Shown here: positions 1 to 64,000 of the stretch, one piece after another | Position numbering within the stretch: position 1 is the first letter of the stretch | Layout of the letters: each line of letters opens with the position of its first letter | Virus record (IMG/VR): IMGVR_UViG_3300043449_001732 | Coordinates: 19,982 to 83,981 of that record | Length of the DNA stretch: 64,000 nucleotides | Source: a virus | Direction: 5' to 3' (one strand) | Made by a program: the position numbers and the translations under genes | Notes under the pieces: generated by a model | Told to the model about the DNA's origin: nothing | The model's input: the letters and a program-made list of their open reading frames with translations, nothing else | Database searches by the model: none

Positions 1-1
1 C

Positions 2-628
2 AATTACGGCCAGATCAGCGGCCCCAATACGCAACAATCGGTAGCGCCGATCTCGTATCTCAGCCAGGAATCCTCGCCCAACTATTCCCAAACTTCCTCC
101 AGTCCGTCCTTGGCGGAGATCGCGGATTACCTGGGGCTGAGCCAGGAAAGCCGGATGGTAATCGACGCGTACGGGGTGGAAGCTCCGGCTCTGCTGAACA
201 ACTACGCCCTGAATCTGGAAGGGATGCTGGACAGCGCCGTCGCGTGGGGAAACCGCGCCGCTGATGCGCTGACCGGTTACGCCAACTTTGCGGTCAACGA
301 GCACCAGGAGAACCTGGCGTACAACGAGATCCTGACCAACCCCGACGTGCTTAGCGATTACACGCTGAAGTTCTTTGGTCCCGAAGGTCCGTATCCCGTG
401 TACGAAAATGAAGCTCAATTAGAGACTCGTGGCTACCCGACCCAGGCCCTGGAACAACCCCAATTTGGTCAGTTCCCTGCACCTCCTGCGGCTGCTGCTC
501 CCCAAGCTCCTGAAAACTTCTGGGGTTCTTTCGGTGAGCAAATGGCTCGTGATCCCCAGAATGCTTGGCGCCTTCTGAACCAAGCTCAGCCTCAAGTTGT
601 TGCAAACAAACTGTTTGTGATGGAGTGA
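2..628 (+). CDS. 5'-partial protein, putative capsid scaffolding protein
   Basis: Frame is open from base 2; Pro/Gln/Ala-rich; two genes upstream of the major capsid gene. Confidence 0.5.
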   Translation, partial: NYGQISGPNTQQSVAPISYLSQESSPNYSQTSSSPSLAEIADYLGLSQESRMVIDAYGVEAPALLNNYALNLEGMLDSAVAWGNRAADALTGYANFAVNEHQENLAYNEILTNPDVLSDYTLKFFGPEGPYPVYENEAQLETRGYPTQALEQPQFGQFPAPPAAAAPQAPENFWGSFGEQMARDPQNAWRLLNQAQPQVVANKLFVME

Positions 629-632
629 GGCG

Positions 633-1169
633 ATGCGTCCACTCCTTAAATTAGGTGTACCTGCTGCAGCTGGCTTAGCCACGGGTGGGTACGCCCTTTC
701 TCAAGGTGAAGATCCCGGCACTGCTGCTCTTGCCGCAGGTACTGGTGCATTGGGTGGGGCAGCTGGCTTACTCGGCGCGCGTCTTGCTGGTAAATACATG
801 TCTCCTGCCTTGCTTAAAGCAGGCAAAGAAGGAAAAGTTGCTGCAGAAAAAGCTCTACTTGAATCTGCGGTCACCATGCCTGAAGGCTCCCGGCGCCAGA
901 ATGCAATTCTGGGTTTAATTGACCGTTCCGCTGGAATCAACATTCCTTCTGAAGAATCTTTTACTCGTGGTTTGGGTAAAGCAACGTCTGCTGGTCTTGT
1001 TCCTGCAGGAGCACTTACGGCAGGTTTAGGCGGTGTCGCCCTTGGCGCTATCCCGGCATCTATGGGTGTACCTGGTTTCCAGCAAGGTGGACCAGTTGAT
1101 CCTGAGTCCTATGGTTCCAGCAATTCCGCTGGTGCGCGTTACAAAACGCCTACAATGCAGTACATGTAA
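633..1169 (+). CDS. Gly/Ala-rich hypothetical virion protein
   Basis: 178-aa ORF, ATG start, packed between scaffold-like and capsid genes. Confidence 0.6.
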   Translation: MRPLLKLGVPAAAGLATGGYALSQGEDPGTAALAAGTGALGGAAGLLGARLAGKYMSPALLKAGKEGKVAAEKALLESAVTMPEGSRRQNAILGLIDRSAGINIPSEESFTRGLGKATSAGLVPAGALTAGLGGVALGAIPASMGVPGFQQGGPVDPESYGSSNSAGARYKTPTMQYM

Positions 1170-1275
1170 TTTTTTTAAATTACCAACTGCTAAAATTTGT
1201 GTTAGATAAGACACACTGATGTCTGAATCTTTTACCCGATAAAACACTTCCTGCGATATTGGAGGATAAAACAAA

Positions 1276-2442
1276 GTGTTTCTTGATACCGACTTTCCAA
1301 AGATCCTTGGTGCGGAACTTTACCGTCCCCACCCTGCCTACATTGCCGAGATGGCAGTGGAGCCCGTGGTTGTCCACGACTTCACTCGTCAGCCTGGTCA
1401 AACTGTTCAGTTAGACCGCTATAAGTTCTGGGGTACCCCTGGTACTAAGGACAGCCGTGAGCGTATTGCCGACCAAACCATCGGTACCGCTAACAGCCGT
1501 AACATCACCAAGGAGAAAGTCCTGGTGGTGCTTAAGGAATACACCGGTCCTGCAGACCCGGGTGATCCTACCCAGCCTTCGACCTTCAAGATTGCCCGTG
1601 AGACCCTGGTCACCGCTCAGCGCCTGCTGCTGGACACCGGCAACCTCAACATGTTCCACCAGTCCATCGGCAGCCTGACGCTGCTGGATGACTACCGTCG
1701 TTGGCGCGACCGCGTGTTCATTGATGAACTCGCCAAAGCCGAAGCCAATGGTGCCGCGTCTACCACCCAAGGTGGTTACTACTTCGCTGGTGGCAAGGTC
1801 AAGGATGCTTCTGGCCGTATTGCCTACACCTCCACCGAGTACGACAACGAAGTTCAACAGTTCCAGGTGCGTACCGACCTGCTGACCGTTGTTAAGGACC
1901 TGCGCAAGCGCAACGTTCCTACTTACGCTGATGGTCTGTATCGCTGCATCTGCGATCCTACCTTCATGATGCACCTGCGTCGTGATCCCGACTTCCGCGA
2001 GATCGCTCGTTACGCTGGTAATCCTGGCCAAGGCATGTACATGGGCAACCCCATGATGCCTAACAATGCTAGCTTCTTCCAGGGTCCCCAGGCTGGTCAA
2101 GCTTACTTCCTGGCTGGTGAACCTGTCATGCCTACCGGCGTGCAGTTTGAAGGCGTCAAGTTCTTCGAGTCGACCAACTTCCCGACCAAGAGCATCAGCA
2201 CCTCTTTCAGCGGCACCGGTGGTACCTACGCTTCCAAGGAAGTGGCTCAGGGTTATTTCTTCGGTCCTCAAGCCATTGGCGTGGGTATCGGCGGCCCGAA
2301 CGCTCAGGTGCTCATCAACAACAACGATGACTTCAGCCGTTTTATTATCTTAATTTGGCAACTGTACGCCGGTTTCGAAATCCTGAACAAGGACTTTGTG
2401 ACCACCGCGTTCAGCTATGTGCAAGATGACGGCACCATCTGA
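1276..2442 (+). CDS. Major capsid protein
   Basis: 388 aa; GGAGG SD before GTG; strong C-ending codon bias; capsid-like features (PGQTVQLDRY, CICDP, GVQFEGVKFFES, C-terminal WQLYAGFEILN). Confidence 0.85.
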   Translation: MFLDTDFPKILGAELYRPHPAYIAEMAVEPVVVHDFTRQPGQTVQLDRYKFWGTPGTKDSRERIADQTIGTANSRNITKEKVLVVLKEYTGPADPGDPTQPSTFKIARETLVTAQRLLLDTGNLNMFHQSIGSLTLLDDYRRWRDRVFIDELAKAEANGAASTTQGGYYFAGGKVKDASGRIAYTSTEYDNEVQQFQVRTDLLTVVKDLRKRNVPTYADGLYRCICDPTFMMHLRRDPDFREIARYAGNPGQGMYMGNPMMPNNASFFQGPQAGQAYFLAGEPVMPTGVQFEGVKFFESTNFPTKSISTSFSGTGGTYASKEVAQGYFFGPQAIGVGIGGPNAQVLINNNDDFSRFIILIWQLYAGFEILNKDFVTTAFSYVQDDGTI

Positions 2443-2476
2443 TCAATAAACAATAACTAAACTACAGGAAAAATAA

Positions 2477-3280
2477 ATGACTTATTTGTCCGCTAAGAAA
2501 ATCTATCCCGGCAACTGGGCTGAGCCCCTGAACGGCTGGTATAAGAACATTGACGCCGATTATGCCGGCACCAATGATGGCTCCAAGGGCGGCCCCACCT
2601 CTGTGCTGGCCCTCCCTGGTTACCGCTACTTCCAGCAGCGTGGTTACGTGGCAGTTACTGCTACCTCTGGTGTTGGCCCTGTTGCTTCTGCTGATGTGAT
2701 CGTTCCTTCCCCCTACCGGAATGACGACACCCGTACTGATATCACCGGTATGGTGATCTCTGGTTCCAGTACCCTGCCTGCTTACGTGTATCGCACTGCG
2801 ATCTCCGTGGCTTCCGGCTGGGGCGACGGTCGCGTTGCTTCCGGTGTGTATGCAGCTACTGGTAACGTGATCTCGTTCGGTCGCGTGAGCTCCAGCAACC
2901 CCACCGCCGCTTCTGGTGTGGGCGAAGGTGTGATTCAGGCCAACCTGACCTCCACCGTCTCCGGCTCCCAGGCAGGCGAAATCTACTTCGCTGGTGGTAC
3001 CGCTGGTTATGGCACCAACCCCTTCCTGACCATCACCGGCGCCACCGGTGTTGCTCCTGGCACTGTTAACTACGCCGCTACTGTTGCGACCACCCTCAAG
3101 GTGTTTGCCAAGGAAACCGCCAACAGCACCACCACTTCCGGTGGCTTCTACATCTCCAGTGGTGATGCAAACGCTGGCCGCACCGGTTACCTGGTTGTGG
3201 AAGTGTGCTACATCCAGCCCGATGAAGCTCCTGGTTACGAAGACATTGATGGCTACCTGACTGGTCGCACTGTTAGCTGA
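2477..3280 (+). CDS. Highly expressed virion structural protein
   Basis: Same codon bias as capsid gene, immediately downstream, Gly/Thr/Ser-rich beta-type sequence. Confidence 0.65.
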   Translation: MTYLSAKKIYPGNWAEPLNGWYKNIDADYAGTNDGSKGGPTSVLALPGYRYFQQRGYVAVTATSGVGPVASADVIVPSPYRNDDTRTDITGMVISGSSTLPAYVYRTAISVASGWGDGRVASGVYAATGNVISFGRVSSSNPTAASGVGEGVIQANLTSTVSGSQAGEIYFAGGTAGYGTNPFLTITGATGVAPGTVNYAATVATTLKVFAKETANSTTTSGGFYISSGDANAGRTGYLVVEVCYIQPDEAPGYEDIDGYLTGRTVS

Positions 3281-3320
3281 TTAGGGTAAACTAGGACCAG
3301 AGATTAACTCCCTGGTCCTT

Positions 3321-3731
3321 ATGTTGTATCAGCACAGAAAAACAGGCGCTCGCGTCAAAGTTGTAAGTGAGTTCGATAACGGTGATTGGTTCATGGTTGA
3401 AGACCAGGACGGACGCCTTTACACTGCCTACAAAAGCGAGTTACTGCCTGACGAGACAGCCACTAAAACGGTAAAAACTCTTCAGGTAAAAGATAAAGCC
3501 GCAAAAGAAGAGCCCCGTGCTTTTCCTCCTGACAATCGTTTGAATATTAATTCCGCTACCGCCCAAATGATCGCTGATCACATTAAGGGTATCGGTCTTA
3601 AAACTGCCCGAGAAATCAAGGATCTACAGATGTCTTTATCGGGTGAGCGATTCAATAACTTGGAGCAACTCAAACAGATTAAAAGAGTGGACTGGGGAGC
3701 AGTTCTTGCGGCTGATCTGATTCGAGTTTGA
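3321..3731 (+). CDS. Helix-hairpin-helix (ComEA-like) DNA-binding protein
   Basis: LNINSAT...IKGIGLKTAREI...FNNLEQLKQIKRV HhH signature. Confidence 0.8.
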   Translation: MLYQHRKTGARVKVVSEFDNGDWFMVEDQDGRLYTAYKSELLPDETATKTVKTLQVKDKAAKEEPRAFPPDNRLNINSATAQMIADHIKGIGLKTAREIKDLQMSLSGERFNNLEQLKQIKRVDWGAVLAADLIRV

Positions 3732-3741
3732 TAAACAAAGT

Positions 3742-3767
3742 AAACCCCTGGGAAACCAGGGGTTTTT
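3742..3767 (+). terminator. Intrinsic terminator
   Basis: AAACCCCTGG-GAAA-CCAGGGGTTT followed by T tract. Confidence 0.85.
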
Positions 3768-3797
3768 ATTTTAAAATTAATACAATGCTTAGTTGAT

Positions 3798-4496
3798 ATG
3801 GGCCAGAAATATTACTTTGGAACAATTGGTTCCACAGGGACTTCAACTGGTCCTCATGGGCACTTCTATGTCAAAGACTTGGCATCTAACAAATACATTG
3901 ACCCTGGCACCATCAAGAGTCGCCTGACGGGCTTTCGTGTAGGCGAAAAGGAAATCCCTTTAATCACTGCAAATCAACAAGGGCAATTAGATTTAAATCC
4001 CGCTGCTGGCTTAACACTTACTTCTAAGTATGGGCCAAGGGCTCAGCCAACGGCAGGGGCATCTACTTTTCACCAGGGCTGGGATCTCGCTGGACCCGAA
4101 GGAACACAGCTTAAGTATGTCTCTGACGGTGGTACGTATGCACCTAAACAAAACCAAGGTGGCTACGGTAATCTTGGCACTTTCATTACGCCTGATCAAC
4201 GATATGAGATTGGTGTTGGCCACTTAAAAGACTTGGGGCAGCAAGCTGCAGGCGCACGTTCTACTGCACCTAAGCCGACCGCAAGCACACCATCCAGTGA
4301 TGCGGCGCTTGAGATGCTTAAGTCTTTATTTTCAGGAGCACAGAAACCTGAAGAAAAGCAACAGAACCTTGCTGAGCAATTGCTAGGACAGACACTAGGT
4401 GATCTACTCACTGGCGCCGCCAAACGAAAAGCAAGTACGTTTGACCCATACGAAGGTTACACAATTGATTCAAGCGTCTTGGATCAGTTTGCGTGA
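3798..4496 (+). CDS. M23-family peptidase, circularly permuted, probably virion-associated
   Basis: IGSTGTSTGPHGHF (HxH) at N-terminus; FHQGWD (HxxxD), GGYGN and GHL downstream. Confidence 0.75.
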   Translation: MGQKYYFGTIGSTGTSTGPHGHFYVKDLASNKYIDPGTIKSRLTGFRVGEKEIPLITANQQGQLDLNPAAGLTLTSKYGPRAQPTAGASTFHQGWDLAGPEGTQLKYVSDGGTYAPKQNQGGYGNLGTFITPDQRYEIGVGHLKDLGQQAAGARSTAPKPTASTPSSDAALEMLKSLFSGAQKPEEKQQNLAEQLLGQTLGDLLTGAAKRKASTFDPYEGYTIDSSVLDQFA

Positions 4497-4535
4497 TTTT
4501 ATGCATTTATAATTGAATAACAAAGGGAAGTAGAA

Positions 4536-4997
4536 GTGCAATTATCGGATTTCGATAAAAGCAAAGTCAGGTACCATTTGGGGTATTTCACCGTATCTGT
4601 TCCAGCGGGTGACTACGCTCGCCTGGAAGAGGCGATGAATACCATTCCCGACTCTTATTTCTACGATAAAATTTCTATTCAACTTGGTCGGTGCGACACA
4701 GCTGAAAAGAAAACAGAAGTAGCCACTTCGCCCTCTACGCGACTCGAAAGTATTGCGGGTGACGTGGATCGTACGATTCGCTCTAGCAATGCCAAAGAAG
4801 CGTTAAAGGTTTGGGATGAGATCTATCTCTACGAAACCAATAGGTTGGCGCAGATTCTTTATGTGCCCAACTATAAAGATCCGTTCCAGGCTCGTTATAG
4901 ATACGAACGCTCTGGCGCAGAATTCATCCAGGCTTTACCTGGACCTGCCGACGTTTCCGTAGGCACCCGTATTTACTTACATGAGGCTTGGCGCTAA
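4536..4997 (+). CDS. Putative head-tail/virion protein
   Basis: 153-aa ORF in structural operon, preceded by TATAAT; helical, adaptor-like N-terminus (KSKVRYHLGY). Confidence 0.5.
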   Translation: MQLSDFDKSKVRYHLGYFTVSVPAGDYARLEEAMNTIPDSYFYDKISIQLGRCDTAEKKTEVATSPSTRLESIAGDVDRTIRSSNAKEALKVWDEIYLYETNRLAQILYVPNYKDPFQARYRYERSGAEFIQALPGPADVSVGTRIYLHEAWR

Positions 4998-5878
4998 TGT
5001 CTTTACTTAATAGGCTTCTTCCCCCGCCCTTAACAAATCCTCTCCTGCAAGGATTAGGTAATGAATTGCGCTATGCCGGTGGACAGCTGTTGCAAGGGCG
5101 CACTCCTTATGCAAAACCTGCAGTGGGCTCGATTCCTCCTAGTGCTAATGGGGAATCTTATCGTCGTGCCGAACTGCGCTTAGGTGACGCTGCCAAAGCA
5201 GGTGGTGGTGGCGGGGGCGGTGGAAACGCTGGATATTCAACGTCTTTTGGCGCCCAGCAAGGCGGTTACTCTCCTGCTGCAGAGCGTGCATATCAGCAGG
5301 AAGTCTCACGCGTTGCCCAGCTGACCGCACAAGATCCAGAACTTCAGCGTTACGAAAAGGCTCGCAAAGAGGCAGTTACTGCTGGCCCTGGTTCTGCCGC
5401 TGAGCAATCTGCAGAAGATATGGGAATGCAGATGTGGGCAAAAGCCAATCCCAAACTTGCAGCAAAAGTTAAACCTGGCCAAGCCGGTTACGATGCAATC
5501 CAACGTACTATTGGGGCGGGTCAAATGGGCTCTCCCATGAACTTCCCATTTGATAACAGCTCCCCCCTTGGTACGACACCTCCCGTTTCCCCAGAATCGT
5601 ATGGTGTTGCAAAGGTTGCCCAAGGTTTAGGTCTCTCACCTTTACCTGCAAATTCTTTTGCAGGAGCTTCTGCAGCACCTTATGCAGGGTTTAATCAAGG
5701 CCAAACTTTACAGAGTGCTCCCCTCGGCATGCCGACTGAGATGCCAAGTGCTTCTTATGCTGGTGCAACGGGCCTACAGCCTGTAGGGTCTGAGCTTCCG
5801 AAGTTTGATCCCAAGGGTGCAGAAGCTCAAAAGCTTCTTGAAATGTTTAAAGACTCTATCTTTTCTACTCAAAAGTAA
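4997..5878 (+). CDS. Low-complexity Gly/Ala/Pro/Gln-rich putative internal virion protein
   Basis: TAATG coupling with upstream gene. Confidence 0.6.
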   Translation: MSLLNRLLPPPLTNPLLQGLGNELRYAGGQLLQGRTPYAKPAVGSIPPSANGESYRRAELRLGDAAKAGGGGGGGGNAGYSTSFGAQQGGYSPAAERAYQQEVSRVAQLTAQDPELQRYEKARKEAVTAGPGSAAEQSAEDMGMQMWAKANPKLAAKVKPGQAGYDAIQRTIGAGQMGSPMNFPFDNSSPLGTTPPVSPESYGVAKVAQGLGLSPLPANSFAGASAAPYAGFNQGQTLQSAPLGMPTEMPSASYAGATGLQPVGSELPKFDPKGAEAQKLLEMFKDSIFSTQK

Positions 5879-5963
5879 TTCTCTGGCATTGCAAGGCATG
5901 TAAGCCCAGCCAACTGGACACAGATCTTTGATCTACGGGGGCCAGTGTTGTTGCTTTAAAACC

Positions 5964-6080
5964 ATGATTCTTTGTCCTAAGTTTGTTAAACGTACTTTGA
6001 CCTATTTGGCTACGGCCCTTTCGCTGCAAACCGTATTCATTCCTGGTCTCAAAGCAAGTTCAAACTGGGTAGGAGAATAA
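5964..6080 (+). CDS. 38-aa hydrophobic/signal-like peptide MILCPKFVKRTLTYLATALSLQTVFIPGLKASSNWVGE
   Basis: Translated by hand; fills gap before the lysozyme gene. Confidence 0.4.
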   Translation: MILCPKFVKRTLTYLATALSLQTVFIPGLKASSNWVGE

Positions 6081-6090
6081 GAGCATCATC

Positions 6091-6786
6091 ATGAATGAAC
6101 GCCAGCTACTGGAACAAAAAGTCAAAAGCCCAAGCGTGCAGAATGCATTGCGAGTTCTTCGCTTTGCAGAAGGCACCGAAAGGAATGGTCCCGATTCCTA
6201 TCGGGTCATGTTTGGCGGTGGCTTGGCGCCAGACCTAAAGCGTCATCCCGACAGGGTTATTAACACCGGTGGGTATGCAAGTTCTGCCGCTGGTGCTTAT
6301 CAGTTCTTGACGCCAAGCTGGCAGTCACATGCCAGTGCTCTAGGGCTTCAAGACTTCAGTGCTGCCAACCAAGATATTGCGGCAACCCGTGCGATGCGTA
6401 ATCGCCTGATGCCCATTGGTGGCTTGGCTACCCTTGAGAAAGAAGGGTTTAGTCCTCGCGTATCAGCAGCCCTTGCTCCAGAGTGGGCATCTCTTCCTAC
6501 GGAAACTGGTAGAAGCTATTACGGGCAGCCTGTCAAAAAACTTTCTGAATTACAGAAAGTTTATGGTCAGACTGTACAACCGACTACACAAGCTTCAACC
6601 CCTTCACCGGAAACTGCAAAAGCAGTAGAGAAAGGCAATTCACTTGCCGATGCGTTGCTTGGGTATGTTCTCAAGAACAGTCTCAGTGCAGGCGTCACGA
6701 ATGCAACGATGTCTCCGGAAGATCTCCTAAAGGCGTCAAATCCATATAATCTGACTCCGCTTGACGCCATGAGGATGTTTGAGTAA
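6091..6786 (+). CDS. Lambda-R-type lysozyme/lytic transglycosylase (GH104)
   Basis: AEGT...YRVMFGG...HP...SSAAGAYQF...DFSAANQDIAA...EWASLP...YGQP motifs. Confidence 0.88.
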   Translation: MNERQLLEQKVKSPSVQNALRVLRFAEGTERNGPDSYRVMFGGGLAPDLKRHPDRVINTGGYASSAAGAYQFLTPSWQSHASALGLQDFSAANQDIAATRAMRNRLMPIGGLATLEKEGFSPRVSAALAPEWASLPTETGRSYYGQPVKKLSELQKVYGQTVQPTTQASTPSPETAKAVEKGNSLADALLGYVLKNSLSAGVTNATMSPEDLLKASNPYNLTPLDAMRMFE

Positions 6787-7112
6787 TGGCAAGTCTCAAA
6801 AACCGACAAACTTATCTCGGTGCAGATTACACCCCTGGGGAGGTATCTGAACTGCTTAAGGGAGAGCGCTACACATCCTTTGGTGATCTCCCTTATTCTT
6901 TTGGTGGCCTGATCGGCAAGGATCAGCCAACATACACAAGTGTTGGCTTTGATCGCTTGAGTAAGTTCAAGTCGGAACAGAAGGATCCTGGGAGCATGTT
7001 CCAGCGTTTCCTTGCGTTGCAAAATAACCCCACGTCTTTAGTTGAAAGCAAAATGCGCTTGCCGGCGGGTTTCAACCAGGCTTATAACTTAGCTGCATCG
7101 GCAAGTTTTTGA
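6786..7112 (+). CDS. Hypothetical protein
   Basis: TAATG coupling, 108 aa. Confidence 0.6.
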   Translation: MASLKNRQTYLGADYTPGEVSELLKGERYTSFGDLPYSFGGLIGKDQPTYTSVGFDRLSKFKSEQKDPGSMFQRFLALQNNPTSLVESKMRLPAGFNQAYNLAASASF

Positions 7113-7183
7113 CCGTAGCACTTAAAAGTTGCTTGAGCTAGAATTCTTTTAACAAGGATTTTCAAGGCTGAAGGAGTAGGTAA

Positions 7184-7969
7184 TTGAGCTCGACATCCAC
7201 GAATAAGCAGCCCCTGCTTGTTGATCGTCCTTTATTTGATACCGTACGAGTCACGACTCAAACGGTAGGCAGTGCTGCAACCAATACTTTGTTTGTGCAA
7301 GGTGGTCAGGCACCGTCTATCCTCGTGGACATGGACGCCGAATTAAGCGAAGATAATAACAGTGGTGGTGTCGTTGACTCAATTACCATTACACGTAACG
7401 ACTTCTACCGTTCTCCCGATTACACAGTAAATACAACTACCTCTGGCACGCCCATTTCGCTTGTCAGTGGACAGATTGTTTTAATTACAGCAACCGGTTC
7501 CTTGACAGGTGGCGGTGCACCCTTCAGTGGCTATGGGTATTACACCTACACAGGGGCAGCTACCCTCACTGGAATCAACACTGCACTTAACTATTCCGGT
7601 GGCACTGCATCGGGCTTCGCCTACAACGGTGTTGCCTACGGTTATCAGCAAGCTGCAACCTTTGTGTTTTACCAGACGCGTGGCACAACGACTCCGATTC
7701 CTGGTTCTGGTGATTACAGAATTGTTTTTGCAAAAACGCTTCCTGCTGGCAGTGGCACGATTGATTGTTCTGACGTGATGCCTCAGCTTGCAGTGCCAAA
7801 TGTAAGCGCTGGTAACGCCAATGGGCTAGGCCCCACGGCTCCGCTGCGCAATAAAGGCATCTACCTGGAGCGGGGTGACCGACTTTACGTGGGTGTATTC
7901 CCTGATGGTCCCAATAGTTCTGGCTATATTCCTGGCGTGCACGTTGTTGCACAGGGTGGCTTTTTCTAA
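7184..7969 (+). CDS. Putative tail/virion structural protein
   Basis: AGGAG SD before TTG; Thr/Gly-rich beta sequence. Confidence 0.6.
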   Translation: MSSTSTNKQPLLVDRPLFDTVRVTTQTVGSAATNTLFVQGGQAPSILVDMDAELSEDNNSGGVVDSITITRNDFYRSPDYTVNTTTSGTPISLVSGQIVLITATGSLTGGGAPFSGYGYYTYTGAATLTGINTALNYSGGTASGFAYNGVAYGYQQAATFVFYQTRGTTTPIPGSGDYRIVFAKTLPAGSGTIDCSDVMPQLAVPNVSAGNANGLGPTAPLRNKGIYLERGDRLYVGVFPDGPNSSGYIPGVHVVAQGGFF

Positions 7970-7972
7970 GGC

Positions 7973-9532
7973 ATGTCTCCCAAAGGGGGCGATAAATTTG
8001 GATCTTTTGTTAAAGCAAGTGACGCTGATCCTTTTCGCCTAAAACCAATTACAACAGAGTTTTCCGCTGGTGGCGTACCGAACTCACTCACGGTCGTCAA
8101 CAGAGAATCTGCATGGTCTAGATGGCGCCGTGGCTACGAAATTGCCACCGCATGTTTCTATGACAACGCATATGAATACCCGTTTAGCTACGTAATTCCA
8201 GTCCCAGCTGGGACACCTGCTTCTGTTGCTGCAGCACAACCGACAATCCCTGGCACATTCATCGGGTTTCCAACTACCAACAAAGAGTTTGGAATGCATT
8301 GGGCAGGGACCCGCTTGGCTGGATCTCTTAGGTGCGACAACCTGGTTGATCGAACTACTGGCACCAGGCTTTACATTGAAATGGTGACGGAGGATTCATC
8401 GTACTGGTACGTCAAGCTGGCCGGTAATTGGAGCACCAGCAATCCACTACCCCCGCCGTTCTACGTGGCCCTTCCAGGCGTTCCTAACGGCCTCAGAGCG
8501 ATCAACGGGGAGATCCTGGAGGACCGCGTCATCACCGTTAACGCGCCTCCAATTACCAAAGATACAATTGATCCCACAACTCAAAAGCGTTATGGCTATA
8601 TACAGGCAGTCATTGTTGAAACATTTCCATTCACTGGTATTTTGAAGCTTCGTAAGGCGGGTTCAGTTGAAGCAACCCCAGATGCAAACCTTGTTACTCC
8701 AGCGACCAAAGGACCAACGCCAAATAGATATCTAATTACAGGCGCAAGATACTGTTGCTCTTGTCAGGATTTTTCAAGGCGTGACTATACGTTTATGCAA
8801 ATGCTGGGTGATAAGCCAAAACGTTTATTTCCAAGGGTAAGTATTGCATCTGTTAAGCCTGGACGATATGAAAAAACAAAGCTAAATGGACGTTTGGACA
8901 ATAGCGCCATGACAAGTGCAACGGTAAATCGAAAGATGGATATTATTGCACCTAGTTCTCAGTATACGGTTCCTCCTGAAATCAACACCATATCAACAGT
9001 AGAGCCAGGTGCCACAAGGGATTTTCCTGGAGTATTCCGCGACTTTGGCGCTACCTACACAAGAAGCACAGCAGATCCTTTCATCCCTGGCTCCAGGGCA
9101 GAAGGCATGCCTTTATATAATGACTATTCTTCAAGCAATGGTCAGATAACATCAATCACTGACTTTTGGTCTCCATTGCTTGATGAGATGCGTTACTGCA
9201 AGCATATCTACGCCATGAAGTTTGGCGAAGGTAGCTTTCCGCCAGAGCCGTCGGACTTCCCTGTGGAACAAGGGAGTATGGCTGCATGGGAGCAAAAACT
9301 CGTTGACAAAACTGAAAACGAGCAGCAAGAGTTAATGGCAGCCGATCTTTCTCGTCGCTCTTTATCCATGATGGATGTGCCGCCATACAACTGTCAGTCA
9401 CCCATGATGATGCCAATGATGCAAAAGCTGTTTAATATTCCAGCCAACTTTGTAATGATGCAAGGTTTTACAATGTATGACAAGGATGGAACAGCATACA
9501 AGCCATCCCTGGGCCAATTACCAGCATCGTAA
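7973..9532 (+). CDS. Hypothetical protein with split SWIM-like Zn ligands (CCSCQDF...CKH)
   Basis: 519-aa ORF; CxC and CxH motifs. Confidence 0.6.
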   Translation: MSPKGGDKFGSFVKASDADPFRLKPITTEFSAGGVPNSLTVVNRESAWSRWRRGYEIATACFYDNAYEYPFSYVIPVPAGTPASVAAAQPTIPGTFIGFPTTNKEFGMHWAGTRLAGSLRCDNLVDRTTGTRLYIEMVTEDSSYWYVKLAGNWSTSNPLPPPFYVALPGVPNGLRAINGEILEDRVITVNAPPITKDTIDPTTQKRYGYIQAVIVETFPFTGILKLRKAGSVEATPDANLVTPATKGPTPNRYLITGARYCCSCQDFSRRDYTFMQMLGDKPKRLFPRVSIASVKPGRYEKTKLNGRLDNSAMTSATVNRKMDIIAPSSQYTVPPEINTISTVEPGATRDFPGVFRDFGATYTRSTADPFIPGSRAEGMPLYNDYSSSNGQITSITDFWSPLLDEMRYCKHIYAMKFGEGSFPPEPSDFPVEQGSMAAWEQKLVDKTENEQQELMAADLSRRSLSMMDVPPYNCQSPMMMPMMQKLFNIPANFVMMQGFTMYDKDGTAYKPSLGQLPAS

Positions 9533-9762
9533 TGACAACACCGAACTTTGGAGATGTTGTAGACAGTGCTTTTATTTACTCCGCAGAGCAAGATGATGTA
9601 CGTAAGTACGGCTTCAGTGATATCCAGGTAAGCGGTCGCCCTACCATCTATCACGCAGGAGATGTCGTACACCTGCCTTATGTGTCTGGTGAGATATCAA
9701 CAATAGAAGCTGTGGGTCTTGCCTGGTCTGGTTATGTGAATGGCATCCCACCAGAAGAATAG
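9532..9762 (+). CDS. Hypothetical protein
   Basis: TAATG coupling, 76 aa. Confidence 0.6.
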   Translation: MTTPNFGDVVDSAFIYSAEQDDVRKYGFSDIQVSGRPTIYHAGDVVHLPYVSGEISTIEAVGLAWSGYVNGIPPEE

Positions 9763-9772
9763 ATAAAATAAA

Positions 9773-9792
9773 AGCCCCGTCAACGCGGGGCT
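9773..9792. terminator. Terminator hairpin between convergent genes
   Basis: AGCCCCG-TCAACG-CGGGGCT with upstream A tract (T tract on - strand). Confidence 0.65.
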
Positions 9793-9812
9793 CATGTACT
9801 CAAGTGTGTTTA

Positions 9813-10031
9813 TCACACAGCCAGGGGTTGTTTTTCAAGCTTATCAAGGCGCTTGCGGACAGCAGCAACATTCCAACGATAGCTATCCCTGGAACGGGTT
9901 TCAGGAAAAGCAGCGTAGTGGGGGCCAAGCTTCAGAGTGCCGTCGTCGCGGTACTGGAAGAGGGTCTTGCGGTCAATACCGAGGAGTTCTTCCACACGTT
10001 GCGCGGAGACCCATCCAGGGTGCTTAGCCAT
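9813..10031 (-). CDS. Excisionase/MerR-like HTH protein
   Basis: WVSAQRVEELLGIDRKTLFQYR...LGPHY...RWNV. Confidence 0.7.
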   Translation of the reverse strand: MAKHPGWVSAQRVEELLGIDRKTLFQYRDDGTLKLGPHYAAFPETRSRDSYRWNVAAVRKRLDKLEKQPLAV

Positions 10032-10166
10032 GGCTCAAGAAGCTGTCTACGCCATAAGCTTATCAGCCGTCAAGAGGCCGTCAACAGCTTTAATAAAGTC
10101 TTTATCTCTTTATTTTCTCTTTGAAAAGTGAGGTGAAATTAAAATAGATTAACAGCACACAAGAGC

Positions 10167-10529
10167 ATGTTCAATTGCGAACAGGAACCCCTCGCCCTGC
10201 TCATTGAATTAACTCCGAAGCTCGCTAAAAAACGTTACCGCCAATCCATATACGATGCCTGGGATTCAAAATGTGCTTATTGCGAAGAAGTTGCTACTTC
10301 CCTAGACCACATAATCCCAAGGTTTAAATCTGGGTCTAGCAATAGAAATAATCTTGTGCCTGCATGTAGCAGGTGCAACACTTCCAAGGCCAGTACTAAG
10401 GTGAATGAGTGGTTTGAAAAACAAGAATTTTTTACACAAGCTAAGATGGATAGAATCAACTCTTGGATTAAGCAAGAACCTATCGACGTTTTTGTTTACC
10501 AGGTAGATACTTTATCGGTGGCGGTTTGA
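10167..10529 (+). CDS. HNH endonuclease
   Basis: CAYC...SLDHIIPR..GSSNRNNLVPACSRCNTSK. Confidence 0.9.
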   Translation: MFNCEQEPLALLIELTPKLAKKRYRQSIYDAWDSKCAYCEEVATSLDHIIPRFKSGSSNRNNLVPACSRCNTSKASTKVNEWFEKQEFFTQAKMDRINSWIKQEPIDVFVYQVDTLSVAV

Positions 10530-10530
10530 C

Positions 10531-13275
10531 ATGGGACTTTCGTATGACCCTGTAGCTAAAAAGTGGAATATAAGCTATGAAAAAGTCGACAACAAAACAG
10601 ATTATCCTACAAACCTGCAAACCAATGCGCCTACAAATTTACCAACCAATTTACCCACCAGCGTAACCAAGCAGGTTTTTGTTACCAAGTCAAGGAATGT
10701 TCCCGCACAGGAAACGTATTCTCAATATGATTCTTGTGCAAGCAGGGATTATAAAGGTGCTTGTCAGCCAGGATTTGTTCAAAGGACAAGAATGGTAACC
10801 AAAACTGAATATTATAGTGAATGGGAAAATCAATATGACGCAGCAATGTCTCAGCAAAATCAAATGATAAATGAAAACAATGCAAAAACAAATGCTCAAA
10901 ATGCAAAAGCAAATGAAATAAATGCAGCCACAAATCAATCAAACATTAAATTAAACAAAGAAAATGCTAATACAAATTTAAATAACACAAAATTAAATCA
11001 AGCATATGACAAAACAATTAGTACCGCCACTGGTACCAAGGGGGGTGATTACGTGCAAATGCGTGATCAAATTCGAAAATTAGATGTAAACGCAACTACA
11101 AAAAGCGCACTAGAAAATTACTACAAAACCTTCTACCAGACTGAAAAACTACAAAAGTGGGACACAGCACTTGGTGCTAAACCTCAATATGGCACCTTTG
11201 ATCCCAACTACTACAAACAACAAAATCCAACAGTTGAGGCTGCGTGGAAGGCTGCTGTAGCCAATGACGACATTGATATCACTCAACGATATGGTGAGAA
11301 CGCTTATTATCTGCAGCACTACACAGCTCAGGGTAAACGGTCTGGTTTAAGGGGCAACGCTCCAGAGCAAACGTCTGCCGCCCAGGCCTATACAGAAAAG
11401 AAGCCTACAGATGCAGACTTGCAACAGGTTAGAAATCTTCAATTAGGCGTGGACACCAATACACAAACTCAACGCTTGCTCAATATCCCTGAGATTGCAG
11501 CTGAGTGGGAAAAGGCTAAAAACGGAGATCCCTACTGGGCACAACAGGCGAAGGATAAGTATCTAAATCCCGACAAGCCGGATGAATTTGCGGCGTTATT
11601 TAGATTGTCTGAGCGTCCAGAAGACAAGCAAGTAAGTTTGCAATACAACGTAAATGCAGGTTATGGCGTAACGGAATTAGAGGACGCAATCAATGAAGCT
11701 GTTGGTGATAAAGCAACAGTGGATGTCAAGCGGTTTGGTGCTTTAACGCAAGACGCCTTAAAAACAACTATTGCTGAAATGAAGAAAGCAAAAGGCAAAG
11801 AGCAAATGCTCAGTCTTTTGGGAGGATTTGGTGGCTTTAGCGAGGTCATGGACATCAATAAGGAGCTCACTAACAGCATCATGGGCGACTCTGGGGTTGG
11901 TGGCATGCTTTCCTTTATGTCAGGAGGCAAAGCCGAGGAGTCCCTGGAGAAAAGCCTTCAAAATATCACAGGCGTAAAGAACAATGTTACGTATAACTGG
12001 CAACAATGGTTTGATGAAACACTTAAGAAAAAATATGAACAAGATTTGGAACTTGGCTACACAACAGGGGAAGCCAAGGAAAACGTAAAGATACAAGCAG
12101 ATTTTGCTCGTAATTTTATTGATAAGTATTTAACACCGCGGTTCAACACCTCCCGTTCAATGGATGAGTTTGTTGAATACTTGGATGTGCGCCAAGAAGA
12201 GCAAAACCCATTCCAGACGCAAGACATCTTAAACGCAACGAATCAAGTTGCAAACTTAAGAGCGCAGATGTATTTGGACCAGTTAAAAGCATCTTCTGAT
12301 CGTTACTTTAACTCAGACTTTTACTTCAATCCAACCGGAGACAAGGCGAGGACTTCCAACTACGCAGAACAAGCAAAAACCGTAGCCTCTGACTGGGAAG
12401 CAGCTAAGAAAGGTAATGCATACTGGGCGCGGCAGGCATATCGTTTTGGCGTGAATATTAATGACAAGGACGCTTTTGCGCGCATGCATTTTCAGGTAAA
12501 GGGCCAGGGGCGTGGCTATGACGGGGCAGAAGACATTCTCAACGCCGGCAAGGTGCAAGATGAGATCTACTCAAAAATTCTTCCGGCTCTTAAAGAAGAA
12601 GCTTTGAAACAAGGCACTGTCTTTGGTCAGTTTGTGACCCCAGAAGAGTTTACCGACGAATTACTGAAGGGCCTGGATCCAGCAGACAAAGAGTCTTGGG
12701 ATGAGGTTCTTAAACGGTACGGTATTACAGACTTCAAGGGCACAATTGATGAGCTCAAAGAGTACGTAACGGAAACACTGCGCACTGGATCAGCGCAAAA
12801 AATTAGGGAAGAATTAAAGTACTTAAACGAAAAGCGCAAGAAACCAACGCAGCAAGTGCTTGGTTTGACTTATATTGAGCGACCCGAAGATTATAAGGAC
12901 CAGCAGGCAAAGCCATCTACCGAGCTGTATAAAACATTTCAATCTGCTGGTTACCAGGGTACAGAGGATGAATTTTATGAAAAGTTTTTCCCTGATCTAG
13001 ACCGCTCTGAGCAAACGTTACTAACGAAAGCAGGCTCTGATTCGGCACTCAAGATACAAGGATTAGACATGAGTGACCCCTTTGCATCCCTTGGAACTAT
13101 TGAAAGTTTCTTTGGTGAAGATTCTTCATCTGAAGAAGGAACTAAGACAACGCGAGATACTGATATGGATAGTTATTTTAAACTGGGATTAGATGACGAC
13201 GAAGATGAAGACTACAAGTCCAAAACAGGTAGTCAGATTCTCGGTGAGTTCACATCTATGTTTAAGGGTCTCTGA
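10531..13275 (+). CDS. Large putative internal virion protein with internal duplication
   Basis: 914 aa; Asn/Gln coiled segment; duplicated WExAKxGxxYWAxQA module. Confidence 0.65.
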   Translation: MGLSYDPVAKKWNISYEKVDNKTDYPTNLQTNAPTNLPTNLPTSVTKQVFVTKSRNVPAQETYSQYDSCASRDYKGACQPGFVQRTRMVTKTEYYSEWENQYDAAMSQQNQMINENNAKTNAQNAKANEINAATNQSNIKLNKENANTNLNNTKLNQAYDKTISTATGTKGGDYVQMRDQIRKLDVNATTKSALENYYKTFYQTEKLQKWDTALGAKPQYGTFDPNYYKQQNPTVEAAWKAAVANDDIDITQRYGENAYYLQHYTAQGKRSGLRGNAPEQTSAAQAYTEKKPTDADLQQVRNLQLGVDTNTQTQRLLNIPEIAAEWEKAKNGDPYWAQQAKDKYLNPDKPDEFAALFRLSERPEDKQVSLQYNVNAGYGVTELEDAINEAVGDKATVDVKRFGALTQDALKTTIAEMKKAKGKEQMLSLLGGFGGFSEVMDINKELTNSIMGDSGVGGMLSFMSGGKAEESLEKSLQNITGVKNNVTYNWQQWFDETLKKKYEQDLELGYTTGEAKENVKIQADFARNFIDKYLTPRFNTSRSMDEFVEYLDVRQEEQNPFQTQDILNATNQVANLRAQMYLDQLKASSDRYFNSDFYFNPTGDKARTSNYAEQAKTVASDWEAAKKGNAYWARQAYRFGVNINDKDAFARMHFQVKGQGRGYDGAEDILNAGKVQDEIYSKILPALKEEALKQGTVFGQFVTPEEFTDELLKGLDPADKESWDEVLKRYGITDFKGTIDELKEYVTETLRTGSAQKIREELKYLNEKRKKPTQQVLGLTYIERPEDYKDQQAKPSTELYKTFQSAGYQGTEDEFYEKFFPDLDRSEQTLLTKAGSDSALKIQGLDMSDPFASLGTIESFFGEDSSSEEGTKTTRDTDMDSYFKLGLDDDEDEDYKSKTGSQILGEFTSMFKGL

Positions 13276-13562
13276 TGTCAGACAAGCATAAAAAGGCAGC
13301 CTCTGCTGCAAACCGCTACCAAAAAGACAAGATGGCTTGCAACAAGCCTCAGCGTGCGCCCAAGGGTGATAAGCATAAGTATGTTGTCAAGGCTTGTCAA
13401 GATGGACGAGAGGGCATTGTGCGTTTTGGTTTGCGTGGATATTCAGATTATCTTTCGCACAAGGACGAGGGAAGGCGTGCTAACTTCAAGGCCAGGCACA
13501 ACTGTTCCGAGAAGAAGGACAAACTGACTCCCGGATGGTGGGCCTGTAATTACAACTGGTAA
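13275..13562 (+). CDS. Small basic phage protein
   Basis: KYVVKAC...IVRFG..GYSDY..HKDEGRRANFKARH.C...W motif common in phages. Confidence 0.7.
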   Translation: MSDKHKKAASAANRYQKDKMACNKPQRAPKGDKHKYVVKACQDGREGIVRFGLRGYSDYLSHKDEGRRANFKARHNCSEKKDKLTPGWWACNYNW

Positions 13563-13567
13563 CAACA

Positions 13568-13693
13568 ATGGCAAAACCAAAGTCCACTGCATTAGTTAAA
13601 ATTGAATCGCGTCCCAAACGCAGCAAACAGGGTGACGGCAAGCACTCCAAACCCAGCCATGGCCGCAAGCTAAGCAGGGGACAGGGCAAGTGA
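13568..13693 (+). CDS. 41-aa basic peptide ending RGQGK
   Basis: MAKPKSTALVKIESRPKRSKQGDGKHSKPSHGRKLSRGQGK, translated by hand. Confidence 0.6.
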   Translation: MAKPKSTALVKIESRPKRSKQGDGKHSKPSHGRKLSRGQGK

Positions 13694-13736
13694 TTTAAAT
13701 TATTGTGTATGATTGGGAGTAACAATAGTTGCTCCC

Positions 13737-14396
13737 ATGTCAGATCTTTCTCGTGCGATTAACTTAATCCGCAAGTACGAAGGCTTTAACGAAAAAGCCT
13801 ACCCAGATCCGATTACGGGCGCAGAACCTTACACAATTGGATACGGAACTCAATTCTATCCAGATGGATCTGCCGTTAGACGCGGGCAGTTCTGCACCAT
13901 GGAAAAAGCACTGGAATATCTATTCAATGAAGTCAGTATTATCGAAACACAGTTAGATAAATTAAACCTTGGCCTTGACAACGTGATGCGTCAGGCGTTG
14001 ATCTCGTTCGTTCATTCGATTGGCTGGGAGCCTTTCCTTTATAGTCACGTAATTGACTGCGTTGAAAACGAAGACTTCTGTGCGGCAACAGAAGAGATGG
14101 GCCAATGGATTTTTGATGCCGACCATCACGTCGTTGGCAACCTCCTAGACCGACGCAGGGAAGAAATCAATTTGTTCCTGGAAGACTTGGATGAACACCC
14201 TTGGCCCTCCAGTGAAATCCTCCTTGGCGCCTTTAGGAATTATTCAGCTTCTCAGCATGAGATCAACGCGATTCGGAAGCTGGAAGAACGGATCAGTCCT
14301 TATATCCTTTCTGAATTTGCCAATGAGTTTTGCAGCGGTAACAACCAATGGTTAGACAATCCTGCAAAGGACTACGATTCCGTCTTTAGCAGCTAG
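13737..14396 (+). CDS. GH24 phage lysozyme
   Basis: IRKYEGFNEKAYPD...YTIGYGT...ALISFVHSIG...W...LLDRRREE. Confidence 0.88.
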   Translation: MSDLSRAINLIRKYEGFNEKAYPDPITGAEPYTIGYGTQFYPDGSAVRRGQFCTMEKALEYLFNEVSIIETQLDKLNLGLDNVMRQALISFVHSIGWEPFLYSHVIDCVENEDFCAATEEMGQWIFDADHHVVGNLLDRRREEINLFLEDLDEHPWPSSEILLGAFRNYSASQHEINAIRKLEERISPYILSEFANEFCSGNNQWLDNPAKDYDSVFSS

Positions 14397-14407
14397 GCTT
14401 AGAATAA

Positions 14408-14722
14408 ATGAAAGAAAGCATGAACAGCCGAATGGAGCGTTCAGTTGAACCACGGGAATTTGAACTTCCCTTAGAGCTTCAGTTCTCCATGCGTAAAGCT
14501 GAGCTTGCTGCTCAAGAAATGACATGGGATGATCTGTACGCAGCCCTGTTGAACCTCTACCATCAACGCCTGATGGAGTGGTATGCGGTCAAAGAGATCA
14601 TGGCGTCTGAAAATATTGAGATTGACTTTGACATCCCCACTGACTTGGAGCTAGCAGAACTCGCCGCCGCATGTGTATACGACGACGAGGATGAGGATGA
14701 AGACGATCTTCAGCCGTTCTGA
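14408..14722 (+). CDS. NblA-like protein with acidic tail (start may be 14432)
   Basis: ELPLELQFSMR...EMTWDDL..ALLNLYHQ resembles NblA LSLEQQF..R...M....L..LY.Q pattern. Confidence 0.5.
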   Translation: MKESMNSRMERSVEPREFELPLELQFSMRKAELAAQEMTWDDLYAALLNLYHQRLMEWYAVKEIMASENIEIDFDIPTDLELAELAAACVYDDEDEDEDDLQPF

Positions 14723-15204
14723 GTTTCGTTGACAGTAATTAGGCGGTCCAAGTACCACTGTGCTTTCTTAAGGTCTTGCACACCGCCTTTGTTTCGCCAG
14801 CGCCACGTGTACTTGACGCAATTACCGCGCAGATAACCCTGGAACTCCTCTGCGGTTAGTTGTGCTTCAATCGCATCGATGCATTCAATAGCGGAATCTG
14901 CGTAGTGAGACGGATGGTTTACCAGATCCTCCTGGACCACAGGAGCAGTTTCTTTTGTTGCCCAGGGAACTGGGCAAACACCATCCTTACACTCAGTCAA
15001 GTCGCTAATTATCGGCGCAAACCACGGCGAAGACGAGACTGTTCCATCAGCTCCTCGTTCGGCTTCCCCAGATCCAGCACTAATGCTTTGGGTTTCGGTG
15101 ATGCTCCCATCTCCAGACCCTGTTCCATTGTTGGAATATAGCCCGTTGCTCCAGGCCGTCCCCCCTCGAGTGCCAAGTTTGTCCGTTCCCTTCCGTCCTG
15201 ACAT
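14710..15204 (-). CDS. DUF3310-family protein (true start probably near 15000)
   Basis: VNHPSHY...IECIDAI...GYLRGNCVKYTWRWRNKGGVQDLKKAQWYL. Confidence 0.85.
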   Translation of the reverse strand: MSGRKGTDKLGTRGGTAWSNGLYSNNGTGSGDGSITETQSISAGSGEAERGADGTVSSSPWFAPIISDLTECKDGVCPVPWATKETAPVVQEDLVNHPSHYADSAIECIDAIEAQLTAEEFQGYLRGNCVKYTWRWRNKGGVQDLKKAQWYLDRLITVNETQNG

Positions 15205-15350
15205 AGGGTTAACCCTCTGTTGTACATATCCATTAAGGGTACATCATTTTCTTCATTGGCGAGAGGTGCGCCAAAATCATCTTCATCAAGACAACGACAC
15301 TGCAGTTCGTCTTGAACAAAGCTATCTAAAAAACCAGCGGCTCCATGCAT
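15009..15350 (-). CDS. Hypothetical protein
   Basis: 113-aa ATG ORF divergent from 15392. Confidence 0.55.
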   Translation of the reverse strand: MHGAAGFLDSFVQDELQCRCLDEDDFGAPLANEENDVPLMDMYNRGLTLCQDGRERTNLALEGGRPGATGYIPTMEQGLEMGASPKPKALVLDLGKPNEELMEQSRLRRGLRR

Positions 15351-15391
15351 GGTAGTATCTGGGCTTGATTTATTCCTACTACAATCATACT

Positions 15392-15766
15392 ATGGCAGAT
15401 TTATTTAACTCTAATTACGATCCTCGCCAGCTATCAGGAACTTCAGGGGCTGAGGTATCAGACTTGCGTCCTGAGCAAGCTTATGACACTGACCTCAGGC
15501 GTGTAGACGCGAGTGAAAGGAGTTCAGCAGAATCTTTAAACGACAATCAAAATCGTGTAGCCAAGTACATGCGTGCTGCCAAAAGCGCAGGCAAGTTTCG
15601 GCAAAGTGCTGGTATTGATGAGCCAAGCATCCGAGGTAAAACGCCACGGTCAGAAGCGTCTATCAATGGGACAGTGCTGCCAAGCCTAGGAGATTCAGGT
15701 GGGCGCTCCGGAAGCACCGGATACGCCCGTAAGCCTCAACCACAGTTCGGCAAACCGTTTGTTTAA
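15392..15766 (+). CDS. Hypothetical protein
   Basis: ATG after TACAAT -10-like element. Confidence 0.55.
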   Translation: MADLFNSNYDPRQLSGTSGAEVSDLRPEQAYDTDLRRVDASERSSAESLNDNQNRVAKYMRAAKSAGKFRQSAGIDEPSIRGKTPRSEASINGTVLPSLGDSGGRSGSTGYARKPQPQFGKPFV

Positions 15767-16350
15767 ACCTGGCTGTACACAACCTCATAGGGTTGATTCT
15801 GGTACTTACCCTTGCGATCTTGATAGCTTGTCTCGCAGGGCTCGCCACGATAAAACAAAAGCTGCGTAATACCTTCGTTGGCGTAGATGCGGTTGAACAA
15901 ACCGGTACAGTTGCTGATCTCAAGTGTCAGGTGACCCTGCCAAGCAGCTTCTGCAGGCGTAATATTCACCAAGATACCCGATCGTGCATACGTAGATTTG
16001 CCGACTGCTACTACGGTCACGTCGCGAGGCAGCTTAATGTGCTCCATTGCCACACCCAAGCAATAGCCATAAGGAGGGAGAAGGAAATACTCGCCCTTCT
16101 CATCTTCTAGTAACTCGGCAGGTTTCAGGATGTTTTCGTCAAAATTTTTAGGGTCACAATCCCCCGCTTGAATTTTGCCAAAAATTAAACATTGCTTGGG
16201 AGACAGGCGAATGTCATACCCGTATGAACTCAGGCCATAGCTCAAAAGCTTCCTGCCCTCCTCTTTGCTGATCAAGCGATCAACAAACGGCGAAATCATG
16301 TCATGCTCTTCGGCAAGTTGTTTGATTTCCCAGTCAGCAAGGACGCTCAT
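15763..16350 (-). CDS. dcd: dCTP deaminase
   Basis: LSYGLSSYGYDIRL...GKSTYARSGILVNITP.E..WQGHLTLEISN...YANEGITQLLF...SYQDRKGKYQNQ. Confidence 0.95.
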   Translation of the reverse strand: MSVLADWEIKQLAEEHDMISPFVDRLISKEEGRKLLSYGLSSYGYDIRLSPKQCLIFGKIQAGDCDPKNFDENILKPAELLEDEKGEYFLLPPYGYCLGVAMEHIKLPRDVTVVAVGKSTYARSGILVNITPAEAAWQGHLTLEISNCTGLFNRIYANEGITQLLFYRGEPCETSYQDRKGKYQNQPYEVVYSQV

Positions 16351-16383
16351 GGTGCTCAGCAATCGTTCTTTAGTATACGGAAC

Positions 16384-16971
16384 CTAAGAAAGGATATGAC
16401 CCTTTTCAGCGTACAAGTCAATAAACTTTTCTACGGCGGCACCAGAGCTGTCCACTGGAGGCAGGTATACAACAAGTGACGTGCACGTAGGTTGTTGCTT
16501 AACTTCATCACCAACGACTTTTAGCAGCTTTGGCGCGGTTCGCAAGATACATATCGGAAAGCTAAAGATTCGTGGGTCGTAACGAATCATGTCAGGGCAG
16601 TTGGTAAAATACAGGCCCTGCTTAATTTCCTTACTGAGCCAGGCATTGTACATGCGTTTAAACCAAACAGCATGTGACGATCTAAGAGTAGGGGAAGACC
16701 CTCGCGTAAACTTCCAGCGTTCGTTTGGTTTGTCCCAGTAATACGTGCCATTAGGTGGGAATAGATAGGCGTTCCCGTGCCATTGCTGGGCATTTAGTCC
16801 GTCATCGCTAGGAGTAAAAAACTGTGTTGCCCCCACATACTCATTTGCAATCTTGGAACTCGCCACATCAAGATCAATGCCACCCATAAGGGCATGTGCT
16901 GAAGCCACCAAGTCTGGGCTTGTGATCAGCTCATTGTTTTCTGTGTAGCCAGGGCGGAATGTTTTCCCCAT
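16384..16971 (-). CDS. Phage N6-adenine DNA methyltransferase-like protein with atypical motif IV (LFPP)
   Basis: IDLDVASS..AN..V.A..FFT..DDGL..QWHGNAYLFPP. Confidence 0.65.
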   Translation of the reverse strand: MGKTFRPGYTENNELITSPDLVASAHALMGGIDLDVASSKIANEYVGATQFFTPSDDGLNAQQWHGNAYLFPPNGTYYWDKPNERWKFTRGSSPTLRSSHAVWFKRMYNAWLSKEIKQGLYFTNCPDMIRYDPRIFSFPICILRTAPKLLKVVGDEVKQQPTCTSLVVYLPPVDSSGAAVEKFIDLYAEKGHILS

Positions 16972-17357
16972 CAGCTCTCTGTAGTTTTCTGGTAATCAAC
17001 TTCAAAGTAACGCATGCCGTCCTTGTCATTAATGATGTAACCAGCTTTTTCTAATGGGTTGATTTTTTGCGCAGCGGCAAGAATGCGCCTAAAGCTTTCG
17101 GCCATGTCCCCATCATTCTCACGTTCGCACTCCTCCTGGGCAGAGTGAATCTCTTTGAGCGTCAAAAAGAACATAGAACGGGATTTGTCCTGGGGCTGGA
17201 ACACCATTACACCAGGACCCTCGGTATCCCAAAATTTGCAATATTGTTGCCCCAAGTCACCAAGAATCAGCTTTATGGTGGCATCAAGCATCTTGGCTTT
17301 TGTATCGTCAGCCTCCAGGCCAATGACTGAAGCAATTAATTTTTCACGACGATTCAT
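16971..17357 (-). CDS. Hypothetical protein
   Basis: 128 aa, coupled overlaps on both sides. Confidence 0.65.
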   Translation of the reverse strand: MNRREKLIASVIGLEADDTKAKMLDATIKLILGDLGQQYCKFWDTEGPGVMVFQPQDKSRSMFFLTLKEIHSAQEECERENDGDMAESFRRILAAAQKINPLEKAGYIINDKDGMRYFEVDYQKTTES

Positions 17358-17812
17358 GGTTTAATCAATCCTTGGCGAGAAAGTGCATCAATAAGCTTGG
17401 GCAAAGGCTTGTAAATTACGACAAGCTTTCCAAGGATGCCACGTTTTTTTACCAGCTTACCCCGTTCGTCACGTAATTTGTCAAATTCCCCTGAACGAAT
17501 GAGGTATTCAGCTACGCAGCGAAGCCTACGTTTCAAAGGCAGCTCAGCAAGCGGAAATTTACCACAAATTGTATCTGGAACCATGTCCTTAAACGCCATG
17601 CGCAAGCGATTGGCAAGTGTCATGTTTGAATTCTCATCTTCTTCTTCATAATTTTTTAAGATCTCCAGGTACCTTCTCAGGCACTTGTCATCAAATGAGC
17701 CTTCGGGTGGCAAGAAGATTGCAACCTGATTAACCAATGACTCCGGCAAAACCTCTACGTGGTTTGCAACCGTTACTTTCTTGATTTCAACATTGGCAAA
17801 GCGGTGTGACAT
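17354..17812 (-). CDS. Hypothetical protein
   Basis: ~152 aa, coupled overlaps. Confidence 0.65.
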   Translation of the reverse strand: MSHRFANVEIKKVTVANHVEVLPESLVNQVAIFLPPEGSFDDKCLRRYLEILKNYEEEDENSNMTLANRLRMAFKDMVPDTICGKFPLAELPLKRRLRCVAEYLIRSGEFDKLRDERGKLVKKRGILGKLVVIYKPLPKLIDALSRQGLIKP

Positions 17813-18228
17813 CACTGAAACTCCTTAAACCGCTCGGGGATTTGGTATAAGCGTGCGTCTTTGCGGAGATCCAGGATATCAACTTTTTTATTCTTGGCAA
17901 ATGCTTGGATCAAATGGTTCCACGGGATACGAATCACCGGTTTTTTCATGTCGCCAGGGGCGATATTCACATAATGAATACCCTCTTCCCACCCTTTGTC
18001 CACATTTTTCTTGCCAACGGTAATCCAGTTTCTAATCGTTTGATCGGATATGTTTAGACGCCTTGCACACTCCTCTGTAGAAATGTATTCATCTGCGTAT
18101 GCCTCTGGATTTAGCATGTCCGTTTCTCCTTTGGAATAACGACTGTGCCATAGGGACGCAAGGATATTTCGAATCCCTTTCAGTTCCCATGCAATGTCTT
18201 CAAGACCTTTCCTAATACCGTGGGTCAT
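17812..18228 (-). CDS. HTH DNA-binding protein
   Basis: YISTEECARRLNISDQTIRNWI...WEEGIHY. Confidence 0.75.
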   Translation of the reverse strand: MTHGIRKGLEDIAWELKGIRNILASLWHSRYSKGETDMLNPEAYADEYISTEECARRLNISDQTIRNWITVGKKNVDKGWEEGIHYVNIAPGDMKKPVIRIPWNHLIQAFAKNKKVDILDLRKDARLYQIPERFKEFQ

Positions 18229-18279
18229 ACGTCAATAATCTTTAAGTAGATGCTAGTGTGTGGAGAAAGCATTTGCATC

Positions 18280-18567
18280 ATGGAAGAGCAGGTAACTCCC
18301 AGTCAGCAACCTATGCCTAGTCAGATTACTGCCGAGCAATTGGCAGAGATGAAAGCAAGGGCTCGCGACATGGCCATACAGCAAACTATTACACAGCAAG
18401 CAGCTGTTCCCCAGCAAAGGCCCCAGGTTGTTTACGTGCGGCGCAATTTGACAGTGGCAGAGTTGTTGGTGGTATTCCTTATTTCATGTGGACTTGTCAC
18501 AGGAGTGCAAGCTGCATGGCACTTCGCCGCAACTACATTGCCTCGCCTTGAAATCAAGGTTAAGTAA
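18280..18567 (+). CDS. Small membrane protein
   Basis: One hydrophobic helix LTVAELLVVFLISCGLVTGVQAAW. Confidence 0.6.
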   Translation: MEEQVTPSQQPMPSQITAEQLAEMKARARDMAIQQTITQQAAVPQQRPQVVYVRRNLTVAELLVVFLISCGLVTGVQAAWHFAATTLPRLEIKVK

Positions 18568-18620
18568 CTGGCTAGGCTCAGAGAAACTATAATTGATTTA
18601 GGAGTACCTGTGCGTATACA

Positions 18621-20597
18621 GTGGCCAATCGTCGTATTTCTGAACTTCCGCTCCTAGCTGGGGCGGATGTAGCCGAGCAGGATCTGCTGACGATGGTCCA
18701 CGTATTCGAAGTGGACCCTACCCTTAAAAATAAAAAGATCACAATCTCTGGTTTTGGAGATTACCTCTCAACTAAATACGTAACAACCACTGGTGGCACA
18801 GTAACCGGCAACGTCTTAGTACAAGGGGACTTAACTGTAACTGGCGTTACTGTTGTCAATGCATTCACTAGTAGTGGCCTTGGAACGTTTAGTGGCGTCT
18901 TAGTTCAAAACAACCTGACCACAAGTGGTACGATTAGTGGTCAAACAATTACGGGCCAGGCGCTTCAATCTGTAACACTCAACTCGGCAACAGGTACATT
19001 CACTACGGTTACTGGGGCAACTTCAAACTTTGTAAGTGGGAATTTTAGTACCCGACTCTCGGGTGCAACCATTACCGGTAACACGCTTCAAGCAACGTCC
19101 GGACAATTTAGTTACCTGAGTGGCGCCACAATTACAGGTGGTTTGGTCCAGGGTGTAAGTGGTGTTTTTGGCACGCTTGCTACGCCTGTTCTTGATGTAA
19201 GTGGTAACTTGTCCGTTGCGAGTGGACTGACCGTTACTGGCCTTGCTCAATTTGCATCAGGCGTACAAGTCACTGGCACGTTATCAGGAACAACCGTCAC
19301 TGGGACAGTGGCACGTTTTACTAGTGTTACTGGTGTAACGGGTGTATTTACAACTACGTTGTCAGGTGCATCCATTACTGGGACAATTGTTAATGCAACA
19401 TCAATCACTGGTGTATCTGGCACTTTTACATCAAGGGTATCGGGGGCAACCGTAACAGGTAACGTAGGGTCCTTTGGCTCAGTCAGTGGCATTTCAGGTG
19501 TATTTTCCCAGGTTCTTTCTGGTGCTGTAATTACCGGAGATGCTGGTCAGTTTGCGGTAATCACCGGTGTTTCTGGTGTATATACCAATTTATCTGGTGC
19601 CACGGTCACTGGTGATATTGTTGCAGCCACAAATGTATCGGGTGTTTCCGGTGTATTTACTAGCCGTATCTCAGGTAATACCGTTACCGGCACCACTGCA
19701 GCTTTTACAACCATTACAGGTGTCTTTGGTGTATTCACTACTCAGGTATCAGGAGCAACCATCACTGGTACCAGTGGTCAATTCACAAATGTAACGGCAG
19801 GCACTGGGGTATTTACTCTTGTTTCTGGTACTACTGTCACGGGTAATACAGGTGCGTTCACTAACCTCACTGGTATTGCAGGTGTCTTTACCACCAGTGT
19901 GTCAGGTGCAACCGTAATAGGTACAACAGTTACCGGTGCGACAGGCATCTTCACTTATGTAACTGGTACCACGATTACCGGCATAAACGTTAACGCTGCT
20001 ACTGGTGTATTTACCACTCTTCAAGCAACAAACCTTAGTTTTACTAACACCACAATCTCGGGTGACTTAAACGTTGTTGGCTCTGGTTTTATTGGTTCTG
20101 GTTTATCTGTAACCGGAACTATCAGCGGGCAAACGGTAACCGGTACAACGGCAGCTTTTACTTCAGTCACTGGAGTGTCCGGTGTCTTTACCACGCGTTT
20201 ATCGGGTGCAACAATTACGGGTAACACAGGATTATTTGCAAATGTAACAGGTGTTTCTGGTGTATACACTTATCTTTCAGGTGCAACCGTTACAGGTGAT
20301 ACGGCTAATTTCAGTAATGTAACTGGTGTTAGTGGCACATTTACAACACATTTGTCGGGTGCAACCATTACGGGTAACACTGGACAGTTCAGCAACATCA
20401 CAGGTGTTTCCGGCACGTTTACAAGCACTCTTTCAAGTGCAAATATTTCCGGAACCAACGCAACTATCACCAACATCACCGGCGGTACACTCGCGATTAC
20501 AACCCCGTCTGGCGATACTCCCGCCATTGTCTGCTCAGGTGTTGTTTCTGGTAGCGCCAGTGGTTTTATAATCAAAGGCCCCTTGATTATTCTTTGA
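18621..20597 (+). CDS. Thr/Gly/Ser/Val repeat tail fibre
   Basis: N-terminal MANRRISELP anchor; many SGAT(I/V)TG...F..VTGVSG.FT repeats. Confidence 0.8.
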   Translation: MANRRISELPLLAGADVAEQDLLTMVHVFEVDPTLKNKKITISGFGDYLSTKYVTTTGGTVTGNVLVQGDLTVTGVTVVNAFTSSGLGTFSGVLVQNNLTTSGTISGQTITGQALQSVTLNSATGTFTTVTGATSNFVSGNFSTRLSGATITGNTLQATSGQFSYLSGATITGGLVQGVSGVFGTLATPVLDVSGNLSVASGLTVTGLAQFASGVQVTGTLSGTTVTGTVARFTSVTGVTGVFTTTLSGASITGTIVNATSITGVSGTFTSRVSGATVTGNVGSFGSVSGISGVFSQVLSGAVITGDAGQFAVITGVSGVYTNLSGATVTGDIVAATNVSGVSGVFTSRISGNTVTGTTAAFTTITGVFGVFTTQVSGATITGTSGQFTNVTAGTGVFTLVSGTTVTGNTGAFTNLTGIAGVFTTSVSGATVIGTTVTGATGIFTYVTGTTITGINVNAATGVFTTLQATNLSFTNTTISGDLNVVGSGFIGSGLSVTGTISGQTVTGTTAAFTSVTGVSGVFTTRLSGATITGNTGLFANVTGVSGVYTYLSGATVTGDTANFSNVTGVSGTFTTHLSGATITGNTGQFSNITGVSGTFTSTLSSANISGTNATITNITGGTLAITTPSGDTPAIVCSGVVSGSASGFIIKGPLIIL

Positions 20598-20644
20598 ATA
20601 TAAGTTTTAAAAAGCTAGAATCGTAAAAAGGATTTGTTAAAACA

Positions 20645-22234
20645 ATGCCATACGGTGAAATTCGGGTTGATACTATTACCTTTACCAACGCGGGCGTCGA
20701 TAAAAGCATTACCGTTTCTGGGTTATTTGCGTCTACTTCTGGTAATTTAACTGTTACTGGAACTATTTCAGGTACCACGTTTACTGGTACAACCGCAAAC
20801 TTTACCAGCGGTAACGTCACCACGTTTAGCGGTGGTACATGCACTATTACTTCAGGCGTATTTGCCTCTGGTACGGCAACAAATCCATCAATCAGTTTCA
20901 TTACAGATTCAAATACAGGTCTTTACTCCCCCGGCGCAGACCAGCTTGCCATCAGCACCGGCGGCACGGGGCGGTTGTTTGTTGACAGTGCCGGCAGAGT
21001 GTTGATCGGACAAACAACAACAGGACTGCAAGCCGTTAGATCGATGGCTTGGCAGGGAAGCGGCGAGGGAACGTTATACATCAGCCACTCCACCGCCGAC
21101 GGTAATGGCGATCCATTCATAAAGTTTGGCTATAACGCAGGCGAGATTGGTTCCCTGCGTCAAGCCGGCCTTACAGGTGTTGGCTTGTTTAGCGCTGATT
21201 ATTTGAATTTCGGCTCAAGTAATACCGAGCGCATGCGCCTGGACGCTAGTGGCAGCTTCCAGTTCAAAGGCGCTGGTACCGCAGGTGTCACCCAAGCCGT
21301 TAGTTTTAATGGCAGTGCACCTGTTAATAGCCTTGTCATCGACAGCTCTGGCAGGCTGTTGGTGGGGACGAGTACAGGGCGTAACATTGCCGATGCAGCG
21401 CAAGGCCGTATTCAAGTTGAAACTACTAATTATGGCGGTATTTCAATTACTAACAACATAGCAGACCCAAGTTGTGCAACTTTAGCGTTTGGCAAACAAA
21501 GATCTGGGGCGGTTGGTGGAAGCACGATTGTTCAGAATGGCGATTTGCTTGGTGCGATATTCTTTGGCGGCGCAGACGGTACTGATATTGAAACTCAAGG
21601 CGCAAGAATTGAAGCAGCTGTAGACGGCACCCCCGGCGCTAACGACATGCCGGGCCGCCTGGTTTTCAGCACCACCGCCGACGGAGCGAGCAGCCCGACG
21701 GAGCGGATGAGGATTACGAGTGGTGGGCGCTTCAATAATGTCTCCACAGAAGCCGGCATCTTTTCCGAGACAACACAAACAGCTGGCACTTCTTTTGTTG
21801 TCTTCCAAGGTAGGTACGGTGCTACGGCGGGCAACCCTCTTAGCGGTACTACATCGTTCCAGGTTTTTTCAAACGGAAATGTTCAAAACACCAACAACTC
21901 CTACGGCGCCATCTCTGACATCAAGCTGAAGGAGAACATCGTTGACGCCAACTCCCAATGGGACGATTTAAAAGCCCTGCAGGTTCGCAACTACAACTTC
22001 AAAGAAGGTCAGACCCACACCCAAATCGGCCTTGTCGCCCAGGAGGTTGAACTTGTCTCCCCCGGACTCGTCACCGAATCCCCCGACCGCGACGCAGAAG
22101 GCAACGACCTCGGGACCGTCACCAAAAGCGTCAACTATTCGGTGCTCTACATGAAGGCAGTCAAGGCGCTGCAGGAAGCAATGGAGCGCATCGAAACCCT
22201 CGAGGCCAAAGTTGCAGCCCTTGAGGGCGTGTAG
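20645..22234 (+). CDS. Tail fibre with C-terminal intramolecular chaperone (peptidase S74-like)
   Basis: GLYSPGADQ and ERMRI repeats; SDIKLKENI...IGLVAQEVE...VKALQEAMERIETLE. Confidence 0.9.
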   Translation: MPYGEIRVDTITFTNAGVDKSITVSGLFASTSGNLTVTGTISGTTFTGTTANFTSGNVTTFSGGTCTITSGVFASGTATNPSISFITDSNTGLYSPGADQLAISTGGTGRLFVDSAGRVLIGQTTTGLQAVRSMAWQGSGEGTLYISHSTADGNGDPFIKFGYNAGEIGSLRQAGLTGVGLFSADYLNFGSSNTERMRLDASGSFQFKGAGTAGVTQAVSFNGSAPVNSLVIDSSGRLLVGTSTGRNIADAAQGRIQVETTNYGGISITNNIADPSCATLAFGKQRSGAVGGSTIVQNGDLLGAIFFGGADGTDIETQGARIEAAVDGTPGANDMPGRLVFSTTADGASSPTERMRITSGGRFNNVSTEAGIFSETTQTAGTSFVVFQGRYGATAGNPLSGTTSFQVFSNGNVQNTNNSYGAISDIKLKENIVDANSQWDDLKALQVRNYNFKEGQTHTQIGLVAQEVELVSPGLVTESPDRDAEGNDLGTVTKSVNYSVLYMKAVKALQEAMERIETLEAKVAALEGV

Positions 22235-22280
22235 TCCTATTAATTATTCCCCCTGGTAAAATAAAAGAAAACTATTTGTT

Positions 22281-22604
22281 ATGGCTAACACTGTTTGGGA
22301 TATTGCCAACATGGAACGTCATCTTCCCGATGGCGAAATTTGTCCTGATGGCGCCATCTACACTGTCCACTGGACTGCATCCCTGGAAGAAGACGGCGAA
22401 ACAGCAGGTGCATACGGCAGCATTGGCCTTGGCGATCCCGACCCCGACTCCTTCGTTCCGTTTGATCAGCTGACCAAAGAAGAGGTCGTTGGTTGGGTGC
22501 TGTCGGCACTTGGTGTTGATCAGGTTGTTTCTATTGAAGAGGCACTGCACAACCAAATTCAACAAAAAATTCATCCCACTTCGGCCACTGGTGTTCCTTG
22601 GTAA
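22281..22604 (+). CDS. Tail-fibre-associated small protein
   Basis: TVHWT...GAYGSIGL...FVPFDQLTKEEVVGWV...GVPW, typical of ORFs after S74 fibres. Confidence 0.7.
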   Translation: MANTVWDIANMERHLPDGEICPDGAIYTVHWTASLEEDGETAGAYGSIGLGDPDPDSFVPFDQLTKEEVVGWVLSALGVDQVVSIEEALHNQIQQKIHPTSATGVPW

Positions 22605-22639
22605 TTACTTGCTATACTTTTTGAAGTCACTTGTTTAAC

Positions 22640-22816
22640 ATGGCTTGCAAAAAGTCTGATCTTATTTCGGCAATTAATTCCTTTGGTTCTGCCCGTGCTA
22701 CCGGCGATGGCAACCTCATTGCTTTTGCCGGTAACTTGATTGGTCAACTCCTGGATACCCTTGAGTTTGAGCCCGAAACCCCGGAAGAAACCACTGAAAC
22801 TGAAGTCGTAGAGTGA
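22640..22816 (+). CDS. Hypothetical protein
   Basis: ATG after TGCTATACT extended -10. Confidence 0.55.
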   Translation: MACKKSDLISAINSFGSARATGDGNLIAFAGNLIGQLLDTLEFEPETPEETTETEVVE

Positions 22817-22858
22817 TTTGGTACACCTGATTTAGAGTTAGTAAAAAGCTCTAGGTCG

Positions 22859-23971
22859 ATGTCCATAAAACTTGTTGAAGCGGCTCGGTACTTCAAAGAA
22901 CAACCACATCAAGTTGATGCGTGGAATTGGCTCCAGGCTCAGATACCCTCTGAGACCCTGGAGTCTTTTGCTATCAAATACCGCACAGCGCCAAAACCTG
23001 TGGAAACCTACCCCAATACTTGGGAAGGTGTGATGAAAGCAGGTAAGGACGCTGGTGCAAAATACCCTGAATGCGTTGCTGCTCAATGGGCACTTGAATC
23101 AAATTGGGGTAAGGACACCTCAGGTACTCATAACTACTACGGGCTTAAAGGGTCTGGCACTACGGTCAACACACAAGAATTCATCAACGGTCAATGGGTA
23201 ACAATCAAGGCTGGATTTATTGATTTTCCCGACCTTTACACCTGTACTTGTTACCTGGTTGACCGCTGGTACAAAGACTATGGCACATACAAAGGTGTGA
23301 ACCGTGCAACAAGCAGGAACAACTGCGCGCAATTATTGGTTACAGAAGGATACGCTACAGATCCTGGTTACAGCACCAAGCTGATCCAGATTATGGATAA
23401 ACAACTTGGTACGCCAGGAGGTAATACCACTGATGCGACAACATCTAAAACACTGTCCGTACCTTACTTTTATCAACTTGACAACCAGTCTGGTACGGGA
23501 TATCGCGAGTGTTTTTCTTCGAGTTGTGCTATGGTAGCCGGTTATTACAACTTGGTAAAATCGGATGACGAATACAATAAAATCCGCGCCAAATACGGAG
23601 ACACGACCAGCAAAGATGCTCAGCTTGCAGCTTTGCGTTCCCTGGGACTCAAGGCAACATTCATCACCAACGGTAATGCAGCCCTCCTAGAAAATGAAAT
23701 TCGCAACGGCAGGCCAGTAGCTGTTGGTTGGCTGCACCAGGGGAACATTAATTACCCGACTGGTGGTGGACATTGGACGTGCTGCATCGGGTTTACGCCA
23801 GATACATTTGTACACAACGATCCAAATGGAGAAGCCGATATGTTAAACGGTGGTTACGTCAGTAATTCTGCAGCGCGTGGCAAAGGTGTAAAGTACAGTA
23901 GAAAAAATTGGTTGCGTCGCTGGGAATGCGACGGTAATAATACAGGTTGGGCAATTCTTGTATCAAAGTGA
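22859..23971 (+). CDS. Bifunctional endolysin: GH73 glucosaminidase + C39-like cysteine peptidase
   Basis: AAQWALESNWG...NYYGLKG...GYATDPGY; VPYFYQLDN...CFSSSCAM...GGHW...VHNDPNG. Confidence 0.88.
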   Translation: MSIKLVEAARYFKEQPHQVDAWNWLQAQIPSETLESFAIKYRTAPKPVETYPNTWEGVMKAGKDAGAKYPECVAAQWALESNWGKDTSGTHNYYGLKGSGTTVNTQEFINGQWVTIKAGFIDFPDLYTCTCYLVDRWYKDYGTYKGVNRATSRNNCAQLLVTEGYATDPGYSTKLIQIMDKQLGTPGGNTTDATTSKTLSVPYFYQLDNQSGTGYRECFSSSCAMVAGYYNLVKSDDEYNKIRAKYGDTTSKDAQLAALRSLGLKATFITNGNAALLENEIRNGRPVAVGWLHQGNINYPTGGGHWTCCIGFTPDTFVHNDPNGEADMLNGGYVSNSAARGKGVKYSRKNWLRRWECDGNNTGWAILVSK

Positions 23972-24129
23972 AACGTAATAAAGATTTAAAGATTCGAGTA
24001 AATATTTGTTGGGAGGTTGGCGACGAAAAAAAATGCGCAACCCTCAGTAAAGAAGAGGCTTACGCAACAAGAAAATGGGTTGAAGACAACAATGGTGTTG
24101 TGTTCTGGAGTCAGGTCTTGCCTGATTAA
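23968..24129 (+). CDS. Hypothetical protein
   Basis: GTGA overlap with endolysin stop. Confidence 0.5.
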   Translation: MKRNKDLKIRVNICWEVGDEKKCATLSKEEAYATRKWVEDNNGVVFWSQVLPD

Positions 24130-24827
24130 TCAGCGTTCTTTAAATACTGAATAGCATTTTCCAAATTAGAAATATCATCAAAGAACAATCCCAGTCCTGT
24201 ATTGCAATGTGAACACAACAATCCCCTTACTTTATTTGTTTCGTGATCGTGATCAACACACAAGATGCCAGGAGAAGCTCCAACGCCAGGAGCCCGAGCT
24301 GCTGGTACGCCACAAATTTTACATTTATAATTTTGCTTATCTAACAAATCAAAATAACCATCAAGAGTTAGGCCGTACTTTTTAAGATTTGCACTTCGAA
24401 TTTTATCTTTGTATACAGTTTTATTTTTTAAACTACAACACTGTTTACACCAAGCTCCTACTTTTCCGATTTTTCTTCCATTAGGTTCAGGCGGAAAATT
24501 TTCAAACGGCTGAATTAAATTGCAGCTGCCACATATTTTGACATTGTCCTGAGCTAGTGCATATTGAGTCTTATACCTTACTGCATTAATTTGTTCTTTT
24601 GCGCATTTTCGACAGCCTTTGCCGGCAAGATGGTTTGTTGCCAACTGTTGAAATTCACCGTGCCTTGAACAAATGATCGTAACAGCGTTTTGCTGTCGAC
24701 TAAAAGTTGTGGGTACTAAAGAATAATCGTAAAGGTCACCGTGAATCCCCCTGGCCCTATCGATGAAATACTCGGCTCGCTGTTGCCGACTTGCACCCCT
24801 AGGGAGTTGTTGTTTATACTTGGTCAT
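24126..24827 (-). CDS. Endonuclease VII-like free-standing endonuclease
   Basis: HGDLYDYS...CSRHGEF N-domain; YGLT...QNYKCKIC...VDHDHETNKVRGLLCSHCNTGLG; AT-rich. Confidence 0.88.
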   Translation of the reverse strand: MTKYKQQLPRGASRQQRAEYFIDRARGIHGDLYDYSLVPTTFSRQQNAVTIICSRHGEFQQLATNHLAGKGCRKCAKEQINAVRYKTQYALAQDNVKICGSCNLIQPFENFPPEPNGRKIGKVGAWCKQCCSLKNKTVYKDKIRSANLKKYGLTLDGYFDLLDKQNYKCKICGVPAARAPGVGASPGILCVDHDHETNKVRGLLCSHCNTGLGLFFDDISNLENAIQYLKNAD

Positions 24828-24893
24828 GGCCACACATGTCCTGTGGTTATTTGGCAGTGATGTTTGCGGCATCACTGCTTTTTATTTTAACAA

Positions 24894-25058
24894 TTAACGA
24901 TCCTTGGCGCGGCCCACAAGTAAACCGCCGATTTCAATAAGACGATAAACCTTGCGCAAAAACCGGTCATCACGCGGGTTGGGAGTCAAAGCGCAAATAG
25001 CAGAACATGCTGCATGAATGGCAAGAGCCACTTCAAGGTACTTGTTAAAATGTGCCAT
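24894..25058 (-). CDS. 54-aa holin-like membrane protein
   Basis: MAHFNKYLEVALAIHAACSAICALTPNPRDDRFLRKVY..., translated by hand; near endolysin. Confidence 0.5.
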   Translation of the reverse strand: MAHFNKYLEVALAIHAACSAICALTPNPRDDRFLRKVYRLIEIGGLLVGRAKDR

Positions 25059-25076
25059 GGATTTATCCTGTTTCTT

Positions 25077-25502
25077 TTATTCTACGAGACTTGATTTGTA
25101 AAAGAAAAAAGATTTGTGTTCATCAGAGATTTCCCACTTGGAATTCTCATGGCGCATAAACCATTTCTTCCACACTTGAAACTGTTTATCTGGCAACGCA
25201 CACTCACATTTCAAACATATTGAATCTCCTGCTGGCAACTCAATAATCCATTGACGAACTTGACGAATGGCTAAAGCTTGAGTCTTGGGGCCAAACTTAC
25301 CGGTCAAAGATGAATCCATCTGGCGCACTCGTTTGTTCTTGCGCCTGTTCATCCAATCGTTGAGTTGCCTCCCAGAACGGGACACTGCCATGCTGGCTAA
25401 CCACACACAACCATTCGTCGTCTTGATCCAAGGGATCAAACGCAGTTTTAGGCGCATTTTCTGGGCTAAAAAAATCGTCCCAATCTTTTTGCGTCGCTTC
25501 AT
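25077..25502 (-). CDS. Hypothetical protein
   Basis: 141-aa ORF; only candidate for 25077-25296. Confidence 0.6.
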   Translation of the reverse strand: MKRRKKIGTIFLAQKMRLKLRLIPWIKTTNGCVWLASMAVSRSGRQLNDWMNRRKNKRVRQMDSSLTGKFGPKTQALAIRQVRQWIIELPAGDSICLKCECALPDKQFQVWKKWFMRHENSKWEISDEHKSFFFYKSSLVE

Positions 25503-25512
25503 AAATAGCCAT
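25297..25512 (-). CDS. Possible acidic overlapping ORF (MAIYEATQKDWDDFF...)
   Basis: TAATG coupling to the CP12-like stop; overlaps 25077..25502 in another frame. Confidence 0.35.
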   Translation of the reverse strand: MAIYEATQKDWDDFFSPENAPKTAFDPLDQDDEWLCVVSQHGSVPFWEATQRLDEQAQEQTSAPDGFIFDR

Positions 25513-25625
25513 TAGTCTTCGTAGATACGGCACTCTCGCGCCCAAGGATTATCTTGACAGTAAGTAGCAAAAGCTTTGGTGGGGTTGTGTTTTTTCTTCA
25601 GTAAGTGCAAAATAAATTTGAACAT
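25512..25625 (-). CDS. cp12: 37-aa CP12-like protein (C-terminal Cys loop only)
   Basis: Ends AFATYCQDNPWARECRIYED = CP12 C-terminal motif (C..NP...ECR.YED). Confidence 0.75.
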   Translation of the reverse strand: MFKFILHLLKKKHNPTKAFATYCQDNPWARECRIYED

Positions 25626-25629
25626 TTTG

Positions 25630-26526
25630 TTACGGGCGGTCAACAAGAGGCAGGAAAATTTCAGGTAGACGTGCATCGGGATCTCTTTCGCGTTTCCATG
25701 CATCGGACCATTCCGCTAATGAATGTTCATGTTCTACATCTGTAGTGTAGCTGTCACTTGGCTCTAATTCAAATTTGTCATCAGCTTCTGGTGACATAAA
25801 ACCAATAAACCAAGTTGATGTGGCTGGTATTGTTACCGTTGCACCACTATCAATGGATGCTGCACTAAACGTATATGCATTAAACCCTATCGGTATTGAG
25901 TAGTTAACATTGAAGTTTGGTCCAATAACAATAGTATTGGACAAGTCAAGTGTAGTCTCTGCAACCAAGAAGCTTCCATCTAGGTCTTCCAGTAAAATAA
26001 AAGAATCCAGGGCGGGAAATTCAACAACTAACCCCAGGGAATAATCAAGCGGTTCGTTCCTAGTACTAGAAATACAGAGTAAATAACTGCCCGCTTCTAA
26101 GATGAAGTAAAGATCGTCTCCTTTATTTAACGTGTAAGAGTTAAAGGTGTTTGCCAGATCAGAACCGGCCCCCATTGTGTGGCCAAGATAGGGATAAAAC
26201 TTTTCTCCGTCCGCATTAGTTGTTGAAACGCTGTCCGCTTGAAAGATCATGCGGCCTTCAATTGGAGTCTTATTTAGGTCGTATGTAGAAACCTGGATAT
26301 AGTTAGGACGCGGTCCGCCTTTCTGTGTAATAATCCAGGCTGGGCTAGTAACGTTGAGCTGAAACCAATGGTTCATGGTGCCACCACCATAACCATTCAA
26401 ACCCACTATATTTTTAGGCCCTAGTTTTCCCGTTAGATAGCGAAGTGATGTTTCGCTGAACGTACCCAGAACAAGGGGATTATCTTGGGTACGTTGCCGC
26501 TGACTTGTATTAGATACTCTGCTCAC
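25630..26526 (-). CDS. Hypothetical protein, possibly structural
   Basis: 298-aa ORF, beta-rich. Confidence 0.6.
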   Translation of the reverse strand: MSRVSNTSQRQRTQDNPLVLGTFSETSLRYLTGKLGPKNIVGLNGYGGGTMNHWFQLNVTSPAWIITQKGGPRPNYIQVSTYDLNKTPIEGRMIFQADSVSTTNADGEKFYPYLGHTMGAGSDLANTFNSYTLNKGDDLYFILEAGSYLLCISSTRNEPLDYSLGLVVEFPALDSFILLEDLDGSFLVAETTLDLSNTIVIGPNFNVNYSIPIGFNAYTFSAASIDSGATVTIPATSTWFIGFMSPEADDKFELEPSDSYTTDVEHEHSLAEWSDAWKRERDPDARLPEIFLPLVDRP

Positions 26527-26570
26527 TGCATGATACTAACTCCGTATATCCATTGTACTCGGAGCGTGTT

Positions 26571-27605
26571 TTAGGCATCCTCGTGGTAATCAGGGACATC
26601 ATTGACTTCACAAGGATGCGCAATAGAAGGTTTGTAATCACGTTCAATTAACTCCTGGGTTTTTTTCAGGCGTATCGCACTGCTTGCCGCCATTAGTTTT
26701 TGTGCATCAAAGTGTGTGTCAAAAGGTTCCAGGCGTTTTGGTGGCAGCCCGCGATTCCAACGAGAGAACATATGAAGGGGGTTGCCGCACCAAGGGTTAC
26801 CGCACAGTCTGGTCACTGACAAGAAGCCGACATCTCCCCATGCACACTGGTAGAGGAGCTTATGGAAGTTAACGTTCTCAGAAGTCTGGTCACTGTAAAA
26901 CGCCCTGTAGGAAGGGAAGCACACACGGCGGGGACTGACTTTCCCTGGGGCATTAATCTGCCAGCACTCGTCTGGATGGCCGATCTCAACTTTCTCCCAC
27001 AACCGAAAGTACTTGTACTTATACCGTTCGTTTAAAAAGTTAATGTCAAAGCCACATACGTTGGATTGAATTTTGATTGCACAGTGGTAGCACCAATGCT
27101 CTTGACTGTTTCTGATGGTATGCCCATGGGCACATGGATACCCCTTGTAGTAACCAAGTGTTTTTAACTCTTCTTCTGATAGGGAGTCAATGCCCTTGAC
27201 GTAAGTAAAGAGTCCAGACGCAGGTGGCTCGACGGAAGCGCCTATCAACTCGGGATCAATCATGGGCTCTAGCTCGACAATAGTAGTGTTTTTTGATTTC
27301 AGTAGGCATGACTTGAGTCCTAGGCGGTTGTCCTTGTCCTCATTGGCTGTCGTATGGACAACGGCATGCTCATCAGGGCATAGACCGGTACGTAGATAGT
27401 AGACGATCCGGTGAGCCTGGTACTCCTGCCCGTCAATACAGACAATGTAGTGACCGGTTTTCTTGTGGATGCGCCCCGCTGGATCCCCCTGGTTGTAGCC
27501 AGCTTTGTCAACGAGCCATTCAAGGCCACTAGGGTACCGGACGGAAAGCTTGTACAGGCTTTCCAGGTACTGGATGGGGGGCATTTCCTTGTAGTTGCGT
27601 GGCAT
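26571..27605 (-). CDS. Protein with two degenerate His-Me-finger (HNH-like) nuclease modules
   Basis: YQAHRIVYYL...VVH...DNR and ECW...HKLLY...VTRLCGNPWCGNPLHM. Confidence 0.6.
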   Translation of the reverse strand: MPRNYKEMPPIQYLESLYKLSVRYPSGLEWLVDKAGYNQGDPAGRIHKKTGHYIVCIDGQEYQAHRIVYYLRTGLCPDEHAVVHTTANEDKDNRLGLKSCLLKSKNTTIVELEPMIDPELIGASVEPPASGLFTYVKGIDSLSEEELKTLGYYKGYPCAHGHTIRNSQEHWCYHCAIKIQSNVCGFDINFLNERYKYKYFRLWEKVEIGHPDECWQINAPGKVSPRRVCFPSYRAFYSDQTSENVNFHKLLYQCAWGDVGFLSVTRLCGNPWCGNPLHMFSRWNRGLPPKRLEPFDTHFDAQKLMAASSAIRLKKTQELIERDYKPSIAHPCEVNDVPDYHEDA

Positions 27606-27659
27606 GGGTGGGATGCGTACTCCGGAATCATACACGAGAAATGGTCCAAAATCCAGGGC

Positions 27660-27972
27660 TGCAAAAATCTTCAGAATAAGGTTAAATTCTTTTTGGTATA
27701 GGGAAAAATGACACTTTTGCCATCTTATACGGAATCACTGGCTGCTTCTTTGTGCATCTGTCTTATTTGTATCTCACCATAAGACGTTCCGTATAAAAAG
27801 CAAAAAGTGTCATTAATCTCTACATCAAAAAGAAAACAACCTTATCCTGAATTTCTCTGCAAGTCTTAGTCGTCTCAGCCATGTCTTACTTGAGACGTTC
27901 CGTATAAAAGCGCAAAAGTGTCATTTTTCCCTACATCAAAAAGAAAGCGACCTTATCCTGAATTTTTCTGCA
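27660..27972. repeat. Three ~75-bp repeats (one inverted, two direct); candidate replication origin
   Basis: 27787-27861 and 27898-27972 direct; 27660-27734 is their reverse complement. Confidence 0.85.
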
Positions 27973-28020
27973 CGTACAAATACTCTCTCCTGGGTCTCAA
28001 CATGAGACATGGTTGCCAGT

Positions 28021-28046
28021 AAAAAGCCCCCGCCGAAGCGAGGGCC
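28021..28046 (-). terminator. Intrinsic terminator after glycosyltransferase
   Basis: GCCC-CCGC-CGAA-GCG-AGGGC stem with 5 A on + strand. Confidence 0.6.
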
Positions 28047-28060
28047 TGATTCCACCCTGG

Positions 28061-29344
28061 TCAGGCTACTGCGCCTACCAGTCGCTTCTTGCGTTTTTCT
28101 TTTTTCTTCTCCTTCTTGCTTACCGGTTCTTCCGCCTGAGTCGAGTGCGCATCCCCATAGGCGCCCTCTAGGACCTCCTGGAACAGCCCTGCAAACTGAG
28201 GTGCGATGTTGTCCCAGTCGTAGCAGGGAGAGGTGGCACGCTCGTAGCAGAGGCGTGCAGTCTCATCAAGCTTCTCATGGTTCTCATATAGATCCGTCAA
28301 GATTTCGGCAAGGTGATCTGAGGACGGGCAGGGCATTTCCCGTGCGTAGTTCGTATCCACATCTACGTGATCACAACGGATCAGGCGACCAGCACCCTCA
28401 AAGATCTCCTTAGTACTGGTGTGGTCAGGCACCACCTGGGCAACACGGCAACCCGCATGCTCATGGTTGACCAACCCGTGGCCCTCACCCTTGCAAGTGT
28501 TGACGCCGACATCAGCCGCGTTATAGATCGCATTCAGGAAGTCCACCTCCACGTTCGGAGGTCCTTCTGTTTGCGCAGTAAGGATGATGCGTCCGTTGGG
28601 GTCTAGCCCTTCGCGATTCATTGCCCTGGCAAACAACGGCATCAAGTCCCAACCTTGATCTTTGAGTCCCATGTGTAAATACAGTTGCGTATCCGGTTTG
28701 TCTTTCGCAAACTTGGCAAAAGCCTCAACCGTAATGTCGATGCGTTTACGGAACTGGTTGCGGTTGCCGTTGAACACCACAAAGATGTCATCCGACAGAC
28801 CAAGCCGCTTACGAGCCTCGCTCTTATCCATGGGATAGAACTGACCCTTGGTGATACCGTGAGGAATCACAGCGATGGGCTTCTGGTAGCCAGCAGCCAC
28901 CACCTCTTTTGCACCAAATTCCGTATAGCAGATGGACGCATCCCACTCATTCATGGTGTCAAGGATGCACCCAGTCCAGCCGTAGCTGTCCATGGGGTAG
29001 TAGCCAATGAACTTGAAGGCACCAGTCTTATGGATGTCCTGGATCTGACGATACAACTCATTCAGAATCCACAGATCATTCATTATGAAAATGAGATCTG
29101 GCTTCTCTTTCTCCACAATTTCTCGAATGCGCTGCTCACCAAAGGGTGCGGTCTGGTAGCGGTTGGACGAGGGATAAATGAGGTACTTATCACAGAGTGG
29201 ATGCGGGTCTCCAAACCAGTTATTACCGAGCACTACAACTTCATACTCTTCACAGATGCGCTCAAGCACATTTTCCGTGACACGAGCAAACCCGGTCTTG
29301 GCAATGATGTCACCGGACCAGAGCAATTTAGGTTTTTTGGCCAT
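28061..29344 (-). CDS. GT-B glycosyltransferase (family 4-like)
   Basis: TGFARV, IPHGI, NRNQFRKRID, YNAADVGVNTCKGEGHGLVNHE. Confidence 0.9.
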   Translation of the reverse strand: MAKKPKLLWSGDIIAKTGFARVTENVLERICEEYEVVVLGNNWFGDPHPLCDKYLIYPSSNRYQTAPFGEQRIREIVEKEKPDLIFIMNDLWILNELYRQIQDIHKTGAFKFIGYYPMDSYGWTGCILDTMNEWDASICYTEFGAKEVVAAGYQKPIAVIPHGITKGQFYPMDKSEARKRLGLSDDIFVVFNGNRNQFRKRIDITVEAFAKFAKDKPDTQLYLHMGLKDQGWDLMPLFARAMNREGLDPNGRIILTAQTEGPPNVEVDFLNAIYNAADVGVNTCKGEGHGLVNHEHAGCRVAQVVPDHTSTKEIFEGAGRLIRCDHVDVDTNYAREMPCPSSDHLAEILTDLYENHEKLDETARLCYERATSPCYDWDNIAPQFAGLFQEVLEGAYGDAHSTQAEEPVSKKEKKKEKRKKRLVGAVA

Positions 29345-29367
29345 TTAATAGAGAACGTCTTGATCAA

Positions 29368-29727
29368 CTATACAGAAACACAAGGAGTTGTTGATCGTAC
29401 TAATTCTTTTTGTTCGGCTATTTCTGCTTTGAGTTTTGTTTTTAAAAACTCAGCTGCCTTATGTGTTTGCGTGGTATCCCCACAGGTGTATAAATCGATG
29501 GCACAATAACCAATCTGAGGCCAGGTATGGATAGACGCATGGGACTCAGACAGTAATGCAAGTAGTGTGACGCCTTGCGGTTCAAATTTTTTTCCTACAA
29601 TCCGCAGGATATTGGCTTTTGCTAGAACTAAAGAAGCCTCAAGCAACCGTTGAAGCTCCTCATAGTTATCTAACAACTCTGGGTCACACCCATAGAGATC
29701 TAAAATTAAATGCCGACCGTCACTCAA
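29368..29727 (-). CDS. speD: S-adenosylmethionine decarboxylase proenzyme
   Basis: GRHLILDLYGC...FEPQGVT...LSESHASIHTWP...DLYTCG. Confidence 0.92.
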   Translation of the reverse strand: MSDGRHLILDLYGCDPELLDNYEELQRLLEASLVLAKANILRIVGKKFEPQGVTLLALLSESHASIHTWPQIGYCAIDLYTCGDTTQTHKAAEFLKTKLKAEIAEQKELVRSTTPCVSV

Positions 29728-32360
29728 AGCTCTGCCTCTGCAGATTCCATTGTCGCATCAGTCTTCTTATCTATGACATCTCCATAGTGAATACGCCATT
29801 CTTTTTTGTTCATGCCCACTTCAATAATGGACGGGAACTTTGCGTACTTTTGGTCTGATGCCCTGCAGGCAACGTTGACTACACGCATGCCACGTGGATT
29901 CTTGAACTTGTAGACGTTCAAGCCAAGCTGGTGGATACACACGTCCATCAACAAGGTTTCAAAACGGCTACGCCCAAGGATGTTGCTGTTGGATGCACGT
30001 GCAAATTCACAGTAACTGGCATATAACCACGTATCCCAAGACACGTACACGTTTGAAGAACCAGCAGAAGAAGGCTTAGCCAGACCAATAGGAGTAGACA
30101 CCCCTGGGTCAAATACCACACAATGATCAAGCCAATCCATGATCTGGTTGGACTTAAGGATTTGTTCACGGTGATGCTTAGCAAAGAAGCCAACTTTCTC
30201 ATTGGTCTCCATCAGATACTCACGCATCTCAGCCTCACTCATATCCAAGACCCAGTTGACAAGCCCTGGGAGCAAGGACGCAAATTCACCAAAGGGACGA
30301 CCACGGTCATCCATATCAATCAACGTGCGCTGCTCAGCAGAGTTACCAGTGAACGGTTTGTCGAAAGGAATAGTGAGGCGACGACGTGCAAGACCTGAGG
30401 TTGGGTCAGTCGTCTGGATGGGTTCGTTAGCCGTGATCATGACAAGGCCATTGAACTTAAACGGCTTCTGGGACCCCGTCTGAAACTTATGTTCGTTACG
30501 GATCAAGTCCCGACCGGTAATAGCTTTTAACACAGAGACCGAACCGCCATAGCGTTCAACGTCGTTGAAGAGCAATAATTTTTTCTTATATAGGTTGGCG
30601 GTTTCAAATCGGTTTTTCTCAAGGTGCTCAAGGGATGAGATCATTGCGTTGTCATCCCCAACCAAGGCATGTGCCAGGTTCGAGTACGTTGACTTACCAG
30701 ATTTACCAGGCCCAACAATTTCAACAAACTTCTGAATATCAGAGTGACTTAAAAGGACGGCACGCAACCAAGCCCTCAGCACCTGGACGCGACCCCAGTT
30801 ATCATCTTGTGTGTTCTTCAGCCACTTGACAATAGGCTCACAAGTTGCCCCTGGGTCATAGTCATAGGGCAGTTGTTGCGTGATGTGCATGCTCCTGTTG
30901 AAAGGCAGCAGTTCACGCGTGTTGACGTTAAGAATACCGTTGGTAAACAGTAGGTGGTCGTTGCCTTCATACCAGTCATCAAAGATGAGGCTGATGCGTA
31001 GCTGCTCGTATACATCGTTGACCAGCGTCATGCTGTAGCCATTCTTAAGGAAGCCCTCCTTGATCAGGTCGAGCTGAGACTTGATCTCACTCTTCATCTC
31101 AGTCTCAGACAGACGAGACCACAAGCCTTTTGACCTGTGGTGCTCATAGATGAAGAATGCGTTGTGGGCTTGACTAAACTGCAGCCTTCCTCTATAAACC
31201 TGCAGGAGTACGTCAGCGACTGCGTCAGATGAAGGTCCTCTTGTTTGTTGTTCTTTTCCTTGCCCCCGTCCCTGCCTTTTCAAAGACTTACGATTCCCCT
31301 GAGGAAGCTGCACAGTATCTTCAAGAGATAACTCAGTCTCAATGGTCGGCATCAGTTCAGCCTCAATTTCTTCCAGTTGTTTGGACATGTGCTCAAGTGT
31401 CGCATCATCAACACTCATCGCACGATGGTTCTGGGACATCTCCCAGCCATGCTCACGGGCAATGTGAATAAGGGAACCTAGCCCACGGCCACCGCCTTTA
31501 CTAAAGGACAACCAACGGCGGTGGCACTCGCCATCTCGATACTTATCTGATTGCTTGGACCACTCATCCCATTGATCCAGCAACGATTCATCCAGTGAGT
31601 GAAGCGATTGTCCAATCGTGATCCAGATGTCGTAATCGTCACAGGCCTCTGGTGGCAGTGCCCACATTGCTTCTGTTGCTAGCTGCATATCCCGCTCTAG
31701 CGAGATCTCTGTGTTCACAGCAAATGTGGGACCAATTACCCTGGAGATCTCCTTTGCTGGGACACCCTGCTTGACATTTTTGTTAATGATTGCATTCATT
31801 AACCAATCAGGGAACTCAGGCAGGGCGTCAATCCACTCAAACCCCTGGTTAACGCCTGTATAGTAACCTTCGGTCTCAGGGTGAGTGCCCATGAGAACAC
31901 CCTGGTGCTTACGCCACAAGATCTCAAGCTTTTCTTTATTTTTTTCTGCGTGCCAAGTGTACTTGTTCCTTACGAAATGCTTATGTTTTTCCCGGTCTAC
32001 ACGATAAAGTTTCCGTTCACGCCCTTCTTTACCACTACAAATGGTCAGCGTATCTGGCAGAGCAGTCGCGAAGGTTTGGTCTGACAGTTCTTCGATAAGG
32101 TTGTAGACGCTCGGTCCATCAACATCAACCCACACCAAACCATAAGGAAGGTTGTAGACAGGACCGCTGAGAAGACCGATGGCCTTACATGATCCCGTGA
32201 TGATCTCCTCCTCGATCTCACAAATACCAAATGGTTTGTTCTGCCAACTCGAGACGTACGGGTCTTTGTTTGCGCCCAACGGCGTGAGCGGCCAATCTTT
32301 AGGGATGTAGTCAAGACGTACTTCACCGGGTTTTAGGGTTTGTTGTTGCTTGCTTGTCAT
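29724..32360 (-). CDS. Primase-polymerase + PriCT-2 + D5-like SF3 helicase
   Basis: IGLLSG...VDVD; DDYDIWITIGQSLH...WDEWSKQSDKY; LLFTNG; Walker A GPGKSGKST. Confidence 0.92.
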   Translation of the reverse strand: MTSKQQQTLKPGEVRLDYIPKDWPLTPLGANKDPYVSSWQNKPFGICEIEEEIITGSCKAIGLLSGPVYNLPYGLVWVDVDGPSVYNLIEELSDQTFATALPDTLTICSGKEGRERKLYRVDREKHKHFVRNKYTWHAEKNKEKLEILWRKHQGVLMGTHPETEGYYTGVNQGFEWIDALPEFPDWLMNAIINKNVKQGVPAKEISRVIGPTFAVNTEISLERDMQLATEAMWALPPEACDDYDIWITIGQSLHSLDESLLDQWDEWSKQSDKYRDGECHRRWLSFSKGGGRGLGSLIHIAREHGWEMSQNHRAMSVDDATLEHMSKQLEEIEAELMPTIETELSLEDTVQLPQGNRKSLKRQGRGQGKEQQTRGPSSDAVADVLLQVYRGRLQFSQAHNAFFIYEHHRSKGLWSRLSETEMKSEIKSQLDLIKEGFLKNGYSMTLVNDVYEQLRISLIFDDWYEGNDHLLFTNGILNVNTRELLPFNRSMHITQQLPYDYDPGATCEPIVKWLKNTQDDNWGRVQVLRAWLRAVLLSHSDIQKFVEIVGPGKSGKSTYSNLAHALVGDDNAMISSLEHLEKNRFETANLYKKKLLLFNDVERYGGSVSVLKAITGRDLIRNEHKFQTGSQKPFKFNGLVMITANEPIQTTDPTSGLARRRLTIPFDKPFTGNSAEQRTLIDMDDRGRPFGEFASLLPGLVNWVLDMSEAEMREYLMETNEKVGFFAKHHREQILKSNQIMDWLDHCVVFDPGVSTPIGLAKPSSAGSSNVYVSWDTWLYASYCEFARASNSNILGRSRFETLLMDVCIHQLGLNVYKFKNPRGMRVVNVACRASDQKYAKFPSIIEVGMNKKEWRIHYGDVIDKKTDATMESAEAEL

Positions 32361-32545
32361 GCTTCTGTTTGCTGCTTGATCTCCACTTTAAAGTCCCGCT
32401 CAGGGAATACCGTATCCTTAACCAATATATATGCATGAAAATGCATGTCGGTAGGCAGACAAAAACAATCCCCATCCGCCGCATTCATCATGAGGCTCTG
32501 GAGCGTATTCATCCACTCACCAACGGAAATAACATGGATTTCCAT
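32357..32545 (-). CDS. Hypothetical protein
   Basis: ATGA overlap with primase gene. Confidence 0.55.
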   Translation of the reverse strand: MEIHVISVGEWMNTLQSLMMNAADGDCFCLPTDMHFHAYILVKDTVFPERDFKVEIKQQTEA

Positions 32546-32619
32546 CGGGGGGTTGGGTTGTGTGTTTTCTTATCCTAGGCTGCCCAATCCGAGGGGACCA
32601 TCAAAATTTTGTTAAATCA

Positions 32620-32802
32620 CTAAGTCTTATTGGACTCATACGAAAAATTCCACGGATTTTTTTCATCGACTTCATCCCACTCGTCCATCAGTCTGTTGTA
32701 AACATCTACAGGATCCTGCCTAGTCTTAATGCAAGACGAAGTTGCGACAGACCAGGCAATACGCTTGCGTCTCTCCATGGGATCATCAGTATTCCAGGGC
32801 AT
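32620..32802 (-). CDS. Hypothetical protein
   Basis: 60-aa ATG ORF. Confidence 0.5.
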   Translation of the reverse strand: MPWNTDDPMERRKRIAWSVATSSCIKTRQDPVDVYNRLMDEWDEVDEKNPWNFSYESNKT

Positions 32803-32851
32803 AACACTGCTGCTTATGTGTTAATATCATACACAGCTAGCTGTTGTATTT

Positions 32852-33568
32852 GTGTATCATTACACTTATATGAGTATTGATTCCACCGATGGCCGCATGT
32901 ATATTGGCAGTCGAACATCGAAAAACAAACCCGAAGAAGACGTTAATTATTTTGGAAGTTTTTGCGACAAAACTTTTAAACCAGATACGAAGAAAATTTT
33001 AAAAATATTTAAAACTCGTGCAGAAGCTTTTAAGCATGAAGCATATTTGCATTTTGTATTAGATGTTGCTGTAAATCCAATATTTGCAAATAGGTCAAGA
33101 GTGACCACTACAGGTTTTACATGGCTTGGACAAAAACATTCTCCTGAAACAATTGAAAAAATTCGACAAACAACAAAAGAAAATATGACACCAGAACGAA
33201 AAGAAAAACTTAAGGAAGCAAGCAAAAATAAAAAACTAAGCAAAGAACATATTGAAAAACTTCGTCAATCAAACTTAGGCTTAAAACGAAGTTTTGAAAC
33301 ATGTGAAAAAATTAGATCAAAAGCACTTGGCAGACAAGTATCCAGTGCAGCACGCAAAAAAATCAGCGTAAGCAACAAAGGCAAGTGGATCAATAGAAAA
33401 GATCAAAGCAAACCAATAACATTAAAAAATAAAAATACCGGACAAGTTTTATGTTTTGTTTCACAAAAAGAAGCTGTTCGTTCTCTTGGTTTACATCAAG
33501 CAGCATTGAACAGAGTGGCAACAGGCAAGCAGCACTCCACTAATGGATGGATTCTTTTTGTAAATTAA
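32852..33568 (+). mobile_element. Free-standing GIY-YIG homing endonuclease with NUMOD3-like repeats
   Basis: YHYTY...MYIGSR...YFGS; KHSPETIEKI-type repeats; AT-rich, opposite to flanking operon. Confidence 0.88.
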
Positions 33569-34419
33569 ATTAAGTCTGCATCATAAACTCCACAGCGTTC
33601 TATTTGCGAGTAATATTCGGAAACCAACTTTAACCAATCAGTTTCAAGAGAGTCTAAAAATTTCCTGGAAATTTTAAATACTTGAGTTCTAATAGGAGTA
33701 GAAACAATAATGGCACCTTGTTGCACACGCATTCCCAAGCTTTGTTCAATTGCAATTGAATACGCACAAATTTGTTTACATGCTTTTTTAAACTTGAGGT
33801 GTCCCCCAAGCAAGTCCCTCCATTCAGGAGAACCTTTTTCCAAGTCTTTTGGCCACTTGCGGCTGTAAGGTTTGACACTGGTCTTAAGGTCGGCAAGCGT
33901 CAGCTTGTTCCCTACAACACCGATAATGTCAGGTGAACCAACCCATGCTCGTCCCTCCTCATCATGCGCCCATACCCTACCAACACCATCGTCTGACAAT
34001 GCAAACTGATGCTTGTCTAGTAAAGGAGTTTCAGCCCACAGTACCTCGTCAAACTGATCAAGAATCCCTGGCATACCCGACCAAAAATCTTGGTAGTCAG
34101 GCGGGATTTTAGGGTTTTTATCCCCTTTCAGGTAGCACTCCATGCCATAGTGGATAGCTGTACCACGTTCGGCAGCAGCTTCTTTTACACCTGGATTGTT
34201 CTTACTCCACATCTCCAGCTTCCGTTTGTTTGCTTCGGAGGCTGTTTCACTAAGAATAGTTGTTACACTGGGCGCCGGCCCTGTTACAAACGGTGTATGG
34301 TAGTGTCGCTTTCCGTTAATTGTAATACGGGCGGGGCGGCTGTTCAGCTCCCGCATCAACTCTGGTTGCTCTTGATATTTCAGCGACCATGGATCGCTTG
34401 TTTCAATTCTAGCAACCAT
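33565..34419 (-). CDS. PD-(D/E)XK exonuclease
   Basis: PSVTTIL...RGTAIH...E...GSPD...LADLKTS...Q..AY. Confidence 0.88.
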   Translation of the reverse strand: MVARIETSDPWSLKYQEQPELMRELNSRPARITINGKRHYHTPFVTGPAPSVTTILSETASEANKRKLEMWSKNNPGVKEAAAERGTAIHYGMECYLKGDKNPKIPPDYQDFWSGMPGILDQFDEVLWAETPLLDKHQFALSDDGVGRVWAHDEEGRAWVGSPDIIGVVGNKLTLADLKTSVKPYSRKWPKDLEKGSPEWRDLLGGHLKFKKACKQICAYSIAIEQSLGMRVQQGAIIVSTPIRTQVFKISRKFLDSLETDWLKLVSEYYSQIERCGVYDADLI

Positions 34420-34471
34420 TGAAGGTTTTGTATATTGCTGTTATCCTAACGTATATGCCTAGCAATTGACA

Positions 34472-34576
34472 ATGGAAAACCAAAGGCGAACAATTATGTG
34501 GCTGATTGCCGCTATTGTTCTTGTCGTAGGGCTTGACGCCTACCTGTTTGCTGCCGAAGTTTTTAAAAACCAATGA
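34472..34576 (+). CDS. 34-aa single-TM peptide
   Basis: MENQRRTIMWLIAAIVLVVGLDAYLFAAEVFKNQ; ATGA overlap with hli. Confidence 0.45.
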   Translation: MENQRRTIMWLIAAIVLVVGLDAYLFAAEVFKNQ

Positions 34577-34812
34577 ACAAAGCAGTGCTTTGGATCCAAG
34601 GTTGGTACAACTGCCTGTCCTGGATCATCCAAGAAATTGTCAGCCGCTACTGCCCAGACCTCAATATCGCAACCTTGCCGACCCACCCTGAGGATTACCT
34701 CTGGTACGCCGAGCGTTTTAATGGTCGCGCCGCCATGCTTGCCGTAATTTTTATCCTGCAATGGGAGTTTGTAACCCACAAATCCATTTGGGAGTTTGTA
34801 GGTGTCTATTAA
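34573..34812 (+). CDS. hli: High-light-inducible protein
   Basis: AERFNGRAAML chlorophyll-binding motif plus TM helix. Confidence 0.9.
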   Translation: MNKAVLWIQGWYNCLSWIIQEIVSRYCPDLNIATLPTHPEDYLWYAERFNGRAAMLAVIFILQWEFVTHKSIWEFVGVY

Positions 34813-34959
34813 TCTCACCAGGTTTTATTACGACGTTGACGACGAAGAGCGCACTGGGCTTTTGAATCAATGCGCGGTTGACGACGTTGAAACAATTGAG
34901 GCCGATGCGTTTGAATTGGAGTTACAATCCAAGAATATTGAATACATCCGAGTCGACCT

Positions 34960-35556
34960 GTGACGCAAGCAACTGACTGGAACACGTATTTTTCCACGAT
35001 CAAACCTAGGCTTGGCGCTCGGGCTGACGGATTCCAAAAAATTTTCCAACACCTAAATGGGGTCCAAAACCCCATCATTATTGAGACGGGTACGTACCGA
35101 GAGGAAGACAACTACACAGGCGACGGTTGCTCCACTCTCCTTTTTGACGAATACGTTAGTGCCCATGGTGGCCAGCTGATTTCTGTTGACATTGACCCGA
35201 ATGCTTGCGAGCTAGCCAGTTCAAGTACCAGCAGCAACACTGAGGTTATTGAGTCGGACTCTGTTGAATTTCTTGGCACCCTGGAGGGGCGCTGCGATCT
35301 GTTGTACCTAGACTCGTACAACATCACCGATTGGAACAATGATTGGGCACCGGCTGCTCACCACCTCAAAGAGTTGTTTGCCGCCAAGAACATCATCAAT
35401 CCTGGCACTTTAATCATTGTTGATGACAACAGAAAATCTTCACAAGGCAAACGGTTGGGTAAAGGACGTTTGATTTACGAACTTATGGAATCCCTTGGCA
35501 TCCCTAGTTTTATTGATGACTATCAAGTGGGTTGGATCTGGGAAGAATTACAGTAA
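34960..35556 (+). CDS. Class I SAM-dependent methyltransferase
   Basis: IIETGT...SVDID...SDSVEFL...DLLYLDS...IIVDD. Confidence 0.85.
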   Translation: MTQATDWNTYFSTIKPRLGARADGFQKIFQHLNGVQNPIIIETGTYREEDNYTGDGCSTLLFDEYVSAHGGQLISVDIDPNACELASSSTSSNTEVIESDSVEFLGTLEGRCDLLYLDSYNITDWNNDWAPAAHHLKELFAAKNIINPGTLIIVDDNRKSSQGKRLGKGRLIYELMESLGIPSFIDDYQVGWIWEELQ

Positions 35557-35682
35557 TCCCTACCATTTTTCTTAACTTATCCACTAGATATGTTAAGAAA
35601 AACATGACATACTTAACATATTAGTTATGTGGATAGAATGCCAGAAGTAATTCTTTTACCACGAAACCCCAAAGGTTCTGAA

Positions 35683-35889
35683 ATGACTCTTTCCAACCAG
35701 GTCAAACAATCCATTGATGATGCCACGGCAAATCTGCGTGAAGCCCTTGCGTTTGCTGCCCGTACCGAGCATCCTGTAACGATCAGCACACTGACCGACA
35801 TCCTGGTACGCCTAGAGTCCCTTGAGTCCATCGAGGAAATCATGCACAAGTTTGGTAAACAGCACGACATCCCCACCAACTTTGGCTAA
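35683..35889 (+). CDS. Small helical cyanophage protein
   Basis: LSNQVKQSIDDATANLREALAFAARTEHP. Confidence 0.6.
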   Translation: MTLSNQVKQSIDDATANLREALAFAARTEHPVTISTLTDILVRLESLESIEEIMHKFGKQHDIPTNFG

Positions 35890-36035
35890 GTATCAACTTC
35901 CAACGGAGGCTGAACGCCTTCAAAATTATTTTTGGGAACTCGAATCAAAGATCCCAAATCCTGGTAAGGACTGGGCACGGTCTGCCAAGGAATGTAAGTG
36001 GCTTAAAATATTAAAAGAAAGAGAACTAAAGTCGA

Positions 36036-36320
36036 GTGGCGCAGGACAATAGCAGATATACAAAACCGGAATTACGTGAGCGCATCAAAGATCGCATCAT
36101 GGAAAGTTCCAAGGGAGGCAAGCCAGGCCAATGGAGCGCAAGACGCTCACAACTATTGGCCCAAGAATACGAAAGAGCCGGTGGTGGATATAAAGGTGGC
36201 AAGAGTGAAAAACAAAAAGCTTTAAGTAAGTGGACTGACGAAAAATGGTCCACAAAAGACGAGTACGAGAAACGTTCTAAAGCTAAAGCTGCGGCCAAGA
36301 GGTATAAAGATGGCGGCTGA
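36036..36320 (+). CDS. DUF5872-like protein, N-terminal half
   Basis: YTKPELRERIK...KGGKPGQWSARRSQLLAQEYERAGGGYKG. Confidence 0.7.
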   Translation: MAQDNSRYTKPELRERIKDRIMESSKGGKPGQWSARRSQLLAQEYERAGGGYKGGKSEKQKALSKWTDEKWSTKDEYEKRSKAKAAAKRYKDGG

Positions 36321-36519
36321 TAAAGCAATTCAACCTGGCTACACCAAGCGTTACTTGCCGGAAAAAGCATGGGCCTCTTTATCCAAGGAGGAAAGAGAGG
36401 AGACTGACCGCAAGAAACGCGCTGCCAGTAAGGAAGGAAAACAATTTGTACCTAACACAGAGACAGCAAAAAAAGCTGGCAAAGCAGCCCGTGCATCCAA
36501 ACGTTACAAAGATAAATAA
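36310..36519 (+). CDS. DUF5872-like protein, C-terminal half
   Basis: KRYLPEKAWASLSKEEREETDRKKR..SKEGKQFVPNT. Confidence 0.7.
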   Translation: MAADKAIQPGYTKRYLPEKAWASLSKEEREETDRKKRAASKEGKQFVPNTETAKKAGKAARASKRYKDK

Positions 36520-36552
36520 CTCGCGTATACTTAATAAAGATTCCTGATTAGC

Positions 36553-36723
36553 ATGGAAAAGAAAAAGGCTATTCCCCCCAAAAAAGCTGTGCCGCCCGCA
36601 AAAGGCAAGGCTGCTCCCCCTGTTAAAGGCAAAGGTGGTGCATCTGCCAAGCAAACTGAAGCCCGCGACAAGTTTAAAGAAATGATTGCGAAGAAAAAAG
36701 AGGCTGCTGCCAAAAAGAAATAA
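36553..36723 (+). CDS. 56-aa Lys/Ala/Pro-rich basic protein
   Basis: MEKKKAIPPKKAVPPAKGKAAPPVKGK..., TATACT upstream; translated by hand. Confidence 0.6.
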   Translation: MEKKKAIPPKKAVPPAKGKAAPPVKGKGGASAKQTEARDKFKEMIAKKKEAAAKKK

Positions 36724-36743
36724 GGTATCGCGCTATACTTTCA

Positions 36744-36826
36744 GTGCTCAATACACACGTCTCGTCCCGTAGGTATTGGCGGTAAGTAATTAGTTTTAGT
36801 CCTGGTCTGAGCAACCAGGATTTTTT
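36744..36826 (+). ncRNA. Candidate ~80-nt small RNA
   Basis: TATACT at 36734, hairpin with UCUCGUCC loop, terminator GTCCTGGT-N7-ACCAGGAT then T tract; no credible ORF. Confidence 0.45.
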
Positions 36827-36929
36827 ATGCGCCATAAAATTTTATGGCAGCAAAAATAAAAATACTGGAAATATAGACACAAGTTATAATTGACTTATGT
36901 GTTTTAATCGTTAGGTTGCGATTTTAAAT

Positions 36930-37577
36930 ATGTCAACTAGTAAGGCTGCTGAATACGAAAAAGCCAAGGCGGCTGTTGCAAAAGCAGCTGCTTATAAAGC
37001 CACTGCAGCACAAAAACCCGCTGCACCTGCATCAAAACCTACTGCAGAAAAACCTTCTGCACCCACAGCAAAACCCGCTGCACCTGCAAAGAAACCTTGG
37101 GTTCATCCTGGGGTTTCATCGGGTTACGTTCAAGATCCTAAAGTTCAGTTAAAACAATTTATGGCTAAATCAGGAGCTAAAACTCCAGATGAAGCTTATA
37201 GACTTGAAGTAGCTGCAAGATTAAAGGACCCTGCTGCTGCACATTACTTAGCAGGTGGTGAAGGGATATATCCTGAACGCAATTCAAACACCAGGATGTA
37301 TTTAGAAGAGTTAACACAAGCAGAAAGAGACAAATACGAAAAAGATAAATATAAAACCGATAGGTACGTTGTGCCTCGTGATTACTGGTATGGCATTCCA
37401 GAGAAATATCGACCTACTGATTGGGAAACACCAGAAGGGAAAACGTGGTTTGAGCCTCAACTTAAAGAATATGCAATGACAAAAGGCAATACTATTCCAT
37501 TGCCTGCCAGAGGATCTCAAGAGTTTAAGGACGCGGCAAAGAAAGTTAGATACAGTGCTGGCAGGTGGACGTGGTAG
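36930..37577 (+). CDS. Hypothetical protein with Ala/Lys/Pro-rich N-terminus
   Basis: 215-aa ATG ORF. Confidence 0.65.
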   Translation: MSTSKAAEYEKAKAAVAKAAAYKATAAQKPAAPASKPTAEKPSAPTAKPAAPAKKPWVHPGVSSGYVQDPKVQLKQFMAKSGAKTPDEAYRLEVAARLKDPAAAHYLAGGEGIYPERNSNTRMYLEELTQAERDKYEKDKYKTDRYVVPRDYWYGIPEKYRPTDWETPEGKTWFEPQLKEYAMTKGNTIPLPARGSQEFKDAAKKVRYSAGRWTW

Positions 37578-37632
37578 TACAATTAATGCCCTTAAAGTTT
37601 TAACTTTTAACTTTTTTGTGTATAATTAAATC

Positions 37633-37909
37633 GATAGAGGTCAGGTCCCTGCCTGCACACCTGATCCATCTACCTTGCGGTAACCTTGCCGTCCCGCGTT
37701 CTTTGATCGCCCCAGGGAGAAATAGGATTTAAGTCCTGGGTTTCCAGGCCAGGGGGATGGCCTTCCCTGCCCGTTTGATTCTCGGGTGCGCCCTCGACCC
37801 AAAAAGCGTGGCCGGAAATTCCGTCTACGCTTAGGCAAGCGCAACGAATCAGCAACACCCCCTATGCTTAGCTCCGGGACGCCGGATGATGCACAAACCT
37901 GGGGGTCAC
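37633..37909 (+). ncRNA. Large structured ncRNA (manA-motif-like candidate)
   Basis: TGTGTATAAT promoter; GC-rich multi-stem region with long-range helix 37675-37690/37834-37844; abuts a tRNA-like element. Confidence 0.6.
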
Positions 37910-37910
37910 T

Positions 37911-37981
37911 CAACCGGTAGTCCAGTGGCAGGACACCCCGACAAGGGAGTTAGATAGCTGGTTCGATTCCAGCACGGTTGA
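37911..37981 (+). tRNA. tRNA-like element with aberrant anticodon arm
   Basis: Acceptor CAACCGG/ACGGTTG, D arm GTCC-AGTGGCA-GGAC, T arm GCTGG-TTCGATT-CCAGC; central hairpin has a 5-nt loop. Confidence 0.6.
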
Positions 37982-37997
37982 TTTTCAGTTAAATTTA

Positions 37998-38818
37998 TTA
38001 GTTGCCTAACGCGGATATAAAGTCTTCAGGAGAATCTACGGTAGCGTACACGTATTGTTTAGGATCTATTGGTGTTTTAATTTTTTGAAGTCTGGACAAA
38101 CCTTGTTTTGCAATATCTAAAGCCATTTGAGGGTCTGTCATTAAAAAATCAGCAACTGCCCCCTGGTATATTTGCGCTTCTTCTTTTAACCCAGCCGCAT
38201 GTAATCCGTCAGCTACTGCGCGAGAAATGTTAGCAGCTTTTTGTCTATCTGATCTAATTGGTTCCGATAAACCAAAATCAAGTTGAATAGGTCTTCCCGT
38301 CATTTTATGAAACATAATATTTCCAGGATGTCGATCAGACAAAGAAACATTATTTAAAGCCAATACACTCATTTGTTTAGCTTGATTTAAATACTGTTGT
38401 TTGTTCAATTGGTCGTTTAAAGAAATATCAGCAGTTCCAGCTGGCGTGTAATTAGTCCTTAGGTCTTGCATTGTTATTTCTCCACGCATTGATGGATTGA
38501 TACCAGGCTCTAACGGAACAACAGTTTGTCCAATCCTTGGAGGCGCTAAAACAACAGACTCAATTGCAGGAGCAATTCCCAACTCAGCAGCTTTAGCCTG
38601 TAAGTTAATTTCATTTAATAGTTTTTGTTTTTTTTCTAGTGCAATTTCTTTGGTTACTAAACCAGGCGAAGTTGCATATACCTCACTAAATTGGCCACTT
38701 CCAATTTTTTTTGTGCTCTCTTAGCTGCTTCAGCAGCCATTGCACGGACTTCTTCAGGACCAACTCCTGGGCGGACAGGCGGTTTTTTATTTAAAATATT
38801 TTTTATTAAATTTAACAC
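37998..38818 (-). CDS. Protein kinase-like gene interrupted by a -1 frameshift at an A8 run
   Basis: IGSGQFSEVY, VTK, DRHPGNIM, DFG in one frame; its start lies in another frame joined at 38705-38712. Confidence 0.7.
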
Positions 38819-38853
38819 TTTATTGCTGCACTTGTTACAATTATAAACTAACC

Positions 38854-38929
38854 CACCTGGTCCGAGACAATTGGATAGTACGGTCACTGCCGCTGCAGGA
38901 CGATGTAGGTTCGAATCCTACCCAGGTGC
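38854..38929 (+). tRNA. tRNA-like element with aberrant D and anticodon arms
   Basis: Acceptor CACCTGG/CCAGGTG, D loop AATTGGATA, T arm GTAGG-TTCGAAT-CCTAC; central CTGC-CGCT-GCAG tetraloop. Confidence 0.6.
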
Positions 38930-38958
38930 TTTATATTAAGAAGACTTGAGATGCTCAG

Positions 38959-39624
38959 ATGACAACACTGGTAGCCAACGTTCCACCAGTAAAGGTATGG
39001 GTGCGTCGTGAATACTTGCGTGACTTACATGACGGCCACGGTGAATACACCCCTGGCTATTGGGTAACATGCAAATCACTCACAGGTAGGGCTTTGTATT
39101 TTGAGACGTACCTTACCGAGTATGGTGCACTGTATGACAAGCTTCCCATCAGTGCTTTTCTTGCTTGGGACCCAGATCATCCCACCAAACCACAAGCACC
39201 TACACCCGACTTACCTTTGACAGATCTTCAATTTTGGAACGGGTTCGACCACGGGCTTACCGTAGTCGAAAAGAACTTAATCTTTAACATGCACTTTGAG
39301 GTCTTGACACGCAGCGCAGGTGTAATAGGTGGCACATATTTGTTTACTATTGACAACTACCATCCTCATCGAAACGAACCCGACTTTTATTTCTCAGAAT
39401 TTCCTGATGAACATAAATCACATAACATTGTGGCTTTGGACAATGGTCAAATTGGTGCTTATCCCAACAATCGCTGCCGGATGGTCGATCCATCTTTAAC
39501 CAACCATGAATTAAAGACACCAGACTTTAAGGTATCTACGCGTTACTTTGATGTTGAACATGCACCTAAGTGGGGAAGGCTTGGTGAATCAGACGAATAC
39601 TTCTGGAAAACGCCTAACGAATAG
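38959..39624 (+). CDS. Conserved cyanophage-type hypothetical protein
   Basis: VWVRREYL.D..DGHGE...YGALYDKLPISAF...EHKSHN...YPNNR. Confidence 0.75.
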   Translation: MTTLVANVPPVKVWVRREYLRDLHDGHGEYTPGYWVTCKSLTGRALYFETYLTEYGALYDKLPISAFLAWDPDHPTKPQAPTPDLPLTDLQFWNGFDHGLTVVEKNLIFNMHFEVLTRSAGVIGGTYLFTIDNYHPHRNEPDFYFSEFPDEHKSHNIVALDNGQIGAYPNNRCRMVDPSLTNHELKTPDFKVSTRYFDVEHAPKWGRLGESDEYFWKTPNE

Positions 39625-39654
39625 TTAGATCAGTTATATTTACTGCAGTAATGC

Positions 39655-39912
39655 TTGGCTTTGGTGCCAACTTCCAAGGAAATACTCCAGCGCAATAGAC
39701 AAAAGTTTCTTGAGTACAAGAAGACTTTGAATTGCCAGCACTGTGGGTTGAATGATCATCGTGTCCTTGAGTTTCACCACGTTGGTGACAAGGACCATAA
39801 CATATCAAATATGGTTAATCACGGATACGGCTGGCGCCGCATCGAAGAAGAAATAAAGAAATGCATTCCGCTATGCTGCAACTGCCACAGGCTTGAGCAC
39901 TGGAGTGATTAA
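39655..39912 (+). CDS. Small HNH endonuclease
   Basis: CQHCG..DHRVLEFHH...EEIKKCIPLCCNCHRLEH. Confidence 0.85.
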   Translation: MALVPTSKEILQRNRQKFLEYKKTLNCQHCGLNDHRVLEFHHVGDKDHNISNMVNHGYGWRRIEEEIKKCIPLCCNCHRLEHWSD

Positions 39913-40463
39913 TTATTTCTAAGAGTAGCCTTAATTTGCCAAGCAGCTTTAAATGCTTGACCCGTTAAGTCGGCAAGGAAGTTTTGAATATCAATAGCTC
40001 CAACTTTAGAAGCAATAGGCTCTAGTTTTTTGGCTTTCATACCAAGTTCCTCAAGATTTTTGTAGTACACGCCAAGCATGTCAGCGCCCTTGTATGAAGT
40101 TACAGCTTGCATGGGAGGAGCAGCATCCTTAAGTCCACAACCACACATGGGCATCAGATAATCCATGCTGCGAACAAACTCAGCAAGGGTATCAAATTGC
40201 TCCAGGTGCGCCTCATACTGATCTTTTAGGAAGGCATGGACGCCTAAGAAGTTACCGCCCTCGTAGTTCAGGTGGATTAAATGTGACTGGGTCTCCAGTT
40301 CCTTGAGGTAAGCACACAGAGAGATGCACTGCTGGATGAATGCACCCACATCACCACCAGCCTTGGATTTGGCAGGGGCTTTTGGCTTGTCCTGGGGCTG
40401 AGGAACAGCTTGAACCTGGGGCGTTTCAGCAGGTTGATACTGTTGCGGAGCGGGAGCGTACAT
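39909..40463 (-). CDS. dps: Dps/ferritin-like protein
   Basis: HLNYEGGNFLGVH..L..QY...DTLAEFVR ferroxidase pattern; KAAWQIKA. Confidence 0.8.
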   Translation of the reverse strand: MYAPAPQQYQPAETPQVQAVPQPQDKPKAPAKSKAGGDVGAFIQQCISLCAYLKELETQSHLIHLNYEGGNFLGVHAFLKDQYEAHLEQFDTLAEFVRSMDYLMPMCGCGLKDAAPPMQAVTSYKGADMLGVYYKNLEELGMKAKKLEPIASKVGAIDIQNFLADLTGQAFKAAWQIKATLRNN

Positions 40464-40504
40464 AAGTCTTGACCAATAGTTCTAGTTTATCAGTCATTAA
40501 CACG

Positions 40505-41824
40505 TCATCTTGATACCTCTTCCCAGTCCATAGCAGCTAACACTTGAGCACCGTTATCTTCACTGCTGCAAACCAAAGTTAATTCAGTTGTTGCACCCGT
40601 AAAACTATTACGTTCCAGCTGGAATTTAAACAATGCTTCCTTAAGGATGTCAACCACAGCGGATCCTTGGTTGGAGCCATTGGTAAAACCACTGGCAAGC
40701 ACACGCCCAGTTCCGAGCGTAAAGGAAGAAGCATCAATTTTGTATTCAACGGATGAGTCGTCGCCTAAGTTTGACCAGGTGCCACCAGTCGTTGTGCCAC
40801 CAACAATAACTTTCCAGTTATAGCTAGCGTTATTGGTAATACCCATCAAAGATATTGCAGTTAAAATAACAATTGCATCTAGTCGAGTTGATTTAAGGCA
40901 AAGCGAAACAATTGGATAAACAGTAGGTGCAGTCGTTAATGTATACGGCGTATCGACTGGGGTTCCGACTGCGTTTTGAGCACCCCTTAGCTCATAGCCA
41001 CCTTCTGAAATAACTGTTGAACACACTTGTTTTAATGTGCTACTACTTGCAGTAGTACCAAGGTTTTCAATCTCATAACGAACCGGCAGTGATGCCGTTG
41101 TCATGTAAGTAGATGTAATTAAATTTGCGTGGTGGAATGAATGGCAGTGTACAAATTGCCCATTAATTACAAACCCAGTACGCACAGTGCCAAGACCTAG
41201 CCATTCAATATCAGTCCAATGAATTTGAGCCTTGGTGATATCAAGAGTAAAACCAGAAGGACCTTGTCCATCCAACGTATCAATATTCCAGTTTGCTTGA
41301 GACACTCGAGTCTCATTAACAGAACCAGAAACTGAATTACGTTCAACAAAAGATGGCGCACTGGTACCGCTAACTTCTACGTAGATACCATTATCTGTTC
41401 CAAAATACCCAACGCGTTGACGCAAGTTAGCTTTGCCAGAAGCCATGACAAACGTGTTCATAACCTGCAGGCTTTTCCCTGGCTGGTAAGAACATACCTT
41501 TGTCGTTTCCCTTAAAACTTTTGCACCAGATGCAGTGGTTACATTGAGATTAACTAATCCTTCGCCACTGCTAAATACGTAGGTGCCACCAGTTCCTGTT
41601 GAGGTAGCCCACAGACCATTGTCTCGATACCGATGACTTGAGTCAAAGAGTGTTAATGGGGAGGATGTACGCAACCTACCAAATGCGTCACCAGCCGTAC
41701 CCCCTGCTTGTACATATACATTAGTACCGCTAACCGTAGTTACTTCAAGCGGTTGACCACTGCAAGTTTGAACCTTAACTACTTCGTATAACGTGCTCGC
41801 ATTTACTTCTCTATATACAGGCAT
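40505..41824 (-). CDS. Putative virion structural protein
   Basis: DAFGRLRTSSPLTLFDS...YQPGKS...DIEWLGLGTVR.G...CSTVISEGG. Confidence 0.7.
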   Translation of the reverse strand: MPVYREVNASTLYEVVKVQTCSGQPLEVTTVSGTNVYVQAGGTAGDAFGRLRTSSPLTLFDSSHRYRDNGLWATSTGTGGTYVFSSGEGLVNLNVTTASGAKVLRETTKVCSYQPGKSLQVMNTFVMASGKANLRQRVGYFGTDNGIYVEVSGTSAPSFVERNSVSGSVNETRVSQANWNIDTLDGQGPSGFTLDITKAQIHWTDIEWLGLGTVRTGFVINGQFVHCHSFHHANLITSTYMTTASLPVRYEIENLGTTASSSTLKQVCSTVISEGGYELRGAQNAVGTPVDTPYTLTTAPTVYPIVSLCLKSTRLDAIVILTAISLMGITNNASYNWKVIVGGTTTGGTWSNLGDDSSVEYKIDASSFTLGTGRVLASGFTNGSNQGSAVVDILKEALFKFQLERNSFTGATTELTLVCSSEDNGAQVLAAMDWEEVSR

Positions 41825-41843
41825 TGAACTATTGAGTAGATAA

Positions 41844-42095
41844 TTACATTTTAGAACACGTAGTTCCCTTCTTTTTTTGTATATGTAACTTGCGCATTTC
41901 TTTATGACTCAAGCCACCGTAGTCCCGTGGTTCTGTCACAGGCAAACTTTTCATACCACATACGCCACAGTTACCTATGTGATAAGTGGCATAGTGACTT
42001 GGAGGACCGACGTAAGAACTACCCTTGTACCAAAGACCGTGAGTCATCCCACAGTTATCACAAATCCATTCAGGGTAATACTCCTGCATCTTCAT
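41844..42095 (-). CDS. Small Zn-binding protein
   Basis: CDNC...CGVC...VTEPRDYG. Confidence 0.6.
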   Translation of the reverse strand: MKMQEYYPEWICDNCGMTHGLWYKGSSYVGPPSHYATYHIGNCGVCGMKSLPVTEPRDYGGLSHKEMRKLHIQKKKGTTCSKM

Positions 42096-42481
42096 TGTTT
42101 TTTACACCGCAGAAGATCAACCAATTCTTGAGCTTTGTCATATTCTTTTTTGACCAGCTCAGCATTGTTATGTGCAGCAGTCAAGAAACATTCGAAGAGT
42201 TCAGCCCCTGACAGCTCATTAAAAAATTCAGCAATTGTGTCAGCAAAATACTCAGTTGCTTTCTTTTTAAATTCAGTGGCATCTAGCTGCATTGAAGTAA
42301 GTTTCATCATGGTATCCCGCCATTCTGGCATGACGCTTGTGACATTGCTTGTATCATGAAGAGACTCACGTGAGTCTTTGGAGACACCCGGAGTATCCAT
42401 CTCAGCAATCACGCGATTAGATCGATACCATTCTTGCCATTTGTTAATGGCGTCCATAGGTTCATCCACTTGGTTGTCCAT
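42092..42481 (-). CDS. Hypothetical protein
   Basis: 129 aa, ATGA overlap. Confidence 0.6.
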   Translation of the reverse strand: MDNQVDEPMDAINKWQEWYRSNRVIAEMDTPGVSKDSRESLHDTSNVTSVMPEWRDTMMKLTSMQLDATEFKKKATEYFADTIAEFFNELSGAELFECFLTAAHNNAELVKKEYDKAQELVDLLRCKKQ

Positions 42482-42544
42482 AATAAAAAAGAACGTACCA
42501 CTAGTGTGGCACGTTCAATAAGTATAAATTGTTCAACTTGAACT

Positions 42545-42838
42545 TCAGGCAGTTGCCTCAAGTTTTTTTTGTTTTTCTATCAGTTCTTCGTATTCTTTGA
42601 CTGCGGCAAGCATTTCAAAGTACCGTTCACGCATCGTGGTACCTGCTTCGGTCATACAGAAACGCTGCCACAAACCTGTGTAGCAATGGTTGGTTGGTTT
42701 GTAGACCTGGTACAGGCGTTCCATGAAGTCAGCCTTCTTCTGTTCTTCAACCACGTCCCAGTTACGCAGTTGTTCCTTCAACCAAGGTGTATCGAATGCA
42801 CCAGTGGTGTTCAGTTTCTTAAGAAGTTCTTCAGTCAT
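42545..42838 (-). CDS. Hypothetical protein
   Basis: ATGACTGA junction start; followed by terminator hairpin 42491-42516. Confidence 0.6.
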   Translation of the reverse strand: MTEELLKKLNTTGAFDTPWLKEQLRNWDVVEEQKKADFMERLYQVYKPTNHCYTGLWQRFCMTEAGTTMRERYFEMLAAVKEYEELIEKQKKLEATA

Positions 42839-43028
42839 TGGAATCAATTGCGGTGATGGAAGTGAAGACACCTTTGACGGCAGGGCTAGTTTCAAAGAGG
42901 AGATCGTCTAGCTCATCCTGGAGAGCGATGGCAATATCCTGTGCAGTACGACCGCCAAAGCTGTCGTATTCAACCTCAAGATCAACCGCAAACGATACGG
43001 TTAGCCGAGGAACAATAACGGGTTCCAT
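42831..43028 (-). CDS. Hypothetical protein
   Basis: MEPVIVPRL... ATG ORF. Confidence 0.55.
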   Translation of the reverse strand: MEPVIVPRLTVSFAVDLEVEYDSFGGRTAQDIAIALQDELDDLLFETSPAVKGVFTSITAIDSND

Positions 43029-43053
43029 TACTGGTAGTAAAGACTGAATTACT

Positions 43054-43311
43054 TTACAGCAACTTCTCCAAAGAGTGCACTTGATTTTGCTGATAGTAAC
43101 CAAGACGCTCTTGGATCAAATGCGTGTAATTGATGGCAGCATCAACCATCTCAGTTGCGTCCATTGATGCAGCAAGGTTTTCATTTGCTAACATCCCTGC
43201 TGTTAACGCAGTAACTTGCCACTCAAGCTTGGTACCCACCAATGCGGGAAGAGGTGTCCCTGCCTGAGTGAAACCCGCCAGTAAATCAACCAGCTTACTT
43301 TCATCAGACAT
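43054..43311 (-). CDS. Hypothetical protein
   Basis: 85-aa ATG ORF with GAGG upstream. Confidence 0.6.
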   Translation of the reverse strand: MSDESKLVDLLAGFTQAGTPLPALVGTKLEWQVTALTAGMLANENLAASMDATEMVDAAINYTHLIQERLGYYQQNQVHSLEKLL

Positions 43312-43346
43312 GGAACACCTCTTGTATCTATTTATTGTATGGCAAC

Positions 43347-43754
43347 TTATTTATCGCCACGTGCCAGGTAGTACCAGTAGGCACGGGCTGCGTTTTGGTG
43401 GAAGCGTTTACCAAGCAAAAGTTTAAGTTTCTTTTGCTCAAGCTCATCGACCTTATCGTTGTGATAAGGCACGGGCTCATCACCGTCACACAACATCGAC
43501 ATCTCCAGTTCATTCATTTGGATCTGGAGATTGAAGTCATCAACACTATGGTTGTGACATGACATGCGGATGTGTGCATCCTCGAGATCAGTCGGGGGTT
43601 CCAGCTTCTGGTAGAAGTTCTCCGAGATGTTTGGATGCCTCCAGATCCACTGACTTGTTTGAGAAGATGCGCTGGGAACGGACCGAGTATTCTTGGACAA
43701 CTTTGACTCCGTGTGGTAGGTGCTGACCGGCTTGGTAGGCGTTGCGGATGGCAT
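43347..43754 (-). CDS. Hypothetical protein overlapping the Gp157-like gene (start uncertain)
   Basis: Only ORF explaining 43347-43587. Confidence 0.5.
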   Translation of the reverse strand: MPSATPTKPVSTYHTESKLSKNTRSVPSASSQTSQWIWRHPNISENFYQKLEPPTDLEDAHIRMSCHNHSVDDFNLQIQMNELEMSMLCDGDEPVPYHNDKVDELEQKKLKLLLGKRFHQNAARAYWYYLARGDK

Positions 43755-44301
43755 CGAGGTTTGGGAGAACTTCTTGTTTGGTTCGGGGTTCAGTCCTTTC
43801 GTCAAGGACTTCTCCTGACATTGAACGTACCACGATTCGTTTGGTTGTGGTTGTTTCTTGCTCAATGCAGAATTTGCTGCGTTCTTCAGTGTCCCAAAAC
43901 TCTGGGTCTGACGTGATCTCAACAGTTAACTCCTTCTTACGTATGAGGGTGAATTGATAATTGCGCCCACTGATCTTGTTGGAATCAGATGGCAGTGCAC
44001 GCCGTAACCAATTTAGCAAACCCTTGAGGGATCGCAGTTGGGACTCATGATGACGCTTGGCTTGGGTGATGAGATCCCCTTCTTTTTTGATGCGTTCAAG
44101 AGCATCCTCATGGGCCGCCATAGAGTAATGCAAACGGTCGATCTTCTCTGAACGGAGATAGGCACAGGCCTCCAGCTCAGCTTGCGCCAGTTCCTGGGAC
44201 TCAGGAGTAAGTAGAGGCAGTGATTTTTCAATAGCACGGTAGTGCTCGTAGAGTTTGAGGATGTTTAGATCCTTGAGTTTAGCTTGAGTGAGTTGAGTCA
44301 T
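43588..44301 (-). CDS. Siphovirus Gp157-like coiled-coil protein
   Basis: LYE...KIDR...IKKE...LKGLL...PNLDAIRNA...PHGVKVVQ pattern. Confidence 0.6.
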   Translation of the reverse strand: MTQLTQAKLKDLNILKLYEHYRAIEKSLPLLTPESQELAQAELEACAYLRSEKIDRLHYSMAAHEDALERIKKEGDLITQAKRHHESQLRSLKGLLNWLRRALPSDSNKISGRNYQFTLIRKKELTVEITSDPEFWDTEERSKFCIEQETTTTKRIVVRSMSGEVLDERTEPRTKQEVLPNLDAIRNAYQAGQHLPHGVKVVQEYSVRSQRIFSNKSVDLEASKHLGELLPEAGTPD

Positions 44302-44304
44302 TGC

Positions 44305-44424
44305 TCAGATGTTTTGGAGATGGGATTGAAGTTTGTTTAGTGCATAGGCCAGCAGCGCTGCGGCTGCTGTCCAAAGAATATCTTTGAGAACAGGAAGAAC
44401 AAAAGATGCAATGGTTTCGAACAT
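44305..44424 (-). CDS. 39-aa membrane peptide
   Basis: MFETIASFVLPVLKDILWTAAAALLAYALNKLQSHLQNI; downstream of pseudoknot motif. Confidence 0.55.
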   Translation of the reverse strand: MFETIASFVLPVLKDILWTAAAALLAYALNKLQSHLQNI

Positions 44425-44444
44425 GAGTTGGTTGTATATGGGGT

Positions 44445-44471
44445 GGTCAGTTTTACGTCATGACCAGGACG
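44445..44471 (-). promoter_or_regulatory. 27-nt pseudoknot leader motif, copy 1
   Basis: CGTC-CTGGTCAT-GACG-TAAAAC-TGACC. Confidence 0.75.
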
Positions 44472-44476
44472 ATTGA

Positions 44477-44803
44477 TCACTCTGGTTTTGCCAGAAGCTC
44501 CTTAATAGATTTGATTTCATCCATCAAATCCTGACGAGTAAAAACTGTGATGCCGTCATAGGAACGTTCCGCAATTTTCTCAGGGTCTTCAGTCTTCTGG
44601 ATCACACGAGCATCATCGTTTGCATCATACGTAACACTCTCGTACATTCTCCAGATAACATCATGAGGCCAGCCATTAAGATCTACGTTCTGCTCTTGTG
44701 CTACACAGATAAGTGCACGCATTGTTTTAAAAAGAAACGTAGCTTTTTCTTCAAAGATCTCAAGGTAGCGATCTTCATCAAGTCCGTAGGTGTCAATTGA
44801 CAT
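44477..44803 (-). CDS. Hypothetical protein
   Basis: MSIDTYGL... ORF. Confidence 0.55.
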   Translation of the reverse strand: MSIDTYGLDEDRYLEIFEEKATFLFKTMRALICVAQEQNVDLNGWPHDVIWRMYESVTYDANDDARVIQKTEDPEKIAERSYDGITVFTRQDLMDEIKSIKELLAKPE

Positions 44804-44993
44804 AGCAATCAAGTGCGTTGGTTAATGCTTCGATGATAAAGGATTTTTGTCCTTCTTCACCAAGGCTTGTCCAGTATTCAAGCTCTGGATCTTCATCATC
44901 CCAATGAATGCGGATGGTGCAACCACCATCTTCTTCATCAATTACTTCAACCTCCAGCTTCTCAACCCATGTCATAGTTAGTTTTTTAGTCAC
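44793..44993 (-). CDS. Hypothetical acidic protein
   Basis: 66-aa ORF in coupled operon. Confidence 0.55.
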   Translation of the reverse strand: MTKKLTMTWVEKLEVEVIDEEDGGCTIRIHWDDEDPELEYWTSLGEEGQKSFIIEALTNALDCYVN

Positions 44994-45199
44994 AGGCCCT
45001 CCAGTTCGGCGGCAATGGCGAGGAGTTCATCTGCATCGCACTCCCACACGTCATGGCCATGGTGTTGCTGGGTGTGAGCAACTGCAGCACGGAGAGCGGC
45101 GGCGATCATTTCCGTTTCGGTGACATCACGGTCAAGGTTGTCGGCCAGTGTGAAGGCGGCATCCAGCACCGCCTGCGCGGCGGGGGAGAGGTCAGTCAT
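44990..45199 (-). CDS. Paralog family B (MTDLSPAAQAVLDA)
   Basis: Shares termini with 55292..55543. Confidence 0.7.
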   Translation of the reverse strand: MTDLSPAAQAVLDAAFTLADNLDRDVTETEMIAAALRAAVAHTQQHHGHDVWECDADELLAIAAELEGL

Positions 45200-45291
45200 T
45201 TTCTGTCAAGACAAACTAAAAACAGCAAAAGCCAAAGTGATGGTCCAATCTGTAGCGCAAAGGTGTATACTACCTCGCGCATATCAGTCAT
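45196..45291 (-). CDS. 31-aa membrane peptide
   Basis: MTDMREVVYTFALQIGPSLWLLLFLVCLDRK; coupled at both ends. Confidence 0.45.
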   Translation of the reverse strand: MTDMREVVYTFALQIGPSLWLLLFLVCLDRK

Positions 45292-45703
45292 CGGGCAGCT
45301 CCTCAATGGCGCGGCGGATTTGAGACAGGTCGCAGCCCATGCCGTGCATTGCCAGATCCGCGTTGAGCGTGTCCAGCTGCAGTAGCGCCTGCTCCTTCAA
45401 GCTCGGCGGCTTGGGGCGGCGGGCGGCGCGGAGTTGCAGCGTCAGATCGCCAACACCATCCAACCACTCACAACACGCCTCCAGCTCCTGGTCACTGGCC
45501 CATTGGGCGGCGCGGGTGGCGATGTGCTCATCGCTGAGTGAGACGCGGACGGGTGTGCCTTCATGCCAGATTTCGGCAACCCACTGCTGCACCAGCTCCG
45601 GCGGTGGGATAAGGTTATTGTCAGTCATTGGGTTACTGTGTGCGGTGAATCGTTCGTAATCGGCTAGTATCCTCGCCAGTCGTTGCGCTCGATAATCAGC
45701 CAT
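45284..45703 (-). CDS. Paralog family A (PPPELVQQW...DQELEAC...RRPKPPSLKEQAL); start 45703 or 45628
   Basis: Conserved family blocks. Confidence 0.7.
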   Translation of the reverse strand: MADYRAQRLARILADYERFTAHSNPMTDNNLIPPPELVQQWVAEIWHEGTPVRVSLSDEHIATRAAQWASDQELEACCEWLDGVGDLTLQLRAARRPKPPSLKEQALLQLDTLNADLAMHGMGCDLSQIRRAIEELPDD

Positions 45704-46049
45704 CGGGAAGCGCCTCCAGTGCTTTACGAATAAACTCAAGTTCACGCATTTGGTCCGAGAAAAACTCACCGCTCTTCTCAAATCGTTTCACACTTTCCAA
45801 GGCCAGCTCCTTCAAACTCAGTGGCCTCGGGCGGCGATAGTTATAGAACTCAGTCACATCTTCTTCTTCCCATGCAGCGCACTGTTTAAGGTAGTTGCCA
45901 CAAGCCAAAAGCTCCTGGTCGGCGCCCCATTGGGCGGCTACTTCCGCAATGTATTCATCAAACTCAAGAGACACGTACTGTCGATTTGCTGCTTCTACTC
46001 GCCACTGCTGCACCAGCTCCGGCGGTGGGGTGATGTGGTAGTTAGTCAT
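45696..46049 (-). CDS. Paralog family A
   Basis: Conserved family blocks. Confidence 0.75.
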   Translation of the reverse strand: MTNYHITPPPELVQQWRVEAANRQYVSLEFDEYIAEVAAQWGADQELLACGNYLKQCAAWEEEDVTEFYNYRRPRPLSLKELALESVKRFEKSGEFFSDQMRELEFIRKALEALPDG

Positions 46050-46993
46050 TTCTTTTTGATTGCAGATTGGAGTTGTGGTAGTGCAGTACCAGGGAATGGA
46101 ACGTAGCCAGCTTCCATCATACTGAAGAACAGATCCCAGGCATGACCCTGGTTGAATACCTCATTAGGTTTGTACGTACGCCAGTGGGTCAGTGGAGCCT
46201 GAGCGCCAGACTTGGTATGCAGCAGGACAAACTTACCCTCGCTGATGTGGTCAACAGGAGGTGCATACCACCAGGCAACACACTTATCAGGCGTACCACT
46301 GGGCAGTGCATTACGTACTTCAGTGCGTTTGCACAGAAGCTCACGGTACTTATGGAACCAAGTCAGGTGGATGCACCAGGGTTTGAATCCTTCAACCTCC
46401 TGTTGGAATAACGAAACATTAAGAAGCTGACGCTGAAAGGACCCACATGAGCAGTAAGGTTCAGGAGTGCCGGCCTGAATACCTGAGGTGTTTTCCTCCA
46501 GCTCAGACTCCAAGTCAATTGGCCGATTCGGGCTCCGAAGCCCATCCGGCGCAACCAAATGTCCCAGATCTGTCTGCTCATTCTGAAGGAGAGCGACGAC
46601 TTTGGCGGGGTCTGATAGGTGTATAAATTTGTCGGCCCAGTGCTGTTGAAGTTTTGCATTGGATGTCAGGTGTCCAAGTGCATGAGTATAGTTCCAACCT
46701 TTGAACATGACATAAGCATTGTTATGCCACACACTTGGCCCCCTGTAGTTGGGGCCAAGATAAGCAAAGAAATCTTTAAGGCGATGCGTGTACTGCTGGA
46801 AGGAACCCTTGATCAGCTGCCGGTCATAAGCCTGCTCACTACCATCGCGACGCACCACAATACAATGATCACCTCGCAGATAAATACCAGCGATTTCGGT
46901 GTCATCAAAGTCCTGGTACGCACGCCTGATGTTGGTGCGTGTGTAGATCGCAGCCTGCGCCGCGTTGAGTTCCTGCTGAGTTTGGTTGGACAT
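46046..46993 (-). CDS. SWIM Zn-finger-containing protein
   Basis: YCSCGSF...WCIHL. Confidence 0.65.
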   Translation of the reverse strand: MSNQTQQELNAAQAAIYTRTNIRRAYQDFDDTEIAGIYLRGDHCIVVRRDGSEQAYDRQLIKGSFQQYTHRLKDFFAYLGPNYRGPSVWHNNAYVMFKGWNYTHALGHLTSNAKLQQHWADKFIHLSDPAKVVALLQNEQTDLGHLVAPDGLRSPNRPIDLESELEENTSGIQAGTPEPYCSCGSFQRQLLNVSLFQQEVEGFKPWCIHLTWFHKYRELLCKRTEVRNALPSGTPDKCVAWWYAPPVDHISEGKFVLLHTKSGAQAPLTHWRTYKPNEVFNQGHAWDLFFSMMEAGYVPFPGTALPQLQSAIKKK

Positions 46994-47017
46994 GAGTTGA
47001 GTTTGAGTTGAGTTTGA

Positions 47018-47215
47018 TCAGACGTGCCAGGAGCTGTCGTCTTCCCGGATGGTAGCACGGTCCTTGGCATCCTGGTACGCTGCCCGCGATACACGGTACG
47101 TTCCGTAAGCAAGCGCAGCCCATGCCACAGGAGTGCCCACAAGAGCAAGGGCACCCGCACCAAGTAGGCCAAAGGAACCTCCGACTTTTAGAACAGCTTT
47201 GTGCTCAGGCTTCAT
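47018..47215 (-). CDS. Small membrane protein
   Basis: Gly/Ala hydrophobic segment. Confidence 0.55.
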   Translation of the reverse strand: MKPEHKAVLKVGGSFGLLGAGALALVGTPVAWAALAYGTYRVSRAAYQDAKDRATIREDDSSWHV

Positions 47216-47296
47216 GGTGGTAATCCTTAATACAATCGATTGGTTTCAAATCAGTTTAAATGCAACAAGTAGAATGAACTTAAACAATTTAATCTC

Positions 47297-47524
47297 ATGT
47301 TGAAATTCGAATCATCTGCAGAGGATTTGTTTTGGCAAGAGAAGATGTTCAGAACAATAAATGAATGTACATCACTTAGTGAGTTAAAAGAAATTGCCGT
47401 GCTGTTAACAAAGATTGCAACAACACGGCAGATAGCTATCAAAGGTTTAGTTAATGATGCCCTTGATCTAATGCAGGAGAATTACTCAAGCAAGATCAAG
47501 GACACCACTGATTCCATCAGCTAA
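47297..47524 (+). CDS. Second NblA-like helical-hairpin protein
   Basis: SAEDLFWQEKMFRTINEC.SLSELKEIAVLL..IA..RQ; lone + strand gene with TAGAAT upstream. Confidence 0.45.
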   Translation: MLKFESSAEDLFWQEKMFRTINECTSLSELKEIAVLLTKIATTRQIAIKGLVNDALDLMQENYSSKIKDTTDSIS

Positions 47525-48536
47525 GGCTGCTGTCCTCACCAGTGATTTCATCACGAGCAGGCAGTGCCTTCACCTCTACCGTATCCATGGTACGAGACAC
47601 AGGAAGAATCTCGACACCATCCTTGATGCCATAGGCACCACCAAGTTTCTGTGCATCCTGCTTGGCATGGATGTTGATGTAATCATTGAACAGCTCTTGG
47701 TACTTCCAAGTAGATTCACGATCTTCATCAGGAATCGACAGGCGATTCAATGATTCGACTGCTTCTTCTTGGGTGCTGTAACCAGGAATGTCAAAAGATT
47801 CAATTGCACAGATCTCAACGTTGTTGGCTCCGCGCATCTCGTTGGCAAGTACCGGAGTAAATACGGTAGTTGCATAGAACTTTTCATTGAAGCTCAGAGG
47901 TACTTCAGCATCCAGTGCCTTACTCAGGCACTTGGACATTTCCTTTTCGTACATCTTGACTTTTTCGGAAACGTCTGTGCCATTCAATCCCTTCAGGGTC
48001 AGAACCATCGGGATCTTATGGGCACGCTTGTTGTCCTGGGTCAGGATGTAAACCAGGTACTTGGTGCGTACGCTGTACTTACGCTTGTAGAGATTGCCTT
48101 TGCTACCTTCCAGGTCAGCAGCAATCTTGTCAGCTTCCCACAGTTCCTTAACATCAGGGTTGTCAAAGGTACCAATCGTCTGCCTCATCCCCGTGGTTTC
48201 CTCAACCATGAGGGGAGAACGAAGAAGGATTTGAATTCGAGGCTCAACAAAATTGAGTCCTTCTTCCACTGAAGTGTTGGGAGCCATACCAAAAGTTTGC
48301 TTGTAGTTCCAGATAACTGAACCTTTAGCAAACTGATCTTCAGTGGCACTCCAGCCGCAAGTGTCCAGGTCTGAGTTCCGCACGAACCAACCTCGTGTCT
48401 TGGACTTGTTGAGGGGCTGGATAGTGACGAGGTTTTGGTACCCCGAAACAAATTCTTTGGATTGAAAAAGTTTGAAAGAATCGAGTCCACGTGTTGCAAG
48501 CGCAGAAGTTTTCTTAGTAGTCATGGAAGCGGTCAT
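47517..48536 (-). CDS. DUF5895-like protein in the replication/recombination module
   Basis: EGLNFVEPRIQILLRSPL...YLVYILTQDNKRAHKIPMVLTLKG; next to SSB. Confidence 0.55.
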   Translation of the reverse strand: MTASMTTKKTSALATRGLDSFKLFQSKEFVSGYQNLVTIQPLNKSKTRGWFVRNSDLDTCGWSATEDQFAKGSVIWNYKQTFGMAPNTSVEEGLNFVEPRIQILLRSPLMVEETTGMRQTIGTFDNPDVKELWEADKIAADLEGSKGNLYKRKYSVRTKYLVYILTQDNKRAHKIPMVLTLKGLNGTDVSEKVKMYEKEMSKCLSKALDAEVPLSFNEKFYATTVFTPVLANEMRGANNVEICAIESFDIPGYSTQEEAVESLNRLSIPDEDRESTWKYQELFNDYINIHAKQDAQKLGGAYGIKDGVEILPVSRTMDTVEVKALPARDEITGEDSSLS

Positions 48537-48558
48537 GGTTTGTTCAGGGTTTGGACGT

Positions 48559-48585
48559 GGACGCTTTTAACGCCATCCCGAGGCG
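48559..48585 (-). promoter_or_regulatory. 27-nt pseudoknot leader motif, copy 2
   Basis: CGCC-TCGGGAT-GGCG-TTAAAAGC-GTCC. Confidence 0.7.
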
Positions 48586-48590
48586 GTGAC

Positions 48591-48830
48591 CTATATTAGG
48601 TCCTTGCAAGCATCCTTGTCATAAAGCGCAGCTGCCTTTGACAAAGCTTCACGTTCATCCAGTGATTCCTGGAGCGCAGCGTAAACACTGTCTTCGTTGT
48701 ACCCGCAGCCCTTCATAAACATGATGAAGTGCTCAAGGATTTCATCAGTAGTAACACCAGCGCTTTGAAATACGACGGTGTACTCTTCTTCCTCAAGAGT
48801 GAACTTCATGCGTTGATCAGTCTTCGTCAT
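48591..48830 (-). CDS. Hypothetical protein
   Basis: ILEHFIMFMKGCGY motif; coupled to upstream gene. Confidence 0.55.
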   Translation of the reverse strand: MTKTDQRMKFTLEEEEYTVVFQSAGVTTDEILEHFIMFMKGCGYNEDSVYAALQESLDEREALSKAAALYDKDACKDLI

Positions 48831-49053
48831 TGGTGTCCTCAATGTGATGAGCTGTGTGCGCTTCGCGAGCAGAAGAAAAAATTTCAGCAATCAAATAAGA
48901 AGCTTTTGCCATTTCTGTAATTGCTTCAAAAATTTCATCTCCTGTTGTTTCATTTCCATCAAATAATTTACCTACGTTTTCCATAAAGAACTCATAGGCA
49001 ATTGCATCTTTCAAAGAGAAGTCTGTGTCAACGCCCGTAATTTGAATTGACAT
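48817..49053 (-). CDS. Hypothetical protein
   Basis: 78-aa ATG ORF. Confidence 0.55.
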   Translation of the reverse strand: MSIQITGVDTDFSLKDAIAYEFFMENVGKLFDGNETTGDEIFEAITEMAKASYLIAEIFSSAREAHTAHHIEDTNDED

Positions 49054-49058
49054 AACAA

Positions 49059-49868
49059 TCAGAAGGGAACTTCTTCAAGGTCAGGTGCAGAACCATACTG
49101 ACCGGGGAGATCAGGCAGTCCACCACCAGAGCTTTGTGTCCAGGGGTCAGAGCCTTCCTCAGCGGTACGGCCACCCCACAGACTAGTGACATTCTCACCA
49201 GAAGCAACAGTTGTCTGCGGTGTAATCGGCTTCACTTCCCCTTGGCCCTTAGGTGCCAGGGTCATCGACACCAATTGGATCTTGGTATTAGAACGCTTCT
49301 CACCTGTGTTGGCATCCTTCCACGCATCAGTAATCAAACGACCCTGGATCGTAAGACCAGTTCCTTTACGTGTGAAGTTAACCAGTAGTTCTGCATTGTT
49401 CAACTTATCTTCTGCCGAGTTCATGGCAAAGAAGTTAAACAGATCTGCCTGATTCCTTCCCGTGTTAACAGAAAGAGTTTGGTTACAGATCATCAAGCCA
49501 TCGGCAGTTGTCTTGAAGGCTCGTGCATCTTCTTGATCAATGTCTTTGACGCAGCGACCGCTGAGGATAACTGTGTTGAAGATCGGGAACTGATCGTTAG
49601 CCGGAGCAATAATTCCTCCATGTAACGAAAACGTTCTGGACTCAAGGTCGAAACGTAGCTTGGCGCCGTGAATGTAGACCTGTGCACCCTTGGGTACTCG
49701 GGAAAAACGCTCGGCATTCTTACCGTACACATTAAGTTCAATTGGCGTTGGAGCTTTCTTGCCTACAGGAGGCAGCATTACCATGCAACGCATGGCTGTA
49801 GAACTTGCGCTGATGAATACCTCACGCGGTACTTCAGTGGTCTGAGCGCAAACAGAAACAAAGTTCAT
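49059..49868 (-). CDS. ssb: Single-stranded DNA-binding protein with tandem OB folds
   Basis: MNFV...YGKNAE...KGAQVYIHG and NTVILSGR...KGTGLTIQGRL..DAWKD; acidic tail EEVPF. Confidence 0.82.
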   Translation of the reverse strand: MNFVSVCAQTTEVPREVFISASSTAMRCMVMLPPVGKKAPTPIELNVYGKNAERFSRVPKGAQVYIHGAKLRFDLESRTFSLHGGIIAPANDQFPIFNTVILSGRCVKDIDQEDARAFKTTADGLMICNQTLSVNTGRNQADLFNFFAMNSAEDKLNNAELLVNFTRKGTGLTIQGRLITDAWKDANTGEKRSNTKIQLVSMTLAPKGQGEVKPITPQTTVASGENVTSLWGGRTAEEGSDPWTQSSGGGLPDLPGQYGSAPDLEEVPF

Positions 49869-49890
49869 GTGTTCGAGAAGTTAGTTGTTA

Positions 49891-49917
49891 AGGCAGTTTA
49901 ACGTCTTACCTGGGACG
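49891..49917 (-). promoter_or_regulatory. 27-nt pseudoknot leader motif, copy 3 (ssb leader)
   Basis: CGTC-CCAGGTAA-GACG-TTAAAC-TGCCT. Confidence 0.75.
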
Positions 49918-49922
49918 AGCAG

Positions 49923-50096
49923 TCATTCTTTTAGGGTAGGCAAAGGATCACCAAGGCTTTCTAGCCAACACAACATGCACCAGTGTCCGGCGTGTTCTGG
50001 AATAGTGCTTTGTATATATTGAGTATGCGTGCCATGCCTGGGGCAAATCACTTTTAATTCAGGCAGCTTGTCAATAAAAAATTCACTGGAGTCCAT
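49923..50096 (-). CDS. 57-aa putative Zn-binding protein
   Basis: CPRHG...HWCMLC, translated by hand. Confidence 0.5.
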   Translation of the reverse strand: MDSSEFFIDKLPELKVICPRHGTHTQYIQSTIPEHAGHWCMLCWLESLGDPLPTLKE

Positions 50097-50098
50097 GG

Positions 50099-51949
50099 TC
50101 AGTGGGTATCCGCCCAGGTGCAGCCCACCTTAGCATCACCTTGAATTGGACAGCGGAACCCAAAGAATTGTTGCGCTTGCGGGAACGCAGCCAATGCTTG
50201 TTCCTTGATTAGCTCAGTGTGCCGCGGATCACATGCAACTTGAATCTCATCGTGGACAAACAAGAGTTGTTCCCAATCCTTGCCGTGCACCAAGCCAAGG
50301 TTCTGTTCAATGTTGTTGTGCGTGGTGACAACAACTTGTTTCATGATTGCTGCACCACTTGCTTGCAACAAAACATTCAAGCCTTTAAAAGCGGAACGAC
50401 AATGTAACGTCCGACGATCAAGGCCGATAAGATAACCGCGTAAGCCAATGGTTTCATCAATAAGTTGTTTGAGTTTTCGGAGTGCAGGCACCCCGTCCAT
50501 GAATGAGTTAATTGCAGTAGCTCCTAGTTTCCTAAGAACTACTTCATCTTTTTCATTCGGATCAATAATTGTACCAGCCTTGAATGCACCAGCACCATAC
50601 AAAACCCCATATAGTAAACGCTTAGCAATATCCCTGGTCTCTACACCAAACATCTTTTGGTTGTACACGTGAATGTCAACCTCAGGGTTTGTAACCATTG
50701 CTGAGTATTCACCATCATCCCAGATAGCTAGATACCCGGCAAGACACCTAAGCTCCAAAGCTTTAGCATCGATCCCAATAAGATCCCAACCATCAGGAGC
50801 ATGGAACAACGAACGACATTCATGACCGTAAGGTGAATAACCTGCTGGCACTTGCGCCATGTTGGGATTGCGATGACTCGCGCGGCCCGTAATACATCCA
50901 TTGGTAATGAGATCACCGTGCATGCGGCCATCATCATTATTGACAAGCTTTAACCAAGCATTGTTGCCATCAGCAATCTGACCAAGACGTTTCTTGATCA
51001 GCATATATTCAGCCAATGGTTTGGCTTCCGGGTACGGCAAGGCATCGAGTACATCATCATCAAGAACTGGATTACCCTTCTCAGTATTCTTCTCTGGTAC
51101 CCAACCGTACTTTTGTTGTAGACGTTCAACAATTTGCGTACGAGATCCAGGATTAAATTCCTGATACGTGACTTTAGTAAACGGCTGGCCCTTGACATAA
51201 CCACGTTTCGAATTGTTTACCTTTGGAACAAAGATTGATTCAATCTTGTTAGGTGGAAAGATCTCCTTTAGGTGTGCCTCAAGTTCTGCTTCTTTTGCTC
51301 TGAGACTATCCACCAAATCAAGACATGCATCCACATCAAAAGGAATGCCTGCTCTAATTTGTTTTTCAATTGCCAAGGCAAGATCATGCTCAAGCTTGAG
51401 CGCAGGCTGCGGGTAGTTTTCTTTTGTGATGTGCTGCCAAAGCTTCTTAGTAACAGCAACGTCCTGCTGACAGTATGCCAACATTTCTTCACTGTATTCA
51501 CTGAAGTCTTTGAAGTCGATCTTGTGATCGGCCAACCTCCATCCCCATGCCTTGAGAGATGCAGAACCCTTGAGTCCCTTTGGAACCTGCGTATATTGTT
51601 CATCGTCAATTGTGTAGAGGATTTCTTTGGGCCAGATGAGTCTGGTGCAGATGAGTGTGTCAATGATTCTTCCGTTGAGTTGTACAGATGGATACAGTTT
51701 GTTTAGGACTGGAATGTCATAAAACAAAATGTTGTGGCCAATCAAAACATCAGCGGTTGCCAGATGAGCAAGAGCAGCAGCAATGCGATCAGGCCCATAA
51801 CTAAAAGTTTGTTGGAGTCCAATGTCATATACAACAATGCAATGGATTACCGTCACATTATCGTAGAGACCATCGGACTCCAGGTCAAACACAAGAAAAA
51901 CTTCACCTTCTTGTGGGTACATTGAAAATTTTGAATTACGTACATTCAT
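50099..51949 (-). CDS. polA: Family A DNA polymerase, T7-like with 3'-5' exonuclease, Tyr762 type
   Basis: FDLESDG, GHNILFYD, GIDAKALELR, RDIAKRLLYGVLYG, FVHDE. Confidence 0.95.
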   Translation of the reverse strand: MNVRNSKFSMYPQEGEVFLVFDLESDGLYDNVTVIHCIVVYDIGLQQTFSYGPDRIAAALAHLATADVLIGHNILFYDIPVLNKLYPSVQLNGRIIDTLICTRLIWPKEILYTIDDEQYTQVPKGLKGSASLKAWGWRLADHKIDFKDFSEYSEEMLAYCQQDVAVTKKLWQHITKENYPQPALKLEHDLALAIEKQIRAGIPFDVDACLDLVDSLRAKEAELEAHLKEIFPPNKIESIFVPKVNNSKRGYVKGQPFTKVTYQEFNPGSRTQIVERLQQKYGWVPEKNTEKGNPVLDDDVLDALPYPEAKPLAEYMLIKKRLGQIADGNNAWLKLVNNDDGRMHGDLITNGCITGRASHRNPNMAQVPAGYSPYGHECRSLFHAPDGWDLIGIDAKALELRCLAGYLAIWDDGEYSAMVTNPEVDIHVYNQKMFGVETRDIAKRLLYGVLYGAGAFKAGTIIDPNEKDEVVLRKLGATAINSFMDGVPALRKLKQLIDETIGLRGYLIGLDRRTLHCRSAFKGLNVLLQASGAAIMKQVVVTTHNNIEQNLGLVHGKDWEQLLFVHDEIQVACDPRHTELIKEQALAAFPQAQQFFGFRCPIQGDAKVGCTWADTH

Positions 51950-52427
51950 ATAGTTTTTTTAAATCTTCAAGAACAAGTTCAAGTTCAGAGATTGTAGCGT
52001 CATTTTTTAACAAGTTTGCTCTTGCACTAATAACACGCACATTCCCTTTGACATAACCAAGCTCTGGAATAATTCGATCAATAGAAGCCGCGTTAGGATG
52101 GTAACCTCTTTTAGGTTCTTCTTCTAAAGAAAATTGTCGTATAGGTATATTTAAAACAGGGCAAATAGATGGAATAACAATATCCTCTATTGTTAAATTA
52201 AATGGAATACCATTTGTTTTAGCTCTGTGCTTGCAACGCGAAAGCATACTTGACTCGCGATGAGTAATTCGCGTGCGTTTGTATCTTTCTTTTATTCTCT
52301 CTGGACTTTTATAGTAATGGGTCCTGTTCCTTCTTTTGCTACCACAGGACATAGAACACCACTTGGCATCTTTTCTTGTGGCAACAAAAATAACACCACA
52401 ATATTGACAGACAAGATCAATATTCAT
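51936..52427 (-). CDS. HNH-type free-standing endonuclease
   Basis: CPVL...SIDRIIPELGYVKGNVRVISARANLLK; AT-rich. Confidence 0.8.
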   Translation of the reverse strand: MNIDLVCQYCGVIFVATRKDAKWCSMSCGSKRRNRTHYYKSPERIKERYKRTRITHRESSMLSRCKHRAKTNGIPFNLTIEDIVIPSICPVLNIPIRQFSLEEEPKRGYHPNAASIDRIIPELGYVKGNVRVISARANLLKNDATISELELVLEDLKKLYECT

Positions 52428-52657
52428 CGCTGGAACCTGGCAACATCTTGAATTGAGAGTTCTTCACCGTTGATGCTGTCGTCATTCTCTTTAATCCAGC
52501 TCAAGATTTTCTGTGCACCCGAGCGGTACGGATGACTGAAGACCTTGGATAATGCAGAGTCTGAGTCTAGCGGAATCAGTTCAAATTGATTAGAAGAACT
52601 GGAGGCAGTTACACCGTAAGGTTTGTTCCACCTCCAGCAGGCCAGCATGTAAGACAT
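52424..52657 (-). CDS. Hypothetical protein
   Basis: 77-aa ATG ORF. Confidence 0.55.
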   Translation of the reverse strand: MSYMLACWRWNKPYGVTASSSSNQFELIPLDSDSALSKVFSHPYRSGAQKILSWIKENDDSINGEELSIQDVARFQR

Positions 52658-52692
52658 CGATCAATCAAGAAGACTGACAGATGTTACCTCAT

Positions 52693-53481
52693 CTATTTAG
52701 CAAGACAAGGTTCTACAGATTCTTTTTGGAATGTTTTGCCATACCCAACGAATCCACCATCCTTCTTGCGTTGTGTGACAGCTTGCATCGCTTCAGATCC
52801 AGCACGCTGGCTCCCATGCACAAGGAGTGCAAACGGTTTGTCACCTAGGCAGTGGCTGTCATCATGATCCACAGCAAGTCCACGTGCAGCCGCTTCCTCT
52901 TCTGTGTACACAACGTAGGCCACCCGCTGGAACACATCGGGATACTTGGGGATCAAGTAATCGAGTGTCCCACCGCAAGACGCGGTGAGATAAAAGTTGG
53001 ATGGGATCTGATCACGCAAGTTGTACCACATACCAAGGGACTTAGTATATGCATAGAACTTTTGCTTGGGTCGCTGGGCAGCAACCATAAGCCAAGCCCG
53101 CATGTAGTTCTCAGTCCAGAAGTCACCCGACTCATGGACCCGCACCAGTTCTTTGGGTGCTTGCATACTGAGTGACAGATCGATCAGATCACGCAGCAAC
53201 ACAGCCTGGTTCCCATTGCGATGCATGGTCTCGCGGATAATATCCCAGTTATGCCAGCGGGCAACACGCACGTTAGGCCGTACCTCGGCCATGGCAGCAA
53301 AGCAGCGGAACTCATCTGCTTCTGTGCCTGTGTACTGGGGCAGGTCAGTAATGAGTCCGGTGACCCGGTCAGCAAATGTCTTGCAGACACCAGCATGTGG
53401 GCATGAGTGACCAGCTGGCAACGAGAAGATCAGACGATTTTTGAGCTTGCCGTTGCCGTTGGAAAATTTGAGTAATTGCAT
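52693..53481 (-). CDS. GP88-family (radical-SAM-like) protein
   Basis: GNGKL...FSLPAGHSCP..GVC...CFA...VRVHESGDF...FYAYTKS. Confidence 0.75.
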   Translation of the reverse strand: MQLLKFSNGNGKLKNRLIFSLPAGHSCPHAGVCKTFADRVTGLITDLPQYTGTEADEFRCFAAMAEVRPNVRVARWHNWDIIRETMHRNGNQAVLLRDLIDLSLSMQAPKELVRVHESGDFWTENYMRAWLMVAAQRPKQKFYAYTKSLGMWYNLRDQIPSNFYLTASCGGTLDYLIPKYPDVFQRVAYVVYTEEEAAARGLAVDHDDSHCLGDKPFALLVHGSQRAGSEAMQAVTQRKKDGGFVGYGKTFQKESVEPCLAK

Positions 53482-53523
53482 TGGTGTTGAATGTGATTGA
53501 TTAGTAAAACTAATGTAACCAGT

Positions 53524-53550
53524 GGATAAGTTTAGGGTCATTCCAGGACC
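53524..53550 (-). promoter_or_regulatory. 27-nt pseudoknot leader motif, copy 4
   Basis: GGTC-CTGGAAT-GACC-CTAAAC-TTATCC. Confidence 0.65.
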
Positions 53551-53592
53551 ATTGAATCTTACCAGATCCCCTGCGGTGCAAGGGTTTTGGTG

Positions 53593-53835
53593 CTACGATT
53601 CGTTCGTAGTTTTTTCGGAGTCACTAGGCATTCCGTCGCCGGTGGACGGCGGGTAGGTCAGTACGCGAGAGTACTCACCATCCACCACCTCACTCATTAA
53701 ATCATCTGGAACAAACTCCAAAGCGTTGCGGATGTACAACATTGCATGTACGTACTCCCGTGTATCTAAACCGCCAAGAGCAAGTGCTTCCCATGATTCA
53801 ATAGCTATTTGCTTAACGGAGTAATCCATATTCAA
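53593..53835 (-). CDS. Hypothetical protein
   Basis: 80-aa ORF. Confidence 0.5.
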   Translation of the reverse strand: MNMDYSVKQIAIESWEALALGGLDTREYVHAMLYIRNALEFVPDDLMSEVVDGEYSRVLTYPPSTGDGMPSDSEKTTNES

Positions 53836-53940
53836 ATAGGTTGGTACGGTGGCATTAAGTTACCATCCGCATCAATGATCCCGGCATCCATAAGGAACTG
53901 CCTAGCTTTCTCTGGTTCTTTGTAGTCTTCAATTAGTTTT

Positions 53941-54582
53941 TCAATCTGCTGAGAACACAGCCTCTCCGATGATGGGGAACTGCTCACAGAAGATGTCTTT
54001 GATTTGTTCTGCAATTTGTCGGTGTTCAAGTTGGGTTCCTGCATCACAGCGAAGTTGTAGGTAATGAATCCAAGAACGGAGCGTGCCGTTCATGTACATT
54101 CTGGTTTGTGTTGCAATGGGCAGCACTGAGCGTGCACATTCCTTGGCAACACCTGCACTAACCATCTCCCTGTATAGATGCTCAGCATCTTCAAAGAGAT
54201 GACCAATGCGGCGGTAGTAACCAGCAATTACATCAGATGACAGATCATCGATGCTGTTCTGACGGTTCTTAGTATCTTGCCGACGTAGGTGAGGGATGAC
54301 CGATGAGCCAAGCTCACCCACATCTGCATACCGCTGACTGAATTCCTGGAACGAAAACGAACGATGCCTAAGGATCTGCGCTGAAATACCACGAGTTGTT
54401 TCAATTTCAACACAGAGATTAGCCATTTCAAACGGAGAGTAGTGCTTATGCTTTAACAAATAACGCAATAGCCTAGGGGCTGTCTCCGTGTTGTTGGCGT
54501 TCTTGGGATTTGATACCCTGGCCATTTCCACAACCAGGTTTTCTGCGTTCTGGGTGGCCCACACTAATTTGACCTGAGACAT
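53941..54582 (-). CDS. thyX: Flavin-dependent thymidylate synthase
   Basis: ARVSNP...H.SPFEM...QILRHRSFSFQEFSQRY...GVAKECAR.VLP...TQLEHR. Confidence 0.95.
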   Translation of the reverse strand: MSQVKLVWATQNAENLVVEMARVSNPKNANNTETAPRLLRYLLKHKHYSPFEMANLCVEIETTRGISAQILRHRSFSFQEFSQRYADVGELGSSVIPHLRRQDTKNRQNSIDDLSSDVIAGYYRRIGHLFEDAEHLYREMVSAGVAKECARSVLPIATQTRMYMNGTLRSWIHYLQLRCDAGTQLEHRQIAEQIKDIFCEQFPIIGEAVFSAD

Positions 54583-55018
54583 AGTCTGCTGCTTGTTGTA
54601 AGAGGAAGTAGTTGTCATTAAATTTACCAATTGCTTGGTTGCATCGCAAACAAAGAAGTCCACGTATTCTACCGGTTGCGTGGCAGTGGTCAACTGCAAA
54701 TCTTCTGCCGGATGAACATTTGTTTACTCCGCAGATTGCGCACTGGTTATTTTGTGCTAATAACATATTGTCGTAATCATTAATTGTCAATCCAAATGTT
54801 TTAAGATTAGCTTTCCTTTTATGAATGCCTTTGTACTTAGCTCTTCGTTTTTTAACATATGCCTGATATTGATTTGGTTTAGCTGCATAATATTTTCTTT
54901 GCGCGGCAGCGCAGCAAGTTTTGCATTTTGATCTTGGTTGTTTATTTGTTTTTGAAACAGTGGGAAATGAATCAATTGTTTTTAATTGATTGCACCCTGT
55001 GCAAAGTTTTAAATTCAT
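54473..55018 (-). CDS. Endonuclease VII-like free-standing endonuclease
   Basis: FGLT...QNNQCAIC...AVDHCHATGRIRGLLCLRCN. Confidence 0.88.
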   Translation of the reverse strand: MNLKLCTGCNQLKTIDSFPTVSKTNKQPRSKCKTCCAAAQRKYYAAKPNQYQAYVKKRRAKYKGIHKRKANLKTFGLTINDYDNMLLAQNNQCAICGVNKCSSGRRFAVDHCHATGRIRGLLCLRCNQAIGKFNDNYFLLQQAADYVSGQISVGHPERRKPGCGNGQGIKSQERQQHGDSP

Positions 55019-55299
55019 AAACTTTTGGATTCTTCTGGTAGTTCATTGATTAAAGCATAGTCACCAATGATTGCAAGCGCTGCCTTGTTGTAGGCACGTG
55101 CTGCGTCTAGTTCATCTTCATAGTTGCCAAGGTAATAACGCTTGCCTTTGAAGGTCAACACGGCACGATACATACCTTTATTGCCTTTACTTACGCCACG
55201 GTATTTGCTGAATGCATTAGCTGGCCGTGGTCTTGATGCTTGGGACAGATAGAAGTCTTTATCAGACATCTTCCTGGTGAGGTAACTGACTTTAGACAT
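55015..55299 (-). CDS. AP2-domain DNA-binding protein
   Basis: SKYRGVS...YRA...YLGNYEDELDAARAYNKAA...GDYALIN. Confidence 0.85.
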   Translation of the reverse strand: MSKVSYLTRKMSDKDFYLSQASRPRPANAFSKYRGVSKGNKGMYRAVLTFKGKRYYLGNYEDELDAARAYNKAALAIIGDYALINELPEESKSL

Positions 55300-55543
55300 G
55301 GGTGTTTTCTAGTTCGTTAGCAATAGCAAGTAGCTGATGGCGAATCTCCACAGCTTTTTGTAAAGTCAAACTTGGATTACGGTCATACAACTCCGTCTCA
55401 AGGTGAGGTGGCACCACCTGATCCGCAGCAGCGCAGAGGGCGGCGGCGATGGCAATCAGGTCATCGTCCACATGGCTTTGCCCCATGGGCGCCTTGAGGA
55501 ACGCATCCAGCACTGCTTGCGCGGCAGGGGAAAGGTCAGTCAT
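55292..55543 (-). CDS. Paralog family B
   Basis: MTDLSPAAQAVLDA...IAAAL.AAA...LLAIA.ELE. Confidence 0.7.
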   Translation of the reverse strand: MTDLSPAAQAVLDAFLKAPMGQSHVDDDLIAIAAALCAAADQVVPPHLETELYDRNPSLTLQKAVEIRHQLLAIANELENTHV

Positions 55544-55800
55544 CGTAACTCCAGTACAGAACGAGCAATGTCAAGGAAAGTTTCTGGGCTGATGTAGTTC
55601 CAGTCATTCTCATTAAAGAGTTCAACTAGCTCCTCATCCGTCGGCCCCTGCGGCTCGGGCTGAGATAAGGCAGCATCAGCGCGATCTAGTAGAGCCTCCA
55701 GTTCGTCAATGCCGTAGCCATTGTCCTCGATGTACCAGCATTGGTAGCGCTCTAGATTCTCAAATAGTTCAGCGCAAAGCGCACGAAAGCCAGTAGTCAT
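55540..55800 (-). CDS. Paralog family C (RALCAEL...AALSQP)
   Basis: Shares RALCAEL and AAL.QP with 55828..56175. Confidence 0.65.
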   Translation of the reverse strand: MTTGFRALCAELFENLERYQCWYIEDNGYGIDELEALLDRADAALSQPEPQGPTDEELVELFNENDWNYISPETFLDIARSVLELR

Positions 55801-55827
55801 TGATCTCCTGGTGTAGATGAATTGGAA

Positions 55828-56175
55828 TTAGGCACCGGCAGCGTCCAGTGGTGAAAGTTGTTCGGGAATTGAAACTGACTCAAGGATTTCGTTGTTTGGA
55901 TCAAGGGCAGACCAGATAACATGCATCCTGGTGTCAATTGCGCTGTCGTGTGTACTAACAATGACAGACATTCTGTAACGCGGCGTGTTCTTCCTGATGA
56001 ACTTAAGAGTTTCATCGCTTTGTTCCAGTAAGGGCTGGGTCAAAGCGGCTTGGGCGCGGGTCATTGCATCCGAGCAATACCCCTCCTTTAACTCCCAGGA
56101 TCTGTAATGGCAACAAAGCTCTTGTAACAATTCAGCGCACAACGCTCGCCAGTCAACGGGGGAGAGGTCAGTCAT
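55828..56175 (-). CDS. Family B/C hybrid (MTDLSP + WRALCAEL)
   Basis: ATGACTGA junction start. Confidence 0.6.
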   Translation of the reverse strand: MTDLSPVDWRALCAELLQELCCHYRSWELKEGYCSDAMTRAQAALTQPLLEQSDETLKFIRKNTPRYRMSVIVSTHDSAIDTRMHVIWSALDPNNEILESVSIPEQLSPLDAAGA

Positions 56176-56512
56176 CAAGTTGCTCCAGGGCGCGGCGGAT
56201 GATGTGTTGGTCATTGGCAGTAGGAAATTGATCCATGCGGTCTAGTGCCTCCAGTGCCTGCTCCTTCAAGCTTGGCGGCTTGGGGCGCATTGCTTCTTTT
56301 AACGCTTCACCCAATGGAATAATCTTTAGATGCACGTCATTCAATGCATTGTGATCTAGCCATTCTGCATCTTCCGCAAGTTGTTGATCAGCACCCCATT
56401 GGGCAGCGCGTGTTGCAATATGAAACTCATAAAGCCAATCACGTTCGTCATAACTCTTTTCAGAAGCCCATTGCTCCATGAGTTCACGAGGTGGGGTAAT
56501 AGAGTCAGTCAT
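56168..56512 (-). CDS. Paralog family A
   Basis: ITPPRELMEQW...AAQWGADQ...RPKPPSLKEQAL...IRRALEQLDD. Confidence 0.75.
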   Translation of the reverse strand: MTDSITPPRELMEQWASEKSYDERDWLYEFHIATRAAQWGADQQLAEDAEWLDHNALNDVHLKIIPLGEALKEAMRPKPPSLKEQALEALDRMDQFPTANDQHIIRRALEQLDD

Positions 56513-56687
56513 TAAGCAATCCTCCGTCAACAAGAATATCGCACCATTCTTTGAATGGCGCTTCAATTTGAGCCATAGTTTTGTTGTCAACAGTTTCTGG
56601 TTTACGAATCATGGCAATAGCTAGACCAAGAGCATTGCCAAGGCGGTTCTCAAGGTTGTTAAGTGGCACAAACTTGTAGTCAGTCAT
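56505..56687 (-). CDS. Hypothetical protein (MTDYK start)
   Basis: Coupled at both ends. Confidence 0.6.
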   Translation of the reverse strand: MTDYKFVPLNNLENRLGNALGLAIAMIRKPETVDNKTMAQIEAPFKEWCDILVDGGLLND

Positions 56688-57178
56688 TACTCAATCTCCT
56701 GTTCAAAAGCAAAAACAAGTGCTGGCGGAAAGTAAACATCGGGATTGCTGGTCATCCACGATGCCACCTCGCGGATTGCGGCGCGGGCCATGGAACCTTG
56801 TTCCTTGATGCTTTCCATTAGAGCGCCTTCGACCCGTTCTACCAGCGAACTCCCAATTTGGGAGGAATTAAGAGATGGCTTGGAGCTAGGTCGTAGCAAT
56901 GCGTTCAACTCCTCCTGTTGTTTTGCTGTGAGTTTTAGCGGTTTACTGATTTCGTAAACCTTTGAGGCTTGGCGTTCAGCAGCTTCCAATGACTCGACTC
57001 GGCTTGCCAAAGCCAAAATGTTGGCGCTGGTTTCAACGATGTGTTTGTGAGCAGCATTCTCTAGTGTTTCAATCCTGGCGCGGAGTTCAAGAATTGCAGA
57101 GCAATCAGAGCTGCCAACTACATCGGCGCATTTCTGAACTTGATTCCATTGATCAGACGTTGCTTTGTAATCAGTCAT
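56687..57178 (-). CDS. Hypothetical coiled-coil protein (MTDYK start)
   Basis: ILELRARIETLE / ILALASRVESLE internal repeat. Confidence 0.65.
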   Translation of the reverse strand: MTDYKATSDQWNQVQKCADVVGSSDCSAILELRARIETLENAAHKHIVETSANILALASRVESLEAAERQASKVYEISKPLKLTAKQQEELNALLRPSSKPSLNSSQIGSSLVERVEGALMESIKEQGSMARAAIREVASWMTSNPDVYFPPALVFAFEQEIE

Positions 57179-57515
57179 TGAGAGCCTCCAGGGCGCGGCG
57201 GATAATTTTTACTTGGTCCACGTCAAACACAATAAGTTCTTTAGCGTCTTCAGGTTCTTCTTCAAGAACTGCCAGCGCCTGCTCCTTCAAGCTCGGCGGC
57301 TTGGGGCGGCGGTAATTATAAAACTCAATTACATCTTCTTCTTCCCACGCAGCGCACTGCTTGAGGTAATTTCCACAAGCTAGTAACTCTTGGTCGGCAC
57401 CGTATCGGGCGGCTTCAATCAACAGTTCATTGATTCCTTTGTTGTAATCATCATGCTGCTCAAACCAAAGCTGCAATAGCTCTGACGGTGGAGTAATGGG
57501 ATGTTGGTCAGTCAT
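57171..57515 (-). CDS. Paralog family A
   Basis: Conserved family blocks. Confidence 0.75.
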   Translation of the reverse strand: MTDQHPITPPSELLQLWFEQHDDYNKGINELLIEAARYGADQELLACGNYLKQCAAWEEEDVIEFYNYRRPKPPSLKEQALAVLEEEPEDAKELIVFDVDQVKIIRRALEALND

Positions 57516-57858
57516 CGAGTTGCTCCAGTGCGCGGCGGATGATGTCAACTTCGTTGGATGTCAAGGAAGCACCAGGACCAGTGTCGCCATCCTCCAGTGC
57601 CTCCAGCGCCTGCTCCTTCAAGCTCGGCGGCTTGGGTAATGGGCGGCGGGCGGCGCGGATGTAGCGAGCAAAGTCATAAGCATCCTCACCTGCGTCAATC
57701 TCAACCAGCCTTAGGCACGCCTCCAGCTCCTGGTCGGCGCCCCATTGGGCGGCTTGGGTGGCAATGTGGCACTCGTAAGCATTGTTGATGGCAGCGTCTG
57801 CGGGGCCGCTCTCTCGCCACTGCTGCACCAGCTCTGGCGGTGGGGTGATATCAGTCAT
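57508..57858 (-). CDS. Paralog family A
   Basis: Conserved family blocks. Confidence 0.75.
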   Translation of the reverse strand: MTDITPPPELVQQWRESGPADAAINNAYECHIATQAAQWGADQELEACLRLVEIDAGEDAYDFARYIRAARRPLPKPPSLKEQALEALEDGDTGPGASLTSNEVDIIRRALEQLDD

Positions 57859-58207
57859 TGGGCAGAGCCTCCAGGGCGCGGCGAATAATGTCGATTTGAT
57901 CCATGTCAAACACGATGAGTTCTTTAGCATCTTCTGGCTCCGTTTCAAGAGCTGCTAACGCCTGCTCTTTCAAAGTCGGCGGCTTGGAGCGGCGGGCAGC
58001 GCGGAGTTTGTCAGTCTTAATATTGTCCCAGCCTTGTATCAGCCACTCACAACACGCCTCTAGCTCCTGGTCGGCGCCATATTGGGCGGCCATCAAGACG
58101 ACGTGTTCCTCTGCCTCTGAGCTTGTGTACTGCCGGTGGGCGGTTTCTTCCCGCCACTGCTGCACCAGCTCTGGCGGTGGGGTGATGGGATGATTAGTCA
58201 TTGTCAT
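57851..58207 (-). CDS. Paralog family A
   Basis: Conserved family blocks. Confidence 0.75.
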   Translation of the reverse strand: MTMTNHPITPPPELVQQWREETAHRQYTSSEAEEHVVLMAAQYGADQELEACCEWLIQGWDNIKTDKLRAARRSKPPTLKEQALAALETEPEDAKELIVFDMDQIDIIRRALEALPND

Positions 58208-58506
58208 TCTCCAAGTAATGCACAGGTTTGATCCATGAGTTGAGGGAATACTTCAACAGGACAGATGCGACATTGCGCATGTTCTGTTGGTGTCTTGAGG
58301 TGATCCCATTGAACACGCAACATCTTCATGGTGCGCTTACTCTTCAATTGCTTGGTAACCACCTCAACCACAGTGCCGTATCGCTGGTTGCGGTACTGAG
58401 CAATACGATCCTTAACCTCTTGCCTGATTGCAATCAAGCCATGGGTCTTGGGTCGTTCGGCAACACGGTCGCCAACTTGATAGGTGAATTGAGCTTTGGT
58501 TGTCAT
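58204..58506 (-). CDS. Hypothetical protein, SH3-like pattern
   Basis: YQVGDRV...YGTVVEV...LRVQWD. Confidence 0.55.
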   Translation of the reverse strand: MTTKAQFTYQVGDRVAERPKTHGLIAIRQEVKDRIAQYRNQRYGTVVEVVTKQLKSKRTMKMLRVQWDHLKTPTEHAQCRICPVEVFPQLMDQTCALLGE

Positions 58507-58844
58507 CAGATGTGAGTCCAAACTTTGCGGTTGACGATACGTGAGACATGCCCACGGTTGATGCCGTAGATAACAGAGATTGCAAAATTAGTTTTGCCCT
58601 CCTGTTTCAATTTACGAATGTCCAAGATGTTCTGCTCGGTCAACACAGAGAATCCATTCCTGGATCCTTGTGTATCCGCAAGCTTACCGCCTTTCTTGGG
58701 ACCACGGCGGTAATGTTCATAACGCTCAATGGTACGAAACTTAAAACCGCAGTCAAGACAGCGGCAGTAACGTTTGCTAAATGTTTCGCTGTGATCAGTG
58801 CAAGTAACACGTGTGTTCTTGCTGTTGCATGATTCACATTTCAT
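58506..58844 (-). CDS. NrdR-like Zn ribbon fused to an HTH
   Basis: MKCESC...TRV...RYCRCLDCGFKFRTIER + LTEQNILDIR...YGINRGHVSRIV. Confidence 0.7.
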   Translation of the reverse strand: MKCESCNSKNTRVTCTDHSETFSKRYCRCLDCGFKFRTIERYEHYRRGPKKGGKLADTQGSRNGFSVLTEQNILDIRKLKQEGKTNFAISVIYGINRGHVSRIVNRKVWTHI

Positions 58845-59182
58845 TGTGGATCAATAGAACAAGGTGCATTGTCTTGTGGTTCAGCAACCTTATCTAATTG
58901 CAATGCATCAAGAATATACAGAGTGGTTTCATCACCCAGTATCTTGAATGCATCGATAATCAAATCACGGTTGCGTTCAGTTGGGTTGTAGTAATCCAAT
59001 AGGATTTCTTCTGCTCGATCAAAGTTGTCATAGTCACCAGTGAGTTGTTCAACCACTGCACCAGGCATCGCATCCACTAGGTTTGCTACCAGTGAGTCAC
59101 GCACTGCAGCCCATGTCCAACTTGGGACACGGGAGACTACTTCATCAACGAGATCAAGATTAATGAGATTAGGTTGTGTCAT
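58841..59182 (-). CDS. Hypothetical protein
   Basis: MTQPNLI... ORF. Confidence 0.55.
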   Translation of the reverse strand: MTQPNLINLDLVDEVVSRVPSWTWAAVRDSLVANLVDAMPGAVVEQLTGDYDNFDRAEEILLDYYNPTERNRDLIIDAFKILGDETTLYILDALQLDKVAEPQDNAPCSIDPQ

Positions 59183-59230
59183 AGAGAAAGACCCCGACTT
59201 GCGCCGGGGTCCGAACATTCCGCATGAATA

Positions 59231-59593
59231 CTAGACGGGTTCAGCGCTGGTGTCTAGTGCATCACCCATTACACCAGAGGATCTTAATTTTTCCAGCATG
59301 TCGCACATGATAGTGGCATGAGCATGGGTCTGATCCATGAAGTGCTTGGCACGTTCTGCGCTGATGGTGTGGATGTTCCCATTGGGCTCCACATATTTCC
59401 AGCTCCCATCAGGCTGAGGATCCCCCTGGAGAGCCAGCCGCTCTGAGTTGTGTACGTAGCGAAGCTCTAGGTTATGGAAGTCTTGCAGGCCATCCTGAGC
59501 GGTCCAGGTAGCACCAATGTTGTAACGCTTGTCATGATCTGAGTACGCATGGAACTCAGGAACGATGTGCTTGAAACAGGCAAAAATGTTCAT
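59231..59593 (-). CDS. Hypothetical protein
   Basis: ATG directly after tRNA; followed by hairpin ~59190-59212. Confidence 0.6.
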   Translation of the reverse strand: MNIFACFKHIVPEFHAYSDHDKRYNIGATWTAQDGLQDFHNLELRYVHNSERLALQGDPQPDGSWKYVEPNGNIHTISAERAKHFMDQTHAHATIMCDMLEKLRSSGVMGDALDTSAEPV

Positions 59594-59616
59594 TGTGTTT
59601 GAGTTGAATGAAAGGT

Positions 59617-59692
59617 TGGTACCCGAGGTGAGATTCGAACTCACGCTGTAGCGATTTTAAGTCGCTTGCCTCTTCCGCTGGGCTACTCGGGC
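59617..59692 (-). tRNA. trnL: tRNA-Leu(UAA), short variable loop, encoded CCA
   Basis: GCCCGAG TA GCCCAGCGGAAGAGGC A AGCGA CTTAAAA TCGCT ACAGC GTGAG TTCGAAT CTCAC CTCGGGT A CCA. Confidence 0.92.
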
Positions 59693-59901
59693 TCACTTGG
59701 ACTTACATCAATTGATGTTGACTGCCAAGTGTGGTCTCGTGGTAATACCTCTAAACCGTATTGCCAACTGTCGTAGTCATCTTCATTACGAGGATCCTGC
59801 TCATCAATCAATACATAATCAGGTGTGCCATGAGTATGTATGTACTCACCAATGTTGGCAAGTGCTTGTGCCAGGAGTTGGTCGTCGGTGTACTCAGTCA
59901 T
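59683..59901 (-). CDS. Hypothetical acidic protein
   Basis: 72 aa; stop lies inside tRNA 5' end. Confidence 0.55.
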   Translation of the reverse strand: MTEYTDDQLLAQALANIGEYIHTHGTPDYVLIDEQDPRNEDDYDSWQYGLEVLPRDHTWQSTSIDVSPSEPE

Positions 59902-59952
59902 AGGTGAATGCCAGCCCTAGTATCGAGGCTAAGGCCGGCAAGCCTGTGCGGG

Positions 59953-61695
59953 CTAGACAGACTCTAGCGCATCTGCTTGAAGTTTCAACGCTTTGCCAAA
60001 GGCTTCTGTGTAGGAATCCTTTTGCTCTTGCGTCAACCGCTGGTTGGATGTACCAACGATCTGGCTAACACTCATCATGCCCATCTCAACTTTGAGTTGG
60101 ACAGTGAACTGAGGTTTGCCGTCAACCATACAGAGCACAATGAAATGTTTCTTCTTGCGTACACCAGTGGCATACTCACTGGCATTGCCGACGCAATTAC
60201 GTACGGCCTGGCCCCATGCTGACAGTTGATGTGTGTCATGAGGCTGGAAGAATGACCAACGTTCATCACCCACTTCAACCTTTATAGGTGAGGGGAATAG
60301 ATCCTGAGGCAGGCTAGCGTTTGGATGCTTGATCTTCCATGCTTCTGCTTGCACATGATCATGGAACTCAGTCAGGCGCCAACGCTTTGGCGGATCAATG
60401 GTCATGTCATTGTTAAGCACATCATCAAGCATTGATAGTGTGTCATTCCATTCAGTTAAATAGAATGTAAGCTTGCCTGTCTCAGTGCTTGTGTAGTAAG
60501 ACAAGCTATTGGGTTTGTCATTGATCTGATCTTCGTAGTTTTTCTTGAGGATATGAAAGAAGGAAGCTGGTTGCATATGTGTGCGCAACCAGGTCTTTGC
60601 CTTTTCACCTACGCAACGATCAAGGCGTGTGCCAATTAGATATTCAATATGGTTCTGATAGAAATCAACAGGGCAGTCCGGCCAAATATTATTAACGTAA
60701 TCAATAGCCTGCACTAGTTTTTCAATACGATTCCAAGGTTGAGTTATCTTACGGAATAGATTATTCTCAGGATTATTAAACATTGCAATAGCTTCATCAC
60801 ATTGCGATTGAATCCACTTGCGGAAGAATGGTGTACCAACTATATGTAATACGCGATCAATAATGCAATATACCTGGCTGTGATAATCATTATGATTCTT
60901 CTTATATACATCAGCTAATGCATAAAACAAATCTGCAGATGGAACCAAGTCACGTTTAGCTTGCTCTGGATCAGCAAAAGTATTCCAATACTTACTGCGA
61001 TCTTTTAATCCAAGAATCGCAGCCCAGTTATTGGTAACAATGCGATCAAAGAATCCACGTGCGTCATCCCATTTAGGAATGGTTTGACCAAGTGCAGATT
61101 CAAATGCTGATATAGCTGTCCTGATGTTACAGCCTTTGCCATATGATACGTAACAAGGGCACCACCAATGGGTTGTATTGCCGTTAGCAATATCTTCCTT
61201 GGTTAAGTTCTGACGTACAACGCAGAACTCACTGCGTCCGTACTTAACATATTCAACTGAAACTTTACTGTTGTTTTGAAGCAAGGTACTTGGAAGAGAC
61301 TTGCGTACCGATTCAAGATTCTTGTATGCATATGCGTAGCCATATACATAATCATTCTCTTGTCCTTTGGGTGGCAGCCATGCTGCATACCACACCTTCT
61401 CGTAGTGATAAATGATGGCACGAGTAATGGTGCGTGCTCTTGGCGTAGCAACATCTACCACCTTGGTAAACTGAGCATGGCGATGTTCTACACCCCTGGC
61501 ATTGAGATCAGTTACTACTTCCTCAAGCTTTGTAGGTGTAACAACATCAGCAGGTATCAGATCAAAGACTGCGCCAAGTGGAAACTTAGCTTTAGCCTTG
61601 GTTGACGTAGGATTCTGCTCACGTTGTAGCTGCTTGAGCTTGGGATCGTAAGCCAGGAGTTCTGTTTGAAGGTTCGAAGGTAATTGAAACTGCAT
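59953..61695 (-). CDS. PcfJ-like domain protein
   Basis: C-terminal HD...P....LSAWGQAVRNCVG..Y...IVGTSNQ. Confidence 0.75.
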   Translation of the reverse strand: MQFQLPSNLQTELLAYDPKLKQLQREQNPTSTKAKAKFPLGAVFDLIPADVVTPTKLEEVVTDLNARGVEHRHAQFTKVVDVATPRARTITRAIIYHYEKVWYAAWLPPKGQENDYVYGYAYAYKNLESVRKSLPSTLLQNNSKVSVEYVKYGRSEFCVVRQNLTKEDIANGNTTHWWCPCYVSYGKGCNIRTAISAFESALGQTIPKWDDARGFFDRIVTNNWAAILGLKDRSKYWNTFADPEQAKRDLVPSADLFYALADVYKKNHNDYHSQVYCIIDRVLHIVGTPFFRKWIQSQCDEAIAMFNNPENNLFRKITQPWNRIEKLVQAIDYVNNIWPDCPVDFYQNHIEYLIGTRLDRCVGEKAKTWLRTHMQPASFFHILKKNYEDQINDKPNSLSYYTSTETGKLTFYLTEWNDTLSMLDDVLNNDMTIDPPKRWRLTEFHDHVQAEAWKIKHPNASLPQDLFPSPIKVEVGDERWSFFQPHDTHQLSAWGQAVRNCVGNASEYATGVRKKKHFIVLCMVDGKPQFTVQLKVEMGMMSVSQIVGTSNQRLTQEQKDSYTEAFGKALKLQADALESV

Positions 61696-61724
61696 GGTGA
61701 GTTCGGAGTAGGTTCGGAGTAAGT

Positions 61725-61751
61725 GGACAGTTTAGCGTCATGTCCAGGACG
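61725..61751 (-). promoter_or_regulatory. 27-nt pseudoknot leader motif, copy 5
   Basis: CGTC-CTGGACAT-GACG-CTAAAC-TGTCC. Confidence 0.75.
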
Positions 61752-61758
61752 TATGGTG

Positions 61759-62007
61759 TCAGTCGTTATCTACTGGGAGTAGTTCCCAGTCAGGGTTGAG
61801 CAGAGCAAGATAATCGCAGAAGCCATCTTCGTCAAGAGGGATTTGTTCTCCCTCATCCAGTTCGAAGCTTGTTCTGCATAGTGCAGGAGCGTACTCATCA
61901 GGGTCGAGGTAAGTCGACTTACGAATGAGACGCATTTCGTCAACCACTGCTGTAACTGTAACATCGTTGCCGTCAATGAATGTTTCTTCGATTGCTAGGA
62001 CTTGCAT
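61759..62007 (-). CDS. Hypothetical acidic protein
   Basis: 82-aa ATG ORF. Confidence 0.6.
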   Translation of the reverse strand: MQVLAIEETFIDGNDVTVTAVVDEMRLIRKSTYLDPDEYAPALCRTSFELDEGEQIPLDEDGFCDYLALLNPDWELLPVDND

Positions 62008-62010
62008 GGG

Positions 62011-62208
62011 TTATACCTGTGTGAGTTGCTTGGCTTGGGCAAACTGACCTTGAGGTCCATACTTCTGGACAAGGTCAGGGAATGCATCAAGCAAACGCTG
62101 CCGATTCTTTGGATCAGCAAAGCGTAGTGCTTGTGCAATTGAGGATACGAATGATCCGCCATAGCTGTCCATGCGGGCAATCATGGCGTGGAGTTCGGTT
62201 GAGTTCAT
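62011..62208 (-). CDS. Small phage early protein
   Basis: M..YGGSFVSSIAQA...AD..NRQRLLDAFP motif. Confidence 0.65.
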   Translation of the reverse strand: MNSTELHAMIARMDSYGGSFVSSIAQALRFADPKNRQRLLDAFPDLVQKYGPQGQFAQAKQLTQV

Positions 62209-62229
62209 GAGATGAGGTTGAGTTGGACT

Positions 62230-62256
62230 GGATGAGTTTAAGGACATCCCAGGTCC
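62230..62256 (-). promoter_or_regulatory. 27-nt pseudoknot leader motif, copy 6
   Basis: GGAC-CTGGGAT-GTCC-TTAAACTC-ATCC. Confidence 0.7.
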
Positions 62257-62261
62257 TTGGA

Positions 62262-62459
62262 TCAGAGCAAACGTATGTTTCGTTTGCTCAAGCCTGTGCC
62301 AGGCAATGAGATAGATCCACGTACACCAGATTCTCTGGCGTTAAGTGTTACCTGGAACGGACCAAGTTGAATTGATTTGGTGAATGATTTAATGCCCCGT
62401 TCCGTCACATTAAACCCAGCGATTGTCTTATCAAAGTTGATGGGTGATTTGTCAATCAT
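62262..62459 (-). CDS. DUF4236-like small protein
   Basis: FTKSIQLGPFQVTLN..SG...SISLPGTGLS. Confidence 0.6.
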   Translation of the reverse strand: MIDKSPINFDKTIAGFNVTERGIKSFTKSIQLGPFQVTLNARESGVRGSISLPGTGLSKRNIRLL

Positions 62460-62796
62460 TAGGCAGAGCCTGCAGGGCACGGCGGATGAGATTAACTTGA
62501 TCTGTGTCAAACACAATAAGTTCTTTAGCGTCTTCAGGTTCTTCTTCAAGTACTGCTAACGCCTGTTCCTTCAGGCTAAGAGGCCTGGGGCGACGGTTAG
62601 TACGAAGATTTACAAGACATGCGCCAGATGGTCCATGCCATTGGTGTGCTACAAGCCACTCACAACAGGCTTCTAGCTCTTGATCGGCGCCCCATTGAGC
62701 GGCGCGTATCATGTCTGTGAAGTAATCTGTTTTATCGTCATACCATTCTTGCAGTAACTCTGGATCTGGAACGACAGGATGTTGTCGGTTAGTCAT
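62452..62796 (-). CDS. Paralog family A
   Basis: AAQWGADQELEACCEWL...RRPRPLSLKEQAL...IRRALQALPND. Confidence 0.75.
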   Translation of the reverse strand: MTNRQHPVVPDPELLQEWYDDKTDYFTDMIRAAQWGADQELEACCEWLVAHQWHGPSGACLVNLRTNRRPRPLSLKEQALAVLEEEPEDAKELIVFDTDQVNLIRRALQALPND

Positions 62797-63091
62797 CGTA
62801 AGAATCTGCGTGATGGAGTACAAACTTCAAGTCAAAATACTCAGAAGTATCTTTGCTTTTGGGATGGTAAGTGGCTACAAATCCACCACTGCCAACTTGT
62901 TTATCAGCAACGGATTCACGTAGTAAGTGACGTGCCATTGCCTTGAGTTTGGCTAGTGTTGGAACTGCATGTCCATTACCTTCTGTTGTTAACCATTGCC
63001 AGTCAAGTGCTGTCATGACAAAGTGCACTCTTTCAAAGTTGAACTTATCAATGATTTCATCAATCATTAATTCGTGTACTGACTTAGTCAT
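62789..63091 (-). CDS. Hypothetical protein
   Basis: FNFERVH.VM..LDW.W motif; coupled. Confidence 0.65.
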   Translation of the reverse strand: MTKSVHELMIDEIIDKFNFERVHFVMTALDWQWLTTEGNGHAVPTLAKLKAMARHLLRESVADKQVGSGGFVATYHPKSKDTSEYFDLKFVLHHADSYDD

Positions 63092-63291
63092 TTGAGGTTG
63101 TCAGGTAGCAGGGCTTGGGAATCTTCATCATTTAAATTTGTCATGATGAATTTCTCTCCATCGGGGGAGATGAATCCCCCAATAAAACCAACCCCATGTT
63201 TATCAGCTGATTCTTTCATCTTGGCTACAAGCTGCATAGCTTGTAGACGCTGAAGATCAATTGAGTCTGGGATGCGAATGCTGTCGGACAT
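63088..63291 (-). CDS. Hypothetical protein
   Basis: 67-aa ATG ORF. Confidence 0.55.
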   Translation of the reverse strand: MSDSIRIPDSIDLQRLQAMQLVAKMKESADKHGVGFIGGFISPDGEKFIMTNLNDEDSQALLPDNLK

Positions 63292-63396
63292 GGTGTGGTG
63301 TCAAGTGGTATCTAAGTGTGGTCACGGCAAGTCTACCAGGTGGCAGCAAGCCATGACCAGTGGTCTTAATGATTCCTTAATGTTTCGGTAGGGCCG

Positions 63397-63684
63397 TTAA
63401 CTATGCAGTTCCTGGTGCTGACGCCATGCAGCAGTGTGCATTTCATCAGCAGTCATAGGTGGTTCACTGCCATAGCCAAGGTCTGCATCTGATGGTTCCC
63501 ATTCAAGTTCATTCTCAAGCATGGGAATGATTTCGTTATCCAGTAGAGCAAGCATGGATGGAGTCAGGTGTTGATCCATTTCATGTCTTCTACTCTCACG
63601 TATGACAATAGCTTGAAGTTCTTCAAGAATATCTGTGAGTTTGTGGTACTCATTAAGTTTGGGTTGACGATAGGTAGGTGTCAT
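63397..63684 (-). CDS. Hypothetical protein
   Basis: 95-aa ATG ORF. Confidence 0.6.
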   Translation of the reverse strand: MTPTYRQPKLNEYHKLTDILEELQAIVIRESRRHEMDQHLTPSMLALLDNEIIPMLENELEWEPSDADLGYGSEPPMTADEMHTAAWRQHQELHS

Positions 63685-63877
63685 GTCTTGGGTTGGTAAG
63701 TTAATGAATGGTGTGTAGCACAGAGGTATTCCCTAATAGATTAAAGGTGCACCTCTGGTACTTCTTGCGGGGGTGCAGGGGGTAGGCCAATAGTTATCTG
63801 GCAATACCCTTGGTACCTACTGTTCGCTATTTGCAAATAGCAAATGTCATCATAACGCTAGTGTTATGTGATGTAGT

Positions 63878-64000
63878 TTAGATCAAGCCGAGAATCCTAA
63901 GCCAGGAGTCGGGATGATCTGGTTCGACTTCGTCTCCACAGGGAGTAAGGCAACAGCTGTCGAACGTCCACTCTTCGATCTCTTCGTTGGTTGGGATGTC
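63878..64000 (-). CDS. 3' end of a CDS starting beyond the window (…VEPDHPDSWLRILGLI)
   Basis: Open frame from window end to TAA at 63878. Confidence 0.55.
   Translation of the reverse strand, partial: DIPTNEEIEEWTFDSCCLTPCGDEVEPDHPDSWLRILGLI

Follow-up and report, generated by a model that had tools for sequence, protein, structure and literature searches.

The described systems closest to the element reported here are the exoribonuclease-resistant RNAs (xrRNAs) of the coremin type. Coremin is reported to halt both Xrn1 and scanning ribosomes; in reticulocyte lysate it also stimulates -1 frameshifting, and an E. coli reporter screen yielded light-positive clones. A pseudoknot has been proposed for it in which the loop contacts the spacer and adenosines dock on S1. 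It remains active with loops of 6, 7 or 8 nt, Xrn1 resistance is abolished when the G at loop position 2 is moved or removed, and at spacer position A20 a change to U kills the activity and a change to C is tolerated. A Watson-Crick variant, xrRNA-WCC, is known (Dilweg et al. 2023, PMC10321173); its L1 base is essential (PMC10321173), and it frameshifts without the hairpin hp2 (30.4%). For Xrn1 resistance, hp2, which lies just downstream, is strictly required in both coremin and xrRNA-WCC, and ordinary frameshift pseudoknots show no Xrn1 resistance. The flaviviral xrRNA also stops a bacterial enzyme, RNase J1. Bacteria or phages are mentioned nowhere in the text of the coremin paper (0 occurrences).

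The preQ1-I aptamer is an H-type pseudoknot of minimal size whose 3' linker is rich in A, and the T4 gene 32 translational operator consists of a pseudoknot and an unstructured leader, bound by gp32. The pseudoknot described here (the knot) differs from preQ1-I in having neither a queuosine gene context nor a sequestered start site. With the T4 operator it shares a small H-type fold, an unstructured leader and an ssb start codon, but that operator serves one gene, whereas the knot heads seven different genes and occurs in unrelated genomes. The luteoviral frameshift pseudoknots of BWYV and PLRV likewise have a short S1 and an L1 of 1–2 nt, with an A-rich loop across the S1 minor groove, as may be the case in the knot (PMC10321173). 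Frameshift stimulators stand 5–9 nt from the A-site codon, a spacing also seen here, but the luteoviral pseudoknots follow a slippery heptamer, whereas the knot follows a stop codon and lies outside coding sequence. Nor does the knot have the upstream sequence of a -1 programmed frameshift stimulator: of 70 distinct contexts, just 4 contain a slippery XXXYYYZ heptamer at a distance of 5–9 nt, and a stop codon is found 5 nt upstream instead.

Seven copies of a covarying pseudoknot in a lake cyanophage

The window, which is the whole 64,000-nt stretch of lake cyanophage DNA that was analysed, contains six minus-strand elements of 27–28 nt, and these lie where the preliminary description had placed them (44445, 48559, 49891, 53524, 61725 and 62230). 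A further, seventh copy is present in the genome outside the window (G000:C1:754-781). The elements form a covarying H-type RNA pseudoknot with an S1 of 4 bp, a one-nucleotide L1 (C), an S2 of 4–6 bp and a YUAAAC linker. Copies belong either to class A, with an 8-nt loop, or to class B, with a 7-nt loop and a longer linker, and the search model, R1, was built from class A copies only.

Copy 1 (44444–44471, minus strand; class A; 42.1 bits, E = 3.8e-07) reads CGUC / C / UGGUCA / U / GACG / UAAAAC / UGACCA. The stop codon of the upstream ORF (44477–44479) lies 5 nt before S1, and a 19-nt leader leads to the ATG, at 44424, of a 39-aa ORF (44305–44424, minus strand). The gene after this ORF (43588–44301) is Gp157-like, with a match to Sipho_Gp157 (25.4 bits) that falls under the Pfam cut-off of 28.6; this and the other assignments of downstream genes (the 39-aa ORF, DUF5895, SSB, GP88, PcfJ and a 65-aa ORF) stand. 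Copy 2 (48559–48585, minus strand; class B), with the layout CGCC / UCGGGAU / GGCG / UUAAAAGC / GUCC, has U instead of C as L1 and was missed by R1; its stop codon is 5 nt upstream, and a 22-nt leader separates it from the ATG of the DUF5895 gene (47517–48536). Copy 3 (49890–49917, minus strand; class A; 41.4 bits) reads CGUC / CC / AGGUA / A / GACG / UUAAAC / UGCCU, again with a stop codon 5 nt upstream, and its 21-nt leader ends at the ATG of ssb (49059–49868).

Copy 4 (53524–53550, minus strand; class B; 18.6 bits, E = 0.2), GGUC / CUGGAAU / GACC / CUAAAC..UCCA, is imperfect, as had been noted from the start: S2 is UGGA/UCCA, and the pairing is imperfect beyond it. The closest long upstream ORF ends 42 nt before this copy, and a 42-nt leader precedes the ATG of the GP88 gene at 53481. 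Copy 5 (61724–61751, minus strand; class A; 42.7 bits), CGUC / C / UGGACA / U / GACG / CUAAAC / UGUCCA, has its stop codon 7 nt upstream and a 28-nt leader to the ATG of the PcfJ-like gene (59953–61695). For copy 6 (62230–62256, minus strand; class B), GGAC / CUGGGAU / GUCC / UUAAAC..AUCCA, the stop codon is 5 nt upstream, and the leader of 21 nt ends at the ATG (62208) of the 65-aa ORF (62011–62208). The stem pairings first reported are borne out: three copies share CGTC/GACG as stem 1, the remaining ones have CGCC/GGCG, GGTC/GACC and GGAC/GTCC, and the list continues with GGTCA/TGACC, GGACA/TGTCC, AGGTA/TGCCT and GGAT/GTCC for stem 2; only the GGAT/ATCC register of copy 6 is not unique, UGGG/UCCA being equally good.

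The two G-C pairs of S1, G2-C15 and C4-G13, are invariant and the U-A pair nearly so (U3-A14 in 41 of 42 distinct copies), while the outer pair covaries and is never unpaired, even where selection ignored pairing. When S1 pairs 1 and 3 were both left free, they were standard in 41 of 41 distinct sequences (outer pair: CG 24, GC 8, UA 5, AU 2, UG 2; third pair: UA 38, AU 3). S2 consists of Watson-Crick or wobble pairs that are free to vary in sequence, and five of its six pairs are changed on both sides among 42 distinct 28-nt copies. In these copies 92.6% of the cells are paired, compared with 81.3 ± 0.9 in shuffles and 16–49% in slid controls; stem 2 contains 21 G-U pairs versus 9 A-C mismatches in 252 cells. 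The bases of the loop and linker are highly conserved in the aligned copies.

The orientation of the knot is equally uniform, and together these features go far beyond what chance would give. A model search of S-EIV1 and 20 related viral contigs (448,178 bases, both strands) gave 84 matches at E ≤ 0.05, every one on the gene-sense strand. A pattern without stem 2 finds 86 sense versus 1 antisense sites in the genome and 21 related loci, and 86 versus 0 when S1 pairs 1 and 3 are also left out. Because both stems covary, G-U pairs exceed A-C mismatches and the strong matches are all on the sense strand, the elements are RNA structures rather than a DNA operator, as had been argued originally.

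Comparison with coremin

The core of the knot, (C)GUC-C...A-D-GAC(G)-UUAAACU, corresponds to the hp1 stem, the first loop base, the last two loop bases and the spacer of coremin. The 4-bp stem CGUC/GACG and the invariant pairs are common to both (Dilweg et al. 2019, PMC6546385; 2023, PMC10520033). The consensus for the coremin loop (YGAD or YGNNAD) has Y first, A in the penultimate position and D last, and the knot agrees with it at these positions: the aligned copies have an invariant C in column 5, an invariant A in column 11 and, in column 12, mostly U or A with a minority of C. At loop position 2, in contrast, coremin has G, and all 45 aligned knot copies have U or C. The coremin spacer is G-UUAAACUAC, with A16–A20 essential; the knot keeps UUAAACU (AAA invariant; C22 and U23 at least 90% conserved), but the base matching A20 is G in at least 90% of copies. 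As the conserved bases recur in phages, many bacterial phyla and coremin, they appear to be kept for the sake of the fold rather than for contact with a partner peculiar to one host.

The two RNAs differ further in S2, which is a non-canonical 3-nt contact in coremin and a clear Watson-Crick helix of 4–6 bp in the knot. The variant xrRNA-WCC resembles the knot in having a coremin-like hp1 stem and spacer, a canonical antiparallel S2 between loop and spacer and a single L1 base, but its S2 has 3 bp in a 4-nt loop and its L1 is G, whereas the knot has an S2 of up to 6 bp, an 8-nt loop and C as L1. The hairpin hp2 is absent in the cyanophage copies: folding of the 45 nt after the knot gives an average MFE of -2.1 kcal/mol, with 2% at or below -8. 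Judged by sequence, the cyanophage knot shares the core of coremin but is without the hp2 that coremin requires. Their settings are also different: coremin is found in the 3' UTR of beny-, cucumo- and other eukaryotic RNA viruses, and the knot is intergenic, just ahead of start codons, in dsDNA phages and bacteria, which are without Xrn1.

Occurrence and spacing of the knot

The knot is not private to the cyanophage, yet it is in no RNA catalogue searched. The Rfam comparison suggested in the preliminary description returned no family: none, including GP20-b (RF03003), overlaps any copy at the gathering score, or at E ≤ 10 (18.6 kb; 601 nt around two copies), and the covariance model of preQ1-I (RF00522) has no match even at E ≤ 10. 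Unrelated viral contigs, and genomes from many bacterial phyla, contain the same core with its S2 pairing intact; a pattern search of genome_contigs found 110 stretches versus ∼17 expected by chance (an arithmetic estimate). Among 85 bacterial-genome instances read, all four free S2 pairs form in 40 (15.8 in shuffles) and three of the four in 34 (34.8 in shuffles). Of the 80 viral loci read, 37 have no protein similarity to the cyanophage, and 33 of the 38 instances in these loci keep at least three of the four free pairs. Only one of 80 genome loci (L058) shares a protein with the cyanophage within the 8 kb fetched, and the genes on either side are a mixed set (64 ORFs, with 32 Pfam families of at most 3 members each). 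By crude ORF calls, 26 of 27 classifiable copies of the wider set have an upstream ORF that runs in their own direction, and convergent ORFs flank 5 of 27 classifiable copies outside cyanophages.

The spacing between the knot and the neighboring genes follows simple rules. The distance from the upstream stop codon is never below 5 nt (0 of 86) and is exactly 5 nt in 37 copies, 6 in 7 and 7 in 4; the 5-nt distance is seen in 28 of 69 distinct contexts, with no conserved sequence in the spacer. No long ORF ends within 12 nt for ∼40% of cyanophage copies. On the other side, 57 of 58 distinct class A copies have 17–34 nt between the end of the knot and the ATG, and all cyanophage copies keep their spacing to the ATG, also those without a nearby upstream ORF. 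The claim that the leaders are G-poor and have no Shine-Dalgarno (SD) site was upheld: G makes up 4.0% of the first 20 nt (58 distinct copies), and GGAG or GAGG occurs within 45 nt 3' of the knot in 1 of 58. GGAG/GAGG usage is about at chance throughout the cyanophage genome (21 of 127 genes), and CA-rich, G-poor leaders also precede cyanophage genes that have no knot. Outside cyanophages, leaders are not G-poor, an ordinary SD site follows the knot in 28 of 70 cases, and some leaders carry hairpins instead; a downstream hairpin of -8 or lower is present in 43% of these copies, one locus (L062) has a terminator-like hairpin directly after the knot, and some knots stand before distant genes. 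In the region 44000–63900, neither sigma-70-like promoters (28 versus 25.8 ± 5.6 in shuffles) nor terminators (16 versus 18.0 ± 4.9) are enriched, which suggests that the knots lie inside long transcripts.

A possible roadblock and its alternatives

The structure, strand, spacing rules, wide distribution and core identity with coremin are all observed features of the knot. The preliminary description had offered four readings (an SSB-sensing regulon, SD-independent ribosome recruitment, an exoribonuclease block and a small-ligand aptamer), and of these the exoribonuclease block is the best fit, because the core matches that of the coremin xrRNA. We infer, with some reserve, that the knot may well act as a mechanical roadblock in the 5'-to-3' direction, placed at the 5' boundary of cistrons; its targets and tertiary contacts may be as follows. 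A compact, self-folding pseudoknot would be transcribed within the long early and replication messages, and its A-rich YUAAAC linker could occupy the S1 minor groove. It would bind no phage-specific factor and would obstruct anything moving 5' to 3' on the RNA. Candidate targets in the cyanobacterial host are the exonuclease RNase J, RNase E when it scans from a 5'-monophosphate end, and any ribosome still on the message. An enzyme-independent block is argued from the ability of the flaviviral xrRNA to halt RNase J1. RNase J cannot be the universal target, since five motif-bearing genomes were checked for it and three, two from Betaproteobacteria and one from Bacteroidetes (MAGs that are possibly incomplete or mis-binned), show no convincing RNase J. 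The knot would mark and shield the 5' boundary of a cistron in the order knot, 17–34-nt unstructured CA-rich leader and ATG, a packing that may be as tight as two ribosomes allow: a gap of 5 nt or more behind the stop codon would spare a terminating ribosome from unwinding the knot, and with at least 17 nt between knot end and ATG, an initiating 30S subunit would be unobstructed.

More tentatively, the knot might be the prokaryotic counterpart of the xrRNAs of eukaryotic viruses, i.e., a universal, minimal and protein-independent mechanical block. If so, DNA phages and bacteria of many phyla would place such blocks at chosen points of polycistronic RNAs, against 5'-to-3' exoribonucleases, scanning RNase E and ribosomes alike, and a 6-bp S2 would replace both the S2 of coremin and its stacked hp2 hairpin. 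Bacteria and phages would then have their first natural exoribonuclease-resistant RNA, also the smallest known, and phages would share one RNA solution with plant and fungal RNA viruses. Several observations speak against a roadblock, namely the absence from the cyanophage copies of the hp2 that coremin and xrRNA-WCC need for Xrn1 resistance, the differences at two essential coremin positions (loop position 2 and A20), the tight spacing between knot and ATG, which is equally compatible with a role in translation initiation, and the convergent-ORF (5 of 27) and L062 copies, which have no downstream message to shield.

The knot could instead stop ribosomes and not nucleases, which we regard as unlikely. 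As a purely translational insulator at the entrance of the ribosome terminating upstream, it would prevent sliding, scanning or read-through into the next leader, and translation of each downstream cistron would begin de novo on the CA-rich leader, at a rate set for that cistron. The 5-nt wall behind stop codons (37 of 86 copies, with none nearer) and the co-oriented upstream ORFs (26 of 27) are consistent with this, as are the activities of coremin on ribosomes (a block to scanning, and frameshifting) and the frameshifting by the Watson-Crick variant without hp2, which the cyanophage copies also lack; however, the ∼40% of cyanophage copies with no long ORF end within 12 nt keep the same spacing to the ATG. 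It is improbable that the knot is a translational operator on which phage SSB or another RNA-binding protein nucleates before spreading over the unstructured leader, creating a regulon of early and replication genes. The resemblance to the T4 gene 32 operator, the copy at ssb itself and the conservation of loop and linker bases, expected of a protein site, favor such an operator, but the knot occurs in unrelated viral contigs and many bacterial phyla (1 of 80 genome loci sharing any protein) beside heterogeneous ORFs, leaders in other hosts are not G-poor and have SD sites or hairpins, and G-poor leaders in the cyanophage occur without the knot. Nor is the knot specific to the ssb message: seven different genes carry it, and 79 of 80 genome loci share no cyanophage protein (8 kb fetched). 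Pseudoknots have been selected as ligands of ribosomal protein S1, and a knot end 17–34 nt before the ATG coincides with the upstream edge of the 30S footprint; these points, and the lack of SD sites in the leaders, would suit a recruitment or standby element that loads 30S onto the leader, for example through S1. Such an element is quite improbable given that SD sites are at chance genome-wide, that genes without the knot have the same leaders, and that hosts which use SD sites have a normal one after the knot (28 of 70), or else hairpins, terminators or distant genes. Thus, both the SSB regulon and the SD substitute of the preliminary description are left unsupported by the wide distribution of the knot beside unrelated genes and by the chance-level SD usage.

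We consider a very small metabolite-sensing riboswitch aptamer, with a fold of the preQ1-I type, highly improbable. The knot is near the smallest known aptamers in size and is an H-type fold with an A-rich linker and conserved unpaired bases, but no Rfam riboswitch family matches at E ≤ 10 in the regions given above, the downstream genes are diverse and non-metabolic, there are seven copies per genome, and the start region is never paired, so that there is no expression platform. A signal at the DNA level, whether a promoter, an operator or a hairpin in single-stranded DNA that a polymerase or primase would use, is just as hard to maintain. The intergenic location, fixed orientation and faintly -10-box-like TAAAC(T) would fit it, but compensatory changes in two interleaved helices are meaningless for duplex DNA, the excess of sense-strand G-U pairs over A-C mismatches (21 versus 9) points to RNA, the 5-nt wall matches the geometry of ribosomes and not of DNA, and the 44000–63900 region is not enriched in promoter-like sequences.

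A structured RNA as a 5' boundary marker, which is what the proposed roadblock would be, is compatible with one further arrangement in the cyanophage. Here a tRNA gene (59620–59692, minus strand), which is not a copy of the knot, takes its place directly before a CA-rich leader of ∼27 nt that ends at an ATG at 59593.

Architecture and covariation of the knot

The six elements of the preliminary description, when read directly in the sequence, have one shared design at all six places on the minus strand (44445, 48559, 49891, 53524, 61725 and 62230; copies 1 to 6), and the names that it gave to the downstream genes are borne out by Pfam. Each consists, in order, of a 4-bp stem, a 7–8-nt loop, the 3′ stem arm, a (Y)UAAA(C) linker and a segment that pairs back to the loop. 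The result is an H-type pseudoknot (the knot) with a stem 1 (S1) of 4 bp, a single base (L1) between the stems, a stem 2 (S2) of up to 6 bp, one base (A or U) preceding the 3′ arm of S1, and an A-rich, 6-nt linker. The first loop base is C, or U in copy 2. Copies 1, 3 and 5 have an 8-nt loop (class A), while in the class B variant (copies 2, 4 and 6) the loop has 7 nt, S2 is 4 bp and the linker is longer. Scanned by structure, the window yields these six copies and nothing comparable on its plus strand. The source record is an 83,981-bp viral sequence with terminal repeats, of which the window is 19982–83981, and a seventh copy lies outside the window at 754–781 of the same contig, on the same strand as the six. 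The loops of copies 4 and 6 contain ATG triplets (53541 and 62247, minus strand), which lead to spuriously long minus-strand ORF calls at 52693–53541 (282 aa) and 62011–62247 (78 aa); the true starts are likely at 53481 for the copy 4 gene and 62208 for the copy 6 gene.

The closest named phage, Synechococcus phage S-EIV1 (∼77% DNA identity across polA-ssb), has seven syntenic knot copies, with S2 sequences unlike those of the window (AAGCA/UGCUU, UGAGU/ACUCA, UGAGUA/UGCUCA and GGCA/UGCC). Twenty further related viral contigs were fetched via the SSB protein. A first, crude sequence pattern was uninformative (18 matches versus 9.6 expected) and was replaced by structural scans. In 448,178 bases, a covariance model made from ten 28-nt copies, with S2 as the paired part, had 101 matches at E ≤ 10. 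The 84 with E ≤ 0.05 are all on the gene-sense strand; random orientation of homologs was one of the outcomes that the preliminary description had named as telling against it. The 17 weaker matches include three that are antisense to genes and one on the plus strand of the window, in an unrelated region.

Sites were also defined without S2, to avoid circularity, and these number 86 sense versus 1 antisense; when pairs 1 and 3 of S1 are freed as well, the counts are 86 and 0. In 41 of 41 distinct sequences the freed S1 pairs are standard, and the outer one occurs as five pair types. Pairing statistics are based on 42 distinct 28-mers, selected blind to S2. S2 is paired at 87.7%, with changes on both sides in five of its six pairs, and pairing over the whole structure is 92.6%, versus 81.3 ± 0.9% for shuffles and 16–49% for slid partners. 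Both stems thus change in a compensated fashion, and the claim of a covarying RNA structure holds. Because S2 has more G-U pairs (21) than A-C mismatches (9), the folding strand is the sense strand.

The preliminary description allowed for a known Rfam family; across the whole window, none overlaps any copy at the gathering score. Likewise, no family lies over the knots at E ≤ 10 (18.6 kb, and also 601 nt), or over the knot in 18 further loci at the gathering score. No published description of the motif in phages or bacteria was found in the literature covered, which excludes subscription journals. The only relevant match to its 10-letter core string is a paper on coremin, a plant-virus RNA; the papers found on exoribonuclease-resistant RNA, RNase J and bacteria concern only eukaryotic-virus xrRNAs or unrelated topics, and the searched text of one coremin paper mentions neither bacteria nor phages.

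Placement and occurrence

The knot begins less than 5 nt after the upstream stop codon in none of 86 copies, at 5 nt in 37, at 6 nt in seven and at 7 nt in four. With duplicate contexts removed, 28 of 69 are at 5 nt, and the sequence of this spacer is not conserved. A gap of 5 nt would be the shortest that spares the knot from being opened by the terminating ribosome. From the end of the knot to the ATG there are 17–34 nt in 57 of 58 distinct class A copies (median 22 nt; exactly 19 nt in twelve). The two spacings suggest that the knot is packed between stopping and starting ribosomes, and from these walls (5 nt after stops, about 17–19 nt before starts) ribosome footprints can be read cleanly within the genome. 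A scan for promoter-like and terminator-like sites gave no enrichment, and a frameshift signal was rejected, as only 4 of 70 contexts contain a slippery heptamer.

The leaders, i.e., the stretches from knot to ATG, are G-poor as originally described (4.0% G), and GGAG/GAGG occurs in 1 of 58 copies. Over the whole genome, GGAG or GAGG is present at −25 to −4 in 21 of 127 crude gene calls, which is about chance, and the phage seems to manage without Shine-Dalgarno sites altogether. G-poor, CA-rich leaders with AACTCAAC-like repeats are also found ahead of knot-less early genes, e.g., the 315-aa gene at 46046–46993 (leader 46994–47021, minus strand); leader and knot are separable modules. A tRNA gene (58.5 bits) at 59620–59692 on the minus strand leads straight into a CA-rich leader of ∼27 nt, with the ATG at 59593. 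The layout of this region (59593–59692) is the same as that of knot, leader and ATG, and a structured RNA that is excised by tRNA-processing enzymes here occupies the position elsewhere taken by the pseudoknot.

The knot is not private to S-EIV1-like phages. In bacterial and archaeal contigs (one genome per species), a 24-nt core pattern has 110 matching stretches versus ∼17 by chance, by our own arithmetic; among the taxa are Saccharibacteria, many Bacillota, Chloroflexota, Delta-, Alpha- and Betaproteobacteria, Bacteroidota and a Phytoplasma. Among the 85 genome instances read, all four free S2 pairs are kept in 40, three in 34 and two or fewer in 11; shuffles have 15.8 with all four and 34.8 with three. 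IMG/VR contains at least 114 stretches with the core pattern. Among the matches listed, 37 of the 80 IMG/VR loci read encode nothing similar to the proteins of this genome, and at least three free S2 pairs are kept in 33 of the 38 instances at those loci. Orientation in this wider set was analyzed with crude ORF calls of at least 90 aa, and is indicative only.

Resemblance to coremin and candidate functions

The knot closely resembles coremin (xrRNA-C), an exoribonuclease-resistant RNA of plant viruses. Coremin is a 4-bp hairpin with the stem CGUC/GACG and a YGAD or YG(N)nAD loop (6-, 7- and 8-nt loops are functional), followed by the spacer UUAAACUAC and then by another hairpin, termed hp2. 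It blocks the progress of Xrn1 and of scanning ribosomes and stimulates −1 frameshifting; neither coremin type resists Xrn1 without hp2, and ordinary frameshift knots are not resistant (PMC6546385, PMC10520033, PMC10321173). A canonical S2 is formed in the Watson-Crick variant, xrRNA-WCC (PMC10321173). The phage knot has the same stem, first loop base, last two loop bases and UUAAACU. However, loop position 2 is G in coremin and U or C in the phage knot (although coremin supplements may hold closer loop variants), the base matching coremin A20 is G, S2 is long and canonical, unlike that of coremin, and hp2 is absent from the cyanophage copies. Because it lacks defining features of coremin, the knot is, judged by its sequence, a new variant rather than a member.

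To our knowledge, exoribonuclease-resistant RNAs have so far been a feature of eukaryotic RNA viruses. The bases of the knot are conserved alike in eukaryotic RNA viruses and in phages whose hosts differ widely, which speaks for a role in the fold itself rather than in binding a partner specific to one host. Folds of this kind are direction-dependent mechanical blocks, cyanobacteria possess RNase J, and RNase E scans along RNA. The knot, with its short open leader and ATG and clear of the upstream ribosome, fits a 5′ boundary element that would stop 5′-to-3′ decay and stray ribosomes, with RNase J and RNase E scanning as the proposed targets. A flaviviral xrRNA stops not only Xrn1 but also bacterial RNase J1 (PMC5760640). 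We tentatively favor a roadblock, at somewhat less than an even chance. If it were to confer exoribonuclease resistance, the knot would give bacteria and phages compact, portable control over the stability and independence of single cistrons in long messages, and would account for an intergenic motif that is very common and uncatalogued; it would also be useful to structural biology, as a 28-nt model of a mechanically anisotropic fold, and to synthetic biology, as a natural insulator part.

Several observations weigh against the roadblock. Besides the missing hp2, some copies outside the cyanophages have no downstream message, and a convincing RNase J is missing from three of five motif-bearing genomes tested; these three are MAGs and may be incomplete. 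Of two Betaproteobacteria MAGs, one has no match and the other only a 19.9-bit match, and a Bacteroidetes MAG has matches of at most 63 bits, which weakens RNase J as the single target; the remaining two genomes have matches of 320 and 633 bits. The tight distance to the ATG is equally apt for a translational role, and an insulator that acts on ribosomes only, though unlikely, is the next most probable reading. Even in that case the motif, strongly covarying, widespread and absent from Rfam, would merit a family entry.

The other candidates fare less well. A protein operator is improbable, and the SSB-sensing regulon proposed in the preliminary description is not supported: the knot occurs in unrelated viral contigs and many phyla, only one of 80 bacterial loci (L058) has proteins in common with this phage, and the flanking ORFs of the wider set fall into 32 Pfam families, none in more than 3 of 64 members. 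SD-independent ribosome recruitment, also suggested there, is likewise not supported and appears slightly less probable still. Shine-Dalgarno use is near chance throughout the phage, the same leaders precede knot-less genes, and in the wider set 28 of 70 knots have GGAG/GAGG downstream and 43% a stable hairpin. A riboswitch is very improbable, and the same applies to a reading at the DNA level.

Unusual contexts in other genomes

Tandem knot pairs are present in Anaerolineales and Anaerolineae MAG contigs (L045, 1375–1430; L099, 2567–2625), and tandem knots also lie ahead of a 736-aa protein kinase gene in a 7,982-nt IMG/VR contig labelled GVMAG (L211, 4690–4796). At locus L062, the knot (6633–6656, minus strand) is at the 3′ end of a transcript, immediately followed by a terminator-like hairpin and U tract, with no gene after. 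In a 150-kb viral contig (L206, 5051–7659), 5 nt separate the knot from the stop of an upstream 859-aa ORF, which weakly matches RdRP (PF05183; 31.6 bits). Six Saccharibacteria MAGs (L026, L041, L053, L080, L084 and L088) have a recurrent, conserved cassette, in which the stop codon of a 113-aa ORF is followed by 7 nt, the knot and a hairpin (CAUGCUG...CAGCAUG).
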